NCBI GenBank assembly: GCA_016432445.1
Contig: CP066689.1
Span: forward strand, 930,001-962,000
DNA: 32,000 bases
Direction: 5' to 3'
Source of the DNA: Candidatus Saccharimonadota bacterium
GTDB taxonomy: Bacteria > Patescibacteriota > Microgenomatia > UBA1406 > GWC2-37-13
Part shown: piece by piece, positions 1 through 32,000 of the stretch
How positions within the stretch are numbered: position 1 is the first letter of the stretch
Layout: every line of letters starts with the position of its first letter
The notes under the pieces: generated by a model
Database searches by the model: none
The model's input: the letters and a program-made list of their open reading frames with translations, nothing else
Told to the model about the DNA's origin: nothing
Program-made: the position numbers and the translations under genes

Positions 1-421
1 ATGCACCTGATGTGGCCATACAGGTTGAGGTTGAAGCAATCAAGCCTAAGATAAACACTGTTGACAGAGTTAATCCGGCGGCAGTATTAAACTCAGGCAG
101 AAGATTCAGTTCTTGAGCAAAAAAATAAAGAATAAAAAATATAACAGCTATAGCTCCCGCATTAAAAACACGGTTAAGATAAGGTTCTGTTTCTTCTCTT
201 TCTCCTTTTTCTAAAATCGCATATCCATACTGAATAATCTTGCGATTTAGCGTGTGATGATTTAAATGCCCAGTGTAATAAACTTCTGTTTTTTGGGTGC
301 GGAAATTGGCTTTAACTTTTTTTACATTATCAACTTCTGCAAACTTATCCTGAATCAAAATATCACAGGAAGGACAGTGCATTCCTTTAATATGCACTGT
401 TGTTTTTTTTATGTCAGTCAT
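1..421 (-). CDS. HMA-domain (heavy-metal-associated) membrane protein, 5' part only; ORF continues past the left edge
   Basis: Absent from the ORF track because it is open at position 1. My translation of the minus strand from ATG (complement of 419-421) gives MTDIKKTTVHIKGMHCPSCDILIQDKFAEVDNVKKVKANF..., which carries the GMxCxxC HMA motif. Hydrophobic segments follow (AIAVIFFILYFFA; TVFILGLIASTSTCMA). The gene is divergent from csoR. Confidence 0.6.
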   Translation of the reverse strand, partial: MTDIKKTTVHIKGMHCPSCDILIQDKFAEVDNVKKVKANFRTQKTEVYYTGHLNHHTLNRKIIQYGYAILEKGEREETEPYLNRVFNAGAIAVIFFILYFFAQELNLLPEFNTAAGLTLSTVFILGLIASTSTCMATSGA

Positions 422-436
422 AGATAATTATTTTAC

Positions 437-465
437 TTGATTTTACTTATAAATCAATTTATAAT
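437..465 (+). promoter_or_regulatory. sigma70-like promoter of the csoR-cupredoxin-copA unit
   Basis: TTGATT (437-442), 17-nt spacer, TATAAT (460-465), lying 22 nt upstream of the ATG at 488. Confidence 0.45.
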
Positions 466-484
466 ATCCCTATGGGGGGGATTA
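464..484. promoter_or_regulatory. CsoR-operator-like C-tract/G-tract inverted repeat overlapping the -10 box
   Basis: ATATCCCTATGGGGGGGATTA, with arms ATCCC and GGGAT. This is the only G/C run in an AT-rich intergenic region. It resembles the pseudo-palindromic C/G-tract operators known for CsoR repressors. Confidence 0.4.
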
Positions 485-487
485 CAC

Positions 488-757
488 ATGTTTAAACCAA
501 AAAATACAAAAGAACGGATTCTTCACCGCCTAAAAATATCCTTAGGCCATTTAAAAAAAATTGTTGAAATGGTTGAAAACCAACAGTACTGTATTGACAT
601 CTTACACCAATCGCAAGCGGTTCAAAAAGCTTTAAAAGAAACAGATAATATCATACTGGAAAATCATCTTAAATCATGCGCCGCTGACGCTATAAAAAAA
701 GGCAATAAAGATAAAGCCATTGCCGAAATTATTACTATTTTTAAGAAAAGTAACTAA
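488..757 (+). CDS. csoR: CsoR/RcnR-family copper-sensing transcriptional repressor
   Basis: MFKPKNTKERILHRLKISLGHLKKIVEMVE... The C-H-C ligand pattern of the family is present (YCIDIL ... ENHLKSC). The ATG at 488 is preferred over the track's TTG at 437, which would read through the promoter. Confidence 0.85.
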   Translation: MFKPKNTKERILHRLKISLGHLKKIVEMVENQQYCIDILHQSQAVQKALKETDNIILENHLKSCAADAIKKGNKDKAIAEIITIFKKSN

Positions 758-1119
758 TGAGCTTTGATAAAGTTTTAGTCATCGTAAGCGGCATTATTGG
801 AATTGTTTTCACTTACTGGTTTTTTTTGGCCAAACGTGAAAAAGTTACCGAAATTGCAGACTCTTCTGTTGATATCATTGTTGAAGGCGGCTACTCCCCT
901 AATATTATTGCTATTCCAAAGAATAAAACTACAAAAATAAATTTTTTAAGAAAAGATTCAAATGATTGTTTGGATGAAGTGGTTTTAGGTGATTTTAAAA
1001 TAAGAAAAAAACTCCCGCTTAATGAAAAAGTAACTATTGAGCTGACACCTAAAAAATCCGGGGAGTTTACTTACTCCTGCGGAATGAATATGTACCACGG
1101 GAAGATCATAGTTAAGTAA
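757..1119 (+). CDS. membrane-anchored cupredoxin-like copper-binding protein
   Basis: N-terminal TM helix (VLVIVSGIIGIVFTYWFFL). The C-terminal FTYSCGMNMYHGKIIV supplies Cys/Met/His ligands as in cupredoxin-like domains encoded beside copA. Its start overlaps the csoR stop in TAATG. Confidence 0.7.
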   Translation: MSFDKVLVIVSGIIGIVFTYWFFLAKREKVTEIADSSVDIIVEGGYSPNIIAIPKNKTTKINFLRKDSNDCLDEVVLGDFKIRKKLPLNEKVTIELTPKKSGEFTYSCGMNMYHGKIIVK

Positions 1120-1220
1120 ATCCAAATTTCAAAATCCAAATAACAAATGTCAAACATTCATTTAACATTTGACATTTGAGCTTTGGATTTGATTTGACAT
1201 TTGTCATTTGGATTTTAGAT
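1119..1220. repeat. degenerate-heptamer palindromic repeat, family C (AAATCCAAA / CAAATGTCAAA with their complements)
   Basis: tccaaatttcaaaatccaaataacaaatgtcaaaca is followed by its inverted complement tttgacatttgagctttggatttgatttgacatttgtcatttgga. A second copy lies at 23257-23315. Confidence 0.7.
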
Positions 1221-1228
1221 TTAAAGAT

Positions 1229-3520
1229 ATGAATATAAAAAAAACATTTGCTATTAAAGGCATGCATTGCGCTTCTTGCGTTTATGTTATTGAAAGCGCT
1301 TTAAAAAAAGTTAATGGCGTAAGCCAAGCCAATGTTAACTTAGCTATTGAAAAAGCGACAGTTACTTATGATCCTGAAAAAGTAACAGATGAAAAATTAA
1401 TGTCTGCTGTAGCCAACGTAGGTTATAAGGCTTCAATTAAAGAAGAAATAGAAACAGAGGATAAAGAAAAAGAGGAAAAACAACAAGAATTAAAAAAACT
1501 TTTAACAGAGGTTATTGTCAGTTTAGGTTTAGGATTACTCATTCTTTTTGGAAGTTTTCCTAAATTATCAGATTTTGCTCCTGTAATTTTAAAAAATCCG
1601 CTAGTTTTGTTAATCTTAGCCACTCCGGTTCAGTTTTGGGCAGGCTCAAGATTTTATCGAGCCACTATCCCTGCCCTTAAGCACCGTACTGCCAACATGG
1701 ACACTTTGGTAGTAATAGGAACAACAGTCGCCTACTTTTACTCCGCCATTGTTACCTTCTTTCCGGATGTAGTAAAAAAAATAGGTATTGAACCAATGCC
1801 TTACTTTGATGTATCAGTAATAATAATTGCTCTTATTTTACTCGGACGTTATTTTGAAGCTAAAGCCAAGGCTGGGACATCAGAGGCAATTAAAAAACTT
1901 ATCGGTCTTCAAGCAAAAACAGCAAGAGTTATCCGTAATGGAAAAGAAATTGACGTACTCATAAATGAAGTACTGATCGGTGATGTCATAAGAGTCAGAC
2001 CAGGTGAAAAAATACCCGTTGACGGAGTTATCACCGAAGGTGAATCATCAATAGATGAATCAATGGTTACTGGAGAAAGCATACCAGTTGATAAGTTTAG
2101 AAACGATACAGTTATCGGCGCCACTATCAATAAATCAGGCACTTTTCTTTATAAAGCGACTAAAGTCGGTCAGGAAACAATGCTAGCTCAGATCATAAAA
2201 ATGGTTCAGGAAGCTCAAGGCAGTAAAGCGCCAATTCAGCGATTGGCTGATTTAATTTCTTCGTACTTTGTTCCGGTAGTAATCATGCTGGCCATATTTA
2301 CTTTTGTTGTCTGGTATGTTTTTGGTCCTTCACCGGCTCTTCTTTTTGCCATTTTAAATACAGTTGCAGTACTCATTATTGCCTGTCCTTGCGCTATGGG
2401 CTTAGCTACCCCAACAGCCATAATGGTTGGCACAGGACTTGGAGCTGAACATGGAATTCTTATAAAAGATGCCCAAAGTCTGGAAACCGCCCACAAAATA
2501 AACACTGTTATTTTTGATAAAACCGGAACATTGACTAAAGGTAAGCCTGAGGTAACAGATATTATTGTTCTGGGTTCTGGGTCATGGGTTATGGGTAGTA
2601 AAAAAACTCAGAACTCACAACTCATAACTCACAACCTATTACGATTGGCTGCCTCTCTTGAAAAAGGATCGGAACATTCATTGGGTGAAGCTATTGTTAA
2701 AAAAGCAGAAGAAGAAAAATTGAATTTAAAAAAAGTGAATAATTTTATAGCTGTTCCTGGACACGGAATTGAAGGAATGATTGATAATAAAAAAATCTTT
2801 ATTGGTAATCGAAAACTTATGATGAGGGAAAAAATTTCAGTTGATTCTTCAGAAGATAAAATCAGTCAGCTTGAACAGGAAGGCAAAACAGTTATGATGA
2901 TTGCTATTCAAAACTCTCAACCCTCAACCCACACCCCAGAATTACTTGGACTAATTGCTGTTGCCGACACCTTAAAAGAAACTTCAATGGAGGCTGTAGA
3001 GAAATTAAATAAAATGGGTATAGAAACAATTATGATCACAGGTGACAACCAAAGAACTGCCAACGCTATTGCTAGAAAAGTTGGCATTGAAAGAGTTTTG
3101 GCTGAGGTTTTACCAGAAGAAAAAGTAAATGAAGTTAAAAAAATTCAAGCTGAGAATAAAAAAGTTGCTATGGTTGGTGACGGCATTAATGATGCGCCTG
3201 CTCTAGCTCAGGCAGATGTTGGTATTGCAATGGGAAGTGGTACTGACGTTGCCATTGAAGCAGCTGATATAACTCTTATCAATAAAGATCTGCGTTCAGT
3301 GGTTTCAGCAATTATTCTTTCAAAAAAAACCATGAGAACAATTAAGTTGAATTTATTCTGGGCTTTCGGCTATAACATAATACTTATACCAGTGGCTATA
3401 GGAATACTTTACCCTTTCTTAGGGATTCTTTTAAATCCAATCTTCGCATCTGCCGCCATGGCTTTATCCTCTATTTCGGTTGTTACTAACTCTTTGTTGT
3501 TGAAAAAAGTAAAAATATAA
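1229..3520 (+). CDS. copA: Cu(I)-translocating P1B-type ATPase
   Basis: Motifs present: N-terminal HMA (GMHCASC), membrane CPC ([11 protein letters not shown]), DKTGT phosphorylation site, TGDN, and GDGINDAP hinge. The ATG at 1229 (MNIKKTF) is preferred over the TTG at 1208, which lies inside the hairpin repeat. Confidence 0.95.
2567..2635 (+). repeat. family A palindromic repeat (GGGTTATG-type octamers plus complement) inserted in frame in copA
   Basis: gttctgggttctgggtcatgggttatgggt-agtaaaaaa-actcagaactcacaactcataactcacaac. It is 69 nt (23 codons) and translates as [23 protein letters not shown], located between the DKTGT region and [10 protein letters not shown] half-copy (ctctcaaccctcaacccacacccc) lies at about 2915-2938. 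Confidence 0.75.
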
Positions 3521-3550
3521 CGATTACAATTTTTATAATTGTTATAAATA

Positions 3551-4897
3551 TTATATAGCTGAGGTTTTTTCTACGCTATAGAATTTTACGCGGTCACCTC
3601 TAAACATAAGATCAATCTCCCCTACTGAGCCGTTACGGTGTTTAGCAATATTAAGCTTGATCATTTTTTTTGACTTATCCATAATATCTTCATTATCATC
3701 TTCATAGTAAAGAAACATCACTACATCCGCATCCTGTTCAATAGCTCCCGATTCTCTCAAATCCGCAAGCTGTGGTTTTTTAATTCCTCTGTGTTCTACA
3801 GCGCGGGATAATTGAGATATAGCTAAAACCGGTATTCTAAGTTCCCGGGCTAAATTTTTTAACCCTTGGGAAACAAAAGAAACTTCCTGGACACGCGACT
3901 CAAAACGTTTACCGGCATCAGCAAGCTGAAGGTAATCAACCACCAAAAGTTTAATATCTTTATCTATTTTTAATTTCCTTGCTTTAGTCCTCATTTCAAG
4001 AACTGAAATACCAGGAGTATCATCAATAAAAATGGGCGCGCTGGAAAGATCACCCATGGCTTCCAAAAGCTGAGCCCGCTCCTCAGATGTTAATCGGCCA
4101 GTCTTCAAACGCCAAGCGTCAATATCAGCCTGACCAACTAGCAATCTGTCAACCAACTCTTCCTTACTCATCTCAAGCGAAAAAAAACCTACTGGTATTT
4201 TATGTTTGGCCGCCGCATTAAGCGTAATATTTAGAGCAAATGTTGTTTTACCAATTCCTGGACGCGCCGCCAGTATCAAAAGATTTGAGTCCTGCATACC
4301 GGCAAGTTTGTTATCTAGGTCATTAAAACTAGTTGGCACTCCTCGAAGATGCCCGCCACTTTTCATCAGTTCCTCTAACCTATCTAGACTTTCGGTAAGT
4401 ATTTCTTTAAGTTCAATAAAATCTCTATGAGACTGCTGTTGGGAAAGTGAGAAAATCTCAGACTCAGCAAAATCCAAAAGTTTTCTAGTGTCGCCTTTGT
4501 TATCAAATGATCTCTCGACCATGCGGGACGAGACCTCGATCAATTTTCTTTTTATATAATGATCTTTGACTATGTGAGCGTAGTTCTCGGCATAAGCTGA
4601 GGTGGGAACTGTGTTTATAAGTTCAGATAAATAACCTGCACCGCCGATTTTTATTAAAATTCCCTGATGCTGAAGTTCATTTTTTAAAGTTACTACATCT
4701 ATAGGCTGCTGTTTCTCAAAAAGTGAGATCATGGCTGAGAAAATAAGCTGATGTTCTAGTGAGTAAAAATAGTCAGCCTTGACAAACTCAGCCACTAAAT
4801 GAATGGCTGATGAATCTATTAAGATTGATCCCAAGACAGATTTTTCAGCTTCAAGATCATGGGGAGGTACTTTTAAAACATCAACCGGCGTAGTCAT
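3551..4897 (-). CDS. dnaB: replicative DNA helicase DnaB
   Basis: N-terminal PPHDLEAEKSVLGSIL, Walker A ARPGIGKTTFALN, and VVDYLQL and ISQLSR motifs. At 448 aa there is no room for an intein. Confidence 0.95.
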   Translation of the reverse strand: MTTPVDVLKVPPHDLEAEKSVLGSILIDSSAIHLVAEFVKADYFYSLEHQLIFSAMISLFEKQQPIDVVTLKNELQHQGILIKIGGAGYLSELINTVPTSAYAENYAHIVKDHYIKRKLIEVSSRMVERSFDNKGDTRKLLDFAESEIFSLSQQQSHRDFIELKEILTESLDRLEELMKSGGHLRGVPTSFNDLDNKLAGMQDSNLLILAARPGIGKTTFALNITLNAAAKHKIPVGFFSLEMSKEELVDRLLVGQADIDAWRLKTGRLTSEERAQLLEAMGDLSSAPIFIDDTPGISVLEMRTKARKLKIDKDIKLLVVDYLQLADAGKRFESRVQEVSFVSQGLKNLARELRIPVLAISQLSRAVEHRGIKKPQLADLRESGAIEQDADVVMFLYYEDDNEDIMDKSKKMIKLNIAKHRNGSVGEIDLMFRGDRVKFYSVEKTSAI

Positions 4898-4922
4898 TAA
4901 TAACGAACATTAAATATTAACT

Positions 4923-5016
4923 GATCTTAGATGTTAGATCTGAGATCTTAGATTAAATAAAAAATTTTAATACCAAAAATCGAATATCAAAGATCTAAGA
5001 TCAAAGATCTCAAATC
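4923..5016. repeat. family B palindromic repeat (AGATCT-based heptamers/octamers)
   Basis: gatcttagatgttagatctgagatcttagat ... atcaaagatctaagatcaaagatctcaaatctt. Smaller relatives lie at about 20290-20318, 22513-22535 and 24241-24252. Confidence 0.65.
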
Positions 5017-5664
5017 TTAAGAGGCCATCACAATAACCTTCTGTTCTTCGCTTAAATCTTCTTTCTTAACCACCAGTTTGTCAACTGGGTTTACCTCATC
5101 AATCCCCATCTCTTTCAGAAAATCAGAAACCGGTGATAATTTGGAACGAAGCTCTTCAGACAGTTTTTCCTGACTATAGTGCATTGGAATTATGATTGAA
5201 GGATCTAGTTTTTTAACTAAGGAAGCCGCAGTTGTTGCATCTATGGTGTAAGTTCCTCCGATGGGTACAAATAAAATATCAATATTACCTATTTCTTCAT
5301 AAAGTTCATCGTTAAGTAAATCTCCTAGATCACCACAATGAAGTAGTGTAAGATTTTCTGCTTCAATTTTATAAAGAATATTTTCGCCTCTCTCCAGACC
5401 TTTTTTGTTATCATGGTACCACTTATAGCCAAAAACTCGAATACCGTTTTTTTCAAACTCTCCCGGCCAATCAATAACAAGAGGATCGCCGCTGACTCCT
5501 TGAACAAAGTTATGATCGGCATGAGAATGAGATATGGTTACCACATCTGCTTCTATTTTAGGAAAACTCATCCCAACCATTTGAGAACTGAAAGGATCAG
5601 TCACCAGTTTAGCATCTTTTGTTTTTATCAAGAAAGCCGAGTGGCCCAAATATTTAATTTCCAT
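5017..5664 (-). CDS. MBL-fold metallo-hydrolase
   Basis: MEIKYLGHSAFLIKT... with the HxHxDH motif (SHSHADHN). The start is placed at the ATG at 5664 rather than the track's upstream extension. Confidence 0.8.
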   Translation of the reverse strand: MEIKYLGHSAFLIKTKDAKLVTDPFSSQMVGMSFPKIEADVVTISHSHADHNFVQGVSGDPLVIDWPGEFEKNGIRVFGYKWYHDNKKGLERGENILYKIEAENLTLLHCGDLGDLLNDELYEEIGNIDILFVPIGGTYTIDATTAASLVKKLDPSIIIPMHYSQEKLSEELRSKLSPVSDFLKEMGIDEVNPVDKLVVKKEDLSEEQKVIVMAS

Positions 5665-5726
5665 AGGTAGAAAGCAGAATAACAAAAAAATTTATGAAAG
5701 TCAAAAGAAATCAGCTATAACAATAC

Positions 5727-5823
5727 TGTCATTGCGAGGAGGCGTAGCCGACGCGGCAATATCATTGAAGATTGCTTCACTTCGTCAAGTACAGACCTGT
5801 ACCTGACTTCGTTCGCAATGACA
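5727..5823. repeat. GC-rich palindromic element with 11-bp perfect terminal inverted repeats
   Basis: TGTCATTGCGA (5727-5737) pairs with TCGCAATGACA (5813-5823). Inner hairpins are GAAGattgCTTC and GTCAaGTACAgaccTGTACcTGAC, the latter flanked by direct ACTTCGT. Confidence 0.6.
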
Positions 5824-5827
5824 AAAC

Positions 5828-6256
5828 TCACTTACATATATATTGTTTGACCTCAACTCTTTCTTTCTCAGGTAATTTATCAATTTGTTTAACAATAGCC
5901 TCAACTGTCGTTTGAATAATAGTCTGAGTAACAGTTTCGGCTGATTTAGAAGCAGTACTTTGTAACAAACGAGTAGTTTCCCCTAATACATTATTTGTTA
6001 AGTCTTTAGCTTTACTTATTGGTGCATCCAAGAAGGCAGTCAAATTTTTTTTAGTTTCTGTTATTAAATCTGCTGATGGAGTCGGCGTTGAAGTAACTGA
6101 AGTTTGAGCTTCATCACCTAAAATTTGCGGATTTTCAGATGAAGGAATACTGTTCCCAACTCTAGTAAAAATTGCTGCGCCGCTAATAACTGCTAAAGCC
6201 AAAACTATTTTTAAGACCGTTACTTTATGTTCCAAAAGGTAAGAAACTACTGACAT
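5828..6256 (-). CDS. hypothetical N-terminally membrane-anchored protein
   Basis: One N-terminal TM helix (VLKIVLALAVISGAAIF) followed by a Ser/Thr-rich, probably extracytoplasmic region. I recognise no family. Confidence 0.5.
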   Translation of the reverse strand: MSVVSYLLEHKVTVLKIVLALAVISGAAIFTRVGNSIPSSENPQILGDEAQTSVTSTPTPSADLITETKKNLTAFLDAPISKAKDLTNNVLGETTRLLQSTASKSAETVTQTIIQTTVEAIVKQIDKLPEKERVEVKQYICK

Positions 6257-6262
6257 AATCTT

Positions 6263-6268
6263 ATTATA
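6263..6268 (-). promoter_or_regulatory. -10 box placed for a leaderless transcript of the 5828-6256 gene
   Basis: On the minus strand: TATAAT, then 6 nt (AAGATT), then ATG (start at 6256). Confidence 0.35.
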
Positions 6269-6287
6269 TATTGTAAAATATTAAGTT

Positions 6288-6352
6288 GGTTATGGGTTTT
6301 GGGTTGTGGGTTCTGGGTTTTAACTCATCACTCATAACCCATAACTCAGAAC
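6288..6352. repeat. family A palindromic repeat, intergenic copy
   Basis: ggttatgggttttgggttgtgggttctgggtttt-aactcatcactcataacccataactcagaac. It shares its ends (GGTTATGGGTT ... CCCATAACTCAGAAC) with the copy at 10868-10938. Confidence 0.75.
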
Positions 6353-6364
6353 GAATTTCAAAAT

Positions 6365-6436
6365 GCCCGGATGGCTCAGTGGTAGAGCGAGTTCTTGGTA
6401 AGAACTAGGCCGCGGGTTCGATTCCCGCTTCGGGCT
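6365..6436 (+). tRNA. tRNA-Thr, anticodon GGU
   Basis: Folded by hand. Acceptor stem GCCCGGA/TTCGGGC (one G-U pair), D stem GCTC/GAGC, anticodon stem AGTTC/GAACT with loop TTGGTAA (anticodon 6397-6399), T stem GCGGG/CCCGC with loop TTCGATT. No encoded CCA. Confidence 0.9.
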
Positions 6437-9400
6437 CAAGAGCTGACCAGACGACATCCATATCTTTTAAACGATATGACGGCATATAAGAAAAAACTTT
6501 CCCTTCGTCGAAGGAATATTCTTTATTAACATCTTTAATCCTCTTATCTATCGCCTTTTCAAACTCTCCACCAGCTCTGTTTGTTCTAATCGATGAGTTT
6601 TTAGAAACAGCTACCACATCAAAATTATTGCCGAGGGCGAATTTTTCCAAAACTCCCATTATTCCTGAAAATAAAGCGCCCTCGTCAACCGAATAGAGAT
6701 AAGTACTGGAAGGATTAAGTGAAGCCGTAAGTATTCTTTTTCCATTTTTATCAGTAAAGTGATGCAAAAGAACCAACCCCTGACATTGAAAATTTCCCGG
6801 ATCTTGAAAGACAAGCTGAAAATAATTTGACATGTCCCATAAATTTTTCTTTCCTCGGTCAGGATTATCTTTTGAGACACAGACTCCCCCTACCATTCTG
6901 GCATTGGCACTCTCTTTTGTTTTAGTGAAATAGGCATTTAAAACTTCCCGCTTTGTACCTTTTTCAGATTCAAACTTTTGTAGATTTCCTTCTGTAACTC
7001 CACGTTCTTCTTCAAAAATATCGATAAATCTTTGAGCGGTATAGGAAGCAAATTCCTCCCGGTCATATTCACCTTTTAAAATTTGCAGTTCAGAGTTTAG
7101 GGCTTCTTGAAGATTTATCTCTCCGAGATGAATAGATTTAGGATCGGTATCCTTCCCGGCAATCAATTTTAACGCTTCAAAGCTTCGTTCTCTTTGAGAT
7201 CTTAACATACCGTATAATTTCTTAGTATGAAGATTTGTAGAACTGGACGATTTTTCTGATAATCCGTGCGTCACTCCTTCATACTTTGCAATAATTTTTT
7301 GAACTTCTTCTTCTGAGTATTTCCTATTATTTCTTACCTCAAGAATTTTACGAACTTGGGTCACGAAATCTTGCGACATACCTAGTTTTTTTACCTGCAT
7401 TCTATTGAGTTTTTCCTGTCTGGACTGGCTTTGATTACTGCTTCCCAACATTGCGAAATATTTTTTCATCTGTTCTTCTACTTGCGGATTACCAAATCCG
7501 GCAGTCACCAATCTTTTATTAACTTCTTTGATTTTGTCTGAATAAAATTGGGATAGTTCACAAAGAAGTGCATAATCTCGATTGGAAGCCCCATATACAC
7601 GATCGTTAGTCCCTTGAATAAATCCGGCTATATCTTCAAAATAAGCAAATTCGTAAGTTATCATCAGGTCTTTTAATAAATTCAAATCTATTCCATTTTC
7701 ATGGTAAATAGATTCAGATAAGATTAAAAAAAAATTTTGTTCGACAGATAAAGAAGCCCTATCAATCCCTTCAAACACACCCCTTTTGACCAGTTCAGTA
7801 AAATATTGATCTATATTTACGCCTAAATTCTTTTTCAGCTGTTCTACATCCCCACCGGCTTCCTGAAGTTTTCTCTGAACCGCATAAATCGGTTTTTGCA
7901 AATCTATTAAAACCTGTGAATCCACCAATTCCCCCTGTCTCAACCTCACCAAAGACTGACTTAAAAGATCAATTTGATAACGAGGTTCTATTTTAAACTC
8001 AGCCAAATCCCCGCTTCTATCGCTACACTCTTCAACTCTTTCGTACGACCCCCATTGTCCACTATTATTTGGATAAACATGCCGCACCAAATCCTTAAAA
8101 AAAGGCACTTTCCTTTCTTCCTCAGAAATATCCGAAGAGGCTATTAGCTTATCGGATATGGAAAGTAATCTCGATATGTATATCTCCGCCTGCCCACTTT
8201 CCACCGCCTGCTTATAACCGCCGATTATTGCCGGGGAAACAGCTCTGAACCGGTTAACAAAATCCAGAAAAATTTTTCTATCTTCTGCCGTAATTACCCC
8301 CGCTTTAATGCAATCCACATATCCTTTAAAAATATCAAGAGATCTACTGCCTGAAATCCCAACTACTTGATTGATAAAATCAATATCCTTATTATCTTTT
8401 AAAAACATTTGTATATTCTCTGTAACAAATTCTTTGACAGGCTCCATCTTTTCATCAGTCATCCATGCGCATTTTTGAGGAACAGTTATAAAAAAATCTA
8501 ACCATACTGAAGACTGATCAGTTAATCCTCCATTGGTACCAATTTCCTTTAAAGCTTCTTCCCTAAATTTATCTTCCAATGATAGGCATTTATTCCAGAA
8601 GTTTTGTTCTTTTTCCGATAGTAAACTTATAATATTTTTATCACCAGAGCCGATATCCCCTCCTAATAATCGTTGCGCGTTATTTTTGGCTAAATAATTG
8701 ACCAGCAAAGAATAGTTGGGAACGCCTCCTTTTAAAAATTCATGCCCATAATTAAGAAAGAAAGTTTCTCCCAGCTTCATCGCATGATGCTCTTCAGCTC
8801 GGGAAGGATATCTAAAAAAATTAAATAGATATTTAACATTATATAAGTCATTAGGACAATTATCATCGTCAAAAAATGTTGTTAAGAATTTTAATTCCGT
8901 AGATTTCTCTCGACTTGAACTTTTTGGTAATCCTTTTGCATATTCCAAACCTTCTAATAAAAACGCATAAGTTAGTTGTTTTACCGGTTGTCCATTCTCT
9001 ACAGCCTCTTGAACATAGGTAGAAAATTTATCCTTATTATTTAGAAGAAACGCGGACACCTCATCATAACTCGTGTGACCTAACAAAAACTTCCAGAATT
9101 GATGATCGCTTTCTGGAAGTTTCTCAAGCTCAATACTTTCCCTGATATTGTCATAATCCAGCCTACCGTAGGTATAAAATTTTGAAAAAAGTTTTCTTCT
9201 TTCCTGGGGAGTTTCAGCTAGTCTGGCCGCCAAAACAAGCGCTTCTTTTATTGCTTTTTTATTTCCCGGCCTTAGAGCAATTTTTATACCTCCCAGATTA
9301 TAAGTATCTATCTCATCATTATTTTCAGCTTTAAAATAATCCTTTAAAAATCCCTCCAGTTCATCCGGCTCTCCCCCTTCACTACTACTTAATTTGGAAA

Positions 9401-10601
9401 AAACCATATCTATTCCATCAAGGACATTCCGGGTGGTCCCTCTTAAAAAAGACTCAGCGCCACATTCCCACCCCCAATCAATTGCCTTAACACAGTTTGA
9501 GAGTTGCCCCTGTTCTGCCAAATAGTTAATATTAAAAAAAACATCTCGATCCCCTATTGAATACCTCAATCCCTCAACTTCGTTCTGTCTATTACCTCCC
9601 TCAGCCCCTTTCATTGTCTCATGAATAATGTATTCATATATGGAAAGCTCGTCTTGGTAGCGCTGTCCATTGGCAAATAGCTCTTCGACAGAATTTTTAG
9701 CCAAAGTTGGATGTTTTTCTAGTAAACTGCCGCCAGTAATTAATGATTCTCGTTTTAAGGCTCTCAAAGTCTCCAGTTGAGCGTCAGATAGAGGACATTG
9801 AGCAATAATACCGATCAAACGATCGAGATTGGGATTGGCGAATTGATCGAACCCTGATGGCCAAAAAAATGTAAATTCCTTTAATTGTTCTAAACTTGCT
9901 GAAAATTGATCATCGGGGATTTGAGAAAGTTTTAAAACATCACTTACAAAATTATATCCACTTGTGTAATGAAAAGATCCGGTAAGACGCCTTATTTTAT
10001 CAAGATTATGCGCTTCCATAACCTGCGGATTCTCACCAAGAAGTTTATAAAATTGTTCGGTTTGATATTGACGAGGAATTTCTACCGAATAGTAATAAAA
10101 TGAACTTAAATCACTGCTAAGATCATAAGCCTTTATTATTTGACCATCAGGTGTAAAATACTTAAGAGTAGAAAAATTAATCACTTCTAAAAAACGTAAA
10201 ACCTTTTCTGGATTAGCTACACCCTTTTTTACTAAAGATACTATTGCATTTTTTCTTTTGTGCTCGAGTGTCGGCAATATTTGTTCCTCAATGAGCTTAT
10301 AGCGTTCCTCAAATGATGAAAACGGCTCTCCCCTTTCAACTTTTATATTTTTATCCGGATCATAAGTCCTATATTTTTTTATAAACTCATCTGCCACCTT
10401 TCGTCTGGCCACCCGCCTTTCGCCGGAATTATCTTTAATGCTAGTTAGGCCAAAAGCCTGACGCAGATCATTTATACTTAAGCCTTCACTTTTGATTTGT
10501 CCGATGCCGGCTAAAAAATCACCTTGTGCCTTGGTGGCAGAAAAATCTGCGGCTCCATTATTACTTTTTGGTCCACTATCTAAAATAGTCTTATCCACCA
10601 C
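6405..10601 (-). CDS. giant orphan protein (1398 aa), function unknown
   Basis: Longest uninterrupted ORF in a stop-rich AT-rich window. GTG start. No TM segment, signal peptide, Walker A or HExxH motif recognised. The C-terminal ~250 aa look globular (ARMVGGVCVSKDNP ... CQGLVLLHHF ... ILTASLNPSSTYLY). The last 32 nt overlap tRNA-Thr antisense. Confidence 0.75.
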   Translation of the reverse strand: MVDKTILDSGPKSNNGAADFSATKAQGDFLAGIGQIKSEGLSINDLRQAFGLTSIKDNSGERRVARRKVADEFIKKYRTYDPDKNIKVERGEPFSSFEERYKLIEEQILPTLEHKRKNAIVSLVKKGVANPEKVLRFLEVINFSTLKYFTPDGQIIKAYDLSSDLSSFYYYSVEIPRQYQTEQFYKLLGENPQVMEAHNLDKIRRLTGSFHYTSGYNFVSDVLKLSQIPDDQFSASLEQLKEFTFFWPSGFDQFANPNLDRLIGIIAQCPLSDAQLETLRALKRESLITGGSLLEKHPTLAKNSVEELFANGQRYQDELSIYEYIIHETMKGAEGGNRQNEVEGLRYSIGDRDVFFNINYLAEQGQLSNCVKAIDWGWECGAESFLRGTTRNVLDGIDMVFSKLSSSEGGEPDELEGFLKDYFKAENNDEIDTYNLGGIKIALRPGNKKAIKEALVLAARLAETPQERRKLFSKFYTYGRLDYDNIRESIELEKLPESDHQFWKFLLGHTSYDEVSAFLLNNKDKFSTYVQEAVENGQPVKQLTYAFLLEGLEYAKGLPKSSSREKSTELKFLTTFFDDDNCPNDLYNVKYLFNFFRYPSRAEEHHAMKLGETFFLNYGHEFLKGGVPNYSLLVNYLAKNNAQRLLGGDIGSGDKNIISLLSEKEQNFWNKCLSLEDKFREEALKEIGTNGGLTDQSSVWLDFFITVPQKCAWMTDEKMEPVKEFVTENIQMFLKDNKDIDFINQVVGISGSRSLDIFKGYVDCIKAGVITAEDRKIFLDFVNRFRAVSPAIIGGYKQAVESGQAEIYISRLLSISDKLIASSDISEEERKVPFFKDLVRHVYPNNSGQWGSYERVEECSDRSGDLAEFKIEPRYQIDLLSQSLVRLRQGELVDSQVLIDLQKPIYAVQRKLQEAGGDVEQLKKNLGVNIDQYFTELVKRGVFEGIDRASLSVEQNFFLILSESIYHENGIDLNLLKDLMITYEFAYFEDIAGFIQGTNDRVYGASNRDYALLCELSQFYSDKIKEVNKRLVTAGFGNPQVEEQMKKYFAMLGSSNQSQSRQEKLNRMQVKKLGMSQDFVTQVRKILEVRNNRKYSEEEVQKIIAKYEGVTHGLSEKSSSSTNLHTKKLYGMLRSQRERSFEALKLIAGKDTDPKSIHLGEINLQEALNSELQILKGEYDREEFASYTAQRFIDIFEEERGVTEGNLQKFESEKGTKREVLNAYFTKTKESANARMVGGVCVSKDNPDRGKKNLWDMSNYFQLVFQDPGNFQCQGLVLLHHFTDKNGKRILTASLNPSSTYLYSVDEGALFSGIMGVLEKFALGNNFDVVAVSKNSSIRTNRAGGEFEKAIDKRIKDVNKEYSFDEGKVFSYMPSYRLKDMDVVWSALEPEAGIEPAA

Positions 10602-10605
10602 TATT

Positions 10606-10634
10606 ATTAAATAGAAAAATTAGAGGTTAGTCAA
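10606..10634 (-). promoter_or_regulatory. sigma70-like promoter placed for a (near-)leaderless giant-ORF transcript
   Basis: On the minus strand: TTGACT (10634-10629), 17 nt, TTTAAT (10611-10606), 4 nt, GTG (10601). Confidence 0.35.
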
Positions 10635-10645
10635 GCCAGATATGT

Positions 10646-11236
10646 TTAGATTTTACTCATGGCAAAGTAGCTAACAATGGCTGCGGAGACTATCACATTT
10701 AAAGACTTATTGATTCCCCACATGGGAATTTCCACAATTTGGTCAACAAGTTCAAGCGTTTCCGGCAAAACTCCAAAAGTTTCATTACCAACAAGAAGCG
10801 CTAAAGGAGTTTGATAATTGGCCGACCTATAATCAATAGCTTTTTCACTTTGCTCCACAGCGATAATGGTTATGGGTTGTGAGTTTTGAGTTTTGAGTTT
10901 TTGTTTTGACCAAGAACCCATAACCCATAACTCAGAACTTCTTAAATCGTTAATTGCCTCTCTTGCTGTAGCTTTATATTCCCAAGATATCATCTTATAG
11001 GTGCCAATGGATGCTTTTTTGATCTTAGGATTTGGTGGAATTTCCGTCTGTCCGCATAAATAAATTTTTTCAATAGCTAAAGCATCAGCTAAACGGAAAA
11101 GACCGCCGACATTATAAGTATCATAAACATTTTCCAAAATAAAATATATTGGATGGCGTTTAATAGTTTTAAGACGCTCTTTTAGTTTTTCATCTTCCTC
11201 TTGAGCTTCCCGAAGTTCCCGAGCGGTCATTTTCAT
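10646..11236 (-). CDS. SpoU/TrmH-family RNA 2'-O-methyltransferase
   Basis: SpoU motifs YNVGGLFRLADA, LLVGNETFGV and IPMWGINKSLNVIVSAAI. The start is set at MKMTAREL (11236) because a TATAAT box lies 6 nt upstream. Confidence 0.85.
   Translation of the reverse strand: MKMTARELREAQEEDEKLKERLKTIKRHPIYFILENVYDTYNVGGLFRLADALAIEKIYLCGQTEIPPNPKIKKASIGTYKMISWEYKATAREAINDLRSSELWVMGSWSKQKLKTQNSQPITIIAVEQSEKAIDYRSANYQTPLALLVGNETFGVLPETLELVDQIVEIPMWGINKSLNVIVSAAIVSYFAMSKI
10868..10938 (-). repeat. family A palindromic repeat inserted in frame in the SpoU methyltransferase gene
   Basis: Sense-strand reading is gttctgagttatgggttatgggttcttggtcaaaacaaaaactcaaaactcaaaactcacaacccataacc, translating as SSELWVMGSWSKQKLKTQNSQPIT. 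Confidence 0.75.
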
Positions 11237-11242
11237 ATTTAT

Positions 11243-11248
11243 ATTATA
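11243..11248 (-). promoter_or_regulatory. -10 box placed for a leaderless SpoU methyltransferase transcript
   Basis: On the minus strand: TATAAT, then 6 nt (ATAAAT), then ATG at 11236. Confidence 0.35.
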
Positions 11249-11390
11249 ACAATAAATATAGTAATCACTAAGAAGCCGTGAACTCATAATTCCATATACA
11301 GATAAACCGCTTGACAGTTTCAGGAATAAAGTACTATAATATATTTATTGCTGTTTTTAATGTATACCACCCAAGGTATTAAGCCTATAG

Positions 11391-11419
11391 TTGACTTCCA
11401 AATAATCTTCAGTTATAAT
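11391..11419 (+). promoter_or_regulatory. consensus sigma70 promoter, near-leaderless
   Basis: TTGACT (11391-11396), 17 nt, TATAAT (11414-11419), then 8 nt to the ATG at 11428. Confidence 0.5.
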
Positions 11420-11427
11420 ACGATCTT

Positions 11428-12093
11428 ATGAAAGCTTTTAATATCATTCCAAATACTGTTTTAATAGCTATCTTTATTCTTTTTACGGCTGCACCAGCTT
11501 TTGCCCAATATGGACAATACGGTCAGCTTGGCTACGGCGGAGCTGCTCCCATACAAAGCATCATTATCGATAAAACTGTCGGAATACCAGGTACCCCAAC
11601 AAAAGGCGGAGTTACAACTCAGGATTTTGTCGACAATCTTTCAGCATCAGACTTCCGCTTTAAACCAGGACAAGAGGTAATGTTTCGACTAAAAGTAAAA
11701 AACACTTCATCTGTCAAGTTATCTCAAGTTCAGGTAAAAGATTTTCTTCCATCTTTTGTTGAAGCTCTTGAAGGACCAGGATCAGTAAACAACCAAACTG
11801 TTGCTTTTAATGCTGGTGATTTCAACTCAGGAGAAGAAAAAACATTCTTTATCAGAACTAGGCTCCTTGCTCAAGAGAAACTACCAGCAGATAAAGGCTT
11901 ATTTTGCCTCGTAAACAAAGCCGAAGCTGTAACTGATAATGTAAGAGACGAAGATACAGCCCAGTTTTGTGTTGAAAAAGAAGTCGTAGGAGTCGGTGCT
12001 GTACCTGCGGCCGGACCTGAAGCAGGATTAGCTCTTTTTGCCTTTGAACTTTTAGCCTTAGGCGCTGGAGTAGCTATAAAAAGACTGATATAA
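11428..12093 (+). CDS. secreted DUF11-like beta-sandwich surface protein with C-terminal sorting-signal-like tail
   Basis: Signal peptide (NTVLIAIFILFTAAPAFA), a QYGQYGQLGYGG repeat, and a DUF11-like core (MFRLKVKNTSSVKLSQVQVKDFLPSFVE). The C-terminus is PAAGPE, then a hydrophobic helix, then KRLI. Confidence 0.7.
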   Translation: MKAFNIIPNTVLIAIFILFTAAPAFAQYGQYGQLGYGGAAPIQSIIIDKTVGIPGTPTKGGVTTQDFVDNLSASDFRFKPGQEVMFRLKVKNTSSVKLSQVQVKDFLPSFVEALEGPGSVNNQTVAFNAGDFNSGEEKTFFIRTRLLAQEKLPADKGLFCLVNKAEAVTDNVRDEDTAQFCVEKEVVGVGAVPAAGPEAGLALFAFELLALGAGVAIKRLI

Positions 12094-12191
12094 CTAAAAT
12101 ATCCTTACTCTTATCCCTTATACCCACTATTTTCTAGATGTCTTAATTTTCCCCTCTTTTATCTTTTACATAGTAATAAAATTAGGACTAA

Positions 12192-12210
12192 TGTGGATTA
12201 ATGTGGATAA
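12192..12210. promoter_or_regulatory. two tandem DnaA-box-like 9-mers
   Basis: TGTGGATTA (12192-12200) has one mismatch. TGTGGATAA (12202-12210) is the exact complement of the TTATCCACA consensus. They form a 10-bp tandem TAATGTGGAT x2, about 35 nt upstream of the cassette-1 promoter. Confidence 0.3.
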
Positions 12211-12242
12211 TGACAGGAATATTGTTATGATGAAGACTATAG

Positions 12243-12271
12243 TTGAAAAATCGTATTAATTATGGTATATT
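12243..12271 (+). promoter_or_regulatory. sigma70-like promoter of GC-rich cassette 1
   Basis: TTGAAA (12243-12248), 17 nt, TGg-TATATT (-10 at 12266-12271). An ATG at 12279 would open an 18-codon leaderless mini-ORF (MKNSLNIADQLRLILVGF). Confidence 0.45.
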
Positions 12272-12386
12272 ATAGGATATGAAAAACTCATTAAACATAG
12301 CGGATCAGCTCCGCCTTATTTTAGTGGGTTTTTAAGTGACTTAAAAAGCCTTTATCAACTTGCTTGGTAATAAGCTTCAAAGTCGC

Positions 12387-12410
12387 ACTTTAACAGTTAG
12401 GGTTCAGATT
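12387..12410 (+). repeat. cassette 5' boundary box plus left arm of a 14-bp inverted repeat
   Basis: ACTTTAACAG (12387-12396) followed by TTAGGGTTCAGATT (12397-12410). The exact reverse complement lies at 13698-13711. The same box occurs at 23480-23501, with a variant at 27045-27080. Confidence 0.7.
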
Positions 12411-12432
12411 TTTAGAAATAGGAGGAAAGGAA

Positions 12433-12669
12433 GTGCAAACCGTATCGCTGCCCTTGTGGCAGTTGATGATGTATCTGCTTGGAGGAATGGTATTAGGCAT
12501 TATTCTCTATGTGGTTTTGAAGGATAGAATCATTCAAACCATTGGAAAACTGATGCGAAACCCAAAGCTCACACAGATTATCATCTTTGTAGTTGCAGTA
12601 ATCTGGTTCGCCGCCATGATTTACTCGTGGTGGATAACAGACACCTGGCCTTGGCCAATCAGGATGTAG
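12433..12669 (+). CDS. small two-TM membrane protein (GC-rich cassette 1)
   Basis: GGAGGAAAGGAA precedes the GTG start. Two hydrophobic helices (LMMYLLGGMVLGIILYVVL; IIIFVVAVIWFAAMIYSWWI) and a Trp-rich tail. No family recognised. Confidence 0.55.
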   Translation: MQTVSLPLWQLMMYLLGGMVLGIILYVVLKDRIIQTIGKLMRNPKLTQIIIFVVAVIWFAAMIYSWWITDTWPWPIRM

Positions 12670-12706
12670 GAGGAGATATCATGATCTTAACAAAAGCAAG
12701 CTTTTT

Positions 12707-12724
12707 TGACTCTAGCTAGAGTCA
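12707..12724. promoter_or_regulatory. perfect 18-bp palindrome between the two cassette-1 cistrons
   Basis: TGACTCTAG|CTAGAGTCA. Confidence 0.4.
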
Positions 12725-12783
12725 GGGAAGCTAAGCGAATAGCCGACAAGAAATCAACGATCGATCACGAAAGGAGTTCTAAA

Positions 12784-13686
12784 ATGGGTAAAGCAATTAA
12801 CCTTGCCCTACGCGTAATAGGTGCTGCAGTTGTCTTGTTTATCGCGGTCGCCCTCATCTGGGGGCCGTTAAACGACAACCTGCGGCCTACCAAAAGCTCG
12901 GCAGACGGGACAACTCCCGTTCCGACCGTAGCCTCTGTTTCGCCTACTGCTACACCGACTGCCACCAACACGCCCACGCCTGCAGCTTCCGCAACCGCTG
13001 TTCCGCCTACTACAACCCCTGCGCCCAAAGTCGCTGTACCCTGTCCGACAGACGAGGAAATGCGGCGAGCGCTTGAATTCGACCGGCTCGGCATCAAACC
13101 CGTGTTCACTGGCGAGGGAATCGTCTGGGATCCCTGTAAGTGGAATTGGCAAAGCAACGATCTTAATGCCGTTCCGATTACCCTCCCTGACGGTTGGCAA
13201 GCAACTACAACTCGCGGCAGTGATGGAGCAGTCCAGGTATGGAAAGGCCCGGCGCCAAAGATGGATGTCCGCGGCTTCACCCTCCGTTTCTTACGGCCCT
13301 ACGACAGACAGGAGTCTCGGTGGGCCCTCGACAATTGCGAACTCCTCACAAGGGAGAACGCTTTTGGCGAACGGCGTAACCCATCCTATCCAACCACTAA
13401 CGGCAATGTTTCTTGTGCTTCCAACCCACCCAAAAACTCTGGTTCCGGAAGCATCTCCAAATCCTGGCTTCGCGACAATGTCGGAGGCCGCGAGGACAAG
13501 TGGACCGAGCCTGACTGGTCTGGTGGCGCCTGGGTCTACAAGGACAAGGGAACCTTTGTCCCTATGAAATACCCTGGCTCCGGGGAGTTGACCGTTTGGA
13601 TCAGTGGTGGTCCAGTGATTATAACTTCAGCCAATGCCAGCCGACTCAATGGCCAAAGTTTCGACGAGGCTTCATTCAAGCCGTAG
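12784..13686 (+). CDS. TM-anchored protein with a Pro/Thr/Ala linker and a Cys/Trp-containing C-terminal domain (GC-rich cassette 1)
   Basis: AAGGAG lies 7 nt before the ATG at 12784, which I prefer to the track's TTG at 12706. MGKAINLALRVIGAAVVLFIAVALIW is the TM anchor. TPVPTVASVSPTATPTATNTPTPAASATAVPPTTTPAP is the linker. A ~200-aa domain of unknown family follows. Confidence 0.65.
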   Translation: MGKAINLALRVIGAAVVLFIAVALIWGPLNDNLRPTKSSADGTTPVPTVASVSPTATPTATNTPTPAASATAVPPTTTPAPKVAVPCPTDEEMRRALEFDRLGIKPVFTGEGIVWDPCKWNWQSNDLNAVPITLPDGWQATTTRGSDGAVQVWKGPAPKMDVRGFTLRFLRPYDRQESRWALDNCELLTRENAFGERRNPSYPTTNGNVSCASNPPKNSGSGSISKSWLRDNVGGREDKWTEPDWSGGAWVYKDKGTFVPMKYPGSGELTVWISGGPVIITSANASRLNGQSFDEASFKP

Positions 13687-13697
13687 CCGAACCGGCC

Positions 13698-13810
13698 AAT
13701 CTGAACCCTAATCTATCTGGGGAAGTGGAGTTGATCTCTTTCGCGATGCTTACGCATCGCAATCGCTTTACCGCGATTTAGAGTATCTTCTCCCCCTTCC
13801 CCCAGTTTTT
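13698..13810 (+). repeat. cassette 1 3' boundary: right inverted-repeat arm plus nested-hairpin trailer ending in a T-run
   Basis: AATCTGAACCCTAA (13698-13711). CTGGGGAAGTGGAG (13717-13730) pairs imperfectly with CTCCCCCTTCCCCCAG (13790-13805). This encloses GCGATGC-ttac-GCATCGC and AATCGC-tttacc-GCGATT, followed by TTTTT. It contains GCTTTACCGCGA (13765-13776), identical to 27856-27867. Confidence 0.65.
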
Positions 13811-13854
13811 ATACCCAAAATTATTTTGGTTAGAAAAACTGGAAAATAAAACTT

Positions 13855-15186
13855 ATGAGCAAATTAATAGATAAATATAATTCGCCGGATTCACTGATCA
13901 TCGTTTCTCTTTATCCTAAAAAAGGAGAAATTTACTCTGTTGAGACAAGCGGAGTGGCTTCTTACACTAAAAACGTTGTAAAAAATATTGATAAAAAATC
14001 AGTTATTTTTGCCAACTACATTAACAAAAAACAAGAAGTTTACGAAGAAGATCATTCTTTAATCTTACGCTGCTTTAAAACTAACCATCCTTTCATGTGG
14101 ATTAATCTTTTGATAAATATTTTTAAATTCAATAAGATTAAAAAAATCCTAGTTCAGTTCGATTTTGCTATATATGGTAATGTCCTTACTTCATCACTTA
14201 TACTGCTTTTTTTGGGAATTTTAAGACTTTTCGGCTACCAATCTTCAATTGTTATCCATCATGTAATTACTGATATAAATAAACTTTCTGGTCACGTAGG
14301 TTTGGGCAATGCAAGAACTGATAAAACAAAAGCTATTTTATTTAACATCTTTTTCCGATGTTTCTACCTTATATTAGGCTTCGTTGCCAATCAGATAATT
14401 GTACTCGAGGAAACCTTAAAATATAAGTTAAAATCTATCGCTCCTTATTCCAATGTCACTGCCATCTCCCATGGCGTAGATACTAATCTTTCTTCTCCTT
14501 TAAAATCTTTGGCTCGAAAGAGACTTGGAATTAAGAAAAATGAAAAAATTGTTCTTTTCTTTGGATTTATCAACTGGTTTAAAGGAGCTGATTTCTTTGT
14601 TGATGTTTTTAATAAAAAAAATAATATTCTTGATAAAAAAACTCGCTGCATCATTGCCGGAGGCATAAGCCCTACTCTTAAAAACAAAGGTTATTATCAA
14701 AAATATTTTGCCAAAGTGATAAGTTCAATCAGTACTTCACCAAAGATTGAGATTACAGGCTGCGTTCCCCAAAGGAAAATCGGTTATTACTTTGCTGCCG
14801 CTGACGTGGTTGTGTTTCCTTACCGTCATTTTATGACTGCCTCAGGCGTACTTTCCTTAGTCTTTTCTTACAAAAAACCGTTTATTGTCTCCAACGAACT
14901 TTCAGAGATGTTTAATGCTTTTGATCTTCAAAATGCCCTTCAGTTATCAGGATTAGAACAAAAAGATTATATTTTTAAGCTTAACAAACAATCCCTTCTA
15001 GTTAAACTTAAAAAAGTCTTAGACAATGGCGTTAAAAAAAAGATGATTCGCATGGCTGAGATTGTCAGAGAAAAACGCTCTTATAAAAATACTGCTTTAT
15101 TGTATGAACAAGCTATCTTTAACCCTAATTCATATAGATTAAAAGACAAGCTTCTTTTTTCTTATAATAAGTTGTATGAAAGATAA
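13855..15186 (+). CDS. GT-B fold glycosyltransferase, family 4-like
   Basis: The C-terminal half has the Glycos_transf_1 layout (KIVLFFGFINWFKGADFFVD ... AADVVVFPYRHFMTASGVLSLVFSYKKPFIVS). First gene of an overlapping three-gene unit. Confidence 0.8.
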   Translation: MSKLIDKYNSPDSLIIVSLYPKKGEIYSVETSGVASYTKNVVKNIDKKSVIFANYINKKQEVYEEDHSLILRCFKTNHPFMWINLLINIFKFNKIKKILVQFDFAIYGNVLTSSLILLFLGILRLFGYQSSIVIHHVITDINKLSGHVGLGNARTDKTKAILFNIFFRCFYLILGFVANQIIVLEETLKYKLKSIAPYSNVTAISHGVDTNLSSPLKSLARKRLGIKKNEKIVLFFGFINWFKGADFFVDVFNKKNNILDKKTRCIIAGGISPTLKNKGYYQKYFAKVISSISTSPKIEITGCVPQRKIGYYFAAADVVVFPYRHFMTASGVLSLVFSYKKPFIVSNELSEMFNAFDLQNALQLSGLEQKDYIFKLNKQSLLVKLKKVLDNGVKKKMIRMAEIVREKRSYKNTALLYEQAIFNPNSYRLKDKLLFSYNKLYER

Positions 15187-16903
15187 TGCCTCTTGGATCG
15201 TTTTTACAGCCGTTACTGTCCTTCTTTTTTTATACTTTGTCTTTTCTCCTGTCTTAAATTATGGCGGCGATATTGTTGAGTATTACGGGATTACTGAGTC
15301 TGTACTAAATCACGGAAATATAAACTTAACTCCTAAAGATCAAGAAAATATTACTAAAACCTTAAACCCAGGCTATTTCAATGACCCCCAATATTATATA
15401 AGAGGTGTCGGCGATAACAGATATCCAGTCCATTTTATTTTTTATTCCCTTTTGACAATCCCCGTTAGATTAGCGCTCAAAATATTTGAACTTAATGAAC
15501 TTCGCCTCTTCAGTCTTACAAACCTTCTTATATTTTCATCGACTATTTTTATAGTCCTTAAATATTTTCTTAAGTCTCAAGCGAAAAAACTAGCTTTTTT
15601 GACTTTTATCTATCTTTCTCCGCTTATCTGGTTTTTAAGCTGGCCGGGACCTGATATTTACTATACAAGCTTAGTTTTGTTATCAATTTTCTTATTTTTT
15701 AACAAAAAATATATTGCTGCCACTATATTGGCCTCACTAGCCTCATGGCATAGCCAACCTCTCATTGTTGTAGCTTTAGGATTTTTGGCTTATTATTCTC
15801 TTAAATCTATCCACATTTACTCAATCAATGAAAATAAACATCTAAATATTACCTTCAACAAATTATTTAGAATACTTGTTCTTCTATTATTAATAGCTGT
15901 CCCATATCTGCAGAATTATTTACTTTTTAAAGTTTTTAGTCCCTGGACTATTCTGCAAAATGGCTGGACAATAATTTATGGCTTTGGATTTCAGAATTTT
16001 CAGTTTAAAAAGCTGTGGGAAATGGTTTTTGATTTAAATATCGGTCTATTGTGGTACTCTCCAATCTTAATGGGTGGAGGAATTTATTACTTTATAAGAT
16101 CAATGATAAACTGGAAAAATAAAATCTTTATCATCGCCCTCGTTATTGTTACAGCTGTGTTTTATCAAACTAACCCAGCCTGGAATTATGGCACTTCAGG
16201 CTTCGGACCAACCCGACATATTCTTTATGCTCTGCCTTTTCTCATTTATTTCATAAGCAGTAATTATTCTTCCAAGATCATTAACTTTGTCATCATTGGA
16301 TTATTTATTGTCTCTCAAATATATATTTTCTCTTTTAACGGATTTCTTTCCCCAACGCTTTCCAACACCTTTCAACATACTCCTTACGCAAAATATCTTT
16401 TAAATAATTTTCCTCAGTTTTATGAACCTACTCCGGAAATCTTTGTTGACCGTACTAATCATAATGACCAAGAATATTTATATACTGCTGTTTATAAAAC
16501 TAAAGGGATTTGCAAAAAAGCCTATGTGCTTAAATCAGATAAGAAAAAACTGATTGAAGAATGCGGTTTTTTACCAAAAAACTATCTTGCTAAACTTGAT
16601 GATGATTTATCAAGAAAGGCAAACTTTCCCAGAAAAGTAATCACTAATGAAGCTACCTTCTGGCCTGACCCTAGAAGTTGTAGCCAGTACCCTCCCCTAG
16701 AATTACCCTATGTATGTATGAAAAATATTAGTGATTTTGTAAATTACACTGGAATATCTGATATTAAAAGAATAAGCAAACTTCCTGAATTTCCTTATAC
16801 TGGAGTTTGGAAGCTAAAATTAGGTCTACCGCTAAGAATTATTGTCCCTCCAGGATATATTATTGATTATAACTCAATTGAAGGAATCTATGTCAATTTT
16901 TAA
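15176..16903 (+). CDS. polytopic membrane protein, possibly a GT-C-type glycosyltransferase or glycan polymerase
   Basis: At least 10 hydrophobic helices in the first ~400 aa, then a soluble C-terminal domain. Its start overlaps the GT4 stop by 11 nt. Confidence 0.65.
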   Translation: MKDNASWIVFTAVTVLLFLYFVFSPVLNYGGDIVEYYGITESVLNHGNINLTPKDQENITKTLNPGYFNDPQYYIRGVGDNRYPVHFIFYSLLTIPVRLALKIFELNELRLFSLTNLLIFSSTIFIVLKYFLKSQAKKLAFLTFIYLSPLIWFLSWPGPDIYYTSLVLLSIFLFFNKKYIAATILASLASWHSQPLIVVALGFLAYYSLKSIHIYSINENKHLNITFNKLFRILVLLLLIAVPYLQNYLLFKVFSPWTILQNGWTIIYGFGFQNFQFKKLWEMVFDLNIGLLWYSPILMGGGIYYFIRSMINWKNKIFIIALVIVTAVFYQTNPAWNYGTSGFGPTRHILYALPFLIYFISSNYSSKIINFVIIGLFIVSQIYIFSFNGFLSPTLSNTFQHTPYAKYLLNNFPQFYEPTPEIFVDRTNHNDQEYLYTAVYKTKGICKKAYVLKSDKKKLIEECGFLPKNYLAKLDDDLSRKANFPRKVITNEATFWPDPRSCSQYPPLELPYVCMKNISDFVNYTGISDIKRISKLPEFPYTGVWKLKLGLPLRIIVPPGYIIDYNSIEGIYVNF

Positions 16904-19900
16904 AGACCGCAGCCGAAAATTTATATCTCTTATCATTTTGCACGCAGTAATCCTTATTATATTACTCATGAATTTTTCATGGGGAAAATATTTTACAGGT
17001 TGGGATGCCATTAATCCCGAATATAATTTCAGCCTAAATTTTCAGCGGTCTTTGTCAGCTTTTTGGCAGGAAAACTATGGATTAGGAACCATAGGCGGGC
17101 ACGGATTCGCGGCTCTTTTACCTCACACCGCAGTTACCTATTTGTTTTCTGTTATTTTTCCTCAGTGGGCAATTAGGACCATTTTTACTTTTTTTAGCTT
17201 TTACCTTGGCAGTGTAGGAATGTTTTTTTTAGTTCGATTTATAATTCAAAAATTGAGAGATGATAAAAAACTTAATTATTTTTTGCAGGATATACTAGAA
17301 AAAAATCAAGAATATTTAGCCTTAGCAGCTTCATTATTTTATATTCTTAATCTAGGAACGACTCAAACTTTTTATGTTCAGCTTGAACCTTTCATTGTCC
17401 AGTTTGCAGCTCTTCCTTGGCTTTTCTGGATTATTATCCGACTTCTAGATAACTGGAATAAAAAGAATCTACTATTATTTTTTTTCATTAATTTTTTAGC
17501 TACAATACAAGGATTTATTCCTTCTTTATTTGTCGCCTATGCTACAGCTTTAAGCATATTTATTATAATGACGGCTTTTTTTCATCGAAAATCGCCAATT
17601 TATTTAAAAAATATTTCCCTTATTGCGATCTTAACTCTGATTATAAACTTATACTGGATTATTCCTTTGGGCCATTATGTTTTAACTCAAAATCAGTCGT
17701 TTTTAAGCGCTTACAATAATCTTCAATCTACTCCTAATTTTGTTGAGGTTAGTAAAAAATATGGAAATTTACCTAATGTCGCCTTGCTCAAAAGCTATTT
17801 GTTTGATTCAGTTCAGTTTAATATACCAGTTCTTAAACCTTGGATTAATCATCTGAATAATCCTTTAACTGTTTTTATTGGCTATATATTTTTTTTGATT
17901 GTAGTAGGCGGAGCTGTTTTTTCATTTTACTTTTTTAGACAATATCTCCCCAAAATCTTGGCCATTATTTTTATTTTCTTTTTTGGCAATATAGCTATTT
18001 CAACTCCGCCGTTTTCTTTTGTAATAAACATCTTGCAAAGTCTCTCCCCCACCTTTGAGCAGGCTTTCCGCAATACTTTTACTAAATTTAGTATTGGTCT
18101 TGCTTTTGAATACAGCATATTTTTTAGTTTTGGACTGATTTTTTTACTTTTCTTTAAAAAGAAATATCTAAGATTTAACTGGAATAATAAGTATTTTTTT
18201 ACTATAATTATTTGTAGCCTTATTTTTTATTCGTTTCCAGTCTTCACCGGCAACTTAATTTATAAGAATCTTCTTCTAAAAATACCTCAAGCTTATTTTG
18301 ATATTTTTGATTATTTTAAAACTCAAACAGATGGAAGAATTGCTGATTTTCCTCAAGATTGCCCTGAAGGATGGTACAGCTATAGTTGGGGTTACATCGG
18401 TTCAGGATTTCAATGGTATGGCGTAAAACAACCTTTTGCTTCCCGCACTTTTGATGTCTGGAGCAATAATAATGAAAATTATTTTTGGCAAATAAATCAA
18501 GCTATCAGCGAGAAAAACTATGCACTCGTGGACTCCGTCTTTAATAAGTACAATATTCGTTGGATTTATTATGATCCCAATATAAAACACTGTCGGGATC
18601 AAAAAGCGTTTCTTCAGTATGATAATTTTATTCAATATTTATCCTTATCTAATAAGTACACCTTAGTAAAAACCTTTCCTTCTGATAATATTGCGTCCAT
18701 AAAGCTTTTTGAAAACAAATATTTTTCAGATAATAGTTCTTATGCAGGAGCGATTAACAACTTAGCGAACATTGGTCCTTTTTACAAATGGAATGATGAC
18801 GATCGGGCTTTTTTTGAGCGGGATGATTATATGACTACAGAAAATAAGGATTATGATATCTATTACCCTTTCCGTTCTCTATTTACCAAAAGAAGTTCTG
18901 AAGAAAAAGAATATAGCCTTAAGACTTTGAATAACTGGATTATATTCAGCAATACTATTCCCAAAAACGTTCAAAATTATATTTTTAAAACTAAAAATTA
19001 CAATGATATAGAGAAAAAACTGCCATTTTTCTTAAAGTTAACAAAAGTTGATAACACCACTTATGAAATTTTCCTTTCTTACATTTTTCCCCAGCTGTTT
19101 ATTGATGGAAAAAAATTATTAAATTACCAACCATCTTATAAGTTGGGAACTTTCAGAACTGATGAGTTTAAAGTAATGATTAATAATCTTGAAGCAGAGG
19201 GTGATGATGGACTATATAAAGATTATTTTACTCTTAATACATCCAATAAAATAGAAATTATTAACAGCTCTTCTGCACCAATTTTTTCTTGGGATAGCGA
19301 ATCAGATATTTTGTATAAAAACATCATCAGCAAAAATTTTACTCTTAATATCCCCTCTTTTGAAAATGGTTATCTTGAAGTGATAACTCCTAAAATCAGT
19401 GATAAAAAGTTAAATGGTTATGAGGTTTACTCTGAGCTTGACAGTAATCTACCTCAACCTTGCGAAAAGAATACTCTAAATAAAAATCTTTCCTATGAAA
19501 TCGGAAAAGAGCAAGGAATCAATTTCGTCCGGCTTATATCAAAAAAATTCAATCAATGCTTGATATATAATCTCGATCAAGTTTCAGCGGCAAACAGTTA
19601 TTTACTGGAGATAATCTCAAGAAATATAAGCGGTGCTAATCCGCTTTTTTACATTTTTAATCGTAAAGGAGAACGTTACCTTGACTTAAATATTAACAAC
19701 AACTCCTTATTCAAAAATCACTCTTATATTATTCCGGCAGTGGCAGAAGGCGAGTTGGGTTATTACTTGCACTTTGTTAATAAAGCCGGTATCAAACAAC
19801 AAACCATAAATGACTTTGGAGGCTTTGGATTATGGCAAATACCCTATGAATTTATTAAAACAATTAAGTTTCAAAATAAAGTTACAAATAATTTAACAAT

Positions 19901-20294
19901 TAATAATGACATTATAAATCTAGATGTCTCCCACCCTAATTCAACAGTTTACTCTTTTAATATCCCTGAAACAGAGATTAATTACATTGTGTTATTTCAA
20001 GGCTTTCATCCTTCATGGAAAGCTTATGTGTTACCACTGTCTCAACTCACTTTTTTAGATAGTTTCCTGCCTTTTATAAAAGGAGCAGAATTAAAAAACC
20101 ATGTTTTAATAAACAACTGGGCTAATGGCTGGAAATTAGATTCTCCCTCAAATATAAACAGTCAAACATCGGTTGTTGTGATTTTCTGGCCGCAATATCT
20201 TGAATTTATCGGTTTTGGAATTTTAATTGTCAGCTTCGCTGTTATTTTGATTCGTTCAAAATCTAAAACCTTGCCTGACGGCAGGCAGGTCTAA
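16890..20294 (+). CDS. very large membrane protein with a GT-C-like (DUF3367/AftD/YfhO-like) architecture
   Basis: About 470 aa of polytopic N-terminus (WDAINPEYNF...WQENYGLGTIGGHGFAALLPH), about 650 aa of soluble region, and a single C-terminal TM segment. The ATG at 16890 follows GGAAGGA and overlaps the preceding ORF. Confidence 0.7.
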   Translation: MSIFKDRSRKFISLIILHAVILIILLMNFSWGKYFTGWDAINPEYNFSLNFQRSLSAFWQENYGLGTIGGHGFAALLPHTAVTYLFSVIFPQWAIRTIFTFFSFYLGSVGMFFLVRFIIQKLRDDKKLNYFLQDILEKNQEYLALAASLFYILNLGTTQTFYVQLEPFIVQFAALPWLFWIIIRLLDNWNKKNLLLFFFINFLATIQGFIPSLFVAYATALSIFIIMTAFFHRKSPIYLKNISLIAILTLIINLYWIIPLGHYVLTQNQSFLSAYNNLQSTPNFVEVSKKYGNLPNVALLKSYLFDSVQFNIPVLKPWINHLNNPLTVFIGYIFFLIVVGGAVFSFYFFRQYLPKILAIIFIFFFGNIAISTPPFSFVINILQSLSPTFEQAFRNTFTKFSIGLAFEYSIFFSFGLIFLLFFKKKYLRFNWNNKYFFTIIICSLIFYSFPVFTGNLIYKNLLLKIPQAYFDIFDYFKTQTDGRIADFPQDCPEGWYSYSWGYIGSGFQWYGVKQPFASRTFDVWSNNNENYFWQINQAISEKNYALVDSVFNKYNIRWIYYDPNIKHCRDQKAFLQYDNFIQYLSLSNKYTLVKTFPSDNIASIKLFENKYFSDNSSYAGAINNLANIGPFYKWNDDDRAFFERDDYMTTENKDYDIYYPFRSLFTKRSSEEKEYSLKTLNNWIIFSNTIPKNVQNYIFKTKNYNDIEKKLPFFLKLTKVDNTTYEIFLSYIFPQLFIDGKKLLNYQPSYKLGTFRTDEFKVMINNLEAEGDDGLYKDYFTLNTSNKIEIINSSSAPIFSWDSESDILYKNIISKNFTLNIPSFENGYLEVITPKISDKKLNGYEVYSELDSNLPQPCEKNTLNKNLSYEIGKEQGINFVRLISKKFNQCLIYNLDQVSAANSYLLEIISRNISGANPLFYIFNRKGERYLDLNINNNSLFKNHSYIIPAVAEGELGYYLHFVNKAGIKQQTINDFGGFGLWQIPYEFIKTIKFQNKVTNNLTINNDIINLDVSHPNSTVYSFNIPETEINYIVLFQGFHPSWKAYVLPLSQLTFLDSFLPFIKGAELKNHVLINNWANGWKLDSPSNINSQTSVVVIFWPQYLEFIGFGILIVSFAVILIRSKSKTLPDGRQV

Positions 20295-20324
20295 GATCGA
20301 TTATCAAAGATCTAATGTGCTACG

Positions 20325-20333
20325 TGCTATAAT
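20325..20333 (+). promoter_or_regulatory. extended -10 promoter (TGcTATAAT) of the ATPase gene
   Basis: TGCTATAAT at 20325-20333, 14 nt before the ATG at 20348. Confidence 0.4.
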
Positions 20334-20347
20334 AAAAGAAACTATCT

Positions 20348-22513
20348 ATGAAAACTCTCTCTCATCTCCAAGTTAGGAACCCTAAAGATGATGAAACGCC
20401 AATTGAGGCTTCAACTCAGATCTTCTCATCTCTAGTCCCCTATCCTTTTATACCTTTATGGAGGAGACTTCTTTTTTCGCCGCGGACTTATGCTTTTGAA
20501 ATTTTTCTTTTAGGCCAGACTGTTTATTTTTATATCTCTGCTCCCTCGGAAAACGAAACCTTAATCCAAAGTCTCGTTACTTCATCTTTTCCTCAATCGG
20601 TTCTTCAGAAAACCACTGACCCTATGGATATTGTTTTAAAATCCAAACATATTATGGCTGGAGAGGCTTGTCTTAACGCCGCTTTTTATTATCCGATTAA
20701 AACTTATATGGATTTTACGGATGTTGATCCAATGGCTGCACTTTTAGGTTTTTTAGCAAAACAACCTGCCAATATCAAAATGGCTGTCCAGATACTGATA
20801 ACCCCAGCTTCATTCCCGTGGCAAAGTCAAGCTGTAGCCGCAGCAGCACTACAGTCTTTAGATGAAGCCTCGGAAAAATATGTCCGTAATCCTCATCAGC
20901 TTTTGATTATGAGAAAAGCTTCATTTCAAGGAGGTAGAACTGCTATCCGCTTAGTTGTCGGTTCAGACACTGATAACACACCGCTTCTTCCTTATCTACA
21001 AAACCTGGCCGGAACTTTTGGCACTTTTTCTTTGGGTGAAGGCAATCAGTTTGTTTTTAAGCGACCTTTATTTACGAAACAGCGTTTCCTTTCCCGGGTT
21101 AAAAAAAGAAAGATAAATTATTTTGAACGGCAAAACCAGATCTTAAATGCTCAGGAAATCGCCAGTATTTGGCATCCTCCAGGGTTTCTACTGGCCGGAA
21201 TTAAAAATGTGGCCTGGGGTAAGACTCTGGCTGGAGAGCCGCCTGAAAATCTGCCTGTTTCTGAAGGTATTACCGATCAGGAAAAACAAGGCGTCAACTT
21301 TTTTGCTAAAACCGAGTTTAAAAACAAGGAAACTATTTTTGGTATTAAAGATGCCGACCGGCGCAAGCATGTTTACATTATTGGAAAAACCGGAGCTGGA
21401 AAATCTACCCTCATTGCCAACATGGCTATAGACGATATCAGAAAAGACAGGGGCATTGGTATTATCGATCCCCACGGCGATTTGTCAGAAACTATTCTTG
21501 ATTTTATTCCCAAAAGACGCCTTAATGATGTTATTTACCTTGAACCTTTTGATACAGAAAGACCTTTTTCTTTAAATGTCTTGGAAATTAAAAACAAACA
21601 GCATAAAGATTTAGTTGCTTCAGGCATTGTTTCCATTTTCAATAAGCTTTATAAAGAAAGCTGGGGACCTCGTCTGGAGTATATTCTAAGGAATGTTATT
21701 TTAACCCTGCTTGAAATACCCAATGCAACTCTCATTGATGTTTTATCGCTTCTAGCCCAAGAGGATTACCGCAGAAAAGTAGTCCGTGAGATTCAAGATC
21801 CAGTCATTAAAAATTTCTGGGAAAAAGAGTTTGCTAAGATGCCAGACCGTCTGAAAGCTGAAGCCATTTCCCCTATTCAAAATAAGGTCGGACAGTTTGT
21901 TTCCTCCAAAATGATCAGGAATATTATTGGTAAACCAAAATCTTCAATTGATCTTGAAGCCGCCATGAATGAAGGGAAAATACTGATCTTAAATCTCTCC
22001 CAGGGAAAACTTGGAGAAGATAATGCGGCTTTGCTTGGCGCCATGATGATCACTCAGATCCAGCTTGCGGCCATGAACCGTTCTTTTGTCAAAGAGGAAG
22101 ATAGAAAAGATTTTTTCCTTTATGTTGATGAGTTTCAAAATTTTGCCACCTCATCTTTTGTAAAGATCTTATCTGAAGCAAGAAAATATCGGTTATCTTT
22201 AGCTTTGGCTAACCAGTACATTGAACAGCTTGAAGAAGAAATTCAAAACGCAATATTTGGCAATGTCGGTACACTTATGTCATTTGTTGTGGGTGCCCGC
22301 GACTCGGAAATATTATCTAAAGAGTATGGCGAAATTTACACTGAAAGTGATTTAGTCTCCCTTGGAAAACATGAGATTGTTTTGAAGCTTTCTATCGATA
22401 ATATGACCTCTGCTCCATTCCCGGCCAAGACCCTTCCTCTTCCTGCCTTAAAAAATGAAAATAGAGAAAAAATAATCAAGTTATCGAAAGAAAAATATGG
22501 AAGGAAGGTATAA
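20348..22513 (+). CDS. TraD/VirD4/TraG-like (type IV coupling-protein-like) P-loop ATPase with a ~340-aa N-terminal domain of unknown function
   Basis: Walker A IIGKTGAGKST, Walker B FFLYVDEFQNF, and LALANQY. There is no N-terminal TM helix and no other T4SS gene in the window. Confidence 0.75.
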   Translation: MKTLSHLQVRNPKDDETPIEASTQIFSSLVPYPFIPLWRRLLFSPRTYAFEIFLLGQTVYFYISAPSENETLIQSLVTSSFPQSVLQKTTDPMDIVLKSKHIMAGEACLNAAFYYPIKTYMDFTDVDPMAALLGFLAKQPANIKMAVQILITPASFPWQSQAVAAAALQSLDEASEKYVRNPHQLLIMRKASFQGGRTAIRLVVGSDTDNTPLLPYLQNLAGTFGTFSLGEGNQFVFKRPLFTKQRFLSRVKKRKINYFERQNQILNAQEIASIWHPPGFLLAGIKNVAWGKTLAGEPPENLPVSEGITDQEKQGVNFFAKTEFKNKETIFGIKDADRRKHVYIIGKTGAGKSTLIANMAIDDIRKDRGIGIIDPHGDLSETILDFIPKRRLNDVIYLEPFDTERPFSLNVLEIKNKQHKDLVASGIVSIFNKLYKESWGPRLEYILRNVILTLLEIPNATLIDVLSLLAQEDYRRKVVREIQDPVIKNFWEKEFAKMPDRLKAEAISPIQNKVGQFVSSKMIRNIIGKPKSSIDLEAAMNEGKILILNLSQGKLGEDNAALLGAMMITQIQLAAMNRSFVKEEDRKDFFLYVDEFQNFATSSFVKILSEARKYRLSLALANQYIEQLEEEIQNAIFGNVGTLMSFVVGARDSEILSKEYGEIYTESDLVSLGKHEIVLKLSIDNMTSAPFPAKTLPLPALKNENREKIIKLSKEKYGRKV

Positions 22514-22515
22514 GA

Positions 22516-22767
22516 TTAGATCTTTGATCTCTCTTTCTTCTTCCTCAATCTATTTAAAAAGTAACCTAAAACTGCTCCGGCGGCAACTTTTATAATTTCC
22601 GATTTGCCCAATCTAGTTATGGACTCAACTTTTTCCGTGGCCTCAGATTTTAGTTTCTCGACTTTTCGATAAGTCATCCATAAAAAAACAGCCGCTACGA
22701 TAATTAAAATAAACCATGAAATCATCACTGCAATTCCTAAAATATAGAAAATTGTTTGAATATCCAT
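22516..22767 (-). CDS. small membrane protein
   Basis: N-terminal TM helix (IFYILGIAVMISWFILIIVAAVFLW), a helical linker, and a basic tail. It abuts the ytxH stop, so operon arrangement is likely. Confidence 0.55.
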   Translation of the reverse strand: MDIQTIFYILGIAVMISWFILIIVAAVFLWMTYRKVEKLKSEATEKVESITRLGKSEIIKVAAGAVLGYFLNRLRKKKERSKI

Positions 22768-23226
22768 TTATTTTTTTCTCTTATTTTCAATTTTTCTGGT
22801 AGTTTTTTCTTCACTTTCTACTAATTTATTCCACCTTTCCACAAAGTAATCTTTTAATTGGTTAAGTTTTTCATCAGCTTGGTTTGTTTCTTTTTTAACT
22901 TGTTCTATAGCTTCTTTTACAATAACAACGTATTTATCTTTATCAATGTTCTCAACCCGTTCTTTAACAATATTCAACTTTTCATCAATGATATCAACTA
23001 TTTGATTATAAATTTTTAAACCTTCCTCACCGGCTATACCGAATAACTCTTTTACTTTTTTTTGAGTTTCTTCACTGCGAAGCATCTCTTTAATCTCCTG
23101 CAGTTTATTAATGACTGCTTCTCTATTTTCTTTTCCAGATTTAGGAGCAATAAATATACCTGTTAAAATACCCATGATCATGCCAACTACCACCCCTACG
23201 CTGAATTTATTTTTATTGTTATTCAT
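22768..23226 (-). CDS. YtxH-domain protein
   Basis: VGVVVGMIMGILTGIFIAPKSGKENRE is the YtxH signature. A long charged coiled-coil-like region follows. Confidence 0.8.
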   Translation of the reverse strand: MNNNKNKFSVGVVVGMIMGILTGIFIAPKSGKENREAVINKLQEIKEMLRSEETQKKVKELFGIAGEEGLKIYNQIVDIIDEKLNIVKERVENIDKDKYVVIVKEAIEQVKKETNQADEKLNQLKDYFVERWNKLVESEEKTTRKIENKRKK

Positions 23227-23256
23227 AATGTCATTTTACAACAATCCTATCCTTGA

Positions 23257-23315
23257 GTCAAAATCCAAAATCCAAATAATAAAAAATCATTTGACATTTG
23301 AAATTTGGATTTTAT
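23257..23315. repeat. family C palindromic repeat, second copy
   Basis: gtcaaaatccaaaatccaaataataaaaaatcatttgacatttgaaatttggattttatgg. Confidence 0.65.
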
Positions 23316-23368
23316 GGAGCGTTTCGTTCAACTCTCTTGTACAGATAAAGAAAATCTTCTATAGGTTA

Positions 23369-23377
23369 TGCTATAAT
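23369..23377 (+). promoter_or_regulatory. extended -10 promoter (TGcTATAAT) of GC-rich cassette 2
   Basis: TG at 23369-23370 and TATAAT at 23372-23377. No good -35 box seen. Confidence 0.35.
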
Positions 23378-23479
23378 AATAGCAATATTCAAATATGGGT
23401 TGGTACAACGCCATATTTTTACCTTGAAAGTCTTTACGTCTTTTCAGCGTAAGATAGGAAATATTGGACTTTTAAGGGA

Positions 23480-23501
23480 ACTTTAACAGACAGGGTTCAG
23501 A
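23480..23501 (+). repeat. cassette 5' boundary box plus left arm of a 10-bp inverted repeat
   Basis: ACTTTAACAG (23480-23489), AC, then AGGGTTCAGA (23492-23501). The exact reverse complement lies at 24113-24122. Confidence 0.65.
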
Positions 23502-23608
23502 AAAAAAGAAAATGAAAAGAGGGTAAAAAAAACAAAAGAAAAATAGAATAAAGTATAGTGGAAAAATACAGTCTCAACTGTATCTCTCATGTCAGAAAGG
23601 AAAGGAAA

Positions 23609-24109
23609 ATGAAAATTCTATCCGCGATCCTAGTTTCCGTAATTCTGCTGGTAGGATGCGAGTCATCCGCTCCAACGTATTCCGGCGGGTACGTTAGCCA
23701 GCAACCACCAAGTCAGTCTCAATCCCAGGCAGCGCCGTCAAATCCAGTATCCGCAGTGATGCTGACTAGCGACAACCTTGACCAGTACATTGGGGGGGCG
23801 CCGTGGGGATACGCGCCATCGCAGTCGGCAAACTGCAATCGGCAAATTGTGGGCTACGATCCAGTAGCTCAGATCACCTTTTCCAAAGGTACTGCCCTGA
23901 TACCAGATTTACAGGGCTTACCCGCAACTTACAAGGTCTTTGACAAATCGCGGTTTTTAGTAACCATCGCCTCAGCAACGCAGTGGGTTTTCGAGTACGT
24001 GAGTATGAAAAAAATCGTGCTTGATCAACCAGCGCGGCCCAACCTTGTCGCCGGACCAGGACCAACCCCCACTCCTTACCCCAAACCAATCTGTGTCTAC
24101 ACCAGGTAG
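23609..24109 (+). CDS. lipoprotein of unknown function (GC-rich cassette 2)
   Basis: AAAGGAAAGGAAA precedes the ATG at 23609. MKILSAILVSVILLVGC is a signal peptide with lipobox L-V-G-C. The mature N-terminus is Gln/Ser/Pro-rich, and the tail is PGPTPTPYPKPIC. Confidence 0.65.
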   Translation: MKILSAILVSVILLVGCESSAPTYSGGYVSQQPPSQSQSQAAPSNPVSAVMLTSDNLDQYIGGAPWGYAPSQSANCNRQIVGYDPVAQITFSKGTALIPDLQGLPATYKVFDKSRFLVTIASATQWVFEYVSMKKIVLDQPARPNLVAGPGPTPTPYPKPICVYTR

Positions 24110-24110
24110 G

Positions 24111-24200
24111 AATCTGAACCCTTATCTCAACGAGGGGCTTTGTTGTTTTAAAACAACCCGCAACCCGCGGTCAAAAAAACAACTTAGCCCCTCCCCACCC
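24111..24200 (+). repeat. cassette 2 3' boundary: right inverted-repeat arm plus hairpin trailer
   Basis: AATCTGAACCCTTATCT (24111-24127). GAGGGGCT (24132-24139) pairs with AGCCCCTC (24186-24193), enclosing the perfect palindrome GTTGTTTTAAAACAAC (24142-24157). Confidence 0.6.
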
Positions 24201-24201
24201 T

Positions 24202-25056
24202 CAACATTCAACCTCTGGAGTTGAAAGTATTGTTGTAACGGTCTAGATCTTAATTTTTACCACTTCTTCGCATGCTTAATGAATTCTAAAGTTTTTTGAT
24301 AGTCTGCGTTCATAAGTACAAATCTTTCATATCGATCTTTGTCTTTCTGAAAAAGGTCAAGGATAAATTCATCATTACTCAACCTTTTTTTATTGTTAGA
24401 TAAATATTCTTTAAAAGAAGATAAATGATAATTTTCTAAATCCTTAATATTTTCGATTACGCTTGATGAATAAGGATTAAGATGAATATAACGGGAGACG
24501 TGTTTTAGTTGTTCGTCATTTAATATCCTCACTGATTTAAATTTAGGCAAAAAAATCGGACCTCTTCTTTTATTCTTAATATTGTAATACCTCGTAAATG
24601 AATTGAGAACGTCGGAAATAAATCGAGGGATACCTTCATCCGTTTTTTGCCTTAACAAAAAATGGAAGTGTGTAGGCATTAAGCAAAAAGCCATGATTTC
24701 TACTTTAAAATATTTTTTAAATGAAACCTCATTCATGAGATTTTCAACTATTTTTTTATCAGTTATTTTTAATTTAGAAAAACTTATTGCTGCCTTTAAG
24801 GAACGGTAGTAAGCAAGAAGTTGCATAAAAATATTTGTATTGCTGTCTCTAATTTTAAATATTACTCTGTGATCAATTGTCCTGTTAAAAACGTGATAGA
24901 TTGAATTGTTTAGAAAAGGTTCAAGTCGTTGAGGCATGAGAAAAATTTACCTCAATCATAACCTTAGTTACAACGGATTATCGTCAACAAAAGTGAGGAA
25001 AAAATCATATCTAGACTGTCTTGACAACCTTTTCAACTCCAGGGGTTGACATATTG
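24202..25056 (-). mobile_element. IS200-like / RAYT-type element: a Y1 HUH transposase gene flanked by ~47-bp inverted REP-like repeats
   Basis: The left repeat (24202-24248) and the reverse complement of the right repeat (25009-25056) share TCAACC, CTGGAGTTGAAA, TTGT and a terminal GTCTAGAT. Each holds a TCAAC/GTTGA hairpin. Confidence 0.75.
24257..24937 (-). CDS. IS200-like HUH-Y1 transposase (REP-associated tyrosine transposase type)
   Basis: HUH motif in CLMPTHFHFLLRQ and the catalytic-Tyr helix in VSRYIHLNP. At 226 aa it has a C-terminal extension, typical of RAYT-like rather than minimal IS200 TnpA. Confidence 0.85.
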   Translation of the reverse strand: MPQRLEPFLNNSIYHVFNRTIDHRVIFKIRDSNTNIFMQLLAYYRSLKAAISFSKLKITDKKIVENLMNEVSFKKYFKVEIMAFCLMPTHFHFLLRQKTDEGIPRFISDVLNSFTRYYNIKNKRRGPIFLPKFKSVRILNDEQLKHVSRYIHLNPYSSSVIENIKDLENYHLSSFKEYLSNNKKRLSNDEFILDLFQKDKDRYERFVLMNADYQKTLEFIKHAKKW

Positions 25057-25066
25057 ACATAATGCT

Positions 25067-25423
25067 CTACGCAGATTTAATTATTTTATTTAAGTTAACT
25101 AAAATTGCTCCTTTAGTAAGGATACCTTTATTTTCACTTAATGACTTAGCTTTATCTAACCATTGACCTTCACTAAAATAAACAGCTTCACCTATTAATT
25201 TATATCCATTCATTTCTTTATCCCAAACAATTAATGCAACATTAGGATTAGTTTTTATATCCTTAACTGTTTGATTCATATAATTATCAGATATTAAAAG
25301 CTGATTGCCTTTAACAACTTTTACATACGCAATTCCAATCACATTAGGCTTACCATCAGGCATGATGGTTGCTAAAGCCAAAGGTTCACTCTCAATTAAT
25401 TTTTTAAGATCGTCATCTATCAT
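25067..25423 (-). CDS. pyridoxamine 5'-phosphate oxidase-like (split-barrel FMN-binding) protein
   Basis: LATIMPDGKPNVIGIAYVKVV...LLISDNYMNQTVKDIKTNPNVALIVWD matches the PNPOx-like family pattern. 118 aa. Confidence 0.7.
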   Translation of the reverse strand: MIDDDLKKLIESEPLALATIMPDGKPNVIGIAYVKVVKGNQLLISDNYMNQTVKDIKTNPNVALIVWDKEMNGYKLIGEAVYFSEGQWLDKAKSLSENKGILTKGAILVNLNKIIKSA

Positions 25424-25498
25424 AAAGTGATTATATAATTTTTTCTGTTAAGTCAACAAAAAAATGGTATAATATAAATTCTTCAATTTTTAAACCTT

Positions 25499-25729
25499 AT
25501 GGAAAAAAGACCAACTATACCTTTGTGTGATTTATATATCGCCCGCCCGGATATAATCAAACAAGAGGATGGACCACTAAAGGGCAAAGATTTTTGCCAA
25601 ATTCAAGCTGTCCGTCAAGGCGAGAAAAAATGTTTTCACGCCCAAAGAAGAGGTTCAGGAGGAATGACACCACCAAATTGCCATAGAGTTTTAAGATCAA
25701 GAAGAATACCGGCACCTTGGAATAAGTAA
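25499..25729 (+). CDS. doubtful small basic Cys-containing ORF (76 aa)
   Basis: An extended -10 (TGgTATAAT) lies about 30 nt upstream. No SD and no family recognised. Composition is atypical (more GC than its flanks). It could be non-coding. Confidence 0.25.
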   Translation: MEKRPTIPLCDLYIARPDIIKQEDGPLKGKDFCQIQAVRQGEKKCFHAQRRGSGGMTPPNCHRVLRSRRIPAPWNK

Positions 25730-25742
25730 ACTTAAATGTGAA

Positions 25743-25786
25743 ATAGACTGCTACACCAACTCTTTCAACTCCGAGGTTGATTTTAT
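25743..25786 (+). repeat. third REP-like copy (solo), same orientation as the right repeat of the RAYT element
   Basis: ATAGACTGCTACACCAACTCTTTCAACTCCGAGGTTGATTTTATG compared with CTAGACTGTCTTGACAACCTTTTCAACTCCAGGGGTTGACATATTG (25011-25056). Confidence 0.6.
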
Positions 25787-25795
25787 GTTATGTAA

Positions 25796-26899
25796 TTATT
25801 TACGAGATACTACGTTGGCCACGTGAAAACCGTTGTTTTCCAGTTCTTGCATAACTTCATCAGTCATCTCTCCATTGCCGATACCTATATCAAACCTAAC
25901 TGAACCATTAAGATCATCAATGTGCGACCAAATGGCATTCATATTAATTCCAGCTCCTGCAAGGATCCCTGTCATTCTATTTAATGACCCAACATTATTA
26001 TCTGCAGTTGTAATAGTAACCGAATGAACCTTTAGATTAGCCAAGTGTTCAAGAATAGAAATCGTATCTATATTCATAGCTAATCTTATTTCTCCAGTCG
26101 GATCAAGCTTTTCAACTGTCCGGTCAAAAGTTTTTTCCAGTTTTCCCGGTGGTAAATGACTTTCTCTTATTATCCTTTTCATGGCTCTTCCTAATTCTTT
26201 TACAATTTGTCTACTGTTTGGATTATCACCAAGATTCCTTATAATGGATGCAGAAATTACAGATGATTGTATTAGTGTTCGCCACAATGCTAAGTTGAAC
26301 ATACGCGAATTTGCGGTAGACATTGCTATTAAAAGTTCCATATTGACACCTATCTCAGCAAGTGCAAGCCCTATAGTGCGATTAATCAAATGAGGCTTAA
26401 ATTGAGTAAAATCAGCATCAGAATCATGCTCTTCAAAAGGCATGCGAATAATTACCATACCTGCTTTACCACAAACTTCTTCAGCTATTGAAGTTGCCCT
26501 TTGCCAGTTCTTACCATAGGGAAGTACAAGAGCATTTTGACCAGGTGGCGGTTGATCGTCTTTAAAAAGAAAATGAACAGAGGTAATACTATTATTGTCT
26601 CTATCAATCATTTTATAACCAGGAATTAGACTTTTTTTAGTTGTACAGTCATCCATAATATTTTGATCAGGACCAAACACATCAGCTGTAGCTTGAATCA
26701 TTTCTGCAGCAACCTCAACCGGCACTGAAAAAAACACAGTCTCACATTTTCGAATAGCTTCTCGAGGTGCAATCGTTCCTGTATTTTCTTTATCCGAAAT
26801 AACAACAGGATACCCTGCAGTCTCAAACATTCTTCTTGTAACTTGGCCCATCTTCCCCAATCCTCCGATTATGGCGACAGAGCGATCTCTTTCTGACAT
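25796..26899 (-). CDS. tyrA: prephenate/arogenate dehydrogenase with a C-terminal ACT-like domain
   Basis: Rossmann motif VAIIGGLGKMGQ, a PDH-like core (FFSVPVEV ... MPFEEHDSDADFTQFKPHL), and a C-terminal ACT-like segment (SVTITTADNVGSLNRMTGILAGAGINMNAI). Confidence 0.7.
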   Translation of the reverse strand: MSERDRSVAIIGGLGKMGQVTRRMFETAGYPVVISDKENTGTIAPREAIRKCETVFFSVPVEVAAEMIQATADVFGPDQNIMDDCTTKKSLIPGYKMIDRDNNSITSVHFLFKDDQPPPGQNALVLPYGKNWQRATSIAEEVCGKAGMVIIRMPFEEHDSDADFTQFKPHLINRTIGLALAEIGVNMELLIAMSTANSRMFNLALWRTLIQSSVISASIIRNLGDNPNSRQIVKELGRAMKRIIRESHLPPGKLEKTFDRTVEKLDPTGEIRLAMNIDTISILEHLANLKVHSVTITTADNNVGSLNRMTGILAGAGINMNAIWSHIDDLNGSVRFDIGIGNGEMTDEVMQELENNGFHVANVVSRK

Positions 26900-26952
26900 G
26901 TGGACTGGTATTATAACAAAAAAGATGGATTTAATCTACCGCTTAGTAATTG

Positions 26953-26981
26953 TTGTTAAACCTATAGTTATCTGATAGAAT
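26953..26981 (+). promoter_or_regulatory. sigma70-like promoter of GC-rich cassette 3
   Basis: TTGTTA (26953-26958), 17 nt, TAGAAT (26976-26981). Confidence 0.4.
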
Positions 26982-27042
26982 ATTTTACTGGAGATAAACA
27001 TAAGGTAAAAGCTGCCTTAAGGCTATTTCCAGTGATCTATTT

Positions 27043-27135
27043 GCACTTTGATAACTTGCGGCCCCGCTTAGCGGGGTTCAACGAGTGAGATTAATGTCGG
27101 ACAAATCTTTTGCCCTACCCTAGTCTCACTTGTTG
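27043..27135 (+). repeat. cassette 3 5' boundary: variant box with two local hairpins
   Basis: GCACTTTGATAAC (27043-27055). Hairpin CCCCGC-tta-GCGGGG (27062-27076) runs into GGGGTTCA. CAACGAGTGAGA (27079-27090) pairs with TCTCACTTGTTG (27124-27135); its single G-T position is only tolerated as G-U in a plus-strand RNA. Confidence 0.55.
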
Positions 27136-27165
27136 AGATAATAATGACGAAAGGAGGTAAATAAA

Positions 27166-27363
27166 ATGTGGAAGTGTACGAAGTGCGGACAAGAAGTCGA
27201 GGACCAAGGAAAACATCAGGTTAGGTTGGTTTGGTGTACTCGGTGTCACGATTATCATCAAGCCGACAAAATCGGCCCCAGTCACGCGTGCTACAGAGCA
27301 ATCTCTTGGGAAGAACACGGCGAAGACAAACTCTGCGAATCAGGCTCGTTCATCCACGTCTAA
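27166..27363 (+). CDS. small Zn-ribbon-like protein (GC-rich cassette 3)
   Basis: GAAAGGAGG lies 8 nt before the ATG. MWKCTKCGQ...WCTRCHDYH gives a CxxC...CxxC pattern. Confidence 0.5.
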   Translation: MWKCTKCGQEVEDQGKHQVRLVWCTRCHDYHQADKIGPSHACYRAISWEEHGEDKLCESGSFIHV

Positions 27364-27406
27364 GTAAGCTCGGCAAAGACAGATTAAACATAGAGGAAAA
27401 GAGGGG

Positions 27407-27778
27407 ATGTCTAAACCAACGATCAGTTTCAAACTATCTTGCCCCGACGGCTGCATAGTCATTCCTACAGGAACATCTTTAACTAAGGAGGAACAATGGG
27501 CTCTGGCTATTCTATACACCGCGGCAGCGCGAGCAAAAGAAGGCGGTTTGATTCCAATTGGACTCAGCCAGTTTTTGACACTGTCAAGTGAACCAGGAAC
27601 TCCGTGGACCAAAGTTCCCAACTGCCAAGAAAAAATAGCCGAAGCGATTTTCGGACTAGGCCAAAAACGCCTACTTAAGATTGTCGAAGGCGCCAAGGAT
27701 CTTTACATCGTTCCGCTCAGGACATTAGCCCATTTACTGAAAAAATGTACACTACAACCTCAACCAATTAACGTGTAA
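27407..27778 (+). CDS. hypothetical protein (GC-rich cassette 3)
   Basis: 123-aa ORF co-oriented with the Zn-ribbon ORF, with a GAGGA/GAGGGG purine run upstream. No family recognised. Confidence 0.45.
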   Translation: MSKPTISFKLSCPDGCIVIPTGTSLTKEEQWALAILYTAAARAKEGGLIPIGLSQFLTLSSEPGTPWTKVPNCQEKIAEAIFGLGQKRLLKIVEGAKDLYIVPLRTLAHLLKKCTLQPQPINV

Positions 27779-27855
27779 GGAAAGGAGTTGACCGCAAGAT
27801 CAAAGATAGGACACTGAAAAGTAAACTGAAGAAATATAGAAGCTACCAAGCCGTA

Positions 27856-27890
27856 GCTTTACCGCGACAACGTCGTCGCTTTCTTCTTTT
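27856..27890 (+). terminator. cassette 3 3' box plus intrinsic-terminator-like hairpin
   Basis: GCTTTACCGCGA (27856-27867) is identical to 13765-13776. It overlaps GCGAC-aacgtc-GTCGC, which is followed by TTTCTTCTTTT. Confidence 0.5.
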
Positions 27891-27923
27891 CACCCACTCA
27901 TTGTCCTATTTTTTTGGCCAAAA

Positions 27924-28724
27924 TTACCTGGGCACTTTTATAAGGGATTCTATAAATTGCTGAGTGCTTTTTGCTATTTCTTTTCTGTTAGATCGATTGA
28001 TGGCGTCAATTATCGCGCTCCCCACAATCACAATATCGACCTGCCTCTTAAGCAAATCAACATGCTCTTTTTTGGAAATTCCAAAACCAACCGCAACCGG
28101 GATCTTAAAGACTTCTTTTACTTTTTTAAGAAAAGCAACGACATTGGGATCAATCTTTTTTTGCGCTCCGGTTGTCCCCTGCCTTGCCATACAATAAACA
28201 AATCCTTTAGCTCCTTTTGCATTTTTTTTCAATCGCCCAATTGTGGAAACCGGCGAGATGACTCTTATGGCATATAAGTTATTTTTTTTACAAGCTGCAA
28301 AAAAATGCTCGCCGTGCTCTTCATCAATGGGCATATCAGGAATTATCAATCCCGAAACTCCGGCTTTTTTGGCATCTGTACAAAATCTTTTAACACCATA
28401 TTTAAAAACATTGTTGTAATAGGCCATAAAAAGTAAGGGTACCTCAACTTTTTTTTTAAGTTGAGCCGCTACCCGGAAAGCGTCTCTTACTCTAACCCCC
28501 TTCCTTAAGGCCTTCTCACAAGCTTTCATAATTGTCGGGCCATCGGCTAATGGATCAGAAAATGGAATCTGCAGTTCGATAAAGTCGGCACCGGCCCTCT
28601 CCATTGTCTCAACTAAACTAACGGTCTCAAATAAAGAAGGATAACCCACTACCACATGAGTCATTAAACCAATTCTTTTTTCCTTTTGTATTTTTCTTAG
28701 TCTTATATCAATACTGTTCATCAT
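27924..28724 (-). CDS. trpA: tryptophan synthase alpha chain
   Basis: ELQIPFSDPLADGPTI signature and GFGIS phosphate-binding loop. 266 aa. Confidence 0.95.
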   Translation of the reverse strand: MMNSIDIRLRKIQKEKRIGLMTHVVVGYPSLFETVSLVETMERAGADFIELQIPFSDPLADGPTIMKACEKALRKGVRVRDAFRVAAQLKKKVEVPLLFMAYYNNVFKYGVKRFCTDAKKAGVSGLIIPDMPIDEEHGEHFFAACKKNNLYAIRVISPVSTIGRLKKNAKGAKGFVYCMARQGTTGAQKKIDPNVVAFLKKVKEVFKIPVAVGFGISKKEHVDLLKRQVDIVIVGSAIIDAINRSNRKEIAKSTQQFIESLIKVPR

Positions 28725-28731
28725 TTTAAAA

Positions 28732-29946
28732 TTAAATTGATAACTGAGATTTTAAAAAATTAAAGAAATTTTTATCTTTAAAAGCTCGCGCTAAAATAAA
28801 AAGATCCTTATCTCCACGCCCTGAAATGTTAATAATGATCACTTTACTCTTGGAGAGTGTATGAGCAAGCTTAAGGGCGTAAGCTACCGCATGAGCTGAC
28901 TCAAGGGCTGGGATAATTCCTTCAGTTTTAGAAAGGACGCTTACCGCCTCAATCACTTCCTTATCGTTAACTGCTGCAAACTGCATTCTTTTTTTATCTC
29001 TAAGATAGACCAATTCCGGACCGATCCCGGCATAATCAAGACCAGCTGAGATACTATGAGTTTTTTGTATTTGGCCGTCATTATCCTGTAAGAAATATGA
29101 TTTAAAACCTTCAAGCACACCCACCGATCCGCCATTAAAACGCGAAGCATGCTGGCCGATTCTTTTTCCTTTTCCCCCTGCCTCTACTCCAATTAAATTG
29201 ACTAACTTTTCTTTTATAAACGGATAAAAAATTCCCATAGCATTACTTCCTCCTCCAACACATGCAATAATATAGTCAGGCATTTTCCCTTCAGCTTTTA
29301 TTATTTGTTTTTTAACTTCTTTTCCCACAACCGACTGGAAATCCCGGTTCATTATGGGATAAGGATGAGGACCCACAACTGATCCTAATACATAATGAGT
29401 TGAATCAACATTAGTTATCCAGTCTTTAATGGCGGCATTTACTGCGTCTTTTAAAGTCCTATTACCAAAAGCTACTGGCACTACTTTGGCACCTAACCTT
29501 TCCATTAAAAAAACATTTGGCCTTTGACGGTAAACATCAGTTTCTCCCATGTATACAGTGCAGGAAAAACCAAACTTAGCCGCAACCGTCGCTGTAGCCA
29601 CCCCATGCTGACCAGCGCCAGTTTCGGCAATTAACCGTTTTTTTCCTAACATGCGAGCAATCAGGGCTTGACCTATGCAGTGAGTTATCTTATGAGCGCC
29701 GGTATGATTTAACCCTTCATTTTTTAGGTAAATCTTTGCCCCTCCCAATTTTTCCGTCAGATTTTTAGCATAAGTTAACGGAGTCGGTCTGCCGGCAAAT
29801 GTTTGCAGGTAATAATGGACTTCTTTCTGAAAAGATTTATTTTTTTTAACTTTTTCATAAACCTTCTCTAACTCCTCCAAAGCCGGCATCAACATCTCCG
29901 GTACATACCTTCCACCATATTTTCCAAAATGTCCATGGTTTTTCAT
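28732..29946 (-). CDS. trpB: tryptophan synthase beta chain
   Basis: [10 protein letters not shown], the PLP-lysine motif LNHTGAHKI, and GGGSNAMG. 404 aa. Confidence 0.95.
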
Positions 29947-30188
29947 TACTTTTTTCCTCCTTTGAAAATATTAACGCACTTTGGAAAAGGTGTTGGTAAA
30001 ATAACATCCATTTCCACTTCTTCAATTATTCCATCAACTAAAGAAATTCTTGGCTGGCTTACTTTAGTTACATTTAAAAATGCAGTAACCATAGCTGCAT
30101 GATTTTTTAATAGTTGTTTTAGATCAACTTCAGGAAAAACAACATCTTCGATAGTTCCATCTATAAGTGATACTCTTTTTGTTTCCAT
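29946..30188 (-). CDS. small protein with an internal duplication, translationally coupled to trpB
   Basis: The stop overlaps the trpB start (TAATG). Two repeats: [19 protein letters not shown] and [18 protein letters not shown]. No family recognised. Confidence 0.5.
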
Positions 30189-30334
30189 ATTTTTTAAATT
30201 AAATTTATAATCTTATCCTCCTTCGCTCAGGCTCGCCTCGTGGTTTACATCCACGCAGTCGAAACTTCGCTTCGGTAGGATTTGCCTCTGTAATACTCAA
30301 CTGCACTTACGCTTGTTATCGTAAACAGAGGCAT

Positions 30335-30360
30335 AAAAAAACCCTCCTTTCGGAGGGTAG
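30335..30360 (-). terminator. rho-independent terminator (attenuator) in the trp leader
   Basis: On the minus strand: ACCCUCC-GAAA-GGAGGGU followed by UUUUUU. Confidence 0.7.
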
Positions 30361-30380
30361 CAACAGTCTAGCAATTCAAA

Positions 30381-30458
30381 TTAGTTACGCCAGCTGACAC
30401 CCTCCTTTAAAGAAGTTTGCCAATTGCGCCAATTTAATAAGTAAAAATAAATTTTCAT
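30381..30458 (-). CDS. candidate trp leader peptide (25 aa, 3 Trp codons)
   Basis: My minus-strand translation: ATG AAA ATT TAT TTT TAC TTA TTA AAT TGG CGC AAT TGG CAA ACT TCT TTA AAG GAG GGT GTC AGC TGG CGT AAC TAA = MKIYFYLLNWRNWQTSLKEGVSWRN. The ATG overlaps the yerC-like stop (ATGA). The ORF covers the segment that can pair with the 5' arm of the terminator. Confidence 0.5.
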   Translation of the reverse strand: MKIYFYLLNWRNWQTSLKEGVSWRN

Positions 30459-30718
30459 ATATTTTTAAATCTACCTTTTTTAATCTCGTTTGAACCTCTG
30501 GTTACAGTAGCTACACCTACTCCCAGTTTCTCGGCTATCTCATGCTGGGGAACGCCTTTTTTAAGCATTTTCACAATCTTCAATCTCCTGGAAAACTCTA
30601 TTAATTCTTTAGGAGTAAACAATCCATGAAAAAAATCAATCATCTCTCTTTCTGATTTAATCTTAAGAAAAATATCGATTAAATCTTTAAGTTTTCTATC
30701 AGAAACTTCATTAAACAT
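30455..30718 (-). CDS. YerC/YecD-type TrpR-like DNA-binding protein
   Basis: 87 aa. FFHGLFTPKELIEFSRRLKIVKMLKKGVPQHEIAEKLGVGVATVTRGS is the TrpR/YerC helix-turn-helix signature. Confidence 0.85.
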   Translation of the reverse strand: MFNEVSDRKLKDLIDIFLKIKSEREMIDFFHGLFTPKELIEFSRRLKIVKMLKKGVPQHEIAEKLGVGVATVTRGSNEIKKGRFKNI

Positions 30719-30761
30719 GATACTAGTATACTAGTAATGTAGTACATTTGTCAAATGTAAA

Positions 30762-30959
30762 TTATTTGGCAAGGCTGTTTATATCTATTGATGCAGGTAT
30801 AAGTGTAAATGGATTATACTGGGCAAAAAGAAAATAGGTCAGAAATCCTGTCAAAAGAACAATTATAGCAAGGCTAATATAAAAATATGTTTTGTAACTA
30901 GTATTAACCGCTCTTTTTACTTTAACTACTTTCTGTTTTTTTGTTTTAGTTTTTTTCAT
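30762..30959 (-). CDS. small basic single-TM protein
   Basis: Lys-rich N-terminus followed by one TM helix (YFYISLAIIVLLTGFLTYFLF). Confidence 0.45.
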   Translation of the reverse strand: MKKTKTKKQKVVKVKRAVNTSYKTYFYISLAIIVLLTGFLTYFLFAQYNPFTLIPASIDINSLAK

Positions 30960-31015
30960 TTTTCCTCCGGTATAAAATAATCATTGCATAAATTTTTTTA
31001 AATTTCAAGACATTT

Positions 31016-31465
31016 TTAAGTTAGTTCAGCTTTCGTCAATTCTCTTTTTATATCTTCTGGTAATTTTCCGGTAACTTCCTGTGATAGTTTATTTAATGGA
31101 TGTTTTATTCCTTCAAGACTTATGGCCATTACTTCGCTTAACCATTCTGTTGCATGTTCCACTTTATCTAAACCGTATTTTTTAATTAACTCTTCAGCTA
31201 ACTCGGGAGTTATTTTAAGATCAGGATCTTTAATCGTACTATTTAAAATATCTTCAGGTTTCAACTCTTGCTTTGTTCCTCCGTTTGTATTTAATGTTTT
31301 GCCTAAATCATTAAAAACCATCGGTCTAAACACTGATCTTAAGACATTTTTACGGCTGTCATCTAACGGATCTCCACTAGGAAGACCTCTCTTAAATACA
31401 GGTACCCTGTCTAGAGTAATATCTACCATCTGCCCCAGTGATAAGTTTTTTACTTCGGTCTCCAT
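31016..31465 (-). CDS. hypothetical protein
   Basis: 149-aa ORF. Its start overlaps the upstream ORF's end by 16 nt. No motif recognised. Confidence 0.5.
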   Translation of the reverse strand: METEVKNLSLGQMVDITLDRVPVFKRGLPSGDPLDDSRKNVLRSVFRPMVFNDLGKTLNTNGGTKQELKPEDILNSTIKDPDLKITPELAEELIKKYGLDKVEHATEWLSEVMAISLEGIKHPLNKLSQEVTGKLPEDIKRELTKAELT

Positions 31466-32000
31466 AATTGTAAATTAGCTCTCCTTATCTCTTTTATTGC
31501 CTTAATCGTCTCGGCTATCTTAGAGTATCCCTTAGAACCTTCTCCTGCTGTAATTTTCAGCTCTTGCTCTAAATATAACTGCATGTTTGAGAGTCGAGAG
31601 TCTCCTAGTTTATGCTCTCCATCTCCTATAATAAAATCCCGAAAAAATTGATTTGAAATCAAGTCATCTACGCGCCGCTGATAGTCAGTTAACTCATGTT
31701 CACCGGCACGATTTTCTCCTATCTTGGTAATTATCTGCAGTTTACCATCAGCTGTAGCAATATTACCCTGATCAAGATCAACTTCACTCTTTTGCTTCCC
31801 TATTAAATCAGCTACAAATTTTCTAAGCTGTTCATAAGAATCTTGATTATAAAGACCAACAACTTCTTGGTGAATAGCAGACTCTTGAACAGTAATTATA
31901 ACATTTCCTTTTGTATCTATTGTAATCTCTGGTTTATTTCCACAAATCCGTCCAACATTAAATCTATAGCTTACAGGAGTTAAAGATTGGGATGCTTGAA
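31450..32000 (-). CDS. hypothetical protein, 3' part (ORF open to the right edge)
   Basis: The track starts it at the TTG at 31662, but my translation stays open in the same frame up to position 32000 (QASQSLTPVSYRFNVGRICGNKPEITIDTKGNVIITVQES...). Confidence 0.55.
   Translation of the reverse strand, partial: QASQSLTPVSYRFNVGRICGNKPEITIDTKGNVIITVQESAIHQEVVGLYNQDSYEQLRKFVADLIGKQKSEVDLDQGNIATADGKLQIITKIGENRAGEHELTDYQRRVDDLISNQFFRDFIIGDGEHKLGDSRLSNMQLYLEQELKITAGEGSKGYSKIAETIKAIKEIRRANLQLWRPK

Follow-up and report, generated by a model that had tools for sequence, protein, structure and literature searches.

Antitermination by Nus factors at BoxA and the pairing of leader and trailer strands are textbook features of ribosomal RNA synthesis and, to our knowledge, only a few protein genes are controlled by BoxA. 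Long operons for surface structures and conjugation are the type that is protected by specialised antiterminators, and the enzymes of the IS200/IS605 type rely on subterminal hairpins rather than on terminal inverted repeats. In the model proposed for rrn operons, the tethering of BoxA is combined with a leader-trailer helix (PMC10250234). In the literature we found no prior description of GC-rich genes with Shine-Dalgarno (SD) sites bracketed by BoxA and a helix, no report of a gene enclosed by a leader-trailer helix, and no description of a helix combined with a hammerhead ribozyme 0-10 nt before a start codon. Here we analysed a stretch of 32,000 nucleotides (hereafter the window) from an AT-rich Candidatus Roizmanbacteria genome, in which three units are GC-rich, also at third codon positions (Table 1). 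We read them as pre-rRNA-like transcription units, in which BoxA antitermination and a leader-trailer helix would be arranged around GC-rich SD genes, rather than as mobile cassettes, and we put the probability of this reading at about two in three. It builds on observed features, namely the elements themselves with their sequences and positions, a conserved BoxA, a covarying helix, synteny, and the contrast in composition and SD sites.

Table 1. Features of the three units (positions in the window; z, fold z-score, for the long 3' hairpins against shuffled sequence).
Feature	Position	Strand	Details
Unit 1, promoter-like site	12243..12271	+	scan; TTGAAA-17-TATATT, TG-extended -10
Unit 1, small hairpin	12362..12375	+	fold of 12360-12440; 9 nt 5' of BoxA
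Unit 1, BoxA-like motif	12385..12396	+	GCACTTTAACAG
Unit 1, leader strand	12397..12410	+	TTAGGGTTCAGATT; 14 bp, -20 kcal/mol
Unit 1, ORF C1a	12433..12669	+	78 aa, GTG start, AGGAGG SD, hydrophobic, GC3 0.58
Unit 1, ORF C1b	12784..13686	+	300 aa, GC 0.56, GC3 0.58
Unit 1, trailer strand	13698..13711	+	AATCTGAACCCTAA; exact complement of 12397-12410, 11 nt past stop
Unit 1, long composite 3' hairpin	13717..13805	+	GGGG...CCCC then TTTTT; z -6.0; GCTTTACCGCGA at 13765-13776
Unit 2, possible extended -10	23369..23377	+	TGcTATAAT, by eye only
Unit 2, BoxA-like motif	23478..23489	+	GAACTTTAACAG
Unit 2, leader strand	23492..23501	+	AGGGTTCAGA; 10 bp, -15.7 kcal/mol
Unit 2, ORF C2	23609..24109	+	166 aa, lipoprotein-type signal (LVGC), GC3 0.55, orphan
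Unit 2, trailer strand	24113..24122	+	TCTGAACCCT; 3 nt past stop
Unit 2, long 3' hairpin	24132..24193	+	GAGGGGCU...AGCCCCUC; z -4.5
Unit 3, promoter-like site	26953..26981	+	scan; TTGTTA-17-TAGAAT, TG-extended
Unit 3, BoxA-like motif	27043..27054	+	GCACTTTGATAA; most divergent copy, G2, C5, U6-U8 retained
Unit 3, candidate leader strand	27055..27061	+	CTTGCGG; weak, 7 bp, -10.1 kcal/mol
Unit 3, two strong leader hairpins	27061..27136	+	z -4.6
Unit 3, ORF C3a	27166..27363	+	65 aa, CxxC...CxxC cysteine pairs, GGAGG SD
Unit 3, ORF C3b	27407..27778	+	123 aa, orphan
Unit 3, candidate trailer strand	27792..27798	+	CCGCAAG; 13 nt past stop
Unit 3, long 3' hairpin	27803..27912	+	then T-run; z -3.8; GCTTTACCGCGA at 27856-27867
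Unit 3, terminator-like stem	27864-27879	+	part of 27803..27912

The GC content was about 0.52-0.59 across 12600-13800 (island of unit 1), ~0.52 across 23600-24200 (unit 2) and no more than 0.46-0.48 across 27000-27800 (unit 3), against a window background of 0.28-0.40 outside the islands. The GC3 of the five unit ORFs, in the order of Table 1, was 0.58, 0.58, 0.55, 0.56 and 0.40, compared with 0.14-0.35 in 22 neighbour genes. A previous sequence-only reading of this DNA had described GC-rich segments against AT-rich flanks, and the computed GC and GC3 confirm it; its remark that SD sites occur in the units and in few native genes holds as well, an SD-like motif being present in 5/5 unit ORFs and in about 5/24 other ORFs. 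The C-over-G skew had no consistent positive sign across the islands and, therefore, a simple rationale of a 'C-rich Rho target' is unsupported.

Among the encoded proteins, C1b has an N-terminal membrane helix, a Pro/Thr-rich linker and a Cys-containing domain, while the cysteine pairs of C3a look zinc-ribbon-like by eye, and the annotation of a Candidatus Roizmanbacteria MAG contains a sequence identical to C3b. As already remarked from the letters alone, no recombinase or nuclease is apparent, with no match to such families in the five unit ORFs. Unit 1 opens a long cluster, whose products include a glycosyltransferase, a VirD4/TraG-like ATPase and giant proteins; units 2 and 3, both short, do not lead into a long operon. 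In many divergent relatives from metagenomes, the slot 5' of the glycosyltransferase gene is likewise occupied by a C1b homologue; most of these relatives show a GC island upstream of the gene, and most of the homologues are GC-rich too. In one relative (L012) the C1b homologue is not GC-rich, and there both BoxA and long UTRs are absent.

These data bear on the possibility that the units are recent foreign genes that arrived together with promoters, SD sites and terminators of their own, with the boxes as functionless leftovers of a common donor or of a local duplication. Such an origin would agree with the contrast in GC and GC3, with an SD use different from that of the neighbouring genes and with the orphans C2 and C3b, but we hold it very improbable: the GC-rich state persists at the slot of unit 1 across relatives whose glycosyltransferases are just 28-55% identical, BoxA is conserved and its flanks are not, the helix covaries (see below), and no donor-lineage homologues were found among 5.8 billion proteins. 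For unit 1, persistence and covariation argue against foreign genes, and the suggestion that the units are horizontally acquired envelope genes is unsupported there; the proteins of units 2 and 3 are orphans.

The shared boundaries of the units, which had been noticed from the sequence, are real. Between units 1 and 2 the 5' boxes, ACTTTAACAG-NN-AGGGTTCAGA, can be aligned gap-free and are identical at 20 of 22 positions, and the 3' box AATCTGAACCCTWATCT was found at 13698 and 24111. The exact 9-mer GGGTTCAGA has four copies in the 32 kb, at 12400(+), 13700(-), 23493(+) and 24113(-), confined to the borders of these two units. Moreover, units 1 and 2 have in common an ATCT located 3' of the trailer strand, outside the paired part, and pairing alone is no explanation for this likeness. 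The pattern ACTTTRAYAR occurs exactly three times in the window, once per unit, with 1.3 expected, which alone is not significant. As for the other repeated words, the identity of GCTTTACCGCGA at 13765 and 27856 was verified (0.08 expected), the two copies being 79 and 78 nt past the last stop codon, and the recurrence of TCAACGAG, also proposed as a shared feature, was at chance frequency (14 matches in ~1 Mb of both strands). Judged from the sequence, the 5' box is composed of two elements, a BoxA-like motif and the predicted leader strand of a long-range helix, and the 3' box is the predicted trailer strand of the same leader-trailer helix.

The motif reads GCACTTTAACAG in the window; in the relatives it reads G[CT][TA]CTTTAACAA, a match to E. 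coli rrn BoxA. The alignment of 21 copies gave the common sequence G-[C/T]-[A/T]-C-T-T-T-A-A-C-A-A, and the flanks could not be aligned. The copies of the relatives fit the published BoxA search pattern GYTCTTTAANA (PMC5725501), and two of their forms, GCTCTTTAACAA and GTTCTTTAACAA, have no mismatch to the BoxA consensus (E. coli rrn reference, UGCUCUUUAACAA). In the E. coli rrn leader the motif lies ~130-142 nt before 16S, and the median number of copies per genome is 7. The window copies (GCACTTTAACAG, GAACTTTAACAG and GCACTTTGATAA) have 1-3 mismatches to the consensus and retain G2, C5 and U6-U8; G2, C5, U6 and U8 are the nucleotides treated as important in the NusB-NusE-BoxA paper (PMC3177189). 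By its sequence, with the consensus matched and the key nucleotides retained, the motif is BoxA-like. When the strict motif was used, 14 of the 16 evaluable motifs were followed within 900 nt by a GC island of at least 0.53. It could be argued that the helix exists and has a role in mRNA stability or regulation, and that the 12-mer is not a site for Nus factors but is recognised by another protein or RNA, or acts as a signal for processing or for the entry of an RNase. In fact, the covariation of the helix is independent of the role of the 12-mer, and the window copies depart from the consensus BoxA. However, several relatives are identical to E. coli rrn BoxA at 12/12 positions, the invariant positions are those important for NusB/NusE contact, and a BoxA followed by the leader strand is the arrangement of rrn operons, so that we consider this alternative unlikely.

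The pairing was evaluated in 18 loci, by scoring the 26 nt 3' of BoxA against the 480 nt that follow the stop codon. The mean score was 24.6 for the cognate pairs versus 15.1 (sd 2.7) for the non-cognate ones, and in ~37,000 derangements none reached the observed mean, the highest being 17.8; the controls with the 26 nt upstream of BoxA (14.3) and with same-strand matching (14.9) were at background. The score was at least 20 in 15 of the 18 loci, and in 17 of them the 5' strand of the helix started between -4 and +2 nt relative to the end of BoxA. The sequence of the helix differs among the loci and complementarity is kept, with compensatory differences between L031 and L042 and between L011 and L015; in one relative (L040), a second island has an identical BoxA-helix layout. 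In the whole-transcript folds of units 1 and 2 the helix was present in both MFE and centroid structures and, together with the reverse-complement boxes, these folds support the view that the two coding modules lie inside a long-range stem, as had been supposed. For unit 3, where only a local hairpin had been seen, the picture has to be corrected, the 7-nt strand CTTGCGG being complementary to CCGCAAG, although 7 bp taken alone is at background level. With leader-trailer complementarity, and pairing retained while the lineage sequences change, the predicted unit helix behaves like an rRNA-type leader-trailer helix without being a member of that family: it encloses protein-coding ORFs with no Rfam rRNA match and no rRNA, and no rRNA genes were found in the window or in the relatives' loci examined.

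Upstream of BoxA, the scan detected promoter-like sites in unit 1, at a distance of 114 nt and implying a leader of ~155 nt, and in unit 3, at 62 nt; near the box of unit 2 it returned no two-hexamer site. Of the sigma70-like promoter claimed for each unit, units 1 and 3 have a promoter-like candidate and unit 2 a possible -10 recognised by eye. The small hairpin of unit 1 has the same position as boxB in rrn leaders. Downstream, the long hairpins said to follow the 3' boxes of units 1 and 2 were borne out by their z-scores against shuffled sequence, and unit 3 has a long 3' hairpin as well (Table 1).

The inverted repeats AGGGTTCAGA/TCTGAACCCT could be taken as the termini of non-autonomous mobile cassettes moved in trans, e.g., by an HUH (Y1) transposase. 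They bracket units 1 and 2, whose near-identical flanks enclose unrelated ORFs, the composition of the units is atypical for the genome, and a Y1 transposase-like gene adjoins unit 2. By contrast, unit 1 is found at one syntenic slot in many divergent relatives, with a different helix sequence in each, and for this unit mobility is largely refuted; the exact 22-nt box had no match in viral contigs and a single one in species-representative genomes, in an Acidobacteriota MAG, which is about chance for 20 specified bases. Neither matching transposase ends, nor target-site duplications (flanks read by eye), nor variable sites were observed. The adjoining HUH gene itself resembles that of a REP-associated tyrosine transposase (RAYT) and has no link to the units: its product matches the profiles NF047646 (E 2.6e-13, below the cut-off of this profile) and PF01797 (E 3e-6), and its Y1 HUH domain lies between inverted REP-like repeats (24208-24258, 24999-25049, plus 25744-25772), which occur only around this gene and are absent from the unit borders. 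Mobile cassettes are therefore unsupported, because unit 1 is syntenic in divergent relatives and no common terminal repeat exists across lineages, and mobilisation by the HUH transposase, as hypothesised in the sequence-only reading, lacks support on these grounds and on the absence of RAYT repeats at the units; we assign to the cassette reading only a marginal probability. The RNA signals, similar to those flanking ribosomal RNA, rather point to a possible special route of expression or processing.

In several relatives a type III hammerhead ribozyme was found directly 3' of the trailer strand, between two genes and 0-10 nt 5' of the next start codon, with the CUGAUGA...GAAA core and three stems. 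The profile scores were 46.4 bits in L042 (gathering score 48.5) and 30.3 bits in L010, and a descriptor search found hammerheads in L007, L028, L034, L039 and L044. No hammerhead ribozyme, and hence no type III member, was found in the window.

In the pre-rRNA-like units that we propose, a sigma-70-type promoter would direct the synthesis of a long leader with the BoxA-like element, followed after 0-2 nt by the leader strand of the helix, while the trailer strand lies 3-13 nt past the last stop codon, before a long stable hairpin. We infer that Nus binding, antitermination, cleavage and stabilisation may all occur at the units. NusB/NusE (S10) would bind BoxA in the nascent RNA and render the RNA polymerase termination-resistant, as in rrn operons; with BoxA tethered, the adjoining leader strand would be kept near the RNA exit channel and the GC-rich coding body would loop out, until the trailer strand emerges and the leader-trailer helix can form. 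The helix could be the substrate of a double-strand RNase (RNase III-like) and/or protect both ends, and either fate would lead to a stable, SD-dependent mRNA. In the relatives, the hammerhead after the trailer strand would cut the GC-rich mRNA off the downstream glycosyltransferase message. Of the two interpretations originally offered, mobile cassettes find no support, and the 5'/3' panhandle at mRNA level is supported and made more specific by a BoxA-like motif and a covarying helix, kept in the folds.

Tentatively, and with somewhat less than even chances, a lineage of the candidate phyla radiation (CPR) including Roizmanbacteria might possess a second, rRNA-like route for a class of mRNAs, with GC-richness and bracket as parts of one mechanism. 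The Nus factors loaded by BoxA would both block termination and serve as RNA chaperone, retaining the leader strand at the polymerase up to the moment when the trailer emerges, and the helix would close a GC-rich, SD-dependent message, whose 3' end would be trimmed by the hammerhead in some lineages and set by a terminator hairpin in the lineage of the window. The remaining genome would consist of AT-rich genes without SD sites, many apparently leaderless, and the flanks would form reusable modules for the expression of unrelated surface genes that evolve fast. The units represent a natural mRNA case on which the model of the rrn antitermination complex as an RNA chaperone (tethering) can be tested, with handles in the form of the covarying helices, the paralogous flanks and the ends defined by ribozymes. 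They also offer a candidate, testable explanation for the persistent GC-rich islands of AT-rich CPR genomes, otherwise annotated as horizontal transfer, and indicate that a conserved 'boundary box' need not imply mobility.

Compared with described systems, the units resemble the leader of rrn operons in having a conserved BoxA and, after it, a leader strand whose partner is a trailer on the far side of a long GC-rich body; the helix varies in sequence and retains pairing. They differ in that the body encodes proteins, with SD sites, rather than rRNA, the spacing from BoxA to the leader strand is 0-2 nt instead of the 18-19 nt between boxA and boxC of E. coli rrn (PMC10250234), the helices of units and relatives are short (7-26 nt), and the 3' side in the relatives is marked by a hammerhead ribozyme, not by RNases alone. 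A BoxA-like motif leads non-rRNA transcription units also in suhB and other genes (PMC5725501) and ahead of CRISPR arrays; however, no gene-enclosing leader-trailer helix and no tie to a compositional island are reported for these cases, BoxA in suhB represses rather than protects, and the window has three copies of the motif within 16 kb. The cluster that begins with unit 1 is long, like the targets of RfaH/ops, LoaP and UpxY, but the signal of the units is a BoxA-like RNA element, different from the ops DNA element and from the systems based on NusG paralogues, and no long operon lies behind units 2 and 3. The ribozymes of the relatives have the core, the stems and the location of intercistronic type III hammerheads, with the difference that they abut a leader-trailer helix; the window is without any. 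Finally, short inverted repeats around compositionally atypical ORFs are shared with MITEs, integron cassettes and IS200/IS605 cargo, whereas the units have no linked transposase or integrase and no target-site duplication was seen, their position is syntenic, and between lineages their repeats are not conserved but covary.

A 400-nt sliding window set three GC-rich gene units, all on the + strand, apart from a background GC of 0.28–0.40: unit 1 (ORFs C1a and C1b) reached 0.52–0.59 at 12600–13800, unit 2 (C2) about 0.52 at 23600–24200, and unit 3 (C3a and C3b) 0.46–0.48 at 27000–27800. Thus, the compositional break reported in the sequence-only reading was borne out by calculation, but the third island is the weakest. 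As to gene context, unit 2 is placed between a YtxH gene and the RAYT gene described below, and unit 3 between genes for prephenate dehydrogenase and trpA. The break does not come from amino-acid content, because GC3 is also raised in the five unit ORFs (0.58, 0.58, 0.55, 0.56 and 0.40, compared to 0.14–0.35 in 22 neighbouring genes). As had also been claimed, a Shine-Dalgarno (SD) motif precedes all five unit ORFs, in which it is strong, and is absent in about 19 of the 24 other ORFs. Several non-unit genes without SD, e.g., upstream of 6256(−), 11428(+), 25423(−), 26899(−) and 20348(+), show instead TATAAT 7–15 nt 5′ of ATG, a leaderless-like layout.

The five unit ORFs gave no usable match in Pfam, NCBIfam, PHROGs or PADLOC. 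A word-index search of a 5.8-billion-protein index found only three relatives of C1b (55, 49 and 29% identity), while C2 and C3b each matched itself alone; no donor lineage could be named from the homologue searches. An identical C3b protein is among the annotations of a Candidatus Roizmanbacteria MAG, which marks the source as a candidate-phyla-radiation (CPR) bacterium. The AlphaFold2 model of C1b (pLDDT 68) was unmatched by Foldseek in the PDB (best E 0.05, TM ~0.1).

Despite their unrelated ORFs, units 1 and 2 have very similar borders. Their 5′ boxes align without gaps as ACTTTAACAG-NN-AGGGTTCAGA, with 20 of the 22 positions identical. There are four exact copies of the 9-mer GGGTTCAGA in the window, two + (12400, 23493) and two − (13700, 24113), all of them at the borders of these two units and inverted at both. 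Past the paired region the two units have AATCTGAACCCTWATCT in common. Their flanks look, by sequence, like paralogous modules around unrelated ORFs and, therefore, the modular "expression cassette" aspect of the earlier idea, as distinct from transposition, survives. The 12-mer GCTTTACCGCGA, previously described as identical in units 1 and 3, is indeed exact at 13765–13776 and 27856–27867 (0.08 occurrences expected); it lies in the 3′ hairpins, 79 and 78 nt past the stop codon, respectively, in different local pairing contexts. By contrast, TCAACGAG, proposed as a recurrent box, is no commoner than chance. The 3′ regions fold as long composite hairpins (z −6.0, −4.5 and −3.8), which come after the trailer strand described below; in the case of units 1 and 3, a T-run follows. 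In L007, one of the related metagenome loci compared with the window (L numbers, each with its own coordinates), GCTTACCGC was seen at ~1655, at the tip of the long 3′ hairpin of that locus.

Outside the window, an exact-pattern scan for the 22-nt box gave a single match in species-representative genomes (an Acidobacteriota MAG, about chance for 20 specified bases) and zero in viral contigs, and 8 kb of adjoining sequence contained no additional GC island and no BoxA. The exact GGGTTCAGA was also considered in the distant relatives L031 and L048 and discarded, its overall frequency being at chance level; the sole suggestive copy, in L048, lies directly after a stop codon.

The first half of the 5′ box resembles BoxA. 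In the leaders of GC islands we found 21 copies of a 12-mer with consensus G-[C/T]-[A/T]-C-T-T-T-A-A-C-A-A, in which G1, C4, T6, T7, A9 and A11 are invariant and whose surroundings could not be aligned. Several relatives carry it as GCTCTTTAACAA or GTTCTTTAACAA, which equals the motif of the E. coli rrn leader and fits GYTCTTTAANA, the pattern used by Baniulyte et al. for their BoxA site search (PMC5725501). A 73-nt query matched every E. coli genome at a median of 7 places, with the motif ~130–142 nt before 16S, in agreement with the reported boxA position at −147 to −133 (PMC10250234). The window copies (see the table) retain G2, C5, U6 and U8, treated as important nucleotides in a study of the NusB-NusE-BoxA complex, and G9, present in the unit 3 copy, is the Aquifex rrn variant, described in that study as likely tolerated (PMC3177189). 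It is possible that the 12-mer serves a role other than Nus binding. Its use as a −35 promoter element was rejected, as inspection by eye revealed no usable −10 at 16–18 nt in any copy, and strong promoters lie upstream. In ~0.5 Mb of related loci, 16 strict motifs could be evaluated, and 14 of them have an island with a GC of 0.53 or more in the 900 nt that follow. A perfect BoxA-like 12-mer, GTTCTTTAACAA, was also observed at 22959–22970 (+), antisense within the YtxH gene. It precedes the BoxA of unit 2 by 520 nt, and a search for a complementary trailer was negative.

The second half of the 5′ box and the 3′ box are, as judged from complementarity, the leader and trailer strands of one predicted long-range helix, of which unit 3 has only a 7-bp candidate. 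The relatives have the same layout with wholly different strand sequences. Since G-rich strands pair indiscriminately, RNAduplex gave too much noise with long segments, and we scored instead the local complementarity between the 26 nt past BoxA and the 480 nt past the stop codon, with cognate and non-cognate controls. The mean was 24.6 for cognate and 15.1 (sd 2.7) for non-cognate pairs, and none of ~37,000 derangements was as high as observed (highest mean 17.8); the 26 nt upstream of BoxA and same-strand matching scored 14.3 and 14.9, respectively. In 17 of 18 loci the leader strand begins −4 to +2 nt from the BoxA end, and the strands covary in related pairs (compensatory differences in L031 vs. 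L042 and in L011 vs. L015). When the whole transcripts of unit 1 (1436 nt) and of unit 2 (731 nt) are folded, the MFE and centroid structures alike retain the helix. These data favour the mRNA-level 5′/3′ panhandle, one of the two hypotheses originally put forward. A second, independent GC island was noticed in L040 (3291–4072), downstream of the glycosyltransferase gene, with its own BoxA-like motif GCTCGTTGACAC and an adjacent leader strand that pairs with 4052–4072, just past the ORF and a terminator-like hairpin.

Features of the window units and of related metagenome loci (L numbers; own coordinates)
Feature	Sequence	Position	Strand	Details
BoxA-like motif, unit 1	GCACTTTAACAG	12385	+	
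BoxA-like motif, unit 2	GAACTTTAACAG	23478	+	
BoxA-like motif, unit 3	GCACTTTGATAA	27043	+	
Helix, unit 1	TTAGGGTTCAGATT x AATCTGAACCCTAA	12397–12410 x 13698–13711		14 bp, −20 kcal/mol
Helix, unit 2	AGGGTTCAGA x TCTGAACCCT	23492–23501 x 24113–24122		10 bp, −15.7 kcal/mol
Candidate helix, unit 3	CTTGCGG x CCGCAAG	27055–27061 x 27792–27798		7 bp
Helix strands, L017 and L024	GGGAATCAGGGA / TCCCTGATCCC			
Helix strands, L038	AATTTGCTTGCTT / AAGCAAGCAAATT			
Helix strands, L018	ATAGGTATATCAGGTT + its complement			
Helix strands, L008	TAGGCTAGCTAGTA + its complement			
Helix strands, L015	AACGAGAACGCAGAAA + its complement			
Helix strands, L028	AAAGGTATATAGGGA + its complement			
Helix strands, L031 and L042	TCTCTTTCTTC..TCTTTCC / GGAAAGAAAGAAG..AGAGA			
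Hammerhead, L042		3170–3222		46.4 bits, E 4e-7
Hammerhead, L010		1665–1758		30.3 bits
Hammerhead, L007		1716–1790		descriptor search
Hammerhead, L028		3192–3242		descriptor search
Hammerhead, L034		928–995		descriptor search
Hammerhead, L039		1047–1127		descriptor search
Hammerhead, L044		10–82		descriptor search
Hammerhead, L038				by eye

Each of the three C1b relatives is immediately followed by a homologue of the window glycosyltransferase gene (13855–15186), with large proteins after it, and is GC- and GC3-rich compared to its neighbours (e.g., GC3 0.55 vs. 0.25–0.29 in L010). A glycosyltransferase-alignment scan of metagenome contigs yielded 80 loci, and tblastn revealed more C1b-like genes upstream of the glycosyltransferase in L012, L015, L028, L041, L046, L047 and L048. 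In most loci with enough upstream DNA, the C1b slot holds a GC island of 0.52–0.63, compared to a locus median of 0.24–0.42. Since the island recurs at the same slot across relatives whose glycosyltransferases are only 28–55% identical, the unit 1 island is old and has been kept vertically at this locus. The C1b homologue of L012 (3138–3910; 38% identity, twin-arginine-like signal) represents a natural control, as it lacks GC-richness and BoxA alike, while its leader is short and its terminator plain; the upstream BoxA is absent from the island-free loci as well, and therefore bracket and GC-richness go together. L005 had the appearance of a free unit 1 copy of 1.9 kb, but it is actually this same locus with Nextera adapter sequence at its end. 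Downstream of unit 1, 13855–22767 is a type IV secretion-like cluster, in which we observed the GT1 glycosyltransferase, 575- and 1150-aa proteins without family match, a VirD4/TraG-like coupling ATPase (20348–22513) and a weak TraL-like ORF. Elsewhere in the window, a tRNA-Thr (GGU; 6365–6437, +) overlaps ~30 nt of the 3′ end of the ORF at 6405–10601 (−), which encodes 1398 aa without family match.

This synteny bears on the other original hypothesis, that the units are cargo cassettes mobilised in trans, perhaps by the adjacent HUH transposase. At the unit 1 slot the island is syntenic and fixed, but it is not free of boundary boxes; the helix sequences are lineage-specific, no target-site duplication was seen by eye and no enzyme is linked to the units. 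The HUH gene is RAYT-like, and the REP-like inverted repeats that belong to it are missing from the unit borders. We thus reject mobile cassettes. For unit 1, the old slot in a wide group of relatives also contradicts the recent foreign origin implied by the suggestion of horizontally acquired genes. The RAYT-like Y1 (HUH) gene itself (24257–24937, −) is flanked by 51-nt inverted REP-like repeats (24208–24258 and 24999–25049, 76% complementary); a third copy lies at 25744–25772, and such repeats occur nowhere else in the window.

In several relatives, the trailer strand is followed immediately by a predicted type III hammerhead, which separates the GC-rich gene from the glycosyltransferase gene that comes next; in L007, L010, L028 and L042, the start codon of the latter is 0–10 nt past the ribozyme. 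Such a placement again suggests that RNA is processed at this boundary. The window units contained no known RNA family and no ribozyme when searched with Rfam at gathering and permissive thresholds. In L028, the leader strand AAAGGTATATAGGGA (799–813) resembles the hammerhead 3′ end and start-codon region GAAAGGTATATG (3230–3245), so that the trailer strand (3177–3191) could pair with either; no other locus showed this possible switch.

The order promoter, leader hairpin, BoxA, leader strand, GC-rich body and trailer strand is, on the predicted elements, the layout of a pre-rRNA. In the rrn model, NusB/NusE-bound BoxA remains attached to RNA polymerase, which keeps the neighbouring leader strand at the exit channel while the body loops out, and the emerging trailer pairs with this strand; the complex resists Rho and the helix bears an RNase III site (PMC10250234). 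By analogy, NusB/NusE would bind the mRNA BoxA and remain anchored to the polymerase, the adjacent leader strand would be kept at the exit channel with the GC-rich coding body looping out, and the trailer strand, once emerged, would pair with the leader strand. The end product would be a message with both ends paired and, therefore, protected or precisely processed, as we propose; Nus binding, antitermination, cleavage and stabilisation at the units are what we infer from this analogy. The data themselves establish the sequences and their positions, their conservation, the helix covariation, the synteny and the contrast in composition and SD use. Rho-loading on C-rich, G-poor RNA was considered as the reason for the GC-richness, but this simple argument fails because the C-over-G skew is inconsistent.

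BoxA control of non-rRNA genes and leader-trailer helices around rRNA are both known. A full-text literature search did not find described the combination of BoxA, covarying helix, enclosed protein genes and hammerheads. In the predicted arrangement, BoxA is joined directly to the covarying leader-trailer helix, the enclosed protein genes are GC-rich and SD-dependent, and the relatives have hammerheads on the 3′ side. The BoxA and the leader-trailer helix are in common with the rRNA systems, whereas here protein genes are enclosed and the relatives add the 3′ hammerheads.

Follow-up and report, generated by a model that had tools for sequence, protein, structure and literature searches.

GC-rich genes in a genome of the Microgenomates (CPR) and in its relatives are set in a recurrent unit, in which a conserved leader motif is followed directly by a short left arm, and the complement of this arm lies behind the last stop codon or behind the 3′ trailer. 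The order of the parts, namely own promoter, hairpin, motif, left arm, cargo, right arm and purine-rich/C-rich trailer hairpin, was found four times in this genome and eight times in relatives, whose loci are given here as L numbers. Between lineages the arm sequences are wholly different while their complementarity is retained. We tentatively propose, giving this reading somewhat less than an even chance, that each cassette is a self-contained mRNA unit whose 5′ UTR and 3′ UTR form a closing helix, as in hbs and icaR, and that this helix would control RNase access and mRNA stability.

Cassette 2 is one of the units of the window, i.e. the whole stretch of 32,000 nucleotides under study. All its parts lie on the + strand. 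An extended −10 promoter, TGCTATAAT (23369–23377), was predicted by reading the sequence and is followed by a leader with two hairpins (23391–23418, then a U run, and 23422–23477; z = −4.7 for the leader fold), both of which are also present when the whole transcript is folded (MFE and centroid). The leader motif GAACTTTAACAGAC (23478–23491, with the core CTTTAACA at 23481–23488) is located immediately 5′ of the left arm AGGGTTCAGA (23492–23501). This arm is the exact reverse complement of the right arm TCTGAACCCT (24113–24122), which begins 3 nt past the stop codon TAG (24107–24109), just as the first-pass annotation had described for a 10-bp inverted repeat around a lipoprotein gene. Together with AGA (23488–23490) on the left and UCU (24125–24127) on the right, the arms make up a 13-bp interrupted helix. 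From the left arm to the ribosome-binding site extends an A-rich purine tract (23499–23570), for which a purine content of about 90 percent had been claimed; base composition gave 86% purine and 68% A for the tract and 89% purine for its core (23502–23554), in line with that claim. A small hairpin, ATACAGT-CTCA-ACTGTAT (23566–23583), and the Shine-Dalgarno-like sequence AAGGAAAGGA (23597–23606) occupy the region 23566–23606 in front of the cargo ORF (23609–24109; GC 0.53, GC3 0.55), an orphan encoding a predicted lipoprotein of 166 aa. Behind it, the 3′ boundary block AATCTGAACCCTTATCT (24111–24127) contains the right arm and the UCU, and the trailer (24132–24207) consists of a G-rich/C-rich-based hairpin, GAGGGGCT...AGCCCCTC (24132–24193; −33.5 kcal/mol and z = −5.2 on folding), and a C-rich tail. 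Trailers of the same type occur in cassettes 1, 3 and 4 and in the relatives. No intrinsic terminator was predicted between the arms inside cassette 2. Rfam detected no known riboswitch or ribozyme in the cassettes of the window, where one tRNA was the only match at the gathering threshold, and searching cassette 2 at an E-value threshold returned noise only.

The protein encoded by cassette 2 is predicted by its lipobox to be a bacterial lipoprotein and substrate of Lgt and LspA. It begins MKILSAILVSVILLVGC, with a positively charged N-region (K2), a hydrophobic core and the lipobox L-V-G-C carrying Cys17, so that the lipobox and the strong Shine-Dalgarno sequence of the first-pass annotation were both recovered. 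The protein has no Pfam match. Among 5.8 billion clusters only the identical sequence was found, and a comparison with 1.84 billion representatives yielded weak repeat-type matches only. A single-sequence AlphaFold2 model was unusable (pLDDT 36.7).

The 10-mer AGGGTTCAGA is present in four exact copies in the window, which form two +/− pairs around its two most GC-rich islands. The second pair lies within longer shared blocks and brackets the GC-rich unit 12385–13711 (cassette 1), and degenerate versions of the pair bracket two further units, 27043–27805 (cassette 3) and cassette 4, the latter just outside the window in the 20 kb of flanking genome. The inverted repeat and its boundaries thus recur in other units, which bears out the earlier idea of a repeated type of cassette. 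Cassette 1 (12243–13807, + strand) comprises a promoter at 12243–12271 (TG + TATATT), motif and left arm GCACTTTAACAGTTAGGGTTCAGATT (12385–12410), ORFs for a membrane protein of 78 aa (12433–12669) and a secreted protein of 300 aa (12784–13686), the right arm AATCTGAACCCTAA (13698–13711) and a trailer hairpin (13717–13807). Its leader block ACTTTAACAG is identical to that of cassette 2, the 22-nt pattern ACTTTAACAGNNAGGGTTCAGA occurs twice compared with an expectation of 0.02, and 16 of 17 bases of the 3′ boundary block are the same in cassette 2 (24111–24127) and cassette 1 (13698–13714). The remaining parts of the two leaders can barely be aligned despite the identical 22-nt and 17-nt boundary blocks. 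Such identity of the blocks is not required by a pure RNA-helix model. The degenerate cassette 3 (26953–27900, + strand) has a promoter at 26953–26981 (TG + TAGAAT), motif and left arm CTTTGAT(AA)CTTGCGG (27046–27061), ORFs at 27166–27363 and 27407–27778, the right arm CCGCAAGATCAAAG (27792–27805) and a trailer with GCTTTACCGC and a pyrimidine-rich tail. The promoter of cassette 4, TGGTATAAT, is of the same extended −10 type. Both the inverted repeat and the purine tract had been expected in other copies of the family. The former is present there, whereas the tract is absent from cassette 1, in which the start codon comes just 22 nt after the arm; A-rich stretches behind the left arm do occur in L007, L015 and L016.

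In 144 kb of related Microgenomates genomes, the leader motif GCNCTTT[A/G/T]A[A/C/T]A accompanies 10 of 11 GC-rich islands, as scanned with [GA][CA]NCTTT[AGT]A[ACT]A in sense orientation up to 700 nt upstream of an island. In all 12 units, motif and arms share the strand of the ORFs and are located 55–115 nt downstream of predicted promoters. The right arm follows the stop codon at a distance of 0–14 nt in six units and of 66–476 nt in the six others, a variation that speaks against the helix reading. For one leader, two related species share 89% identity over 529 nt compared with 72–81% for the flanking genes, which speaks for it. The variants TTAACA, TTGACA, TTGAAA, TTGATA and TTTACA of the motif resemble hexamers of a sigma-70 −35 box; this assignment was rejected, since no consistent −10 box lies 16–18 nt downstream in the 12 cassettes and the extended −10 promoters are upstream. 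A search of GTDB genomes for the boundary pattern returned one match, in an Acidobacteriota MAG, which we regard as fortuitous because approximately one match is expected by chance (20 specified bases, 1.2e12 positions). Viral contigs contained no match.

The arms covary among the units, as expected of pairing that is under selection. Seven different arm sequences, all complementary to their partners, were identified: TTAGGGTTCAGATT in the window, TAGGCTAGCTAGTA in L007/L010, GGTTTTACAG in L013/L014, AACGATAACCTAAG in L016, GGTAGAACAG in L015, TTCCGGGA in L017c/L021c and AGTTCATTGAG in cassette 4. The longest Watson-Crick match between cognate left and right regions averaged 9.9 nt and reached at least 10 nt in 7 of 12 cases, compared with a mean of 6.6 nt for non-cognate combinations, of which 1 in 130 reached 10 nt. 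Between L017c and L021c, an A-to-G change preserves the pairing of the motif as a G-U pair. Tested against shuffled sequences, the 10-bp repeat of cassette 2 (5′ UTR versus 3′ region) was seen in 3.3% of shuffles and is marginal alone, and the 14-bp repeat of cassette 1 was seen in none of 5000. Arm helix and trailer hairpin are part of both the MFE and the centroid structure of the 823-nt predicted cassette 2 RNA. As the arms lie between the predicted promoter and the end of the trailer, they would be complementary segments of a 5′ UTR and a 3′ UTR, the extent of the transcript being deduced from these signals.

The arms pair almost perfectly by Watson-Crick pairs (one G-U pair in about 80 bp), and their duplex energies reveal no asymmetry between sense and antisense strands, so a cause at the DNA level is possible. 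One such cause would be an inverton, in which a DNA invertase flips the gene relative to a fixed upstream promoter and makes a surface lipoprotein phase variable. Near-perfect identity of the arms fits homogenisation of DNA, and as in invertons a segment behind a fixed promoter is enclosed by short perfect inverted repeats (10–14 bp), the promoter itself lying outside them; the cargo is largely secreted or envelope protein, surface-protein genes being frequent in invertons. On the other hand, in 12 of 12 cassettes the ORFs read in the same direction as motif and promoter, and no flipped orientation was detected among 12 cassettes and approximately 25 contigs from several samples, a comparison of low power as it uses assembled consensus sequences. 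Unlike in invertons, the flanks of the arms are asymmetric, with the conserved motif on the left side only, there is no repeat consensus within a genome as arms differ among its cassettes, and no invertase gene or recombinase Pfam match is found among the window ORFs scanned. The cargo of cassettes 3 and 4 moreover looks cytoplasmic. We consider inversion quite unlikely.

A similarly low probability is assigned to the view that short dispersed REP-like repeats, which tend to be placed behind stop codons and within leaders, gave rise to the arms as copies, each serving as a local terminator, stabiliser or operator, and that their complementarity is a by-product. This view is not without precedent in the window. 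A perfect 14-bp inverted repeat surrounds the VirD4-like gene at 20348–22513. The left arm of this repeat overlaps a promoter region and the right arm lies 1 nt past the stop codon, and the repeat derives from a dispersed GATCT-rich repeat that is also seen at 4922–5017 and in the cassette 4 leader. There are therefore other routes to inverted repeats around genes here, and AGGGTTCAGA itself has its four copies in the window. Yet the 20 kb of flanking genome contain no further copy of AGGGTTCAGA, each arm sequence of the relatives occurs once per orientation within 17–21 kb and always as the cognate pair, and the left arm is always positioned directly behind the leader motif. The enrichment of cognate over non-cognate matches would be unexpected for independent local elements.

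Next to cassette 2, but outside it, a RAYT-type Y1 transposase gene (24257–24937) is situated on the − strand between inverted REP hairpins (24208–24224 and 25033–25049). The transposase matches Pfam Y1_Tnp (E = 3e-6) and carries an HUH-like HFH motif and a YIHLNP motif, and the element (24208–25049) has 51-nt inverted arms and is a typical RAYT of the known RAYT/REP (REPIN) systems (PMC2817692, PMC3116915, PMC5581495). The first-pass annotation had suggested that the cassette is bracketed by REP-like sequences and mobilised by the transposase, which would recognise REP-like boundary boxes. Its observation that the trailer closely approaches a REP was accurate: the trailer stops at 24207, 1 nt before the first REP hairpin, TCAACCTCTGGAGTTGA (from 24208), and this proximity, together with the motifs and the Pfam match of the transposase, speaks for mobilisation. 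The REP-like half-site upstream, however, had been placed at 23338–23350 and was found at 23327–23339, where it has no complementary arm; its octamer TTCAAC[CT]C is common, with 10 occurrences in the window, mostly within genes. Cassette 2 is consequently flanked by a REP on the right side only. REP hairpins (TCAAC-N6-7-GTTGA) numbered three in approximately 52 kb of genome (24208, 25033 and a third at 25765–25780), all at the RAYT element, and of the 12 cassettes just one adjoins RAYT or REP, cassettes 1, 3 and 4 and the eight of the relatives having neither; the expected association of REP copies with cassettes did not materialise. The arms are unrelated to REPs and vary between cassettes, so a single transposase could not recognise all of them. 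RAYTs are generally domesticated single-copy genes whose targets are REPs and REPINs rather than cargo genes (PMC5581495, PMC2817692). Mobilisation of cassette 2 by this transposase is very improbable, and the neighbouring gene looks like a bystander.

In three lineages (L006, L009 and L015), the unit is associated with a putative type III hammerhead ribozyme, whose assignment rests on the CUGAUGA...GAAA core, three stems with stem III open and an NUH site. The right arm directly abuts the element in two of the three; in L015 and L006 it adjoins the cleavage-site strand, and in L009 the hammerhead precedes a glycosyltransferase gene. Rfam reported Hammerhead_3 at L009 1665–1758 (30.3 bits, E = 0.004) and a hammerhead at L015 8476–8594 (25.7 bits), both below the gathering score owing to long inserts in stem II, whereas the L006 element was not reported by Rfam and was parsed by hand and folding. 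Except for one tRNA, Rfam detected nothing else in the relatives. A split or discontinuous hammerhead in the window was considered and rejected, as no CUGAUGA...GAAA is present on the sense strand near any cassette. Hammerheads are known to flank genes in polycistronic transcripts of bacteria and prophages and were proposed to process long transcripts into gene-length mRNAs (PMC3088659). Similarly, the hammerheads of L006, L009 and L015 part the cassette from the next gene. In contrast to the known cases, the relatives have a single ribozyme on the 3′ side only, which directly follows the long-range helix and touches or overlaps the start codon of the next gene, and the window cassettes are devoid of a hammerhead core.

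The cargo differs clearly in composition from its host. GC3 of the cassette genes is 0.55–0.58 compared with 0.18–0.35 in host genes (about 0.28 for the genome) and T3 is 0.19–0.25 compared with 0.40, in agreement with the earlier claim that the cargo is compositionally foreign. Secreted or envelope proteins make up much of it (cassettes 1 and 2, L013, L015–L017). These data favour a mobile or exchangeable gene cassette, in which arms and motif would be scars or sites of integron-like or RNA-mediated capture and exchange and foreign genes would be set in a standard frame of leader and trailer. At the same locus, upstream of a glycosyltransferase operon, the relatives carry non-homologous cargo (family X versus unrelated genes in L015 and L017). 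Cassettes were also gained and lost: L017c/L021c have a unit where the window has 53 bp, and cassette A is present in L017 and absent from L021. Two cassettes are in tandem in L017, and cassettes 1 and 2 share their boundary blocks around unrelated cargo. As in integrons, the units are compact, with one ORF or a few that are foreign in composition and a structured element 3′ of the ORF, have an inverted core at the left boundary and again just past the ORF, and can be arrayed in tandem, as the L017 pair indicates. Against this, no integrase or recombinase, including the integron integrase IntI, was detected among the 20 window ORFs scanned against Pfam, and there are no target-site duplications. 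Because the arms differ within one genome, no common recognition site exists except the left-hand motif. Nor is the trailer an attC site. The R″ and R′ boxes (RYYYAAC and GTTRRRY) are not matched in cassette 2, where TCTGAAC fits RYYYAAC at five of seven positions with two mismatches, GTTRRRY is missing from the distal trailer end, which is a C-rich tail, and no hairpin of the type R″-L″...L′-R′ closes the trailer. Unlike integron cassettes, the units have their own promoters and long leaders and are scattered, not arrayed. Furthermore, orthology and synteny of the family-X cargo extend over deep divergence, suggesting long residence and not recent capture. We regard capture or exchange of this kind as unlikely, although slightly less so than inversion. 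A diversity-generating retroelement was rejected, with no reverse transcriptase and no pair of template and variable repeats.

For the end-paired mRNA units that we prefer, the following course of events may be envisaged. The extended −10 promoter would start a transcript whose 5′ UTR, approximately 230 nt long, would be structured and carry the conserved AU-rich leader motif CUUUAACA immediately 5′ of the left arm. With the polymerase past the stop codon, the right arm would pair with the left arm, leaving ribosome-binding site and coding sequence in a 611-nt loop, and the very stable trailer hairpin would then form beside the arm helix. The helix might hide an endonuclease site located at the leader motif or hold it in position, and 3′ exonucleases might be stopped by the trailer hairpin. 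Translation would open the helix, as the right arm is inside the footprint of the terminating ribosome, and could thereby couple stability to translation. In some relatives, the hammerhead right after the right arm would cut the unit from the downstream glycosyltransferase operon and leave a 3′ end held in the arm helix. Transcription across both arms, their pairing in vivo and the effect of this pairing are what we infer from the signals and complementarities described above.

To our knowledge, pairing of a bacterial mRNA between its two UTRs is known from a few single genes only. In Bacillus subtilis, a long-range interaction of 14 bp between the 5′ UTR and the 3′ UTR of hbs mRNA modulates cleavage by RNase Y (PMC5737220). 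The cassettes resemble this case in that a helix of 10–14 bp would join both UTRs of a short mRNA with a structured leader, beside an AU-rich leader segment that is a possible endonuclease site, and a stable mRNA would be expected. They differ in that the design, described here from sequence data, is found on many unrelated genes of one lineage. It includes a conserved motif and a trailer hairpin of the G-rich/C-rich type, joined in some lineages by a putative hammerhead, and its cargo is anomalously GC-rich. In Staphylococcus aureus, the 3′ UTR of icaR pairs with the Shine-Dalgarno region, blocks translation and creates a site for RNase III (PMC3868564). In contrast, the left arm of cassette 2 is located approximately 95 nt upstream of the Shine-Dalgarno sequence, which is not covered, and its C-rich tail pairs with the G-rich strand inside the trailer and not with the true Shine-Dalgarno sequence.

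The RNA-helix model gives no account of the GC-rich cargo, and this raises the question of how the cargo keeps a GC3 of approximately 0.55 in genomes of approximately 0.28, even where it is orthologous and syntenic across deep divergence. As a long shot, less probable still than inversion, the GC-rich islands of Microgenomates could form a class of their own, namely exchangeable expression cassettes at the RNA level. Each would be transcribed from its own promoter, released from longer transcripts (through a hammerhead in some lineages, through RNase cleavage at the leader motif in others) and held closed by paired termini, perhaps as circular or panhandle mRNAs or with movement between genomes via an RNA intermediate. 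Paired termini are also the geometry of circularisation systems that combine ribozymes with RtcB. Movement via an RNA intermediate could account for the foreign composition common to unrelated cargo.

If end-paired mRNA units are indeed what these cassettes are, a lineage of ultra-small uncultured bacteria packages a gene set in a common RNA design, and many of the packaged genes encode secreted or envelope proteins while all are foreign in composition to the genome. A family with natural covariation would offer a comparative handle on how pairing of UTRs controls the life of an mRNA. The design would mark genes that CPR bacteria treat specially, perhaps including those for surface proteins.

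Cassette 2 carries the inverted repeat that had been described for it, AGGGTTCAGA at 23492-23501 with its exact reverse complement at 24113-24122, and the right arm does begin 3 nt after the stop codon (TAG, 24107-24109). The enclosed ORF (23609-24109) is preceded by the SD-like sequence AAGGAAAGGA and encodes a predicted lipoprotein of 166 aa; its N-terminus, MKILSAILVSVILLVGC, is a signal peptide with the lipobox L-V-G-C at its end. The purine tract is likewise present (23499-23570; 86% purine, 68% A), and an extended -10 promoter is predicted from the sequence at 23369-23377 on the forward strand. When the 5′ UTR was compared with the 3′ region, a 10-bp inverted repeat arose in 3.3% of shuffles. 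In isolation the repeat is therefore not convincing; it becomes so because it recurs, and chance does not account for the observation, which is real. Two copies of an AT-rich palindrome, AAAATCCAAAT...ATTTGGATTTT, are present in the window, one upstream of the copper ATPase gene (1118-1217) and one in the interval from the YtxH gene to the promoter of cassette 2 (23259-23315).

Within the window the 10-mer has four exact copies, forming two +/- pairs that flank the two most GC-rich islands. The second pair belongs to cassette 1 (12243-13807, forward strand), which encodes a 78-aa membrane protein and a 300-aa secreted Cys-rich protein. Its arms extend to 14 bp, a length found in none of 5000 shuffles. 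Cassettes 1 and 2 have in common a 22-nt 5′ block, ACTTTAACAGNNAGGGTTCAGA (two occurrences, 0.02 expected), and a 17-nt 3′ block, AATCTGAACCCTWATCT. After this 3′ block both have a highly stable hairpin (z = -5.9 and -5.2, respectively), whose base is G-rich/C-rich, and then a C-rich tail. Two further units are degenerate: cassette 3 (26953-27900, forward strand; a 65-aa zinc-ribbon-like protein and a 123-aa protein) and cassette 4, just outside the window on the flanking locus L018 (5000-3990, minus strand; a 249-aa protein without signal peptide). Their arms, CTTTGAT(AA)CTTGCGG / CCGCAAGATCAAAG and AGTTCATTGAG / CTCAGTGAACT, differ from those of cassettes 1 and 2. Every unit is predicted to have an extended -10 promoter of its own, and a conserved leader motif follows 55-115 nt downstream. 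The leaders of cassettes 1 (12300-12322) and 2 (23391-23421) open with a terminator-like hairpin and a U run, approximately 20-30 nt past the predicted transcription start, which may be an attenuator.

The cargo is foreign in composition: cassettes 1 and 2 have a GC3 of 0.55-0.58, host genes one of 0.18-0.35, and the share of T at the third codon position is 0.19-0.25 instead of 0.40. The cassette-2 lipoprotein is an orphan; in a homologue search, every occurrence was on a contig of the same organism and in identical context. The 300-aa protein of cassette 1 has homologues at 29-55% identity, which in related genomes occupy the same place upstream of a glycosyltransferase operon and are likewise GC-rich. 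The closest homologues of the neighbouring glycosyltransferase come from Gottesman-, Roizman- and Shapirobacteria, which places the host in the Microgenomates group of the CPR. A 440-aa lipoprotein-like relative (35% identity) lies next to a transposase and a CRISPR-like repeat array in a genome of 58-60% GC (locus L012, 9395-10717), and the family is thus not limited to AT-rich CPR genomes. Three features keep a mechanism of cassette exchange in play, albeit as an unlikely explanation: the cargo stays GC-rich even where orthology and synteny hold across deep divergence, identical boundary blocks surround unrelated cargo in cassettes 1 and 2 and are absent from the other cassettes of the genome, and cassette trailers and leaders in different genomes share the decamer GCTTTACCGC (window 13765-13774 and 27856-27865; L017, a relative's locus, ~8310 and ~8615). 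They also leave room for the still more doubtful reading that the cassettes are RNA-defined, possibly circularisable or RNA-mobile.

Further relatives were reached via glycosyltransferase homology, and all of them have GC-rich islands upstream of the glycosyltransferase operon, with unrelated cargo in two (L015, L017). L017 has two tandem cassettes there and a further one between two genes that in the window are separated by just 53 bp; L021, a relative of L017, is without one of the tandem pair. Across 144 kb, the motif [GA][CA]NCTTT[AGT]A[ACT]A was found in sense orientation no more than 700 nt upstream of 10 of 11 GC-rich islands, the eleventh being cut by a contig end, against a background of 29 matches per 288 kb of strand. 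The left arm lies directly 3′ of the motif and its complement either 0-14 nt past the final stop or at the distal end of the trailer. From lineage to lineage the arm sequences are unrelated: TTAGGGTTCAGATT in cassettes 1 and 2, TAGGCTAGCTAGTA in L007 and L010, GGTTTTACAG in L013 and L014, AACGATAACCTAAG in L016, GGTAGAACAG in L015, TTCCGGGA in the cassette common to L017 and L021, and AGTTCATTGAG in cassette 4. As a control, all left regions were paired with all right regions and the longest Watson-Crick match was scored. Cognate pairs reached a mean of 9.9 nt (at least 10 nt in 7 of 12) and non-cognate pairs 6.6 nt (at least 10 nt in 1 of 130), showing that complementarity is conserved and sequence is not. 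Each arm occurs once per orientation within its locus. An inverton, in which the segment between the arms inverts, is disfavoured by the lack of inverted orientations in approximately 25 contigs, the asymmetric arm flanks and the absence of a recombinase among the 20 window ORFs scanned against Pfam.

Other repeats were noted in these regions. A VirD4/TrwB-like gene (20348-22513) is flanked by a perfect 14-bp inverted repeat, ATCAAAGATCTAAT / ATTAGATCTTTGAT (20303-20316 and 22515-22528), with the right arm 1 nt past the stop; this repeat is made from a dispersed GATCT-rich repeat also present at 4922-5017, at 18156 and in the cassette-4 leader (L018 ~4855). Intergenic short-repeat arrays of the GGGTTATGGGTT / AACCCATAAC type occur at 2565-2646, 6287-6352 and 10865-10938 of the window and in L010 (2640-3060), where they flank a small four-helix-bundle (IVS-like) gene inserted in a cassette leader on the opposite strand.

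Several findings argue that the arms act at the RNA level. Motif and arms lie within the predicted transcription unit, on the coding strand, in 12 of 12 units; one leader is 89% identical between two related species, compared with 72-81% for their flanking genes; and after a single A-to-G change the motif-trailer pair is retained as G-U. In the predicted 823-nt cassette-2 RNA, the helix AGA.AGGGUUCAGA / UCUGAACCCU..UCU and the trailer hairpin appear in both minimum-energy and centroid structures. Moreover, in three relatives the glycosyltransferase gene is immediately preceded by a type III hammerhead (L006 1722-1795, L009 1665-1758, L015 8476-8594). Rfam Hammerhead_3 scores were 30.3 bits (L009) and 25.7 bits (L015), both below gathering because of the long stem II inserts that all three contain; the L006 copy was parsed by hand and folding only. 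The right arm runs straight into the cleavage-site strand in L015 and L006, and stem III in L015 contains the glycosyltransferase start codon (ATG, 8588), which self-cleavage could unmask. On the other hand, the arms are almost wholly perfect Watson-Crick duplexes with equal sense and antisense energies, which counts against RNA or is neutral. Some cassettes have long leaders (300-700 nt) with conserved blocks (L017 7884-8406 and L021 7803-8324; L007 85-356 and L016 7880-8295), one of them the 89%-identical leader mentioned above; this suggests a large structured leader RNA, for which Rfam gave no match.

The first-pass annotation had linked the cassette to the adjoining RAYT element. Its cassette idea holds in outline, whereas the RAYT/REP mechanism is not supported. 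The RAYT ORF (24257-24937, 226 aa) matches Y1_Tnp (E = 3e-6), has HFH and YIHLNP motifs and is flanked by 51-nt inverted arms bearing REP hairpins, with a third REP at 25765; this is the ordinary RAYT arrangement (PMC2817692, PMC5581495). The trailer, ending at 24207, does abut the first REP hairpin, which starts at 24208. The REP-like half-site proposed upstream of the promoter lies at 23327-23339, 11 nt from its reported place, has no palindromic partner and contains an octamer common in the window. REPs are confined to the RAYT element in the approximately 52 kb of genome scanned, and RAYT/REP sequences adjoin no other cassette here or in relatives. The element is best read as an insertion beside a structured intergenic site.

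On the likeliest of these readings, cassette 2 would be a self-contained mRNA in which the 5′ and 3′ UTRs pair into a 10-13-bp closing helix beside the stable trailer hairpin. Among experimentally studied mRNAs the nearest parallels, both single genes, are Bacillus subtilis hbs, where a 14-bp 5′/3′-UTR interaction masks an RNase Y site (PMC5737220), and Staphylococcus aureus icaR with its 5′/3′-UTR pairing (PMC3868564). The data show the architecture, the covariation of the arms, the association of the motif with GC-rich islands and a predicted fold; the functional steps that follow are inferred. On the model of these two genes, the conserved AU-rich motif, which sits at the base of the helix, is a candidate site for an endonuclease, and the trailer hairpin might block 3′ exonucleases. 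A ribosome terminating at the stop codon would cover the right arm, and translation would thereby open the helix. Where relatives have a hammerhead, its cleavage just past the right arm would keep the 3′ end of the cassette RNA in the helix and also free the start codon of the next gene. These units are best classed with the 5′/3′-UTR-paired bacterial mRNAs, as a new form of them that extends across the lineage, and their interest rests on their recurrence, their covariation, the ribozyme link and the anomalous composition of their cargo.

Follow-up and report, generated by a model that had tools for sequence, protein, structure and literature searches.

What is a GC-richer, plus-strand unit of two open reading frames (ORFs) doing in the middle of a minus-strand row of aromatic amino-acid genes? 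We addressed this question for a locus in a reduced, AT-rich, Daviesbacteria-like CPR genome, of which a stretch of 32,000 nucleotides (the window) was analyzed. The unit, here called cassette 3, is among the GC-rich islands of the window. Read directly from the sequence, it occupies positions 26953-27890 of the plus strand, between trpA (27924-28724, minus strand) and a tyrA-like ORF (25796-26899, minus strand), and consists, in order, of a promoter-like site, a leader of ~180 nt, ORF65, ORF123, and a terminator-like hairpin. The initial annotation of this DNA had described a two-ORF, GC-richer unit bearing Shine-Dalgarno (SD) sequences in the aromatic amino-acid row, and this is what we see. 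Pfam searches on the flanks confirmed trpA, trpB, and a TrpR/YerC-like gene; the match to prephenate dehydrogenase plus ACT was weak, and NCBIfam also assigned the tyrA-like ORF to prephenate dehydrogenase, with a score under the NCBIfam cutoffs. The junctions of cassette 3 are identical across contigs of at least seven independent runs and therefore are not an assembly artifact.

Cassette 3 stands apart from its surroundings in both composition and expression signals. Its GC content is 0.44-0.47, compared to 0.29-0.40 for host genes (host value, ~0.35), and GC3 is 0.56 in ORF65 and 0.40 in ORF123, compared to 0.14-0.35 in host genes. An SD core precedes all five of the cassette ORFs in the window versus 4 of 24 host genes (Fisher p = 0.001). 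Leaders in the cassettes are 150-230 nt long, unlike those of host transcription units. At 8 of 19 host transcription-unit starts, a -10 hexamer lies 4-16 nt ahead of the start codon, as opposed to 9.8% at random positions; judged by these features, host mRNAs look largely leaderless and SD-poor. The composition and expression signals of cassette 3 are thus foreign to the host, and they point to horizontal acquisition. We rejected a phage or plasmid source, since tblastn and blastn searches against 50,697 phage and 72,556 plasmid records found nothing.

The unit had been thought to be inserted between trpA and tyrA. A foreign unit is indeed present there, but synteny in relatives shows an aro row rather than a tight trpA-tyrA junction. 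A Daviesbacteria relative (L009) carries trpA, seven aro genes, chorismate mutase, and tyrA, with ~6.7 kb between trpA and tyrA, and the gene order in L012 is similar. In the genome studied here the aro row is missing, and cassette 3 lies at a deletion or replacement scar. Decayed aro genes were ruled out as its source: a tblastn search for an aro remnant in cassette 3, using 15 aro and neighboring proteins of relatives, gave a chance-level best match (E = 0.04). Possible traces of mobile elements occur in the vicinity. Downstream of trpA, another relative (L011) has tRNAs, a 574-amino-acid (aa) serine recombinase, and TraG-like genes; the window itself contains a TraG/VirD4-like gene (20348-22513) and, 2 kb from cassette 3, a RAYT-like (Y1 transposase) gene with 51-nt inverted repeats on either side. 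None of the REP-like repeats that accompany this gene (inverted repeats at 24208-24258, 24999-25049, and 25744-25772) recurs at the edges of cassette 3, and a scan of positions 26800-28000 revealed no flanking repeats of the kind that would mark an IS, MITE, or REP element. No integrase was found in the window.

How might such a unit be transcribed? Convergent transcription into both neighbors, as suggested previously, applies to trpA but not to tyrA: cassette 3 is divergent from tyrA, whose own TATAAT (26910-26915) lies 11 nt 5' of its start codon. The unit was also held to have its own promoter and terminator. At its 3' end we find, on the plus strand, a terminator-like hairpin (GCGAC-AACGTC-GTCGC, 27864-27879) followed by TTTCTTCTTT, the whole spanning 27864-27889. 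A motif scan located a promoter-like site, TTGTTA-17-TAGAAT with TG ahead of the -10 hexamer, at 26953-26981 on the plus strand, but the number of promoter-like matches in the region equals shuffle expectation (8 versus 8.1), so a promoter at this site is plausible only. A second hairpin, AAGCTAC-CAAGCC-GTAGCTT (27840-27859), when read on the minus strand resembles a terminator for trpA. The plus-strand 12-mer GCTTTACCGCGA (27856-27867), in the 3' region of cassette 3, recurs in that of cassette 1 (13765-13776; p = 0.006). Separately, GGAGTTGA is common to the 3' regions of all three cassettes and was considered as a partial REP; the similarity stops at 8-9 nt.

We next consider the coding capacity of cassette 3. 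ORF123 (27407-27778, plus strand; 123 aa) is preceded by GAGG/GAGGGG and encodes an orphan-family protein with no homolog among 5.8 billion proteins. A single remote homolog (P0124) aligns with it end to end over 108 aa at 31% identity (E = 1e-4 library-wide), and by codon statistics the ORF123 frame scores best. Structure prediction, a check proposed in the initial annotation, yielded an AlphaFold2 model (pLDDT 73.6, pTM 0.67) in which helices at residues 53-60, 66-69, and 73-86 and strands at 90-94 and 99-103 form a helix-turn-helix core with a beta-hairpin wing. In Foldseek searches of PDB and BFVD, all of the best matches were winged-helix domains, although weak ones (E ~1e-2, TM ~0.45); top PDB matches were the MarR-family proteins MepR and BpsR, AF1382, histone H1, ORC2, and SSV1 F-93, and top BFVD matches were phage helix-turn-helix proteins. 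Neither ORF123 nor P0124 matches Pfam, NCBIfam, or PHROG, a PDB profile search gave nothing relevant, and a protein-pattern search of metagenomes and viral contigs found no further homologs. Matches to another candidate, P0123 (4007 aa), in 20 stretches were an artifact of 20 identical repeats and were discarded. The end-to-end homolog, compact predicted fold, and best-scoring frame establish the suspected ORF123 gene as real, with a winged-helix fold according to the model, and the protein is most likely a DNA-binding regulator.

The case for ORF65 (27166-27363, plus strand; 65 aa), a candidate zinc ribbon, is different in kind. Its ATG lies 8 nt downstream of the SD sequence AGGAGG (27152-27157, plus strand), and it contains two CxxC knuckles (C4-x2-C7 and C24-x2-C27) ~15-20 residues apart, as expected of a zinc ribbon. 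The Cys pattern that had suggested a Zn ribbon is therefore present, but the gene is unproven: none of 5.8 billion proteins is homologous to ORF65, just 1 of 13 contigs yielded a gene-finder call for it, and its single-sequence model has a pLDDT of 54 and contains beta strands only. Pfam gave no match, and PDB matches to a PHD finger and bL31 were weak (E = 0.015-0.4). What speaks for ORF65 is its SD sequence and Cys pattern and nothing beyond, and whether it codes for a protein is doubtful.

Upstream of ORF65, the leader is predicted to fold strongly. Three hairpins were stable in all constructs folded: a 5' hairpin, SL1 (26988-27032), with ~15 expected base pairs in all constructs starting at 26980-26988; a GC hairpin, CCCCGC-TTA-GCGGGG (27062-27076), with 6 of 6 pairs in every construct; and a long hairpin (27077-27137) with ~15 of 16 expected pairs in all constructs, each on the plus strand. 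The core of the long hairpin is a stem of 12 pairs between CAACGAGTGAGA (27079-27090) and TCTCACTTGTTG (27124-27135), which RNAfold lengthens to ~16 pairs. As first noted, the sole non-Watson-Crick position of the 12-bp stem, G27083-T27131, reads as G-U in plus-strand RNA but as C-A in minus-strand RNA, and this was taken to argue for an RNA-level structure. The plus-strand leader has a folding energy of -65.2 kcal/mol (z = -6.24; none of 200 shuffles equals it), compared to z = -3.66 for the minus strand, and strong structure in cassette 3 is limited to the leader. These calculations support the thermodynamic stability of the three hairpins, but a single G-U is weak evidence and covariation lends no support: across the leader of cassette 3 and two related leaders from other genomes (L013 and L054, described below), the RNAalifold covariation term was unfavorable (+2.56). 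All 13 contigs with cassette 3 are 100% identical and offer no population variation for covariation or dN/dS analysis. A known RNA family was rejected, as Rfam 15 reported only a tRNA-Thr in the whole window at the gathering threshold and just two sub-threshold, chance-level matches in cassette 3 at E <= 5; in L013 and L054 it found only tRNAs. The leader hairpins have no trailing U-run, and the leader is therefore not a transcription attenuator.

The leader also contains short sequence elements that recur elsewhere. Box A (CCTATAGTTA, core CTATAGTT; 26961-26970, plus strand) overlaps the promoter spacer, and box B (TTGCACTTTGAT; 27041-27052, plus strand) is a 12-mer found identically in the leaders of both L013 and L054. 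L013 is an unrelated contig of ~50% GC, in which the box A 10-mer and the box B 12-mer precede the ORF123 homolog in the same order; joint sharing of the 12-mer and 10-mer by cassette 3 and L013 was seen in 0 of 5000 randomizations. Variants of box A (CCTATAAC) precede two further promoters of L013. Boxes A and B are thus conserved between units whose proteins are just 31% identical. In L054, a similar leader, with box B followed by TTGCGG as in cassette 3, heads a GC-richer orphan gene between ftsW and murG; L054 was retrieved via the boxes themselves, and its membership in the leader group is probable. The leaders of L013 and L054 have the layout of the cassette 3 leader, with fold z scores of -4.1 and -5.65. 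A fourth orphan unit that lies on the opposite strand and has a long leader is present in L070.

Folding predictions pair box B with the translation-initiation region (P = 0.62-0.86), and box B of cassette 1 is likewise paired with the initiation region there. The partner depends on the construct: a short construct pairs box B with the SD region, whereas longer ones pair it with codons 6-9 of ORF65 and leave the SD sequence free (P(paired) = 0.15). SD sequestration by box B occurred only in the construct ending at 27170 and was lost when at least 14 nt of coding sequence was included. Because sequestration is construct dependent, we lowered the claim to a predicted pairing of box B with the initiation region.

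Do the boxes also tie cassette 3 to the other two cassettes of the window? Relatives of box A occur at the heads of cassette 1 (CTATAGTT, 12237) and cassette 2 (CTATAGGTT, 23359). Box C, GGGTTCA (27074-27080, plus strand), lies at cassette edges in 5 of its 5 copies in the window, and in cassettes 1 and 2 it forms the 5' arm of an inverted repeat that brackets the ORF. The collinear pattern CTATAG(G)TT .. G[A/C]ACTTT[G/A]A[T/C]A .. GGGTTCA occurs exactly three times in the window, always on the plus strand and once per GC-rich island head; it was absent from 1000 dinucleotide shuffles, although the pattern was defined post hoc, after seeing the data. The idea that the 5' box of cassette 3 is a variant of a family box thus holds for three short collinear boxes, A, B, and C, but not for the leader overall. 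Local alignments of the cassette 3 leader with those of cassette 1 (p = 0.67) and cassette 2 (p = 0.18) were not significant, and a covariance model built from the leaders of cassette 3, L013, and L054 recovered its training sequences only, leaving cassettes 1 and 2 undetected. What defines cassettes 1 and 2 is a 22-nt 5' box (ACTTTAACAGnnAGGGTTCAGA) with an inverted copy (AATCTGAACCCT) past the stop codon; inverted repeats of 10-14 nt (AGGGTTCAGA / TCTGAACCCT) enclose their ORFs. Cassette 3 does not carry this signature; it has just ACTTTGATAA and GGGTTCA, 22 nt apart, with no 3' inverted copy. We also considered whether the cassette 3 hairpin is an "empty" joint of the cassette 1 and 2 inverted repeats, and dropped the idea because the matches of TCAACGAG / GTTGAGATAA to the 3' end of cassette 2 are chance-level after multiple testing and the two are not independent.

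Searches outside the window gave few further copies. The 22-nt box of cassettes 1 and 2 had no match in viral contigs and one chance-level match in 185,579 genomes, and a 20-mer specific to cassette 3 had no viral match. A scan for box A-box B pairs returned 48 metagenome and 8 viral matches, nearly all of them duplicates within coding sequence; the metagenome matches are about as many as expected by chance, with only two to five credible. Extended boxes matched only coding sequence in viral contigs, and ~18 kb of the genome beyond the window contained no further boxed unit.

These results led us to weigh several explanations for the origin of cassette 3. In AT-rich genomes, a GC-rich island is often the mark of a structured non-coding RNA, and the GC richness of cassette 3, the very low folding energy of its leader, and the unsupported ORF65 would suit such an RNA island with spurious ORFs. 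We find this barely credible: the end-to-end homolog and confident compact fold of ORF123 largely refute it for that gene, Rfam gave no match even at E <= 5, and strong structure is present in the leader only. A toxin-antitoxin or defense module, in which a small zinc ribbon is paired with an antitoxin-like winged-helix DNA-binding protein, would account for a compact bicistron with one small DNA-binding protein, a promoter of its own that could permit autoregulation, orphan status, and island-like composition. Yet PADLOC (E <= 0.1), Pfam, and NCBIfam found nothing for ORF65 or ORF123, no toxin-like fold is evident, and the homolog in L013 has no ORF65-like partner, so the pair is not conserved; such a module is very improbable. 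It is also quite unlikely that cassette 3 is the decayed regulatory module of a former prophage or integrative element (ICE), with ORF123 as a Cro-, Xis-, or Rep-type protein and ORF65 as its zinc-finger partner, left behind by an element whose insertion downstream of trpA removed the aro genes. The tRNAs, serine recombinase, and TraG-like genes downstream of trpA in L011, the TraG/VirD4-like gene in the window, and the phage helix-turn-helix proteins among the BFVD matches are in line with this explanation. However, cassette 3 has neither an integrase nor an att site nor any further phage or plasmid gene next to it, the phage and plasmid record searches were empty, PHROG gave no meaningful match, and the leader boxes on unrelated islands would be left unexplained.

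The boxes are central to another possibility, a mobile family of "leader cassettes" in which promoter, box A, 5' hairpin, box B, hairpin, SD sequence, variable orphan ORF(s), and terminator would travel together, moved in trans by some recombinase or the nearby RAYT-type Y1 transposase into intergenic sites between housekeeping genes, and would pass between organisms. The three islands of the window and the L013 and L054 units might then, on a doubtful but specific proposal, form an undescribed class with a shared expression platform and interchangeable orphan ORFs. That platform would, with similarly low probability, comprise box A as a promoter element, the 5' hairpin, box B-initiation pairing, a clamp hairpin, and a strong SD sequence; and it is just as tentative that members enter streamlined CPR-type genomes (trpA|tyrA here, ftsW|murG in L054) and cross GC contents. 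Several observations favor this family: three units with collinear boxes and unrelated ORFs lie within 15 kb, the ORFs of cassettes 1 and 2 are bracketed by inverted repeats, a cassette 3-type leader occurs in the ~50% GC contig L013 and another on the L054 orphan gene between ftsW and murG, L070 holds its opposite-strand unit, and the RAYT-like gene with its 51-nt repeats is 2 kb away. Overall we regard it as unlikely, as terminal inverted repeats, a target-site duplication, and a REP copy are all missing from the edges of cassette 3, the 22-nt box gave no viral match and a single chance-level genome match, metagenome box pairs are near chance, the ~18 kb of flanking genome has no boxed copy, and the covariance model leaves cassettes 1 and 2 apart from cassette 3.

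We therefore favor a more conservative explanation, that cassette 3 is probably an acquired operon for a regulatory protein with a cis-regulatory leader, which has kept donor signals and sits at an aro scar. The aro genes separating trpA and tyrA would have been lost in the reduced CPR genome, and cassette 3 would occupy the scar. Transcription would start on the plus strand from its own sigma-70-type promoter, run through the ~180-nt leader, the possible zinc ribbon of ORF65, and ORF123, and stop at an intrinsic terminator situated back to back with that of trpA. By pairing with the initiation region of ORF65, the first ORF, box B may tune translation or mRNA stability; we infer both promoter use and this translational control by the leader. 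Because boxes A and B are kept across proteins of 31% identity and box variants occur on two unrelated orphan islands, the boxes are likely functional cis elements, and most likely they would serve as operators, or as leader sites, for a small regulon under the control of the ORF123-type protein itself.

Comparison with known systems places cassette 3 more precisely. Patescibacteria are reported to contain hundreds of genomic islands, with horizontal gene transfer reaching up to 13% of genome length (PMC12455944). Like such islets, cassette 3 has a composition unlike the host's, interrupts a conserved row, encodes orphan proteins, and lies near RAYT-like and TraG-like traces; unlike them, it is just ~1 kb long with no mobility gene, carries a full foreign expression set (long structured leader and strong SD sequence), and shares leader boxes with other islets. 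ORF123 resembles MarR-like and other small winged-helix regulators, including those of phages and archaeal viruses such as SSV1 F-93, in its size and its predicted three helices and beta-hairpin wing, and the conserved upstream boxes are candidate operators. It differs from MarR-like regulators in having no sequence profile match, weak fold matches, an extra N-terminal beta-hairpin and helix, and no evident MarR-type dimerization helices in the predicted structure. The long 5' untranslated region, stable hairpins, and conserved segment predicted to pair with the initiation region recall translational-control leaders (RNA thermometers, riboswitch platforms, and protein-binding leaders), whereas the leader of cassette 3 belongs to no Rfam family, has no covariation support, and has a construct-dependent pairing partner. 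Integron gene cassettes likewise attach a short recombination-like motif to unrelated ORFs, and an imperfect inverted repeat brackets the ORF in cassettes 1 and 2; here, however, the units have their own promoter-like site and terminator and are dispersed rather than arrayed, there is no intI or attI, and the 3' end of cassette 3 has no attC-type structure. Cassette 3 is thus a fairly ordinary orphan islet, save that its short leader boxes are also present on other islets and in other organisms.

If the conservative explanation holds, cassette 3 adds one more acquired orphan islet to a CPR genome, and ORF123 represents a very rare, new winged-helix family. Cassette 3 also clearly illustrates the persistence of foreign expression signals in a recipient with leaderless-looking, SD-poor genes, and it raises a genuine question for CPR biology, namely how genes with long leaders and strong SD sequences are translated in such a host. 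Should the boxes prove to be a shared platform, whether of a regulon or of a mobile family, they would constitute a new cis-regulatory leader motif and reveal how novel genes are recruited to ultra-small genomes and brought under control. Were the class of mobile leader units real, it would supply foreign-style, leader-dependent translation to hosts whose mRNAs are leaderless and SD-poor.

The window is AT-rich (~35% GC) and carries housekeeping genes: dnaB, spoU, trpB, trpA, a TrpR/YerC-like gene and those for a copper ATPase and a TraG/VirD4-like ATPase. The closest relatives of its TrpA belong to Candidatus Daviesbacteria and other Patescibacteria (61-67% identity), and ORF123, described below, is found on contigs of up to 1.10 Mb; the window thus derives from a CPR bacterium that has a small genome and lacks close sequenced relatives. 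GC content sets three plus-strand islands apart from the rest, namely cassette 1 (~12250-13800, 56% GC), cassette 2 (~23340-24200, 51% GC) and cassette 3 (26950-27900, 44-47% GC). Cassette 3, here called the unit, contains the features that the initial annotation had described, all at the expected positions and on the plus strand: a promoter-like site (TTGTTA-17-TAGAAT with TG upstream, 26953-26981), a GC hairpin (CCCCGC-TTA-GCGGGG, 27062-27076), the motif GGGTTCA (box C, 27074-27080), a 12-bp stem (27079-27090/27124-27135) in which every pair is canonical except G27083-T27131 (G-U in a plus-strand RNA, C-A in a minus-strand one), ORF65 (27166-27363) with AGGAGG 8 nt upstream of its ATG, ORF123 (27407-27778), and a hairpin with a T-run (27864-27889). 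Two minus-strand genes flank the unit, trpA (27924-28724) and tyrA (25796-26899), the latter encoding a prephenate dehydrogenase with an ACT domain. Convergent transcription had been proposed for both; this is correct for trpA, but tyrA is divergent and has its own TATAAT 11 nt 5' of its start codon. The junctions of the unit are not an assembly artefact, since their sequence is 100% identical in contigs of at least seven sequencing runs.

We compared the trpA-tyrA locus among relatives, a check the initial annotation had called for, and found an aro row at this position. The Daviesbacteria locus L009 reads trpEGDCFBA, DAHP synthase, DHQ synthase, EPSP synthase/shikimate kinase, shikimate dehydrogenase, dehydroquinase, chorismate synthase, chorismate mutase and tyrA, and a second locus, L012, has a similar trp-aro-tyrA order; of such a row, the window organism has just trpB, trpA and the tyrA-like gene. 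Because these relatives carry the aro row between trpA and tyrA, the unit occupies the place of ~6.7 kb of lost aro genes, of which it retains no remnant. The unit therefore does lie between trpA and tyrA, but a former direct trpA-tyrA junction into which it was inserted is not what the relatives display. In the relative L011, whose trpBA locus is reduced, a GNAT gene comes next on the 3' side of trpA, along with two tRNAs, a serine recombinase and TraG-like genes, so this neighbourhood is evidently prone to rearrangement. The 574-aa serine-recombinase-like gene adjoins the TraG-like genes there, and L011 8600-10600 looks like an integrated element occupying the corresponding site.

The cassettes differ from the host more sharply in expression architecture than in GC3, which is 0.14-0.35 in host genes, 0.56 in ORF65, 0.40 in ORF123 and ~0.55-0.57 in the ORFs of cassettes 1 and 2. 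A Shine-Dalgarno core precedes each of the 5 cassette ORFs, whereas among 24 host genes only 4 have one (Fisher p = 0.001), and cassette leaders are 150-230 nt long. At 8 of 19 host transcription-unit starts, a -10-like hexamer ends 4-16 nt before the start codon, as against 9.8% of random positions (examples of TATAAT-like hexamers near the start lie in 26900-26930, 11398-11427 and 25424-25453); this suggests that leaderless or near-leaderless mRNAs are widespread in this Daviesbacteria-like organism. A literature search combining leaderless, Shine-Dalgarno and Patescibacteria returned nothing. Since its Shine-Dalgarno cores and long leader are unlike those of the host, the unit carries donor-type signals.

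ORF123 is a genuine gene. Codon statistics score its frame best, and although a word-based search of 5.8 billion proteins found no homolog, exhaustive scanning of 1.84 billion representatives with HMMER matched it end-to-end to the 126-aa protein P0124 (31% identity). A second match, P0123, was rejected: this predicted 4007-aa protein from a public collection consists of 20 identical repeats of ~200 aa, probably an assembly or concatenation artefact, and its 20 weak matches had inflated the E-value to 2e-20. Structure prediction, as proposed for both products, gave for ORF123 an AlphaFold2 model (P0124 in the alignment; pLDDT 73.6, pTM 0.67) with a helix-helix-helix-beta-hairpin core. All top Foldseek matches are winged-helix domains, albeit with weak scores (E ~1e-2, TM ~0.45); those in the PDB include the MarR-family proteins MepR and BpsR, AF1382, the histone H1 globular domain, ORC2, ScpA and SSV1 F-93, and those in BFVD are phage HTH proteins. 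Whether ORF65 is a gene is uncertain. In its favour are two CxxC knuckles and the strongest Shine-Dalgarno sequence of the unit. Against it, no homologs were found, codon statistics show no clear preference for its frame, a gene finder called it on only 1 of 13 contigs, its model has a pLDDT of 54, it resembles zinc modules only weakly, and no counterpart of it accompanies the gene for P0124.

The plus-strand RNA of the leader (26988-27170) folds at -65.2 kcal/mol (z = -6.24; minus strand, z = -3.66). Ensemble calculations on seven constructs recovered three robust elements: a 5' hairpin (26988-27032), the GC hairpin and a long hairpin (27077-27137). Box B (27041-27052) is paired with P = 0.62-0.86, its partner varying with the construct. 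The Shine-Dalgarno region is that partner only in RNA ending at 27170; in constructs that take in at least 14 nt of ORF65, box B is paired instead with CGAAGUGCGGA (codons 6-9), with the Shine-Dalgarno sequence left free (P(paired) = 0.15), so sequestration of that sequence by box B is not established. In cassette 1, the corresponding GCACUUU is predicted to pair with AAGUGC on the GUG start codon. Pairing of box B with the translation-initiation region is thus the defensible reading of these models. Transcription attenuation is unlikely, because neither leader hairpin is followed by a U-run.

Similar leaders occur at two other loci. P0124 is encoded on L013, a 5.9-kb JGI metagenome contig of ~50% GC, without an ORF65-like partner beside it. 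CCTATAGTTA and TTGCACTTTGAT occur upstream of the P0124 gene in the same order as in the leader of the unit, and joint sharing of such a 12-mer and 10-mer occurred in 0 of 5,000 randomisations. Box A adjoins a good TTGACA-17-TATACT promoter there, variants of it (CCTATAAC) precede two further promoters, and the leader layout is that of the unit (z = -4.1). A box-pair scan of metagenomes gave about as many matches as expected by chance, most of them identical coding-sequence duplicates; the exception was L054, from an unrelated metagenomic genome, in which box A adjoins TTGACT-17-TAGTAT and TTGCGG comes after box B, as in the unit. Its minus-strand orphan unit (12530-13440) comprises a promoter, an equally structured 230-nt leader with boxes A and B (z = -5.65), a GC-raised gene for a 150-aa two-TM membrane protein and a strong terminator, and it lies between ftsW and murG, which are normally adjacent in the dcw cluster. 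RNAalifold found a common structure for the three leaders with an unfavourable covariation term (+2.56), and a covariance model built from them recovered its training sequences only. The RNA-level structure claimed for the leader is therefore supported thermodynamically and architecturally, but not by covariation.

Cassettes 1 and 2 have a 22-nt box in common (p = 0.001) and inverted copies bracketing their ORFs. With these, the unit shares just three short motifs, CTATAG(G)TT, G[C/A]ACTTT.A.A and GGGTTCA, whose collinear arrangement occurs nowhere else in the window and in 0 of 1,000 shuffles, for a pattern defined post hoc on the same data; a 3' 12-mer is also shared with cassette 1 (p = 0.006). 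The 5' box had been called a variant of a family box, which the collinear motifs favour and whole-leader alignments with cassettes 1 and 2 (p = 0.67 and 0.18) do not. We conclude that short functional boxes, rather than a common overall leader, link the three islands. In cassettes 1 and 2, the entire coding region lies inside a perfect 10-14-nt inverted repeat, (TT)AGGGTTCAGA(TT) ... AATCTGAACCCT(AA) (12386-12410/13698-13711 and 23479-23501/24111-24122), whose 5' copy separates the ACTTTAACAG box from the Shine-Dalgarno sequence and whose 3' copy lies just past the stop codon; the repeat may give rise to a long-range 5'-3' RNA stem or be a recombination site. No further boxed unit was found in ~18 kb of flanking genome. 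Just past the right end of the window, there is a fourth GC-richer orphan gene on the strand opposite to its surroundings, of up to 249 aa (minus strand, 4098-5010 of that stretch, L070), with an extended -10 promoter (TGTGGTATAAT) and a ~230-nt leader that contains box-B-like words and includes GCACTTTTAAAA and AACACTTTGTAG, without the exact box set.

The window holds further repeats. A palindromic repeat of ~70-85 nt, GGGTTnTGGGTT...AACCCATAACTCAGAAC, has three copies (2565-2646, 6287-6352, 10865-10938), with folding energies of -25 to -35 kcal/mol. Two lie in frame within copA (residues 453-480) and spoU (residues 117-141), in the same orientation relative to the gene and encoding a similar peptide (WVMGS..KTQNSQ.IT); they resemble the Rickettsia palindromic elements within coding sequence, here in a CPR genome. 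Repeat clusters containing AGATCT (AAGATCTAAGATCAAAGATCT) are intergenic (4922-5017, 18156-18178, 20293-20315) and recur in the leader hairpin of the L070 orphan unit (4830-4870). Long palindromes of AAAATCCAAAT / ATTTGACATTTG...ATTTGGATTTT lie upstream of copA, beside a CsoR-type repressor and a cupredoxin gene (1118-1216), and just upstream of cassette 2 (23259-23315), and may be operators or a repeat family. A RAYT-like gene (REP-associated tyrosine transposase, IS200-like Y1; 24257-24937) lies between 51-nt inverted repeats (span 24208-25049), and a third copy (25744-25772) adjoins tyrA at its 3' end. Between the minus-strand PNPOx-like and tyrA-like genes, next to a REP-like copy, lies a solitary 76-aa ORF on the plus strand (25499-25729; GC 0.41, Cys/Arg-rich), which has no family match and is called by gene finders on all contigs. 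Upstream of the minus-strand TrpR/YerC-like gene (30455-30718), the palindrome ACTAGTATACTAGT (30720-30737) overlaps the -10-like TATACT; its resemblance to a Trp-repressor-type CTAG operator suggests autoregulation.

Acquired islands are common in Patescibacteria (PMC12455944). In the reading that we consider probable, the unit is an acquired operon with one secure product, a winged-helix protein that probably binds DNA, and is expressed from a donor-type promoter and structured leader. A family of mobile leader cassettes is a rather unlikely alternative. Improbable, too, is a relic of an integrated element's regulatory module; the phage HTH matches of ORF123 speak for it. The two adjacent ORFs might be read as a toxin-antitoxin or defence pair, which is very unlikely. 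The strong leader fold would suit a purely non-coding RNA, a reading that is scarcely credible beside a genuine ORF123. Tests placed the unit in no Rfam family or PADLOC system, nor among integron cassettes or IS, MITE or REP elements.

Both small winged-helix regulators and translational leaders have been described before, and a sequence test did not place the unit in the MarR-type families. Because boxes A and B are kept beside a protein diverged to 31% identity, and because box variants recur at unrelated orphan islands and several L013 promoters, the boxes point to cis-regulatory sites. In the most economical model, an ORF123-type protein would control a regulon via these boxes, and this leader-box system is the part of the unit worth following up.

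Follow-up and report, generated by a model that had tools for sequence, protein, structure and literature searches.

A candidate ribosome-mediated tryptophan attenuator behind a TrpR-family repressor gene in a CPR trpBA operon

The 32,000-nucleotide stretch of DNA analysed here (the window) comes from a CPR (Microgenomates-like) host and carries on its minus strand an operon in the order promoter/operator, TrpR-family repressor gene, leader, terminator and ORF80–trpB–trpA. The best promoter-like match in a scan of positions 27500–32000 is a sigma-70-like promoter at 30725–30754, in which TTGACA (30754–30749) and TATACT (30730–30725) are separated by an 18-nt spacer and agree at 11 of 12 positions. 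As this promoter lies ~7 nt 5′ of the repressor ATG, the mRNA may be leaderless. A predicted TrpR-type operator at 30721–30745, GTACTACATTACTAGTAT, fits GNACT-N8-AGTNY (half-site rule GNACT with an 8-bp spacer; PMC9413887) and overlaps both a perfect palindrome, TACTAGTATACTAGTA (30736–30721), and the −10 box. Among 77 distinct relatives, 71 have the same motif, with at most two mismatches, in the interval from the −35 box to the start of the repressor gene.

The first cistron (30455–30718) encodes an 87-residue protein that belongs to the TrpR family according to Pfam PF01371 (74 bits, E = 1e-20, cut-off 27). Against NCBIfam it reaches 56.7 bits with the TrpR model TIGR01321, under the equivalog cut-off of 67.25, and 40.2 bits with the YerC/YecD model TIGR02531, under the cut-off of 42.2. 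By these sequence scores the putative repressor is nearer to TrpR than to YerC/YecD and is formally a member of neither. Its PDB matches are TrpR-like proteins and E. coli TrpR. The initial annotation had referred to the gene both as TrpR-like and as yerC; of the two models TrpR gives the higher score, and a TrpR-type operator lies in front of the gene. YerC of B. subtilis is the histidine repressor HisR (PMC9413887). An exact look-up of the repressor protein returned just identical Logan contigs, which end ~209 nt past the repressor gene. A tRNA scan of the window found a tRNA-Thr at 6365–6437 and no other tRNA.

At the distal end of the operon, ORF80 (30188–29946) is followed by trpB (29946–28732; TIGR00263, 604.8 bits) and trpA (28724–27924; PF00290, 248 bits). 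ORF80 matched only itself in an index of 5.8 billion proteins, and it has positional homologues before trpB in the related loci L019, L059 and L051. The ~150 nt between the terminator and ORF80 include a structured spacer (30215–30334), part of the 5′ UTR of ORF80–trpBA, which folds at −48.9 kcal/mol (z = −5.9) and contains a 29-codon upstream ORF opened by an AUG after the terminator U run (30334–30245), hairpin A (30332–30284) and a long, imperfect hairpin B (~30281–30216), all on the minus strand. L030 has hairpin B at 77% identity and L045 has it too, in both cases right behind the attenuator and with compensatory pairs. A mobile-repeat reading of this post-terminator element was rejected: the window has no second copy, and in ~485 kb of loci the element occurs in L030 and L045 alone. 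A sigma-70-specific scan, which leaves an internal promoter possible, found no promoter-like site on the minus strand from the terminator to ORF80. Behind trpA, a GC-richer stretch (26900–27900) holds two small plus-strand ORFs, and no RNA family was found there.

Directly behind the repressor gene lies a leader ORF of 25 codons plus stop, MKIYFYLLNWRNWQTSLKEGVSWRN (30381–30458, minus strand; stop 30383–30381), whose ATG (30458–30456) overlaps the repressor TGA stop (30457–30455) as ATGA. The leader AUG lacks a Shine–Dalgarno sequence, and its translation is assumed to proceed by termination–reinitiation. The ORF contains three UGG codons, W10 (30431–30429), W13 (30422–30420) and W23 (30392–30390). 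Tryptophan accounts for 70 of 7424 residues (0.94%) in the 14 long ORFs of the window, and at this frequency the probability of three or more Trp residues among 25 is 0.0017. Correspondingly, the leader is the only one of 164 ATG-initiated ORFs of 15–40 codons in the window with at least three Trp codons. The leader, its three UGG codons, its ATGA overlap and its coordinates were thus all as the initial annotation had given them, and its view that the Trp content is notable is borne out by these counts. The mini-ORF MAIWWCHSS, elsewhere in the window (25684–25655), has no terminator behind it.

Three helices can form in the leader RNA. The hairpin between segments 1 and 2, the anti-antiterminator (30395–30422, minus strand; UGGCA..CUUCU-UUAA-AGGAG..UGUCA), is part of the minimum free energy (MFE) structure of the free RNA, and its 5′ half, including the W13 codon, lies under a ribosome stalled at W10 or W13. 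With this hairpin, which the initial annotation had not described and whose 5′ arm includes W13, the classical four-segment scheme is complete. Segment 1 of the window is weak (CUUCU:AGGAG, with one G-U). In the antiterminator, 2:3 (30352–30405, minus strand), GGAGGGU(G) at 30405–30398 pairs with (CU)ACCCUCC at 30360–30352; GGAGGGUG, within codons 18–21, is complementary to CUACCCUCC over 8 bp including one G-U, and the helix is lengthened by pairs of 30396–30386 with 30372–30361. The duplex between the segment-2 region and the terminator arm has a predicted energy of −15.2 kcal/mol, compared with −8.0 kcal/mol for dinucleotide shuffles (z = −3.2; 1 of 200 as good). The intrinsic terminator, 3:4 (30335–30358, minus strand), consists of ACCCUCC-GAAA-GGAGGGU and a U run (30340–30335), and a terminator scan called it at 30358–30341 with seven pairs, five of them G-C. 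Both this terminator and the 8-bp pairing of codons 18–21 with its 5′ arm had been proposed from the letters of the DNA, and both were recovered here. GGAGG in the terminator 3′ arm stands 7–8 nt before the AUG at 30334.

Folding was repeated with parts of the leader masked by a ribosome, for which a footprint of −15 to +14 nt was assumed. The terminator forms in the free RNA and also when the ribosome sits at W23 or on the stop codon. With the ribosome at W10 or W13, the GGAGGGU:ACCCUCC antiterminator becomes the MFE structure even with the full terminator sequence present. This is the switch that the initial annotation had predicted for a stalled and a terminating ribosome; of the three Trp codons it had counted, W10 and W13 derepress in the masked folds, whereas W23 gives the terminator. 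Untranslated RNA transcribed only to the terminator loop folds into the antiterminator, so untranslated transcripts may read through, unlike in E. coli.

Ninety-three related loci from CPR/Microgenomates metagenomes reduce to 45 distinct sequences of the same layout; the scans of genome and metagenome contig collections used the repressor protein as query. Segments 1 and 2 are present in all 45, together with one or more in-frame UGG codons, a stop codon and a terminator. Among 48 relatives that have a terminator-like hairpin within 260 nt, 46 have a Trp-containing ORF that ends before it. The UGG frame is open for at least eight codons upstream in 45 of 45 elements (compared with 16 and 18 elements in the other frames), and the open stretch includes an ATG in 44 of 45 (1 and 9 for the others). 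The stop codon falls 4–17 codons past the UGG in all 45, and segment 2 starts 13–24 nt (median 18; 41 loci) past the last regulatory UGG. Loss of the leader or its Trp codons from relatives had been named beforehand as the observation that would count against an attenuator; instead, the UGG is kept in frame and at fixed spacing in the 45 elements, and both the terminator and the antiterminator covary.

The covariation evidence extends to all three helices. Compensatory changes occur in 12 of the 13 pairs of helices 1:2 and 3:4, with a score of 0.355 against 0.220 in shuffled alignments (0 of 500 as high). Taken singly, helix 1:2 shows pairing in 75.8% of cells, with compensatory changes in 5 of its 6 pairs; for the terminator helix the values are 92.3% and 7 of 7. 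Helix 2:3, which lies outside the model, has a covariation of 0.263 against 0.199 (0 of 500 shuffles as high; 1 of 500 on a plain MAFFT alignment). On the raw MAFFT alignment, RNAalifold recovered the terminator alone, and helix 1:2 was out of register and weakly supported (35 of 500 shuffles as high); its covariation became clear once the sequences were aligned to the model. Furthermore, pairing of the segment-2 region with the terminator arm is stronger within a locus (−11.9 kcal/mol) than in non-cognate combinations (−8.9 kcal/mol), and none of 10000 permutations was as good. An uninterrupted U run stands directly behind the G+C-rich stem in every member.

A covariance model, R1, built from 40 relatives with the window left out, identified the element in the window as its top match there (30334–30428, minus strand; model positions 1–92) with 34.8 bits and E = 3.5e-4 with filters off. 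Among the matches listed, the window copy is the lowest-scoring and the most diverged member. A second R1 match in the window, at 25503–25605 (17.6 bits), was rejected at E = 0.29.

Across the family the UGG alone is invariant, and the other residues change freely along with the encoded helices. Examples of homologous leaders are ITNWQTWQTPKEDLL (L084), IWQSWQ..KEDLL (L022, L027 and L067) and LLNWWWKKVYPRCGWRF (L004). In the window the regulatory Trp codons are not adjacent (W-R-N-W); many relatives have in-frame (UGG)2–3, and the leaders of 24 of 41 relatives have one Trp codon only, an arrangement less sensitive than that of E. coli trpL with its tandem codons. In seven relatives the leader is fused in frame to the repressor gene. 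The identified downstream genes of relatives are mostly Trp-related: TrpB-like (nine), TrpE (six), TrpD-like (four), DAHP synthase and TrpRS. In stand-alone members the codons track the gene, with WFSFYF before a pheS-containing locus and WHYY or YYWH before an aminotransferase.

The element is probably a transcription attenuator of the ribosome-mediated, leader-peptide kind, which would sense charged tRNA-Trp within a CPR operon. It has the features by which such attenuators are recognised, namely a Trp-codon ORF, an intrinsic terminator, a mutually exclusive antiterminator and, with the assumed footprint, an appropriate stall geometry; every computational test that was run agrees with this reading. 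It is proposed that transcription would begin at the operator-controlled promoter, with the repressor cistron always transcribed, and that a ribosome ending the repressor gene would re-initiate at the overlapping AUG (AUGA) and read the 25-codon leader. When Trp-tRNA is plentiful, the ribosome would pass W10 and W13 to W23 or the stop, on or just past segment 2, so that segment 3 would pair with segment 4 and RNA polymerase would terminate at 30340–30335. When Trp-tRNA is scarce, the ribosome would stall with W10 or W13 in the A site and its footprint over segment 1; segment 2, thereby left free, would pair with segment 3, block the terminator and allow transcription into ORF80–trpB–trpA. The TrpR-type operator and the attenuator together would amount to E. 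coli-style double control in one transcription unit. In the literature searched, no description of a leader-peptide attenuator in CPR bacteria was found.

A first alternative is purely translational regulation of the type found in erm and cat leaders, in which the 3:4 hairpin would hide the GGAGG of the AUG past the U run and be opened by ribosomes stalling on the leader, and termination would have no regulatory part. Of 43 relatives, 35 have a GGAGG-like terminator 3′ arm, and an ATG or GTG stands directly past the U run in 18 of these 35 but in none of the eight relatives whose arms are not Shine–Dalgarno-like; in L023 and L089 the ATG past the U run is the start of the downstream gene. As a complete account this is nevertheless improbable: the U run lies right behind the stem in all members, including the eight with other arms, and the AUG past the U run in the window opens only the 29-codon ORF, which is absent in L030, with ORF80 starting ~150 nt beyond it. 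Translational control is compatible with attenuation and is likely to be an extra layer rather than a replacement. Such a layer is possible in the window too, as 2:3 pairing would free the GGAGG of segment 4, 7–8 nt before the AUG.

Recognition of UGGC(A/G) and the hairpins by a bound factor, whether uncharged tRNA-Trp, a TRAP analogue or a TrpR-family protein, is highly improbable. In its tRNA version, UGGN would make a minimal T-box-like contact with the NCCA end, and the T-box bulge for a tRNA with discriminator G would need UGGC. The closest relative, L019 (TrpB 82% identical, same ORF80), has a T-box at the position of the leader (RF00230; 45.6 bits, E = 3.9e-9, under the gathering score of 93), and T-box-like motifs occupy the same position in L029, L031, L040 and L081. 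Those of L029 and L031 were not accepted as true T-boxes, being partial and sub-threshold (L031: 17.5 bits, E = 0.07), and are T-box-like only. In the window, however, the UGG lies 5′ of segment 1 and not within an antiterminator bulge, and there is no T-box match at E up to 10. Rfam at the gathering score found neither the RF00513 Trp leader nor a T-box in the whole window, and within 29900–30900 matches at E up to 10 were at chance level, with neither RF00513 nor RF00230. The UGG stands in an open frame with a stop close by in all 45 elements, and with an ATG in 44 of them; many relatives carry it as in-frame (UGG)2–3, and where a different gene is regulated it has Phe, Tyr or His codons beside it. 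TRAP-type attenuation, as in the B. subtilis trp leader, uses (G/U)AG triplets set 2–3 nt apart in an array that overlaps the antiterminator. A site scan of 30181–30760 found at most three consecutive (G/U)AG repeats, compared with the 9–11 triplets that TRAP needs (PMC3064811).

It is barely credible that the hairpin does no more than terminate the repressor transcript constitutively, with trpBA expressed by leaky read-through or from a promoter of their own and the Trp-rich ORF and the complementarity coincidental. A terminator behind a gene is unremarkable, and segment 1 of the window is weak. Against this, 45 distinct sequences share the ORF, the places of its UGG and stop codons and three covarying helices, the complementarity is specific to each locus, the genes downstream are mostly Trp genes, and the sigma-70-specific scan found no promoter-like site from the terminator to ORF80. 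The initial annotation had raised this point as a simple yerC terminator; the hairpin would indeed end the repressor transcript, but conditionally, and so is not a full alternative to attenuation. Next to no weight can be given to a TnaC-like arrest peptide, in which the leader sequence and free tryptophan would stall the ribosome: NWQ, YPRSGW and KEDLL recur in subsets of relatives, and relatives also show strong conservation within another leader class (..EGQGLVW..), but family-wide the UGG alone is invariant with the rest of the peptide free to vary, and a stall caused by abundant Trp would induce biosynthesis at times of plenty, the wrong logic for trpBA, trpE and trpS.

Beyond attenuation in this one operon, it is suggested, with evenly divided confidence, that the TrpR-family repressor gene and the attenuator may be one translationally coupled sensor, usable as a general chassis. 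The regulatory Trp codons may be read by ribosomes fresh from the repressor ORF; in the seven fused relatives these ribosomes may still be within it, and the repressor cistron may itself be the leader peptide. The CCUCC/GGAGG architecture may serve other pathways, being reused with Phe, Tyr or His codons, and may be exchangeable with a miniature T-box at orthologous sites. Because the terminator 3′ arm is the Shine–Dalgarno sequence of the next reading frame, the architecture could act at two levels.

CPR bacteria (Patescibacteria) are uncultured and have ~1-Mb genomes, and to our knowledge almost nothing is known of their gene regulation. An attenuator backed by covariation would show that they rely on tight coupling of transcription and translation, and that they monitor tRNA-Trp charging to time indole salvage by TrpBA, a point relevant to how far they depend on metabolites from the community. 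The coupled repressor–attenuator sensor, if true, would be the first evidence of coupled transcription–translation control in CPR. Operator, repressor, coupled leader, terminator and salvage genes lie in one compact unit, which would place the two-tier control of E. coli in a single operon. The natural variants, which include repressor-fused leaders, one to four Trp codons, T-box replacements and terminator arms bearing a Shine–Dalgarno sequence, are suited to testing how sensitive such switches must be.

Among known systems, the leader-peptide attenuators of Actinobacteria and of his, phe, leu and pheST operons belong to the same proposed mechanism class, but to another phylum and another RNA sequence family. 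We know of no coupling or fusion to a repressor cistron in these attenuators. The trp leaders of Actinobacteria were also discovered through comparative genomics (PMC1262725).

The T-box (RF00230) with a Trp specifier likewise reads tRNA-Trp charging out as a choice between antiterminator and terminator, and in L019 it holds the same position, between the repressor gene and ORF80–trpB. T-boxes bind uncharged tRNA directly and are built with Stem I, a specifier loop and a UGGN bulge, none of which the window element has; it would instead sense charging through the translating ribosome.

A further parallel is E. coli trpL (RF00513) with TrpR. Both systems have a short leader ORF with Trp codons, alternative 1:2, 2:3 and 3:4 helices, an intrinsic terminator before the structural genes and, as predicted for the window, a ribosome that covers segment 1 when stalled at Trp codons; both also have a TrpR-family repressor, with a predicted GNACT-N8-AGTNC operator overlapping the promoter in the window. 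Unlike trpL, the window element matches neither RF00513 nor any other Rfam family in sequence or structure, and its leader is not at the transcript 5′ end but 3′ of the repressor gene, in the same operon and putatively translationally coupled to it. Its Trp codons are separated (W-R-N-W) rather than tandem, with a single codon in most relatives, and its helices are of the CCUCC/GGAGG type, with segment 4 doubling as a Shine–Dalgarno sequence. Control would be confined to the salvage genes trpB and trpA, and the host is a CPR bacterium.

In gene order the locus resembles trpRBA of Chlamydia trachomatis, where trpR likewise comes first, followed by a regulatory intergenic region and then trpB and trpA, in a reduced genome that only salvages indole. 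For Chlamydia, alternative hairpins and a leader peptide called TrpL were predicted earlier; at 59 residues and without the usual features, TrpL was judged a poor attenuator and was not validated, and trpRBA regulation there relies on the iron repressor YtgR together with an internal promoter (PMC7755916). Unlike its chlamydial counterpart, the window leader is short, is accompanied by covariation in ~45 sequences and has no internal promoter-like site behind it in the sigma-70-specific scan. The family would be a well-supported counterpart to the long-debated TrpL of Chlamydia trpRBA.

On the minus strand of the window, a promoter-like site, TTGACA-18 nt-TATACT (30754-30725), precedes a TrpR-family repressor gene (30718-30455; Pfam PF01371, 74 bits), which is followed by a leader and the genes ORF80 (30188-29946), trpB (29946-28732; TIGR00263, 605 bits) and trpA (28724-27924). 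The leader ORF, MKIYFYLLNWRNWQTSLKEGVSWRN (30458-30381), has 25 codons, three of them UGG (W10, W13 and W23), and its AUG lies in an ATGA overlap with the UGA stop of the repressor gene, as the initial annotation had described. The terminator proposed there, ACCCUCC-GAAA-GGAGGGU plus a U run (30358-30335), the 8-bp complementarity GGAGGGUG:CUACCCUCC and all further details given there are likewise correct; a G+C-richer spacer of ~150 nt separates the terminator from ORF80. Tryptophan accounts for 0.94% of the residues across 14 long ORFs in the window, and from this frequency the probability of at least three Trp in 25 residues is 0.0017. Among the window's 164 ATG-ORFs with 15-40 codons, none but the leader contains three.

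The RNA has four segments that can form alternative helices: 1:2 (anti-antiterminator), 2:3 (antiterminator) and 3:4 (terminator). The 131-nt stretch folds with z = -2.8 relative to shuffles, and the free RNA adopts the terminator together with the 1:2 hairpin (30422-30395), whose 5' arm contains W13. When a ribosome was mimicked by blocking the nucleotides from -15 to +14 relative to the A site, placing it at W10 or W13 shifted the minimum-energy fold to an extended antiterminator, with GGAGGGU paired to ACCCUCC and no terminator, although the whole terminator sequence was left available. With the ribosome at W23 or the stop codon, the terminator returned. Folding with a masked leader thus upholds the predicted switch between stalling and completed translation, and these masked folds make W10 and W13, and not W23, plausible regulatory codons. 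Untranslated RNA ending at the terminator loop also took the antiterminator fold, and such transcripts might read through the terminator; given the overlap between leader start and repressor stop, they should be rare.

A repressor-protein scan of one-genome-per-species contigs gave 13 loci, from Microgenomates, Levybacteria, Roizmanbacteria and other Patescibacteria MAGs, and a metagenome scan with the same protein gave 80 more. A terminator-like hairpin lies within 260 nt in 48 of 76 distinct downstream regions, usually of the type ACCUCC-loop-GGAGGU-U6, with GCCGCCC/GGGCGGC, CCCCGC/GCGGGG, AGCUCCC/GGGAGCU and further pairs as stems in some relatives. Conservation of the Trp-codon leader, a check named beforehand, was borne out: a Trp-containing ORF ends ahead of the terminator in 46 of these 48 relatives. 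Examples are MITKTIIILLNWWWKKVYPRCGWRF (L004, also with an ATGA overlap), ..NNWWRKVYPRSEWRF (L008), MKNLINDKLSNWQYLLNREVVSTVF (L059) and MINQNKITNWQTWQTPKEDLL (L084), the last in the class nearest to the window's NWRNWQTSLKEG. Separate leaders mostly start within ~10 nt of the repressor stop. Seven relatives (L005, L024, L030, L043, L044, L073 and L074) carry the Trp codon within the repressor ORF, which is extended at its C-terminal end (for example, ..GRFSSITEKGWRPPQAGD*).

A third kind of leader occupies the first ~120 nt after the repressor stop in L006, L012, L020, L047, L061, L064, L065, L066, L077 and L087. It comprises ORFs such as MERFNETNINTGASGLSKEGQGLVWLLKK, with CAGGGGUUAGUUUGG conserved at the nucleotide level and nested hairpins but no U-run terminator; in L065, TrpE follows immediately. 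Such leaders may act as translational switches or encode arrest peptides.

Across 45 distinct family members, UGG behaves as a codon. Its frame is open for at least eight codons upstream in all 45, against 16 and 18 for the other two frames, with a median open length of 26 codons versus 6 and 7 (Wilcoxon p ~1e-8). An ATG falls inside the open stretch in 44 of 45 members in the UGG frame, versus 1 and 9, and a stop follows 4-17 codons past UGG in every member (2 to 472 codons in the other frames). Counted from the first base of the last regulatory UGG, segment 2 starts 13-24 nt downstream (median 18), and therefore segment 1 would lie within the footprint of a stalled ribosome and segment 2 just outside it. 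In the relatives, the stop codon is 12-48 nt past UGG, and the terminator arm 23-49 nt past the leader stop.

The alternative helices are also conserved. Pairing of the post-UGG region with the terminator 5' arm beats dinucleotide shuffles (mean z = -2.9; z below -2 in 27 of 43 loci). Cognate segment pairings average -11.9 kcal/mol, a value matched by 0 of 10000 permutations, versus -8.9 for non-cognate ones; the complementarity is locus-specific. In a plain MAFFT alignment, 75.5% of cells are paired for the antiterminator, which has 27 double changes where shuffles give 13.0 ± 4.1 (1/500 as high) and scores 0.30, compared with 0.06-0.19 for slid controls; for the terminator, 87.1% of cells are paired (0/500 shuffles as high). 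In a model-based alignment of 45 distinct rows, helices 1:2 and 3:4 are paired in 84.9% of cells and score 0.355 versus 0.220 (0/500 as high), while helix 2:3, which lies outside the model, scores 0.263 versus 0.199 (0/500 as high). The compensatory changes that the initial annotation had suggested seeking are therefore present, in 12 of 13 pairs of helices 1:2 and 3:4.

A covariance model of the family, R1, was built from 40 relatives with the window left out. Its best match in the 32-kb window, 30334-30428 (-), spans the complete model and scores 34.8 bits (E = 3.5e-4, filters off), with the next match at 17.6 bits (E = 0.29). Among the matches listed, the window copy scores lowest and is hence a diverged member of the family.

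The first gene after the element is TrpB-like in nine loci, anthranilate synthase I in six and a TrpD-like glycosyltransferase-3 protein in four; others encode DAHP synthase, a class-I Trp/Tyr tRNA synthetase with an editing domain, an Asp/Glu racemase, a GNAT acetyltransferase and several unannotated families. Stand-alone copies, which have their own promoters and lack a repressor gene, were recovered by the model as well. Two, L056:2668-2798 (..TSWHYYS..) and L036:1794-1910 (..NYYWHL..), precede an aminotransferase; the third, L040:4785-4913 (..VWFSFYF..), precedes a small ORF, with pheS further downstream in that locus. That sensor codons change with the gene is a prediction of a ribosome-read sensor, and not of a motif recognised by RNA or protein.

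Among the genes following a Trp attenuator is a family of ~530-556 aa without a Pfam or NCBIfam match, first in both L007 (4372-6042) and L030 (3126-4721), which may have an unrecognised Trp-related function. ORF80, a small conserved gene, also lacks a match in Pfam or NCBIfam, and a word-indexed protein search returned only itself. Its relatives (L019:1330-1569, L059:3416-3703, L051:549-740) share 28-42% identity among the four loci; ORF80 always abuts or overlaps the trpB start and contains an internal duplication of the motif (R/K)xSLxDGxxExV.

In the window, an AUG directly 3' of the U run, at a distance of 7-8 nt from GGAGG in the terminator 3' arm, opens a 29-codon ORF (30245-30334, minus strand). 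An ATG or GTG occupies this position in 18 of 35 members with a Shine-Dalgarno-like arm and 0 of 8 without, which suggests that the terminator hairpin also gates translation. Two strong hairpins, A and B, directly follow the terminator (30215-30334, minus strand; z = -5.9), with no Rfam match. Hairpin B, with the core UUCGnCUGCGUGGnnGUAnnCCnCGnG...CGAAGGAGG, has a 77% identical counterpart in L030 (2985-3112) and a recognisable one in L045 (826-905), in both right after the attenuator, with some compensatory pairs and different downstream genes. Three independent assemblies with the same repressor gene (Logan contigs L001-L003, identical to the window) end ~209 nt past that gene, at ~30246 inside hairpin B; this shared break may reflect strain variation or an assembly problem at a structured element.

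In the closest relative, L019 (TrpB 82% and ORF80 homologue 42% identical to the window's), a T-box lies between the repressor gene and ORF80-trpB, within 1035-1270. Its match to RF00230 extends over the whole model and scores 45.6 bits (E = 3.9e-9, 311-nt search), below the gathering score of 93; its Stem I is very short. The T-box motif GGUGGCACC also occurs downstream of the repressor gene in L029, L031, L040 and L081. These miniature T-box-like leaders, all under the Rfam gathering score, have a very short Stem I, GAUCyGG..GGUUGGAACyrGG, in which UGG is likely the specifier. In this lineage the position would therefore be an attenuation point that senses tRNA-Trp, and either of two interchangeable devices can occupy it.

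The upstream gene had been labelled 'yerC', a misleading name: the Bacillus subtilis protein so called is the histidine repressor HisR (PMC9413887), the window protein scores 56.7 bits against NCBIfam TrpR versus 40.2 against YerC/YecD (under both cut-offs), and the operator is of TrpR type. The window operator, GTACTACATTACTAGTAT, fits GNACT-N8-AGTNY, a motif that complies with the TrpR half-site rule (PMC9413887); the perfect palindrome TACTAGTATACTAGTA (30736-30721) overlaps it and covers the -10 box of the repressor promoter. If up to two mismatches are allowed, 71 of 77 distinct relatives carry the motif, frequently as tandem half-sites, in the interval from the -35 box to the repressor start. 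The product is most likely an autoregulated tryptophan repressor, tryptophan being its predicted ligand. The repressor mRNA may be leaderless, because the -10 box ends ~7 nt ahead of the ATG.

Elsewhere in the window, a mini-ORF with tandem Trp codons, MAIWWCHSS (25655-25684, minus strand), lies between prephenate-dehydrogenase-like and PNPOx-like genes. No terminator follows it, the PNPOx gene has its own promoter (TTGACT-17 nt-TATAAT), and the mini-ORF is probably due to chance. Two islands are richer in G+C than the ~35% background, and neither matched an RNA family: 12700-13700 (50%) has ORFs on both strands and a 326-aa ORF without a Pfam match, and 27000-27900 (44%) has two small plus-strand ORFs (65-aa Cys-rich and 123-aa) convergent with trpA. 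A hint of mobile DNA in the neighbourhood comes from a TraG/TrwB-like type IV coupling protein (20348-22513) and an IS200-like (Y1 transposase) ORF (24257-24937), both located a few kb away from the trp genes.

TRAP-type control was ruled out, as there is no (G/U)AG array. The finding is real, and the ribosome-mediated attenuator, a predicted mechanism, is well supported in silico and quite probably the correct reading. The literature searched contained no description of attenuators or T-boxes in CPR bacteria, an absence that does not prove novelty. The window element has no Rfam match and is therefore not a member of the Escherichia coli trpL RNA family, although it shares the logic of E. coli trpL and TrpR. 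Its gene order is that of Chlamydia trachomatis trpRBA, whose predicted and unvalidated TrpL is long and atypical and has been judged a poor attenuator (PMC7755916). Compared with such systems, the mechanism is of a known kind; what is new is the lineage of the host, the RNA family, a leader coupled to the repressor cistron (and in some relatives fused to it), a terminator arm able to double as a Shine-Dalgarno sequence, and the replacement by a T-box, or the reverse, at an orthologous position.
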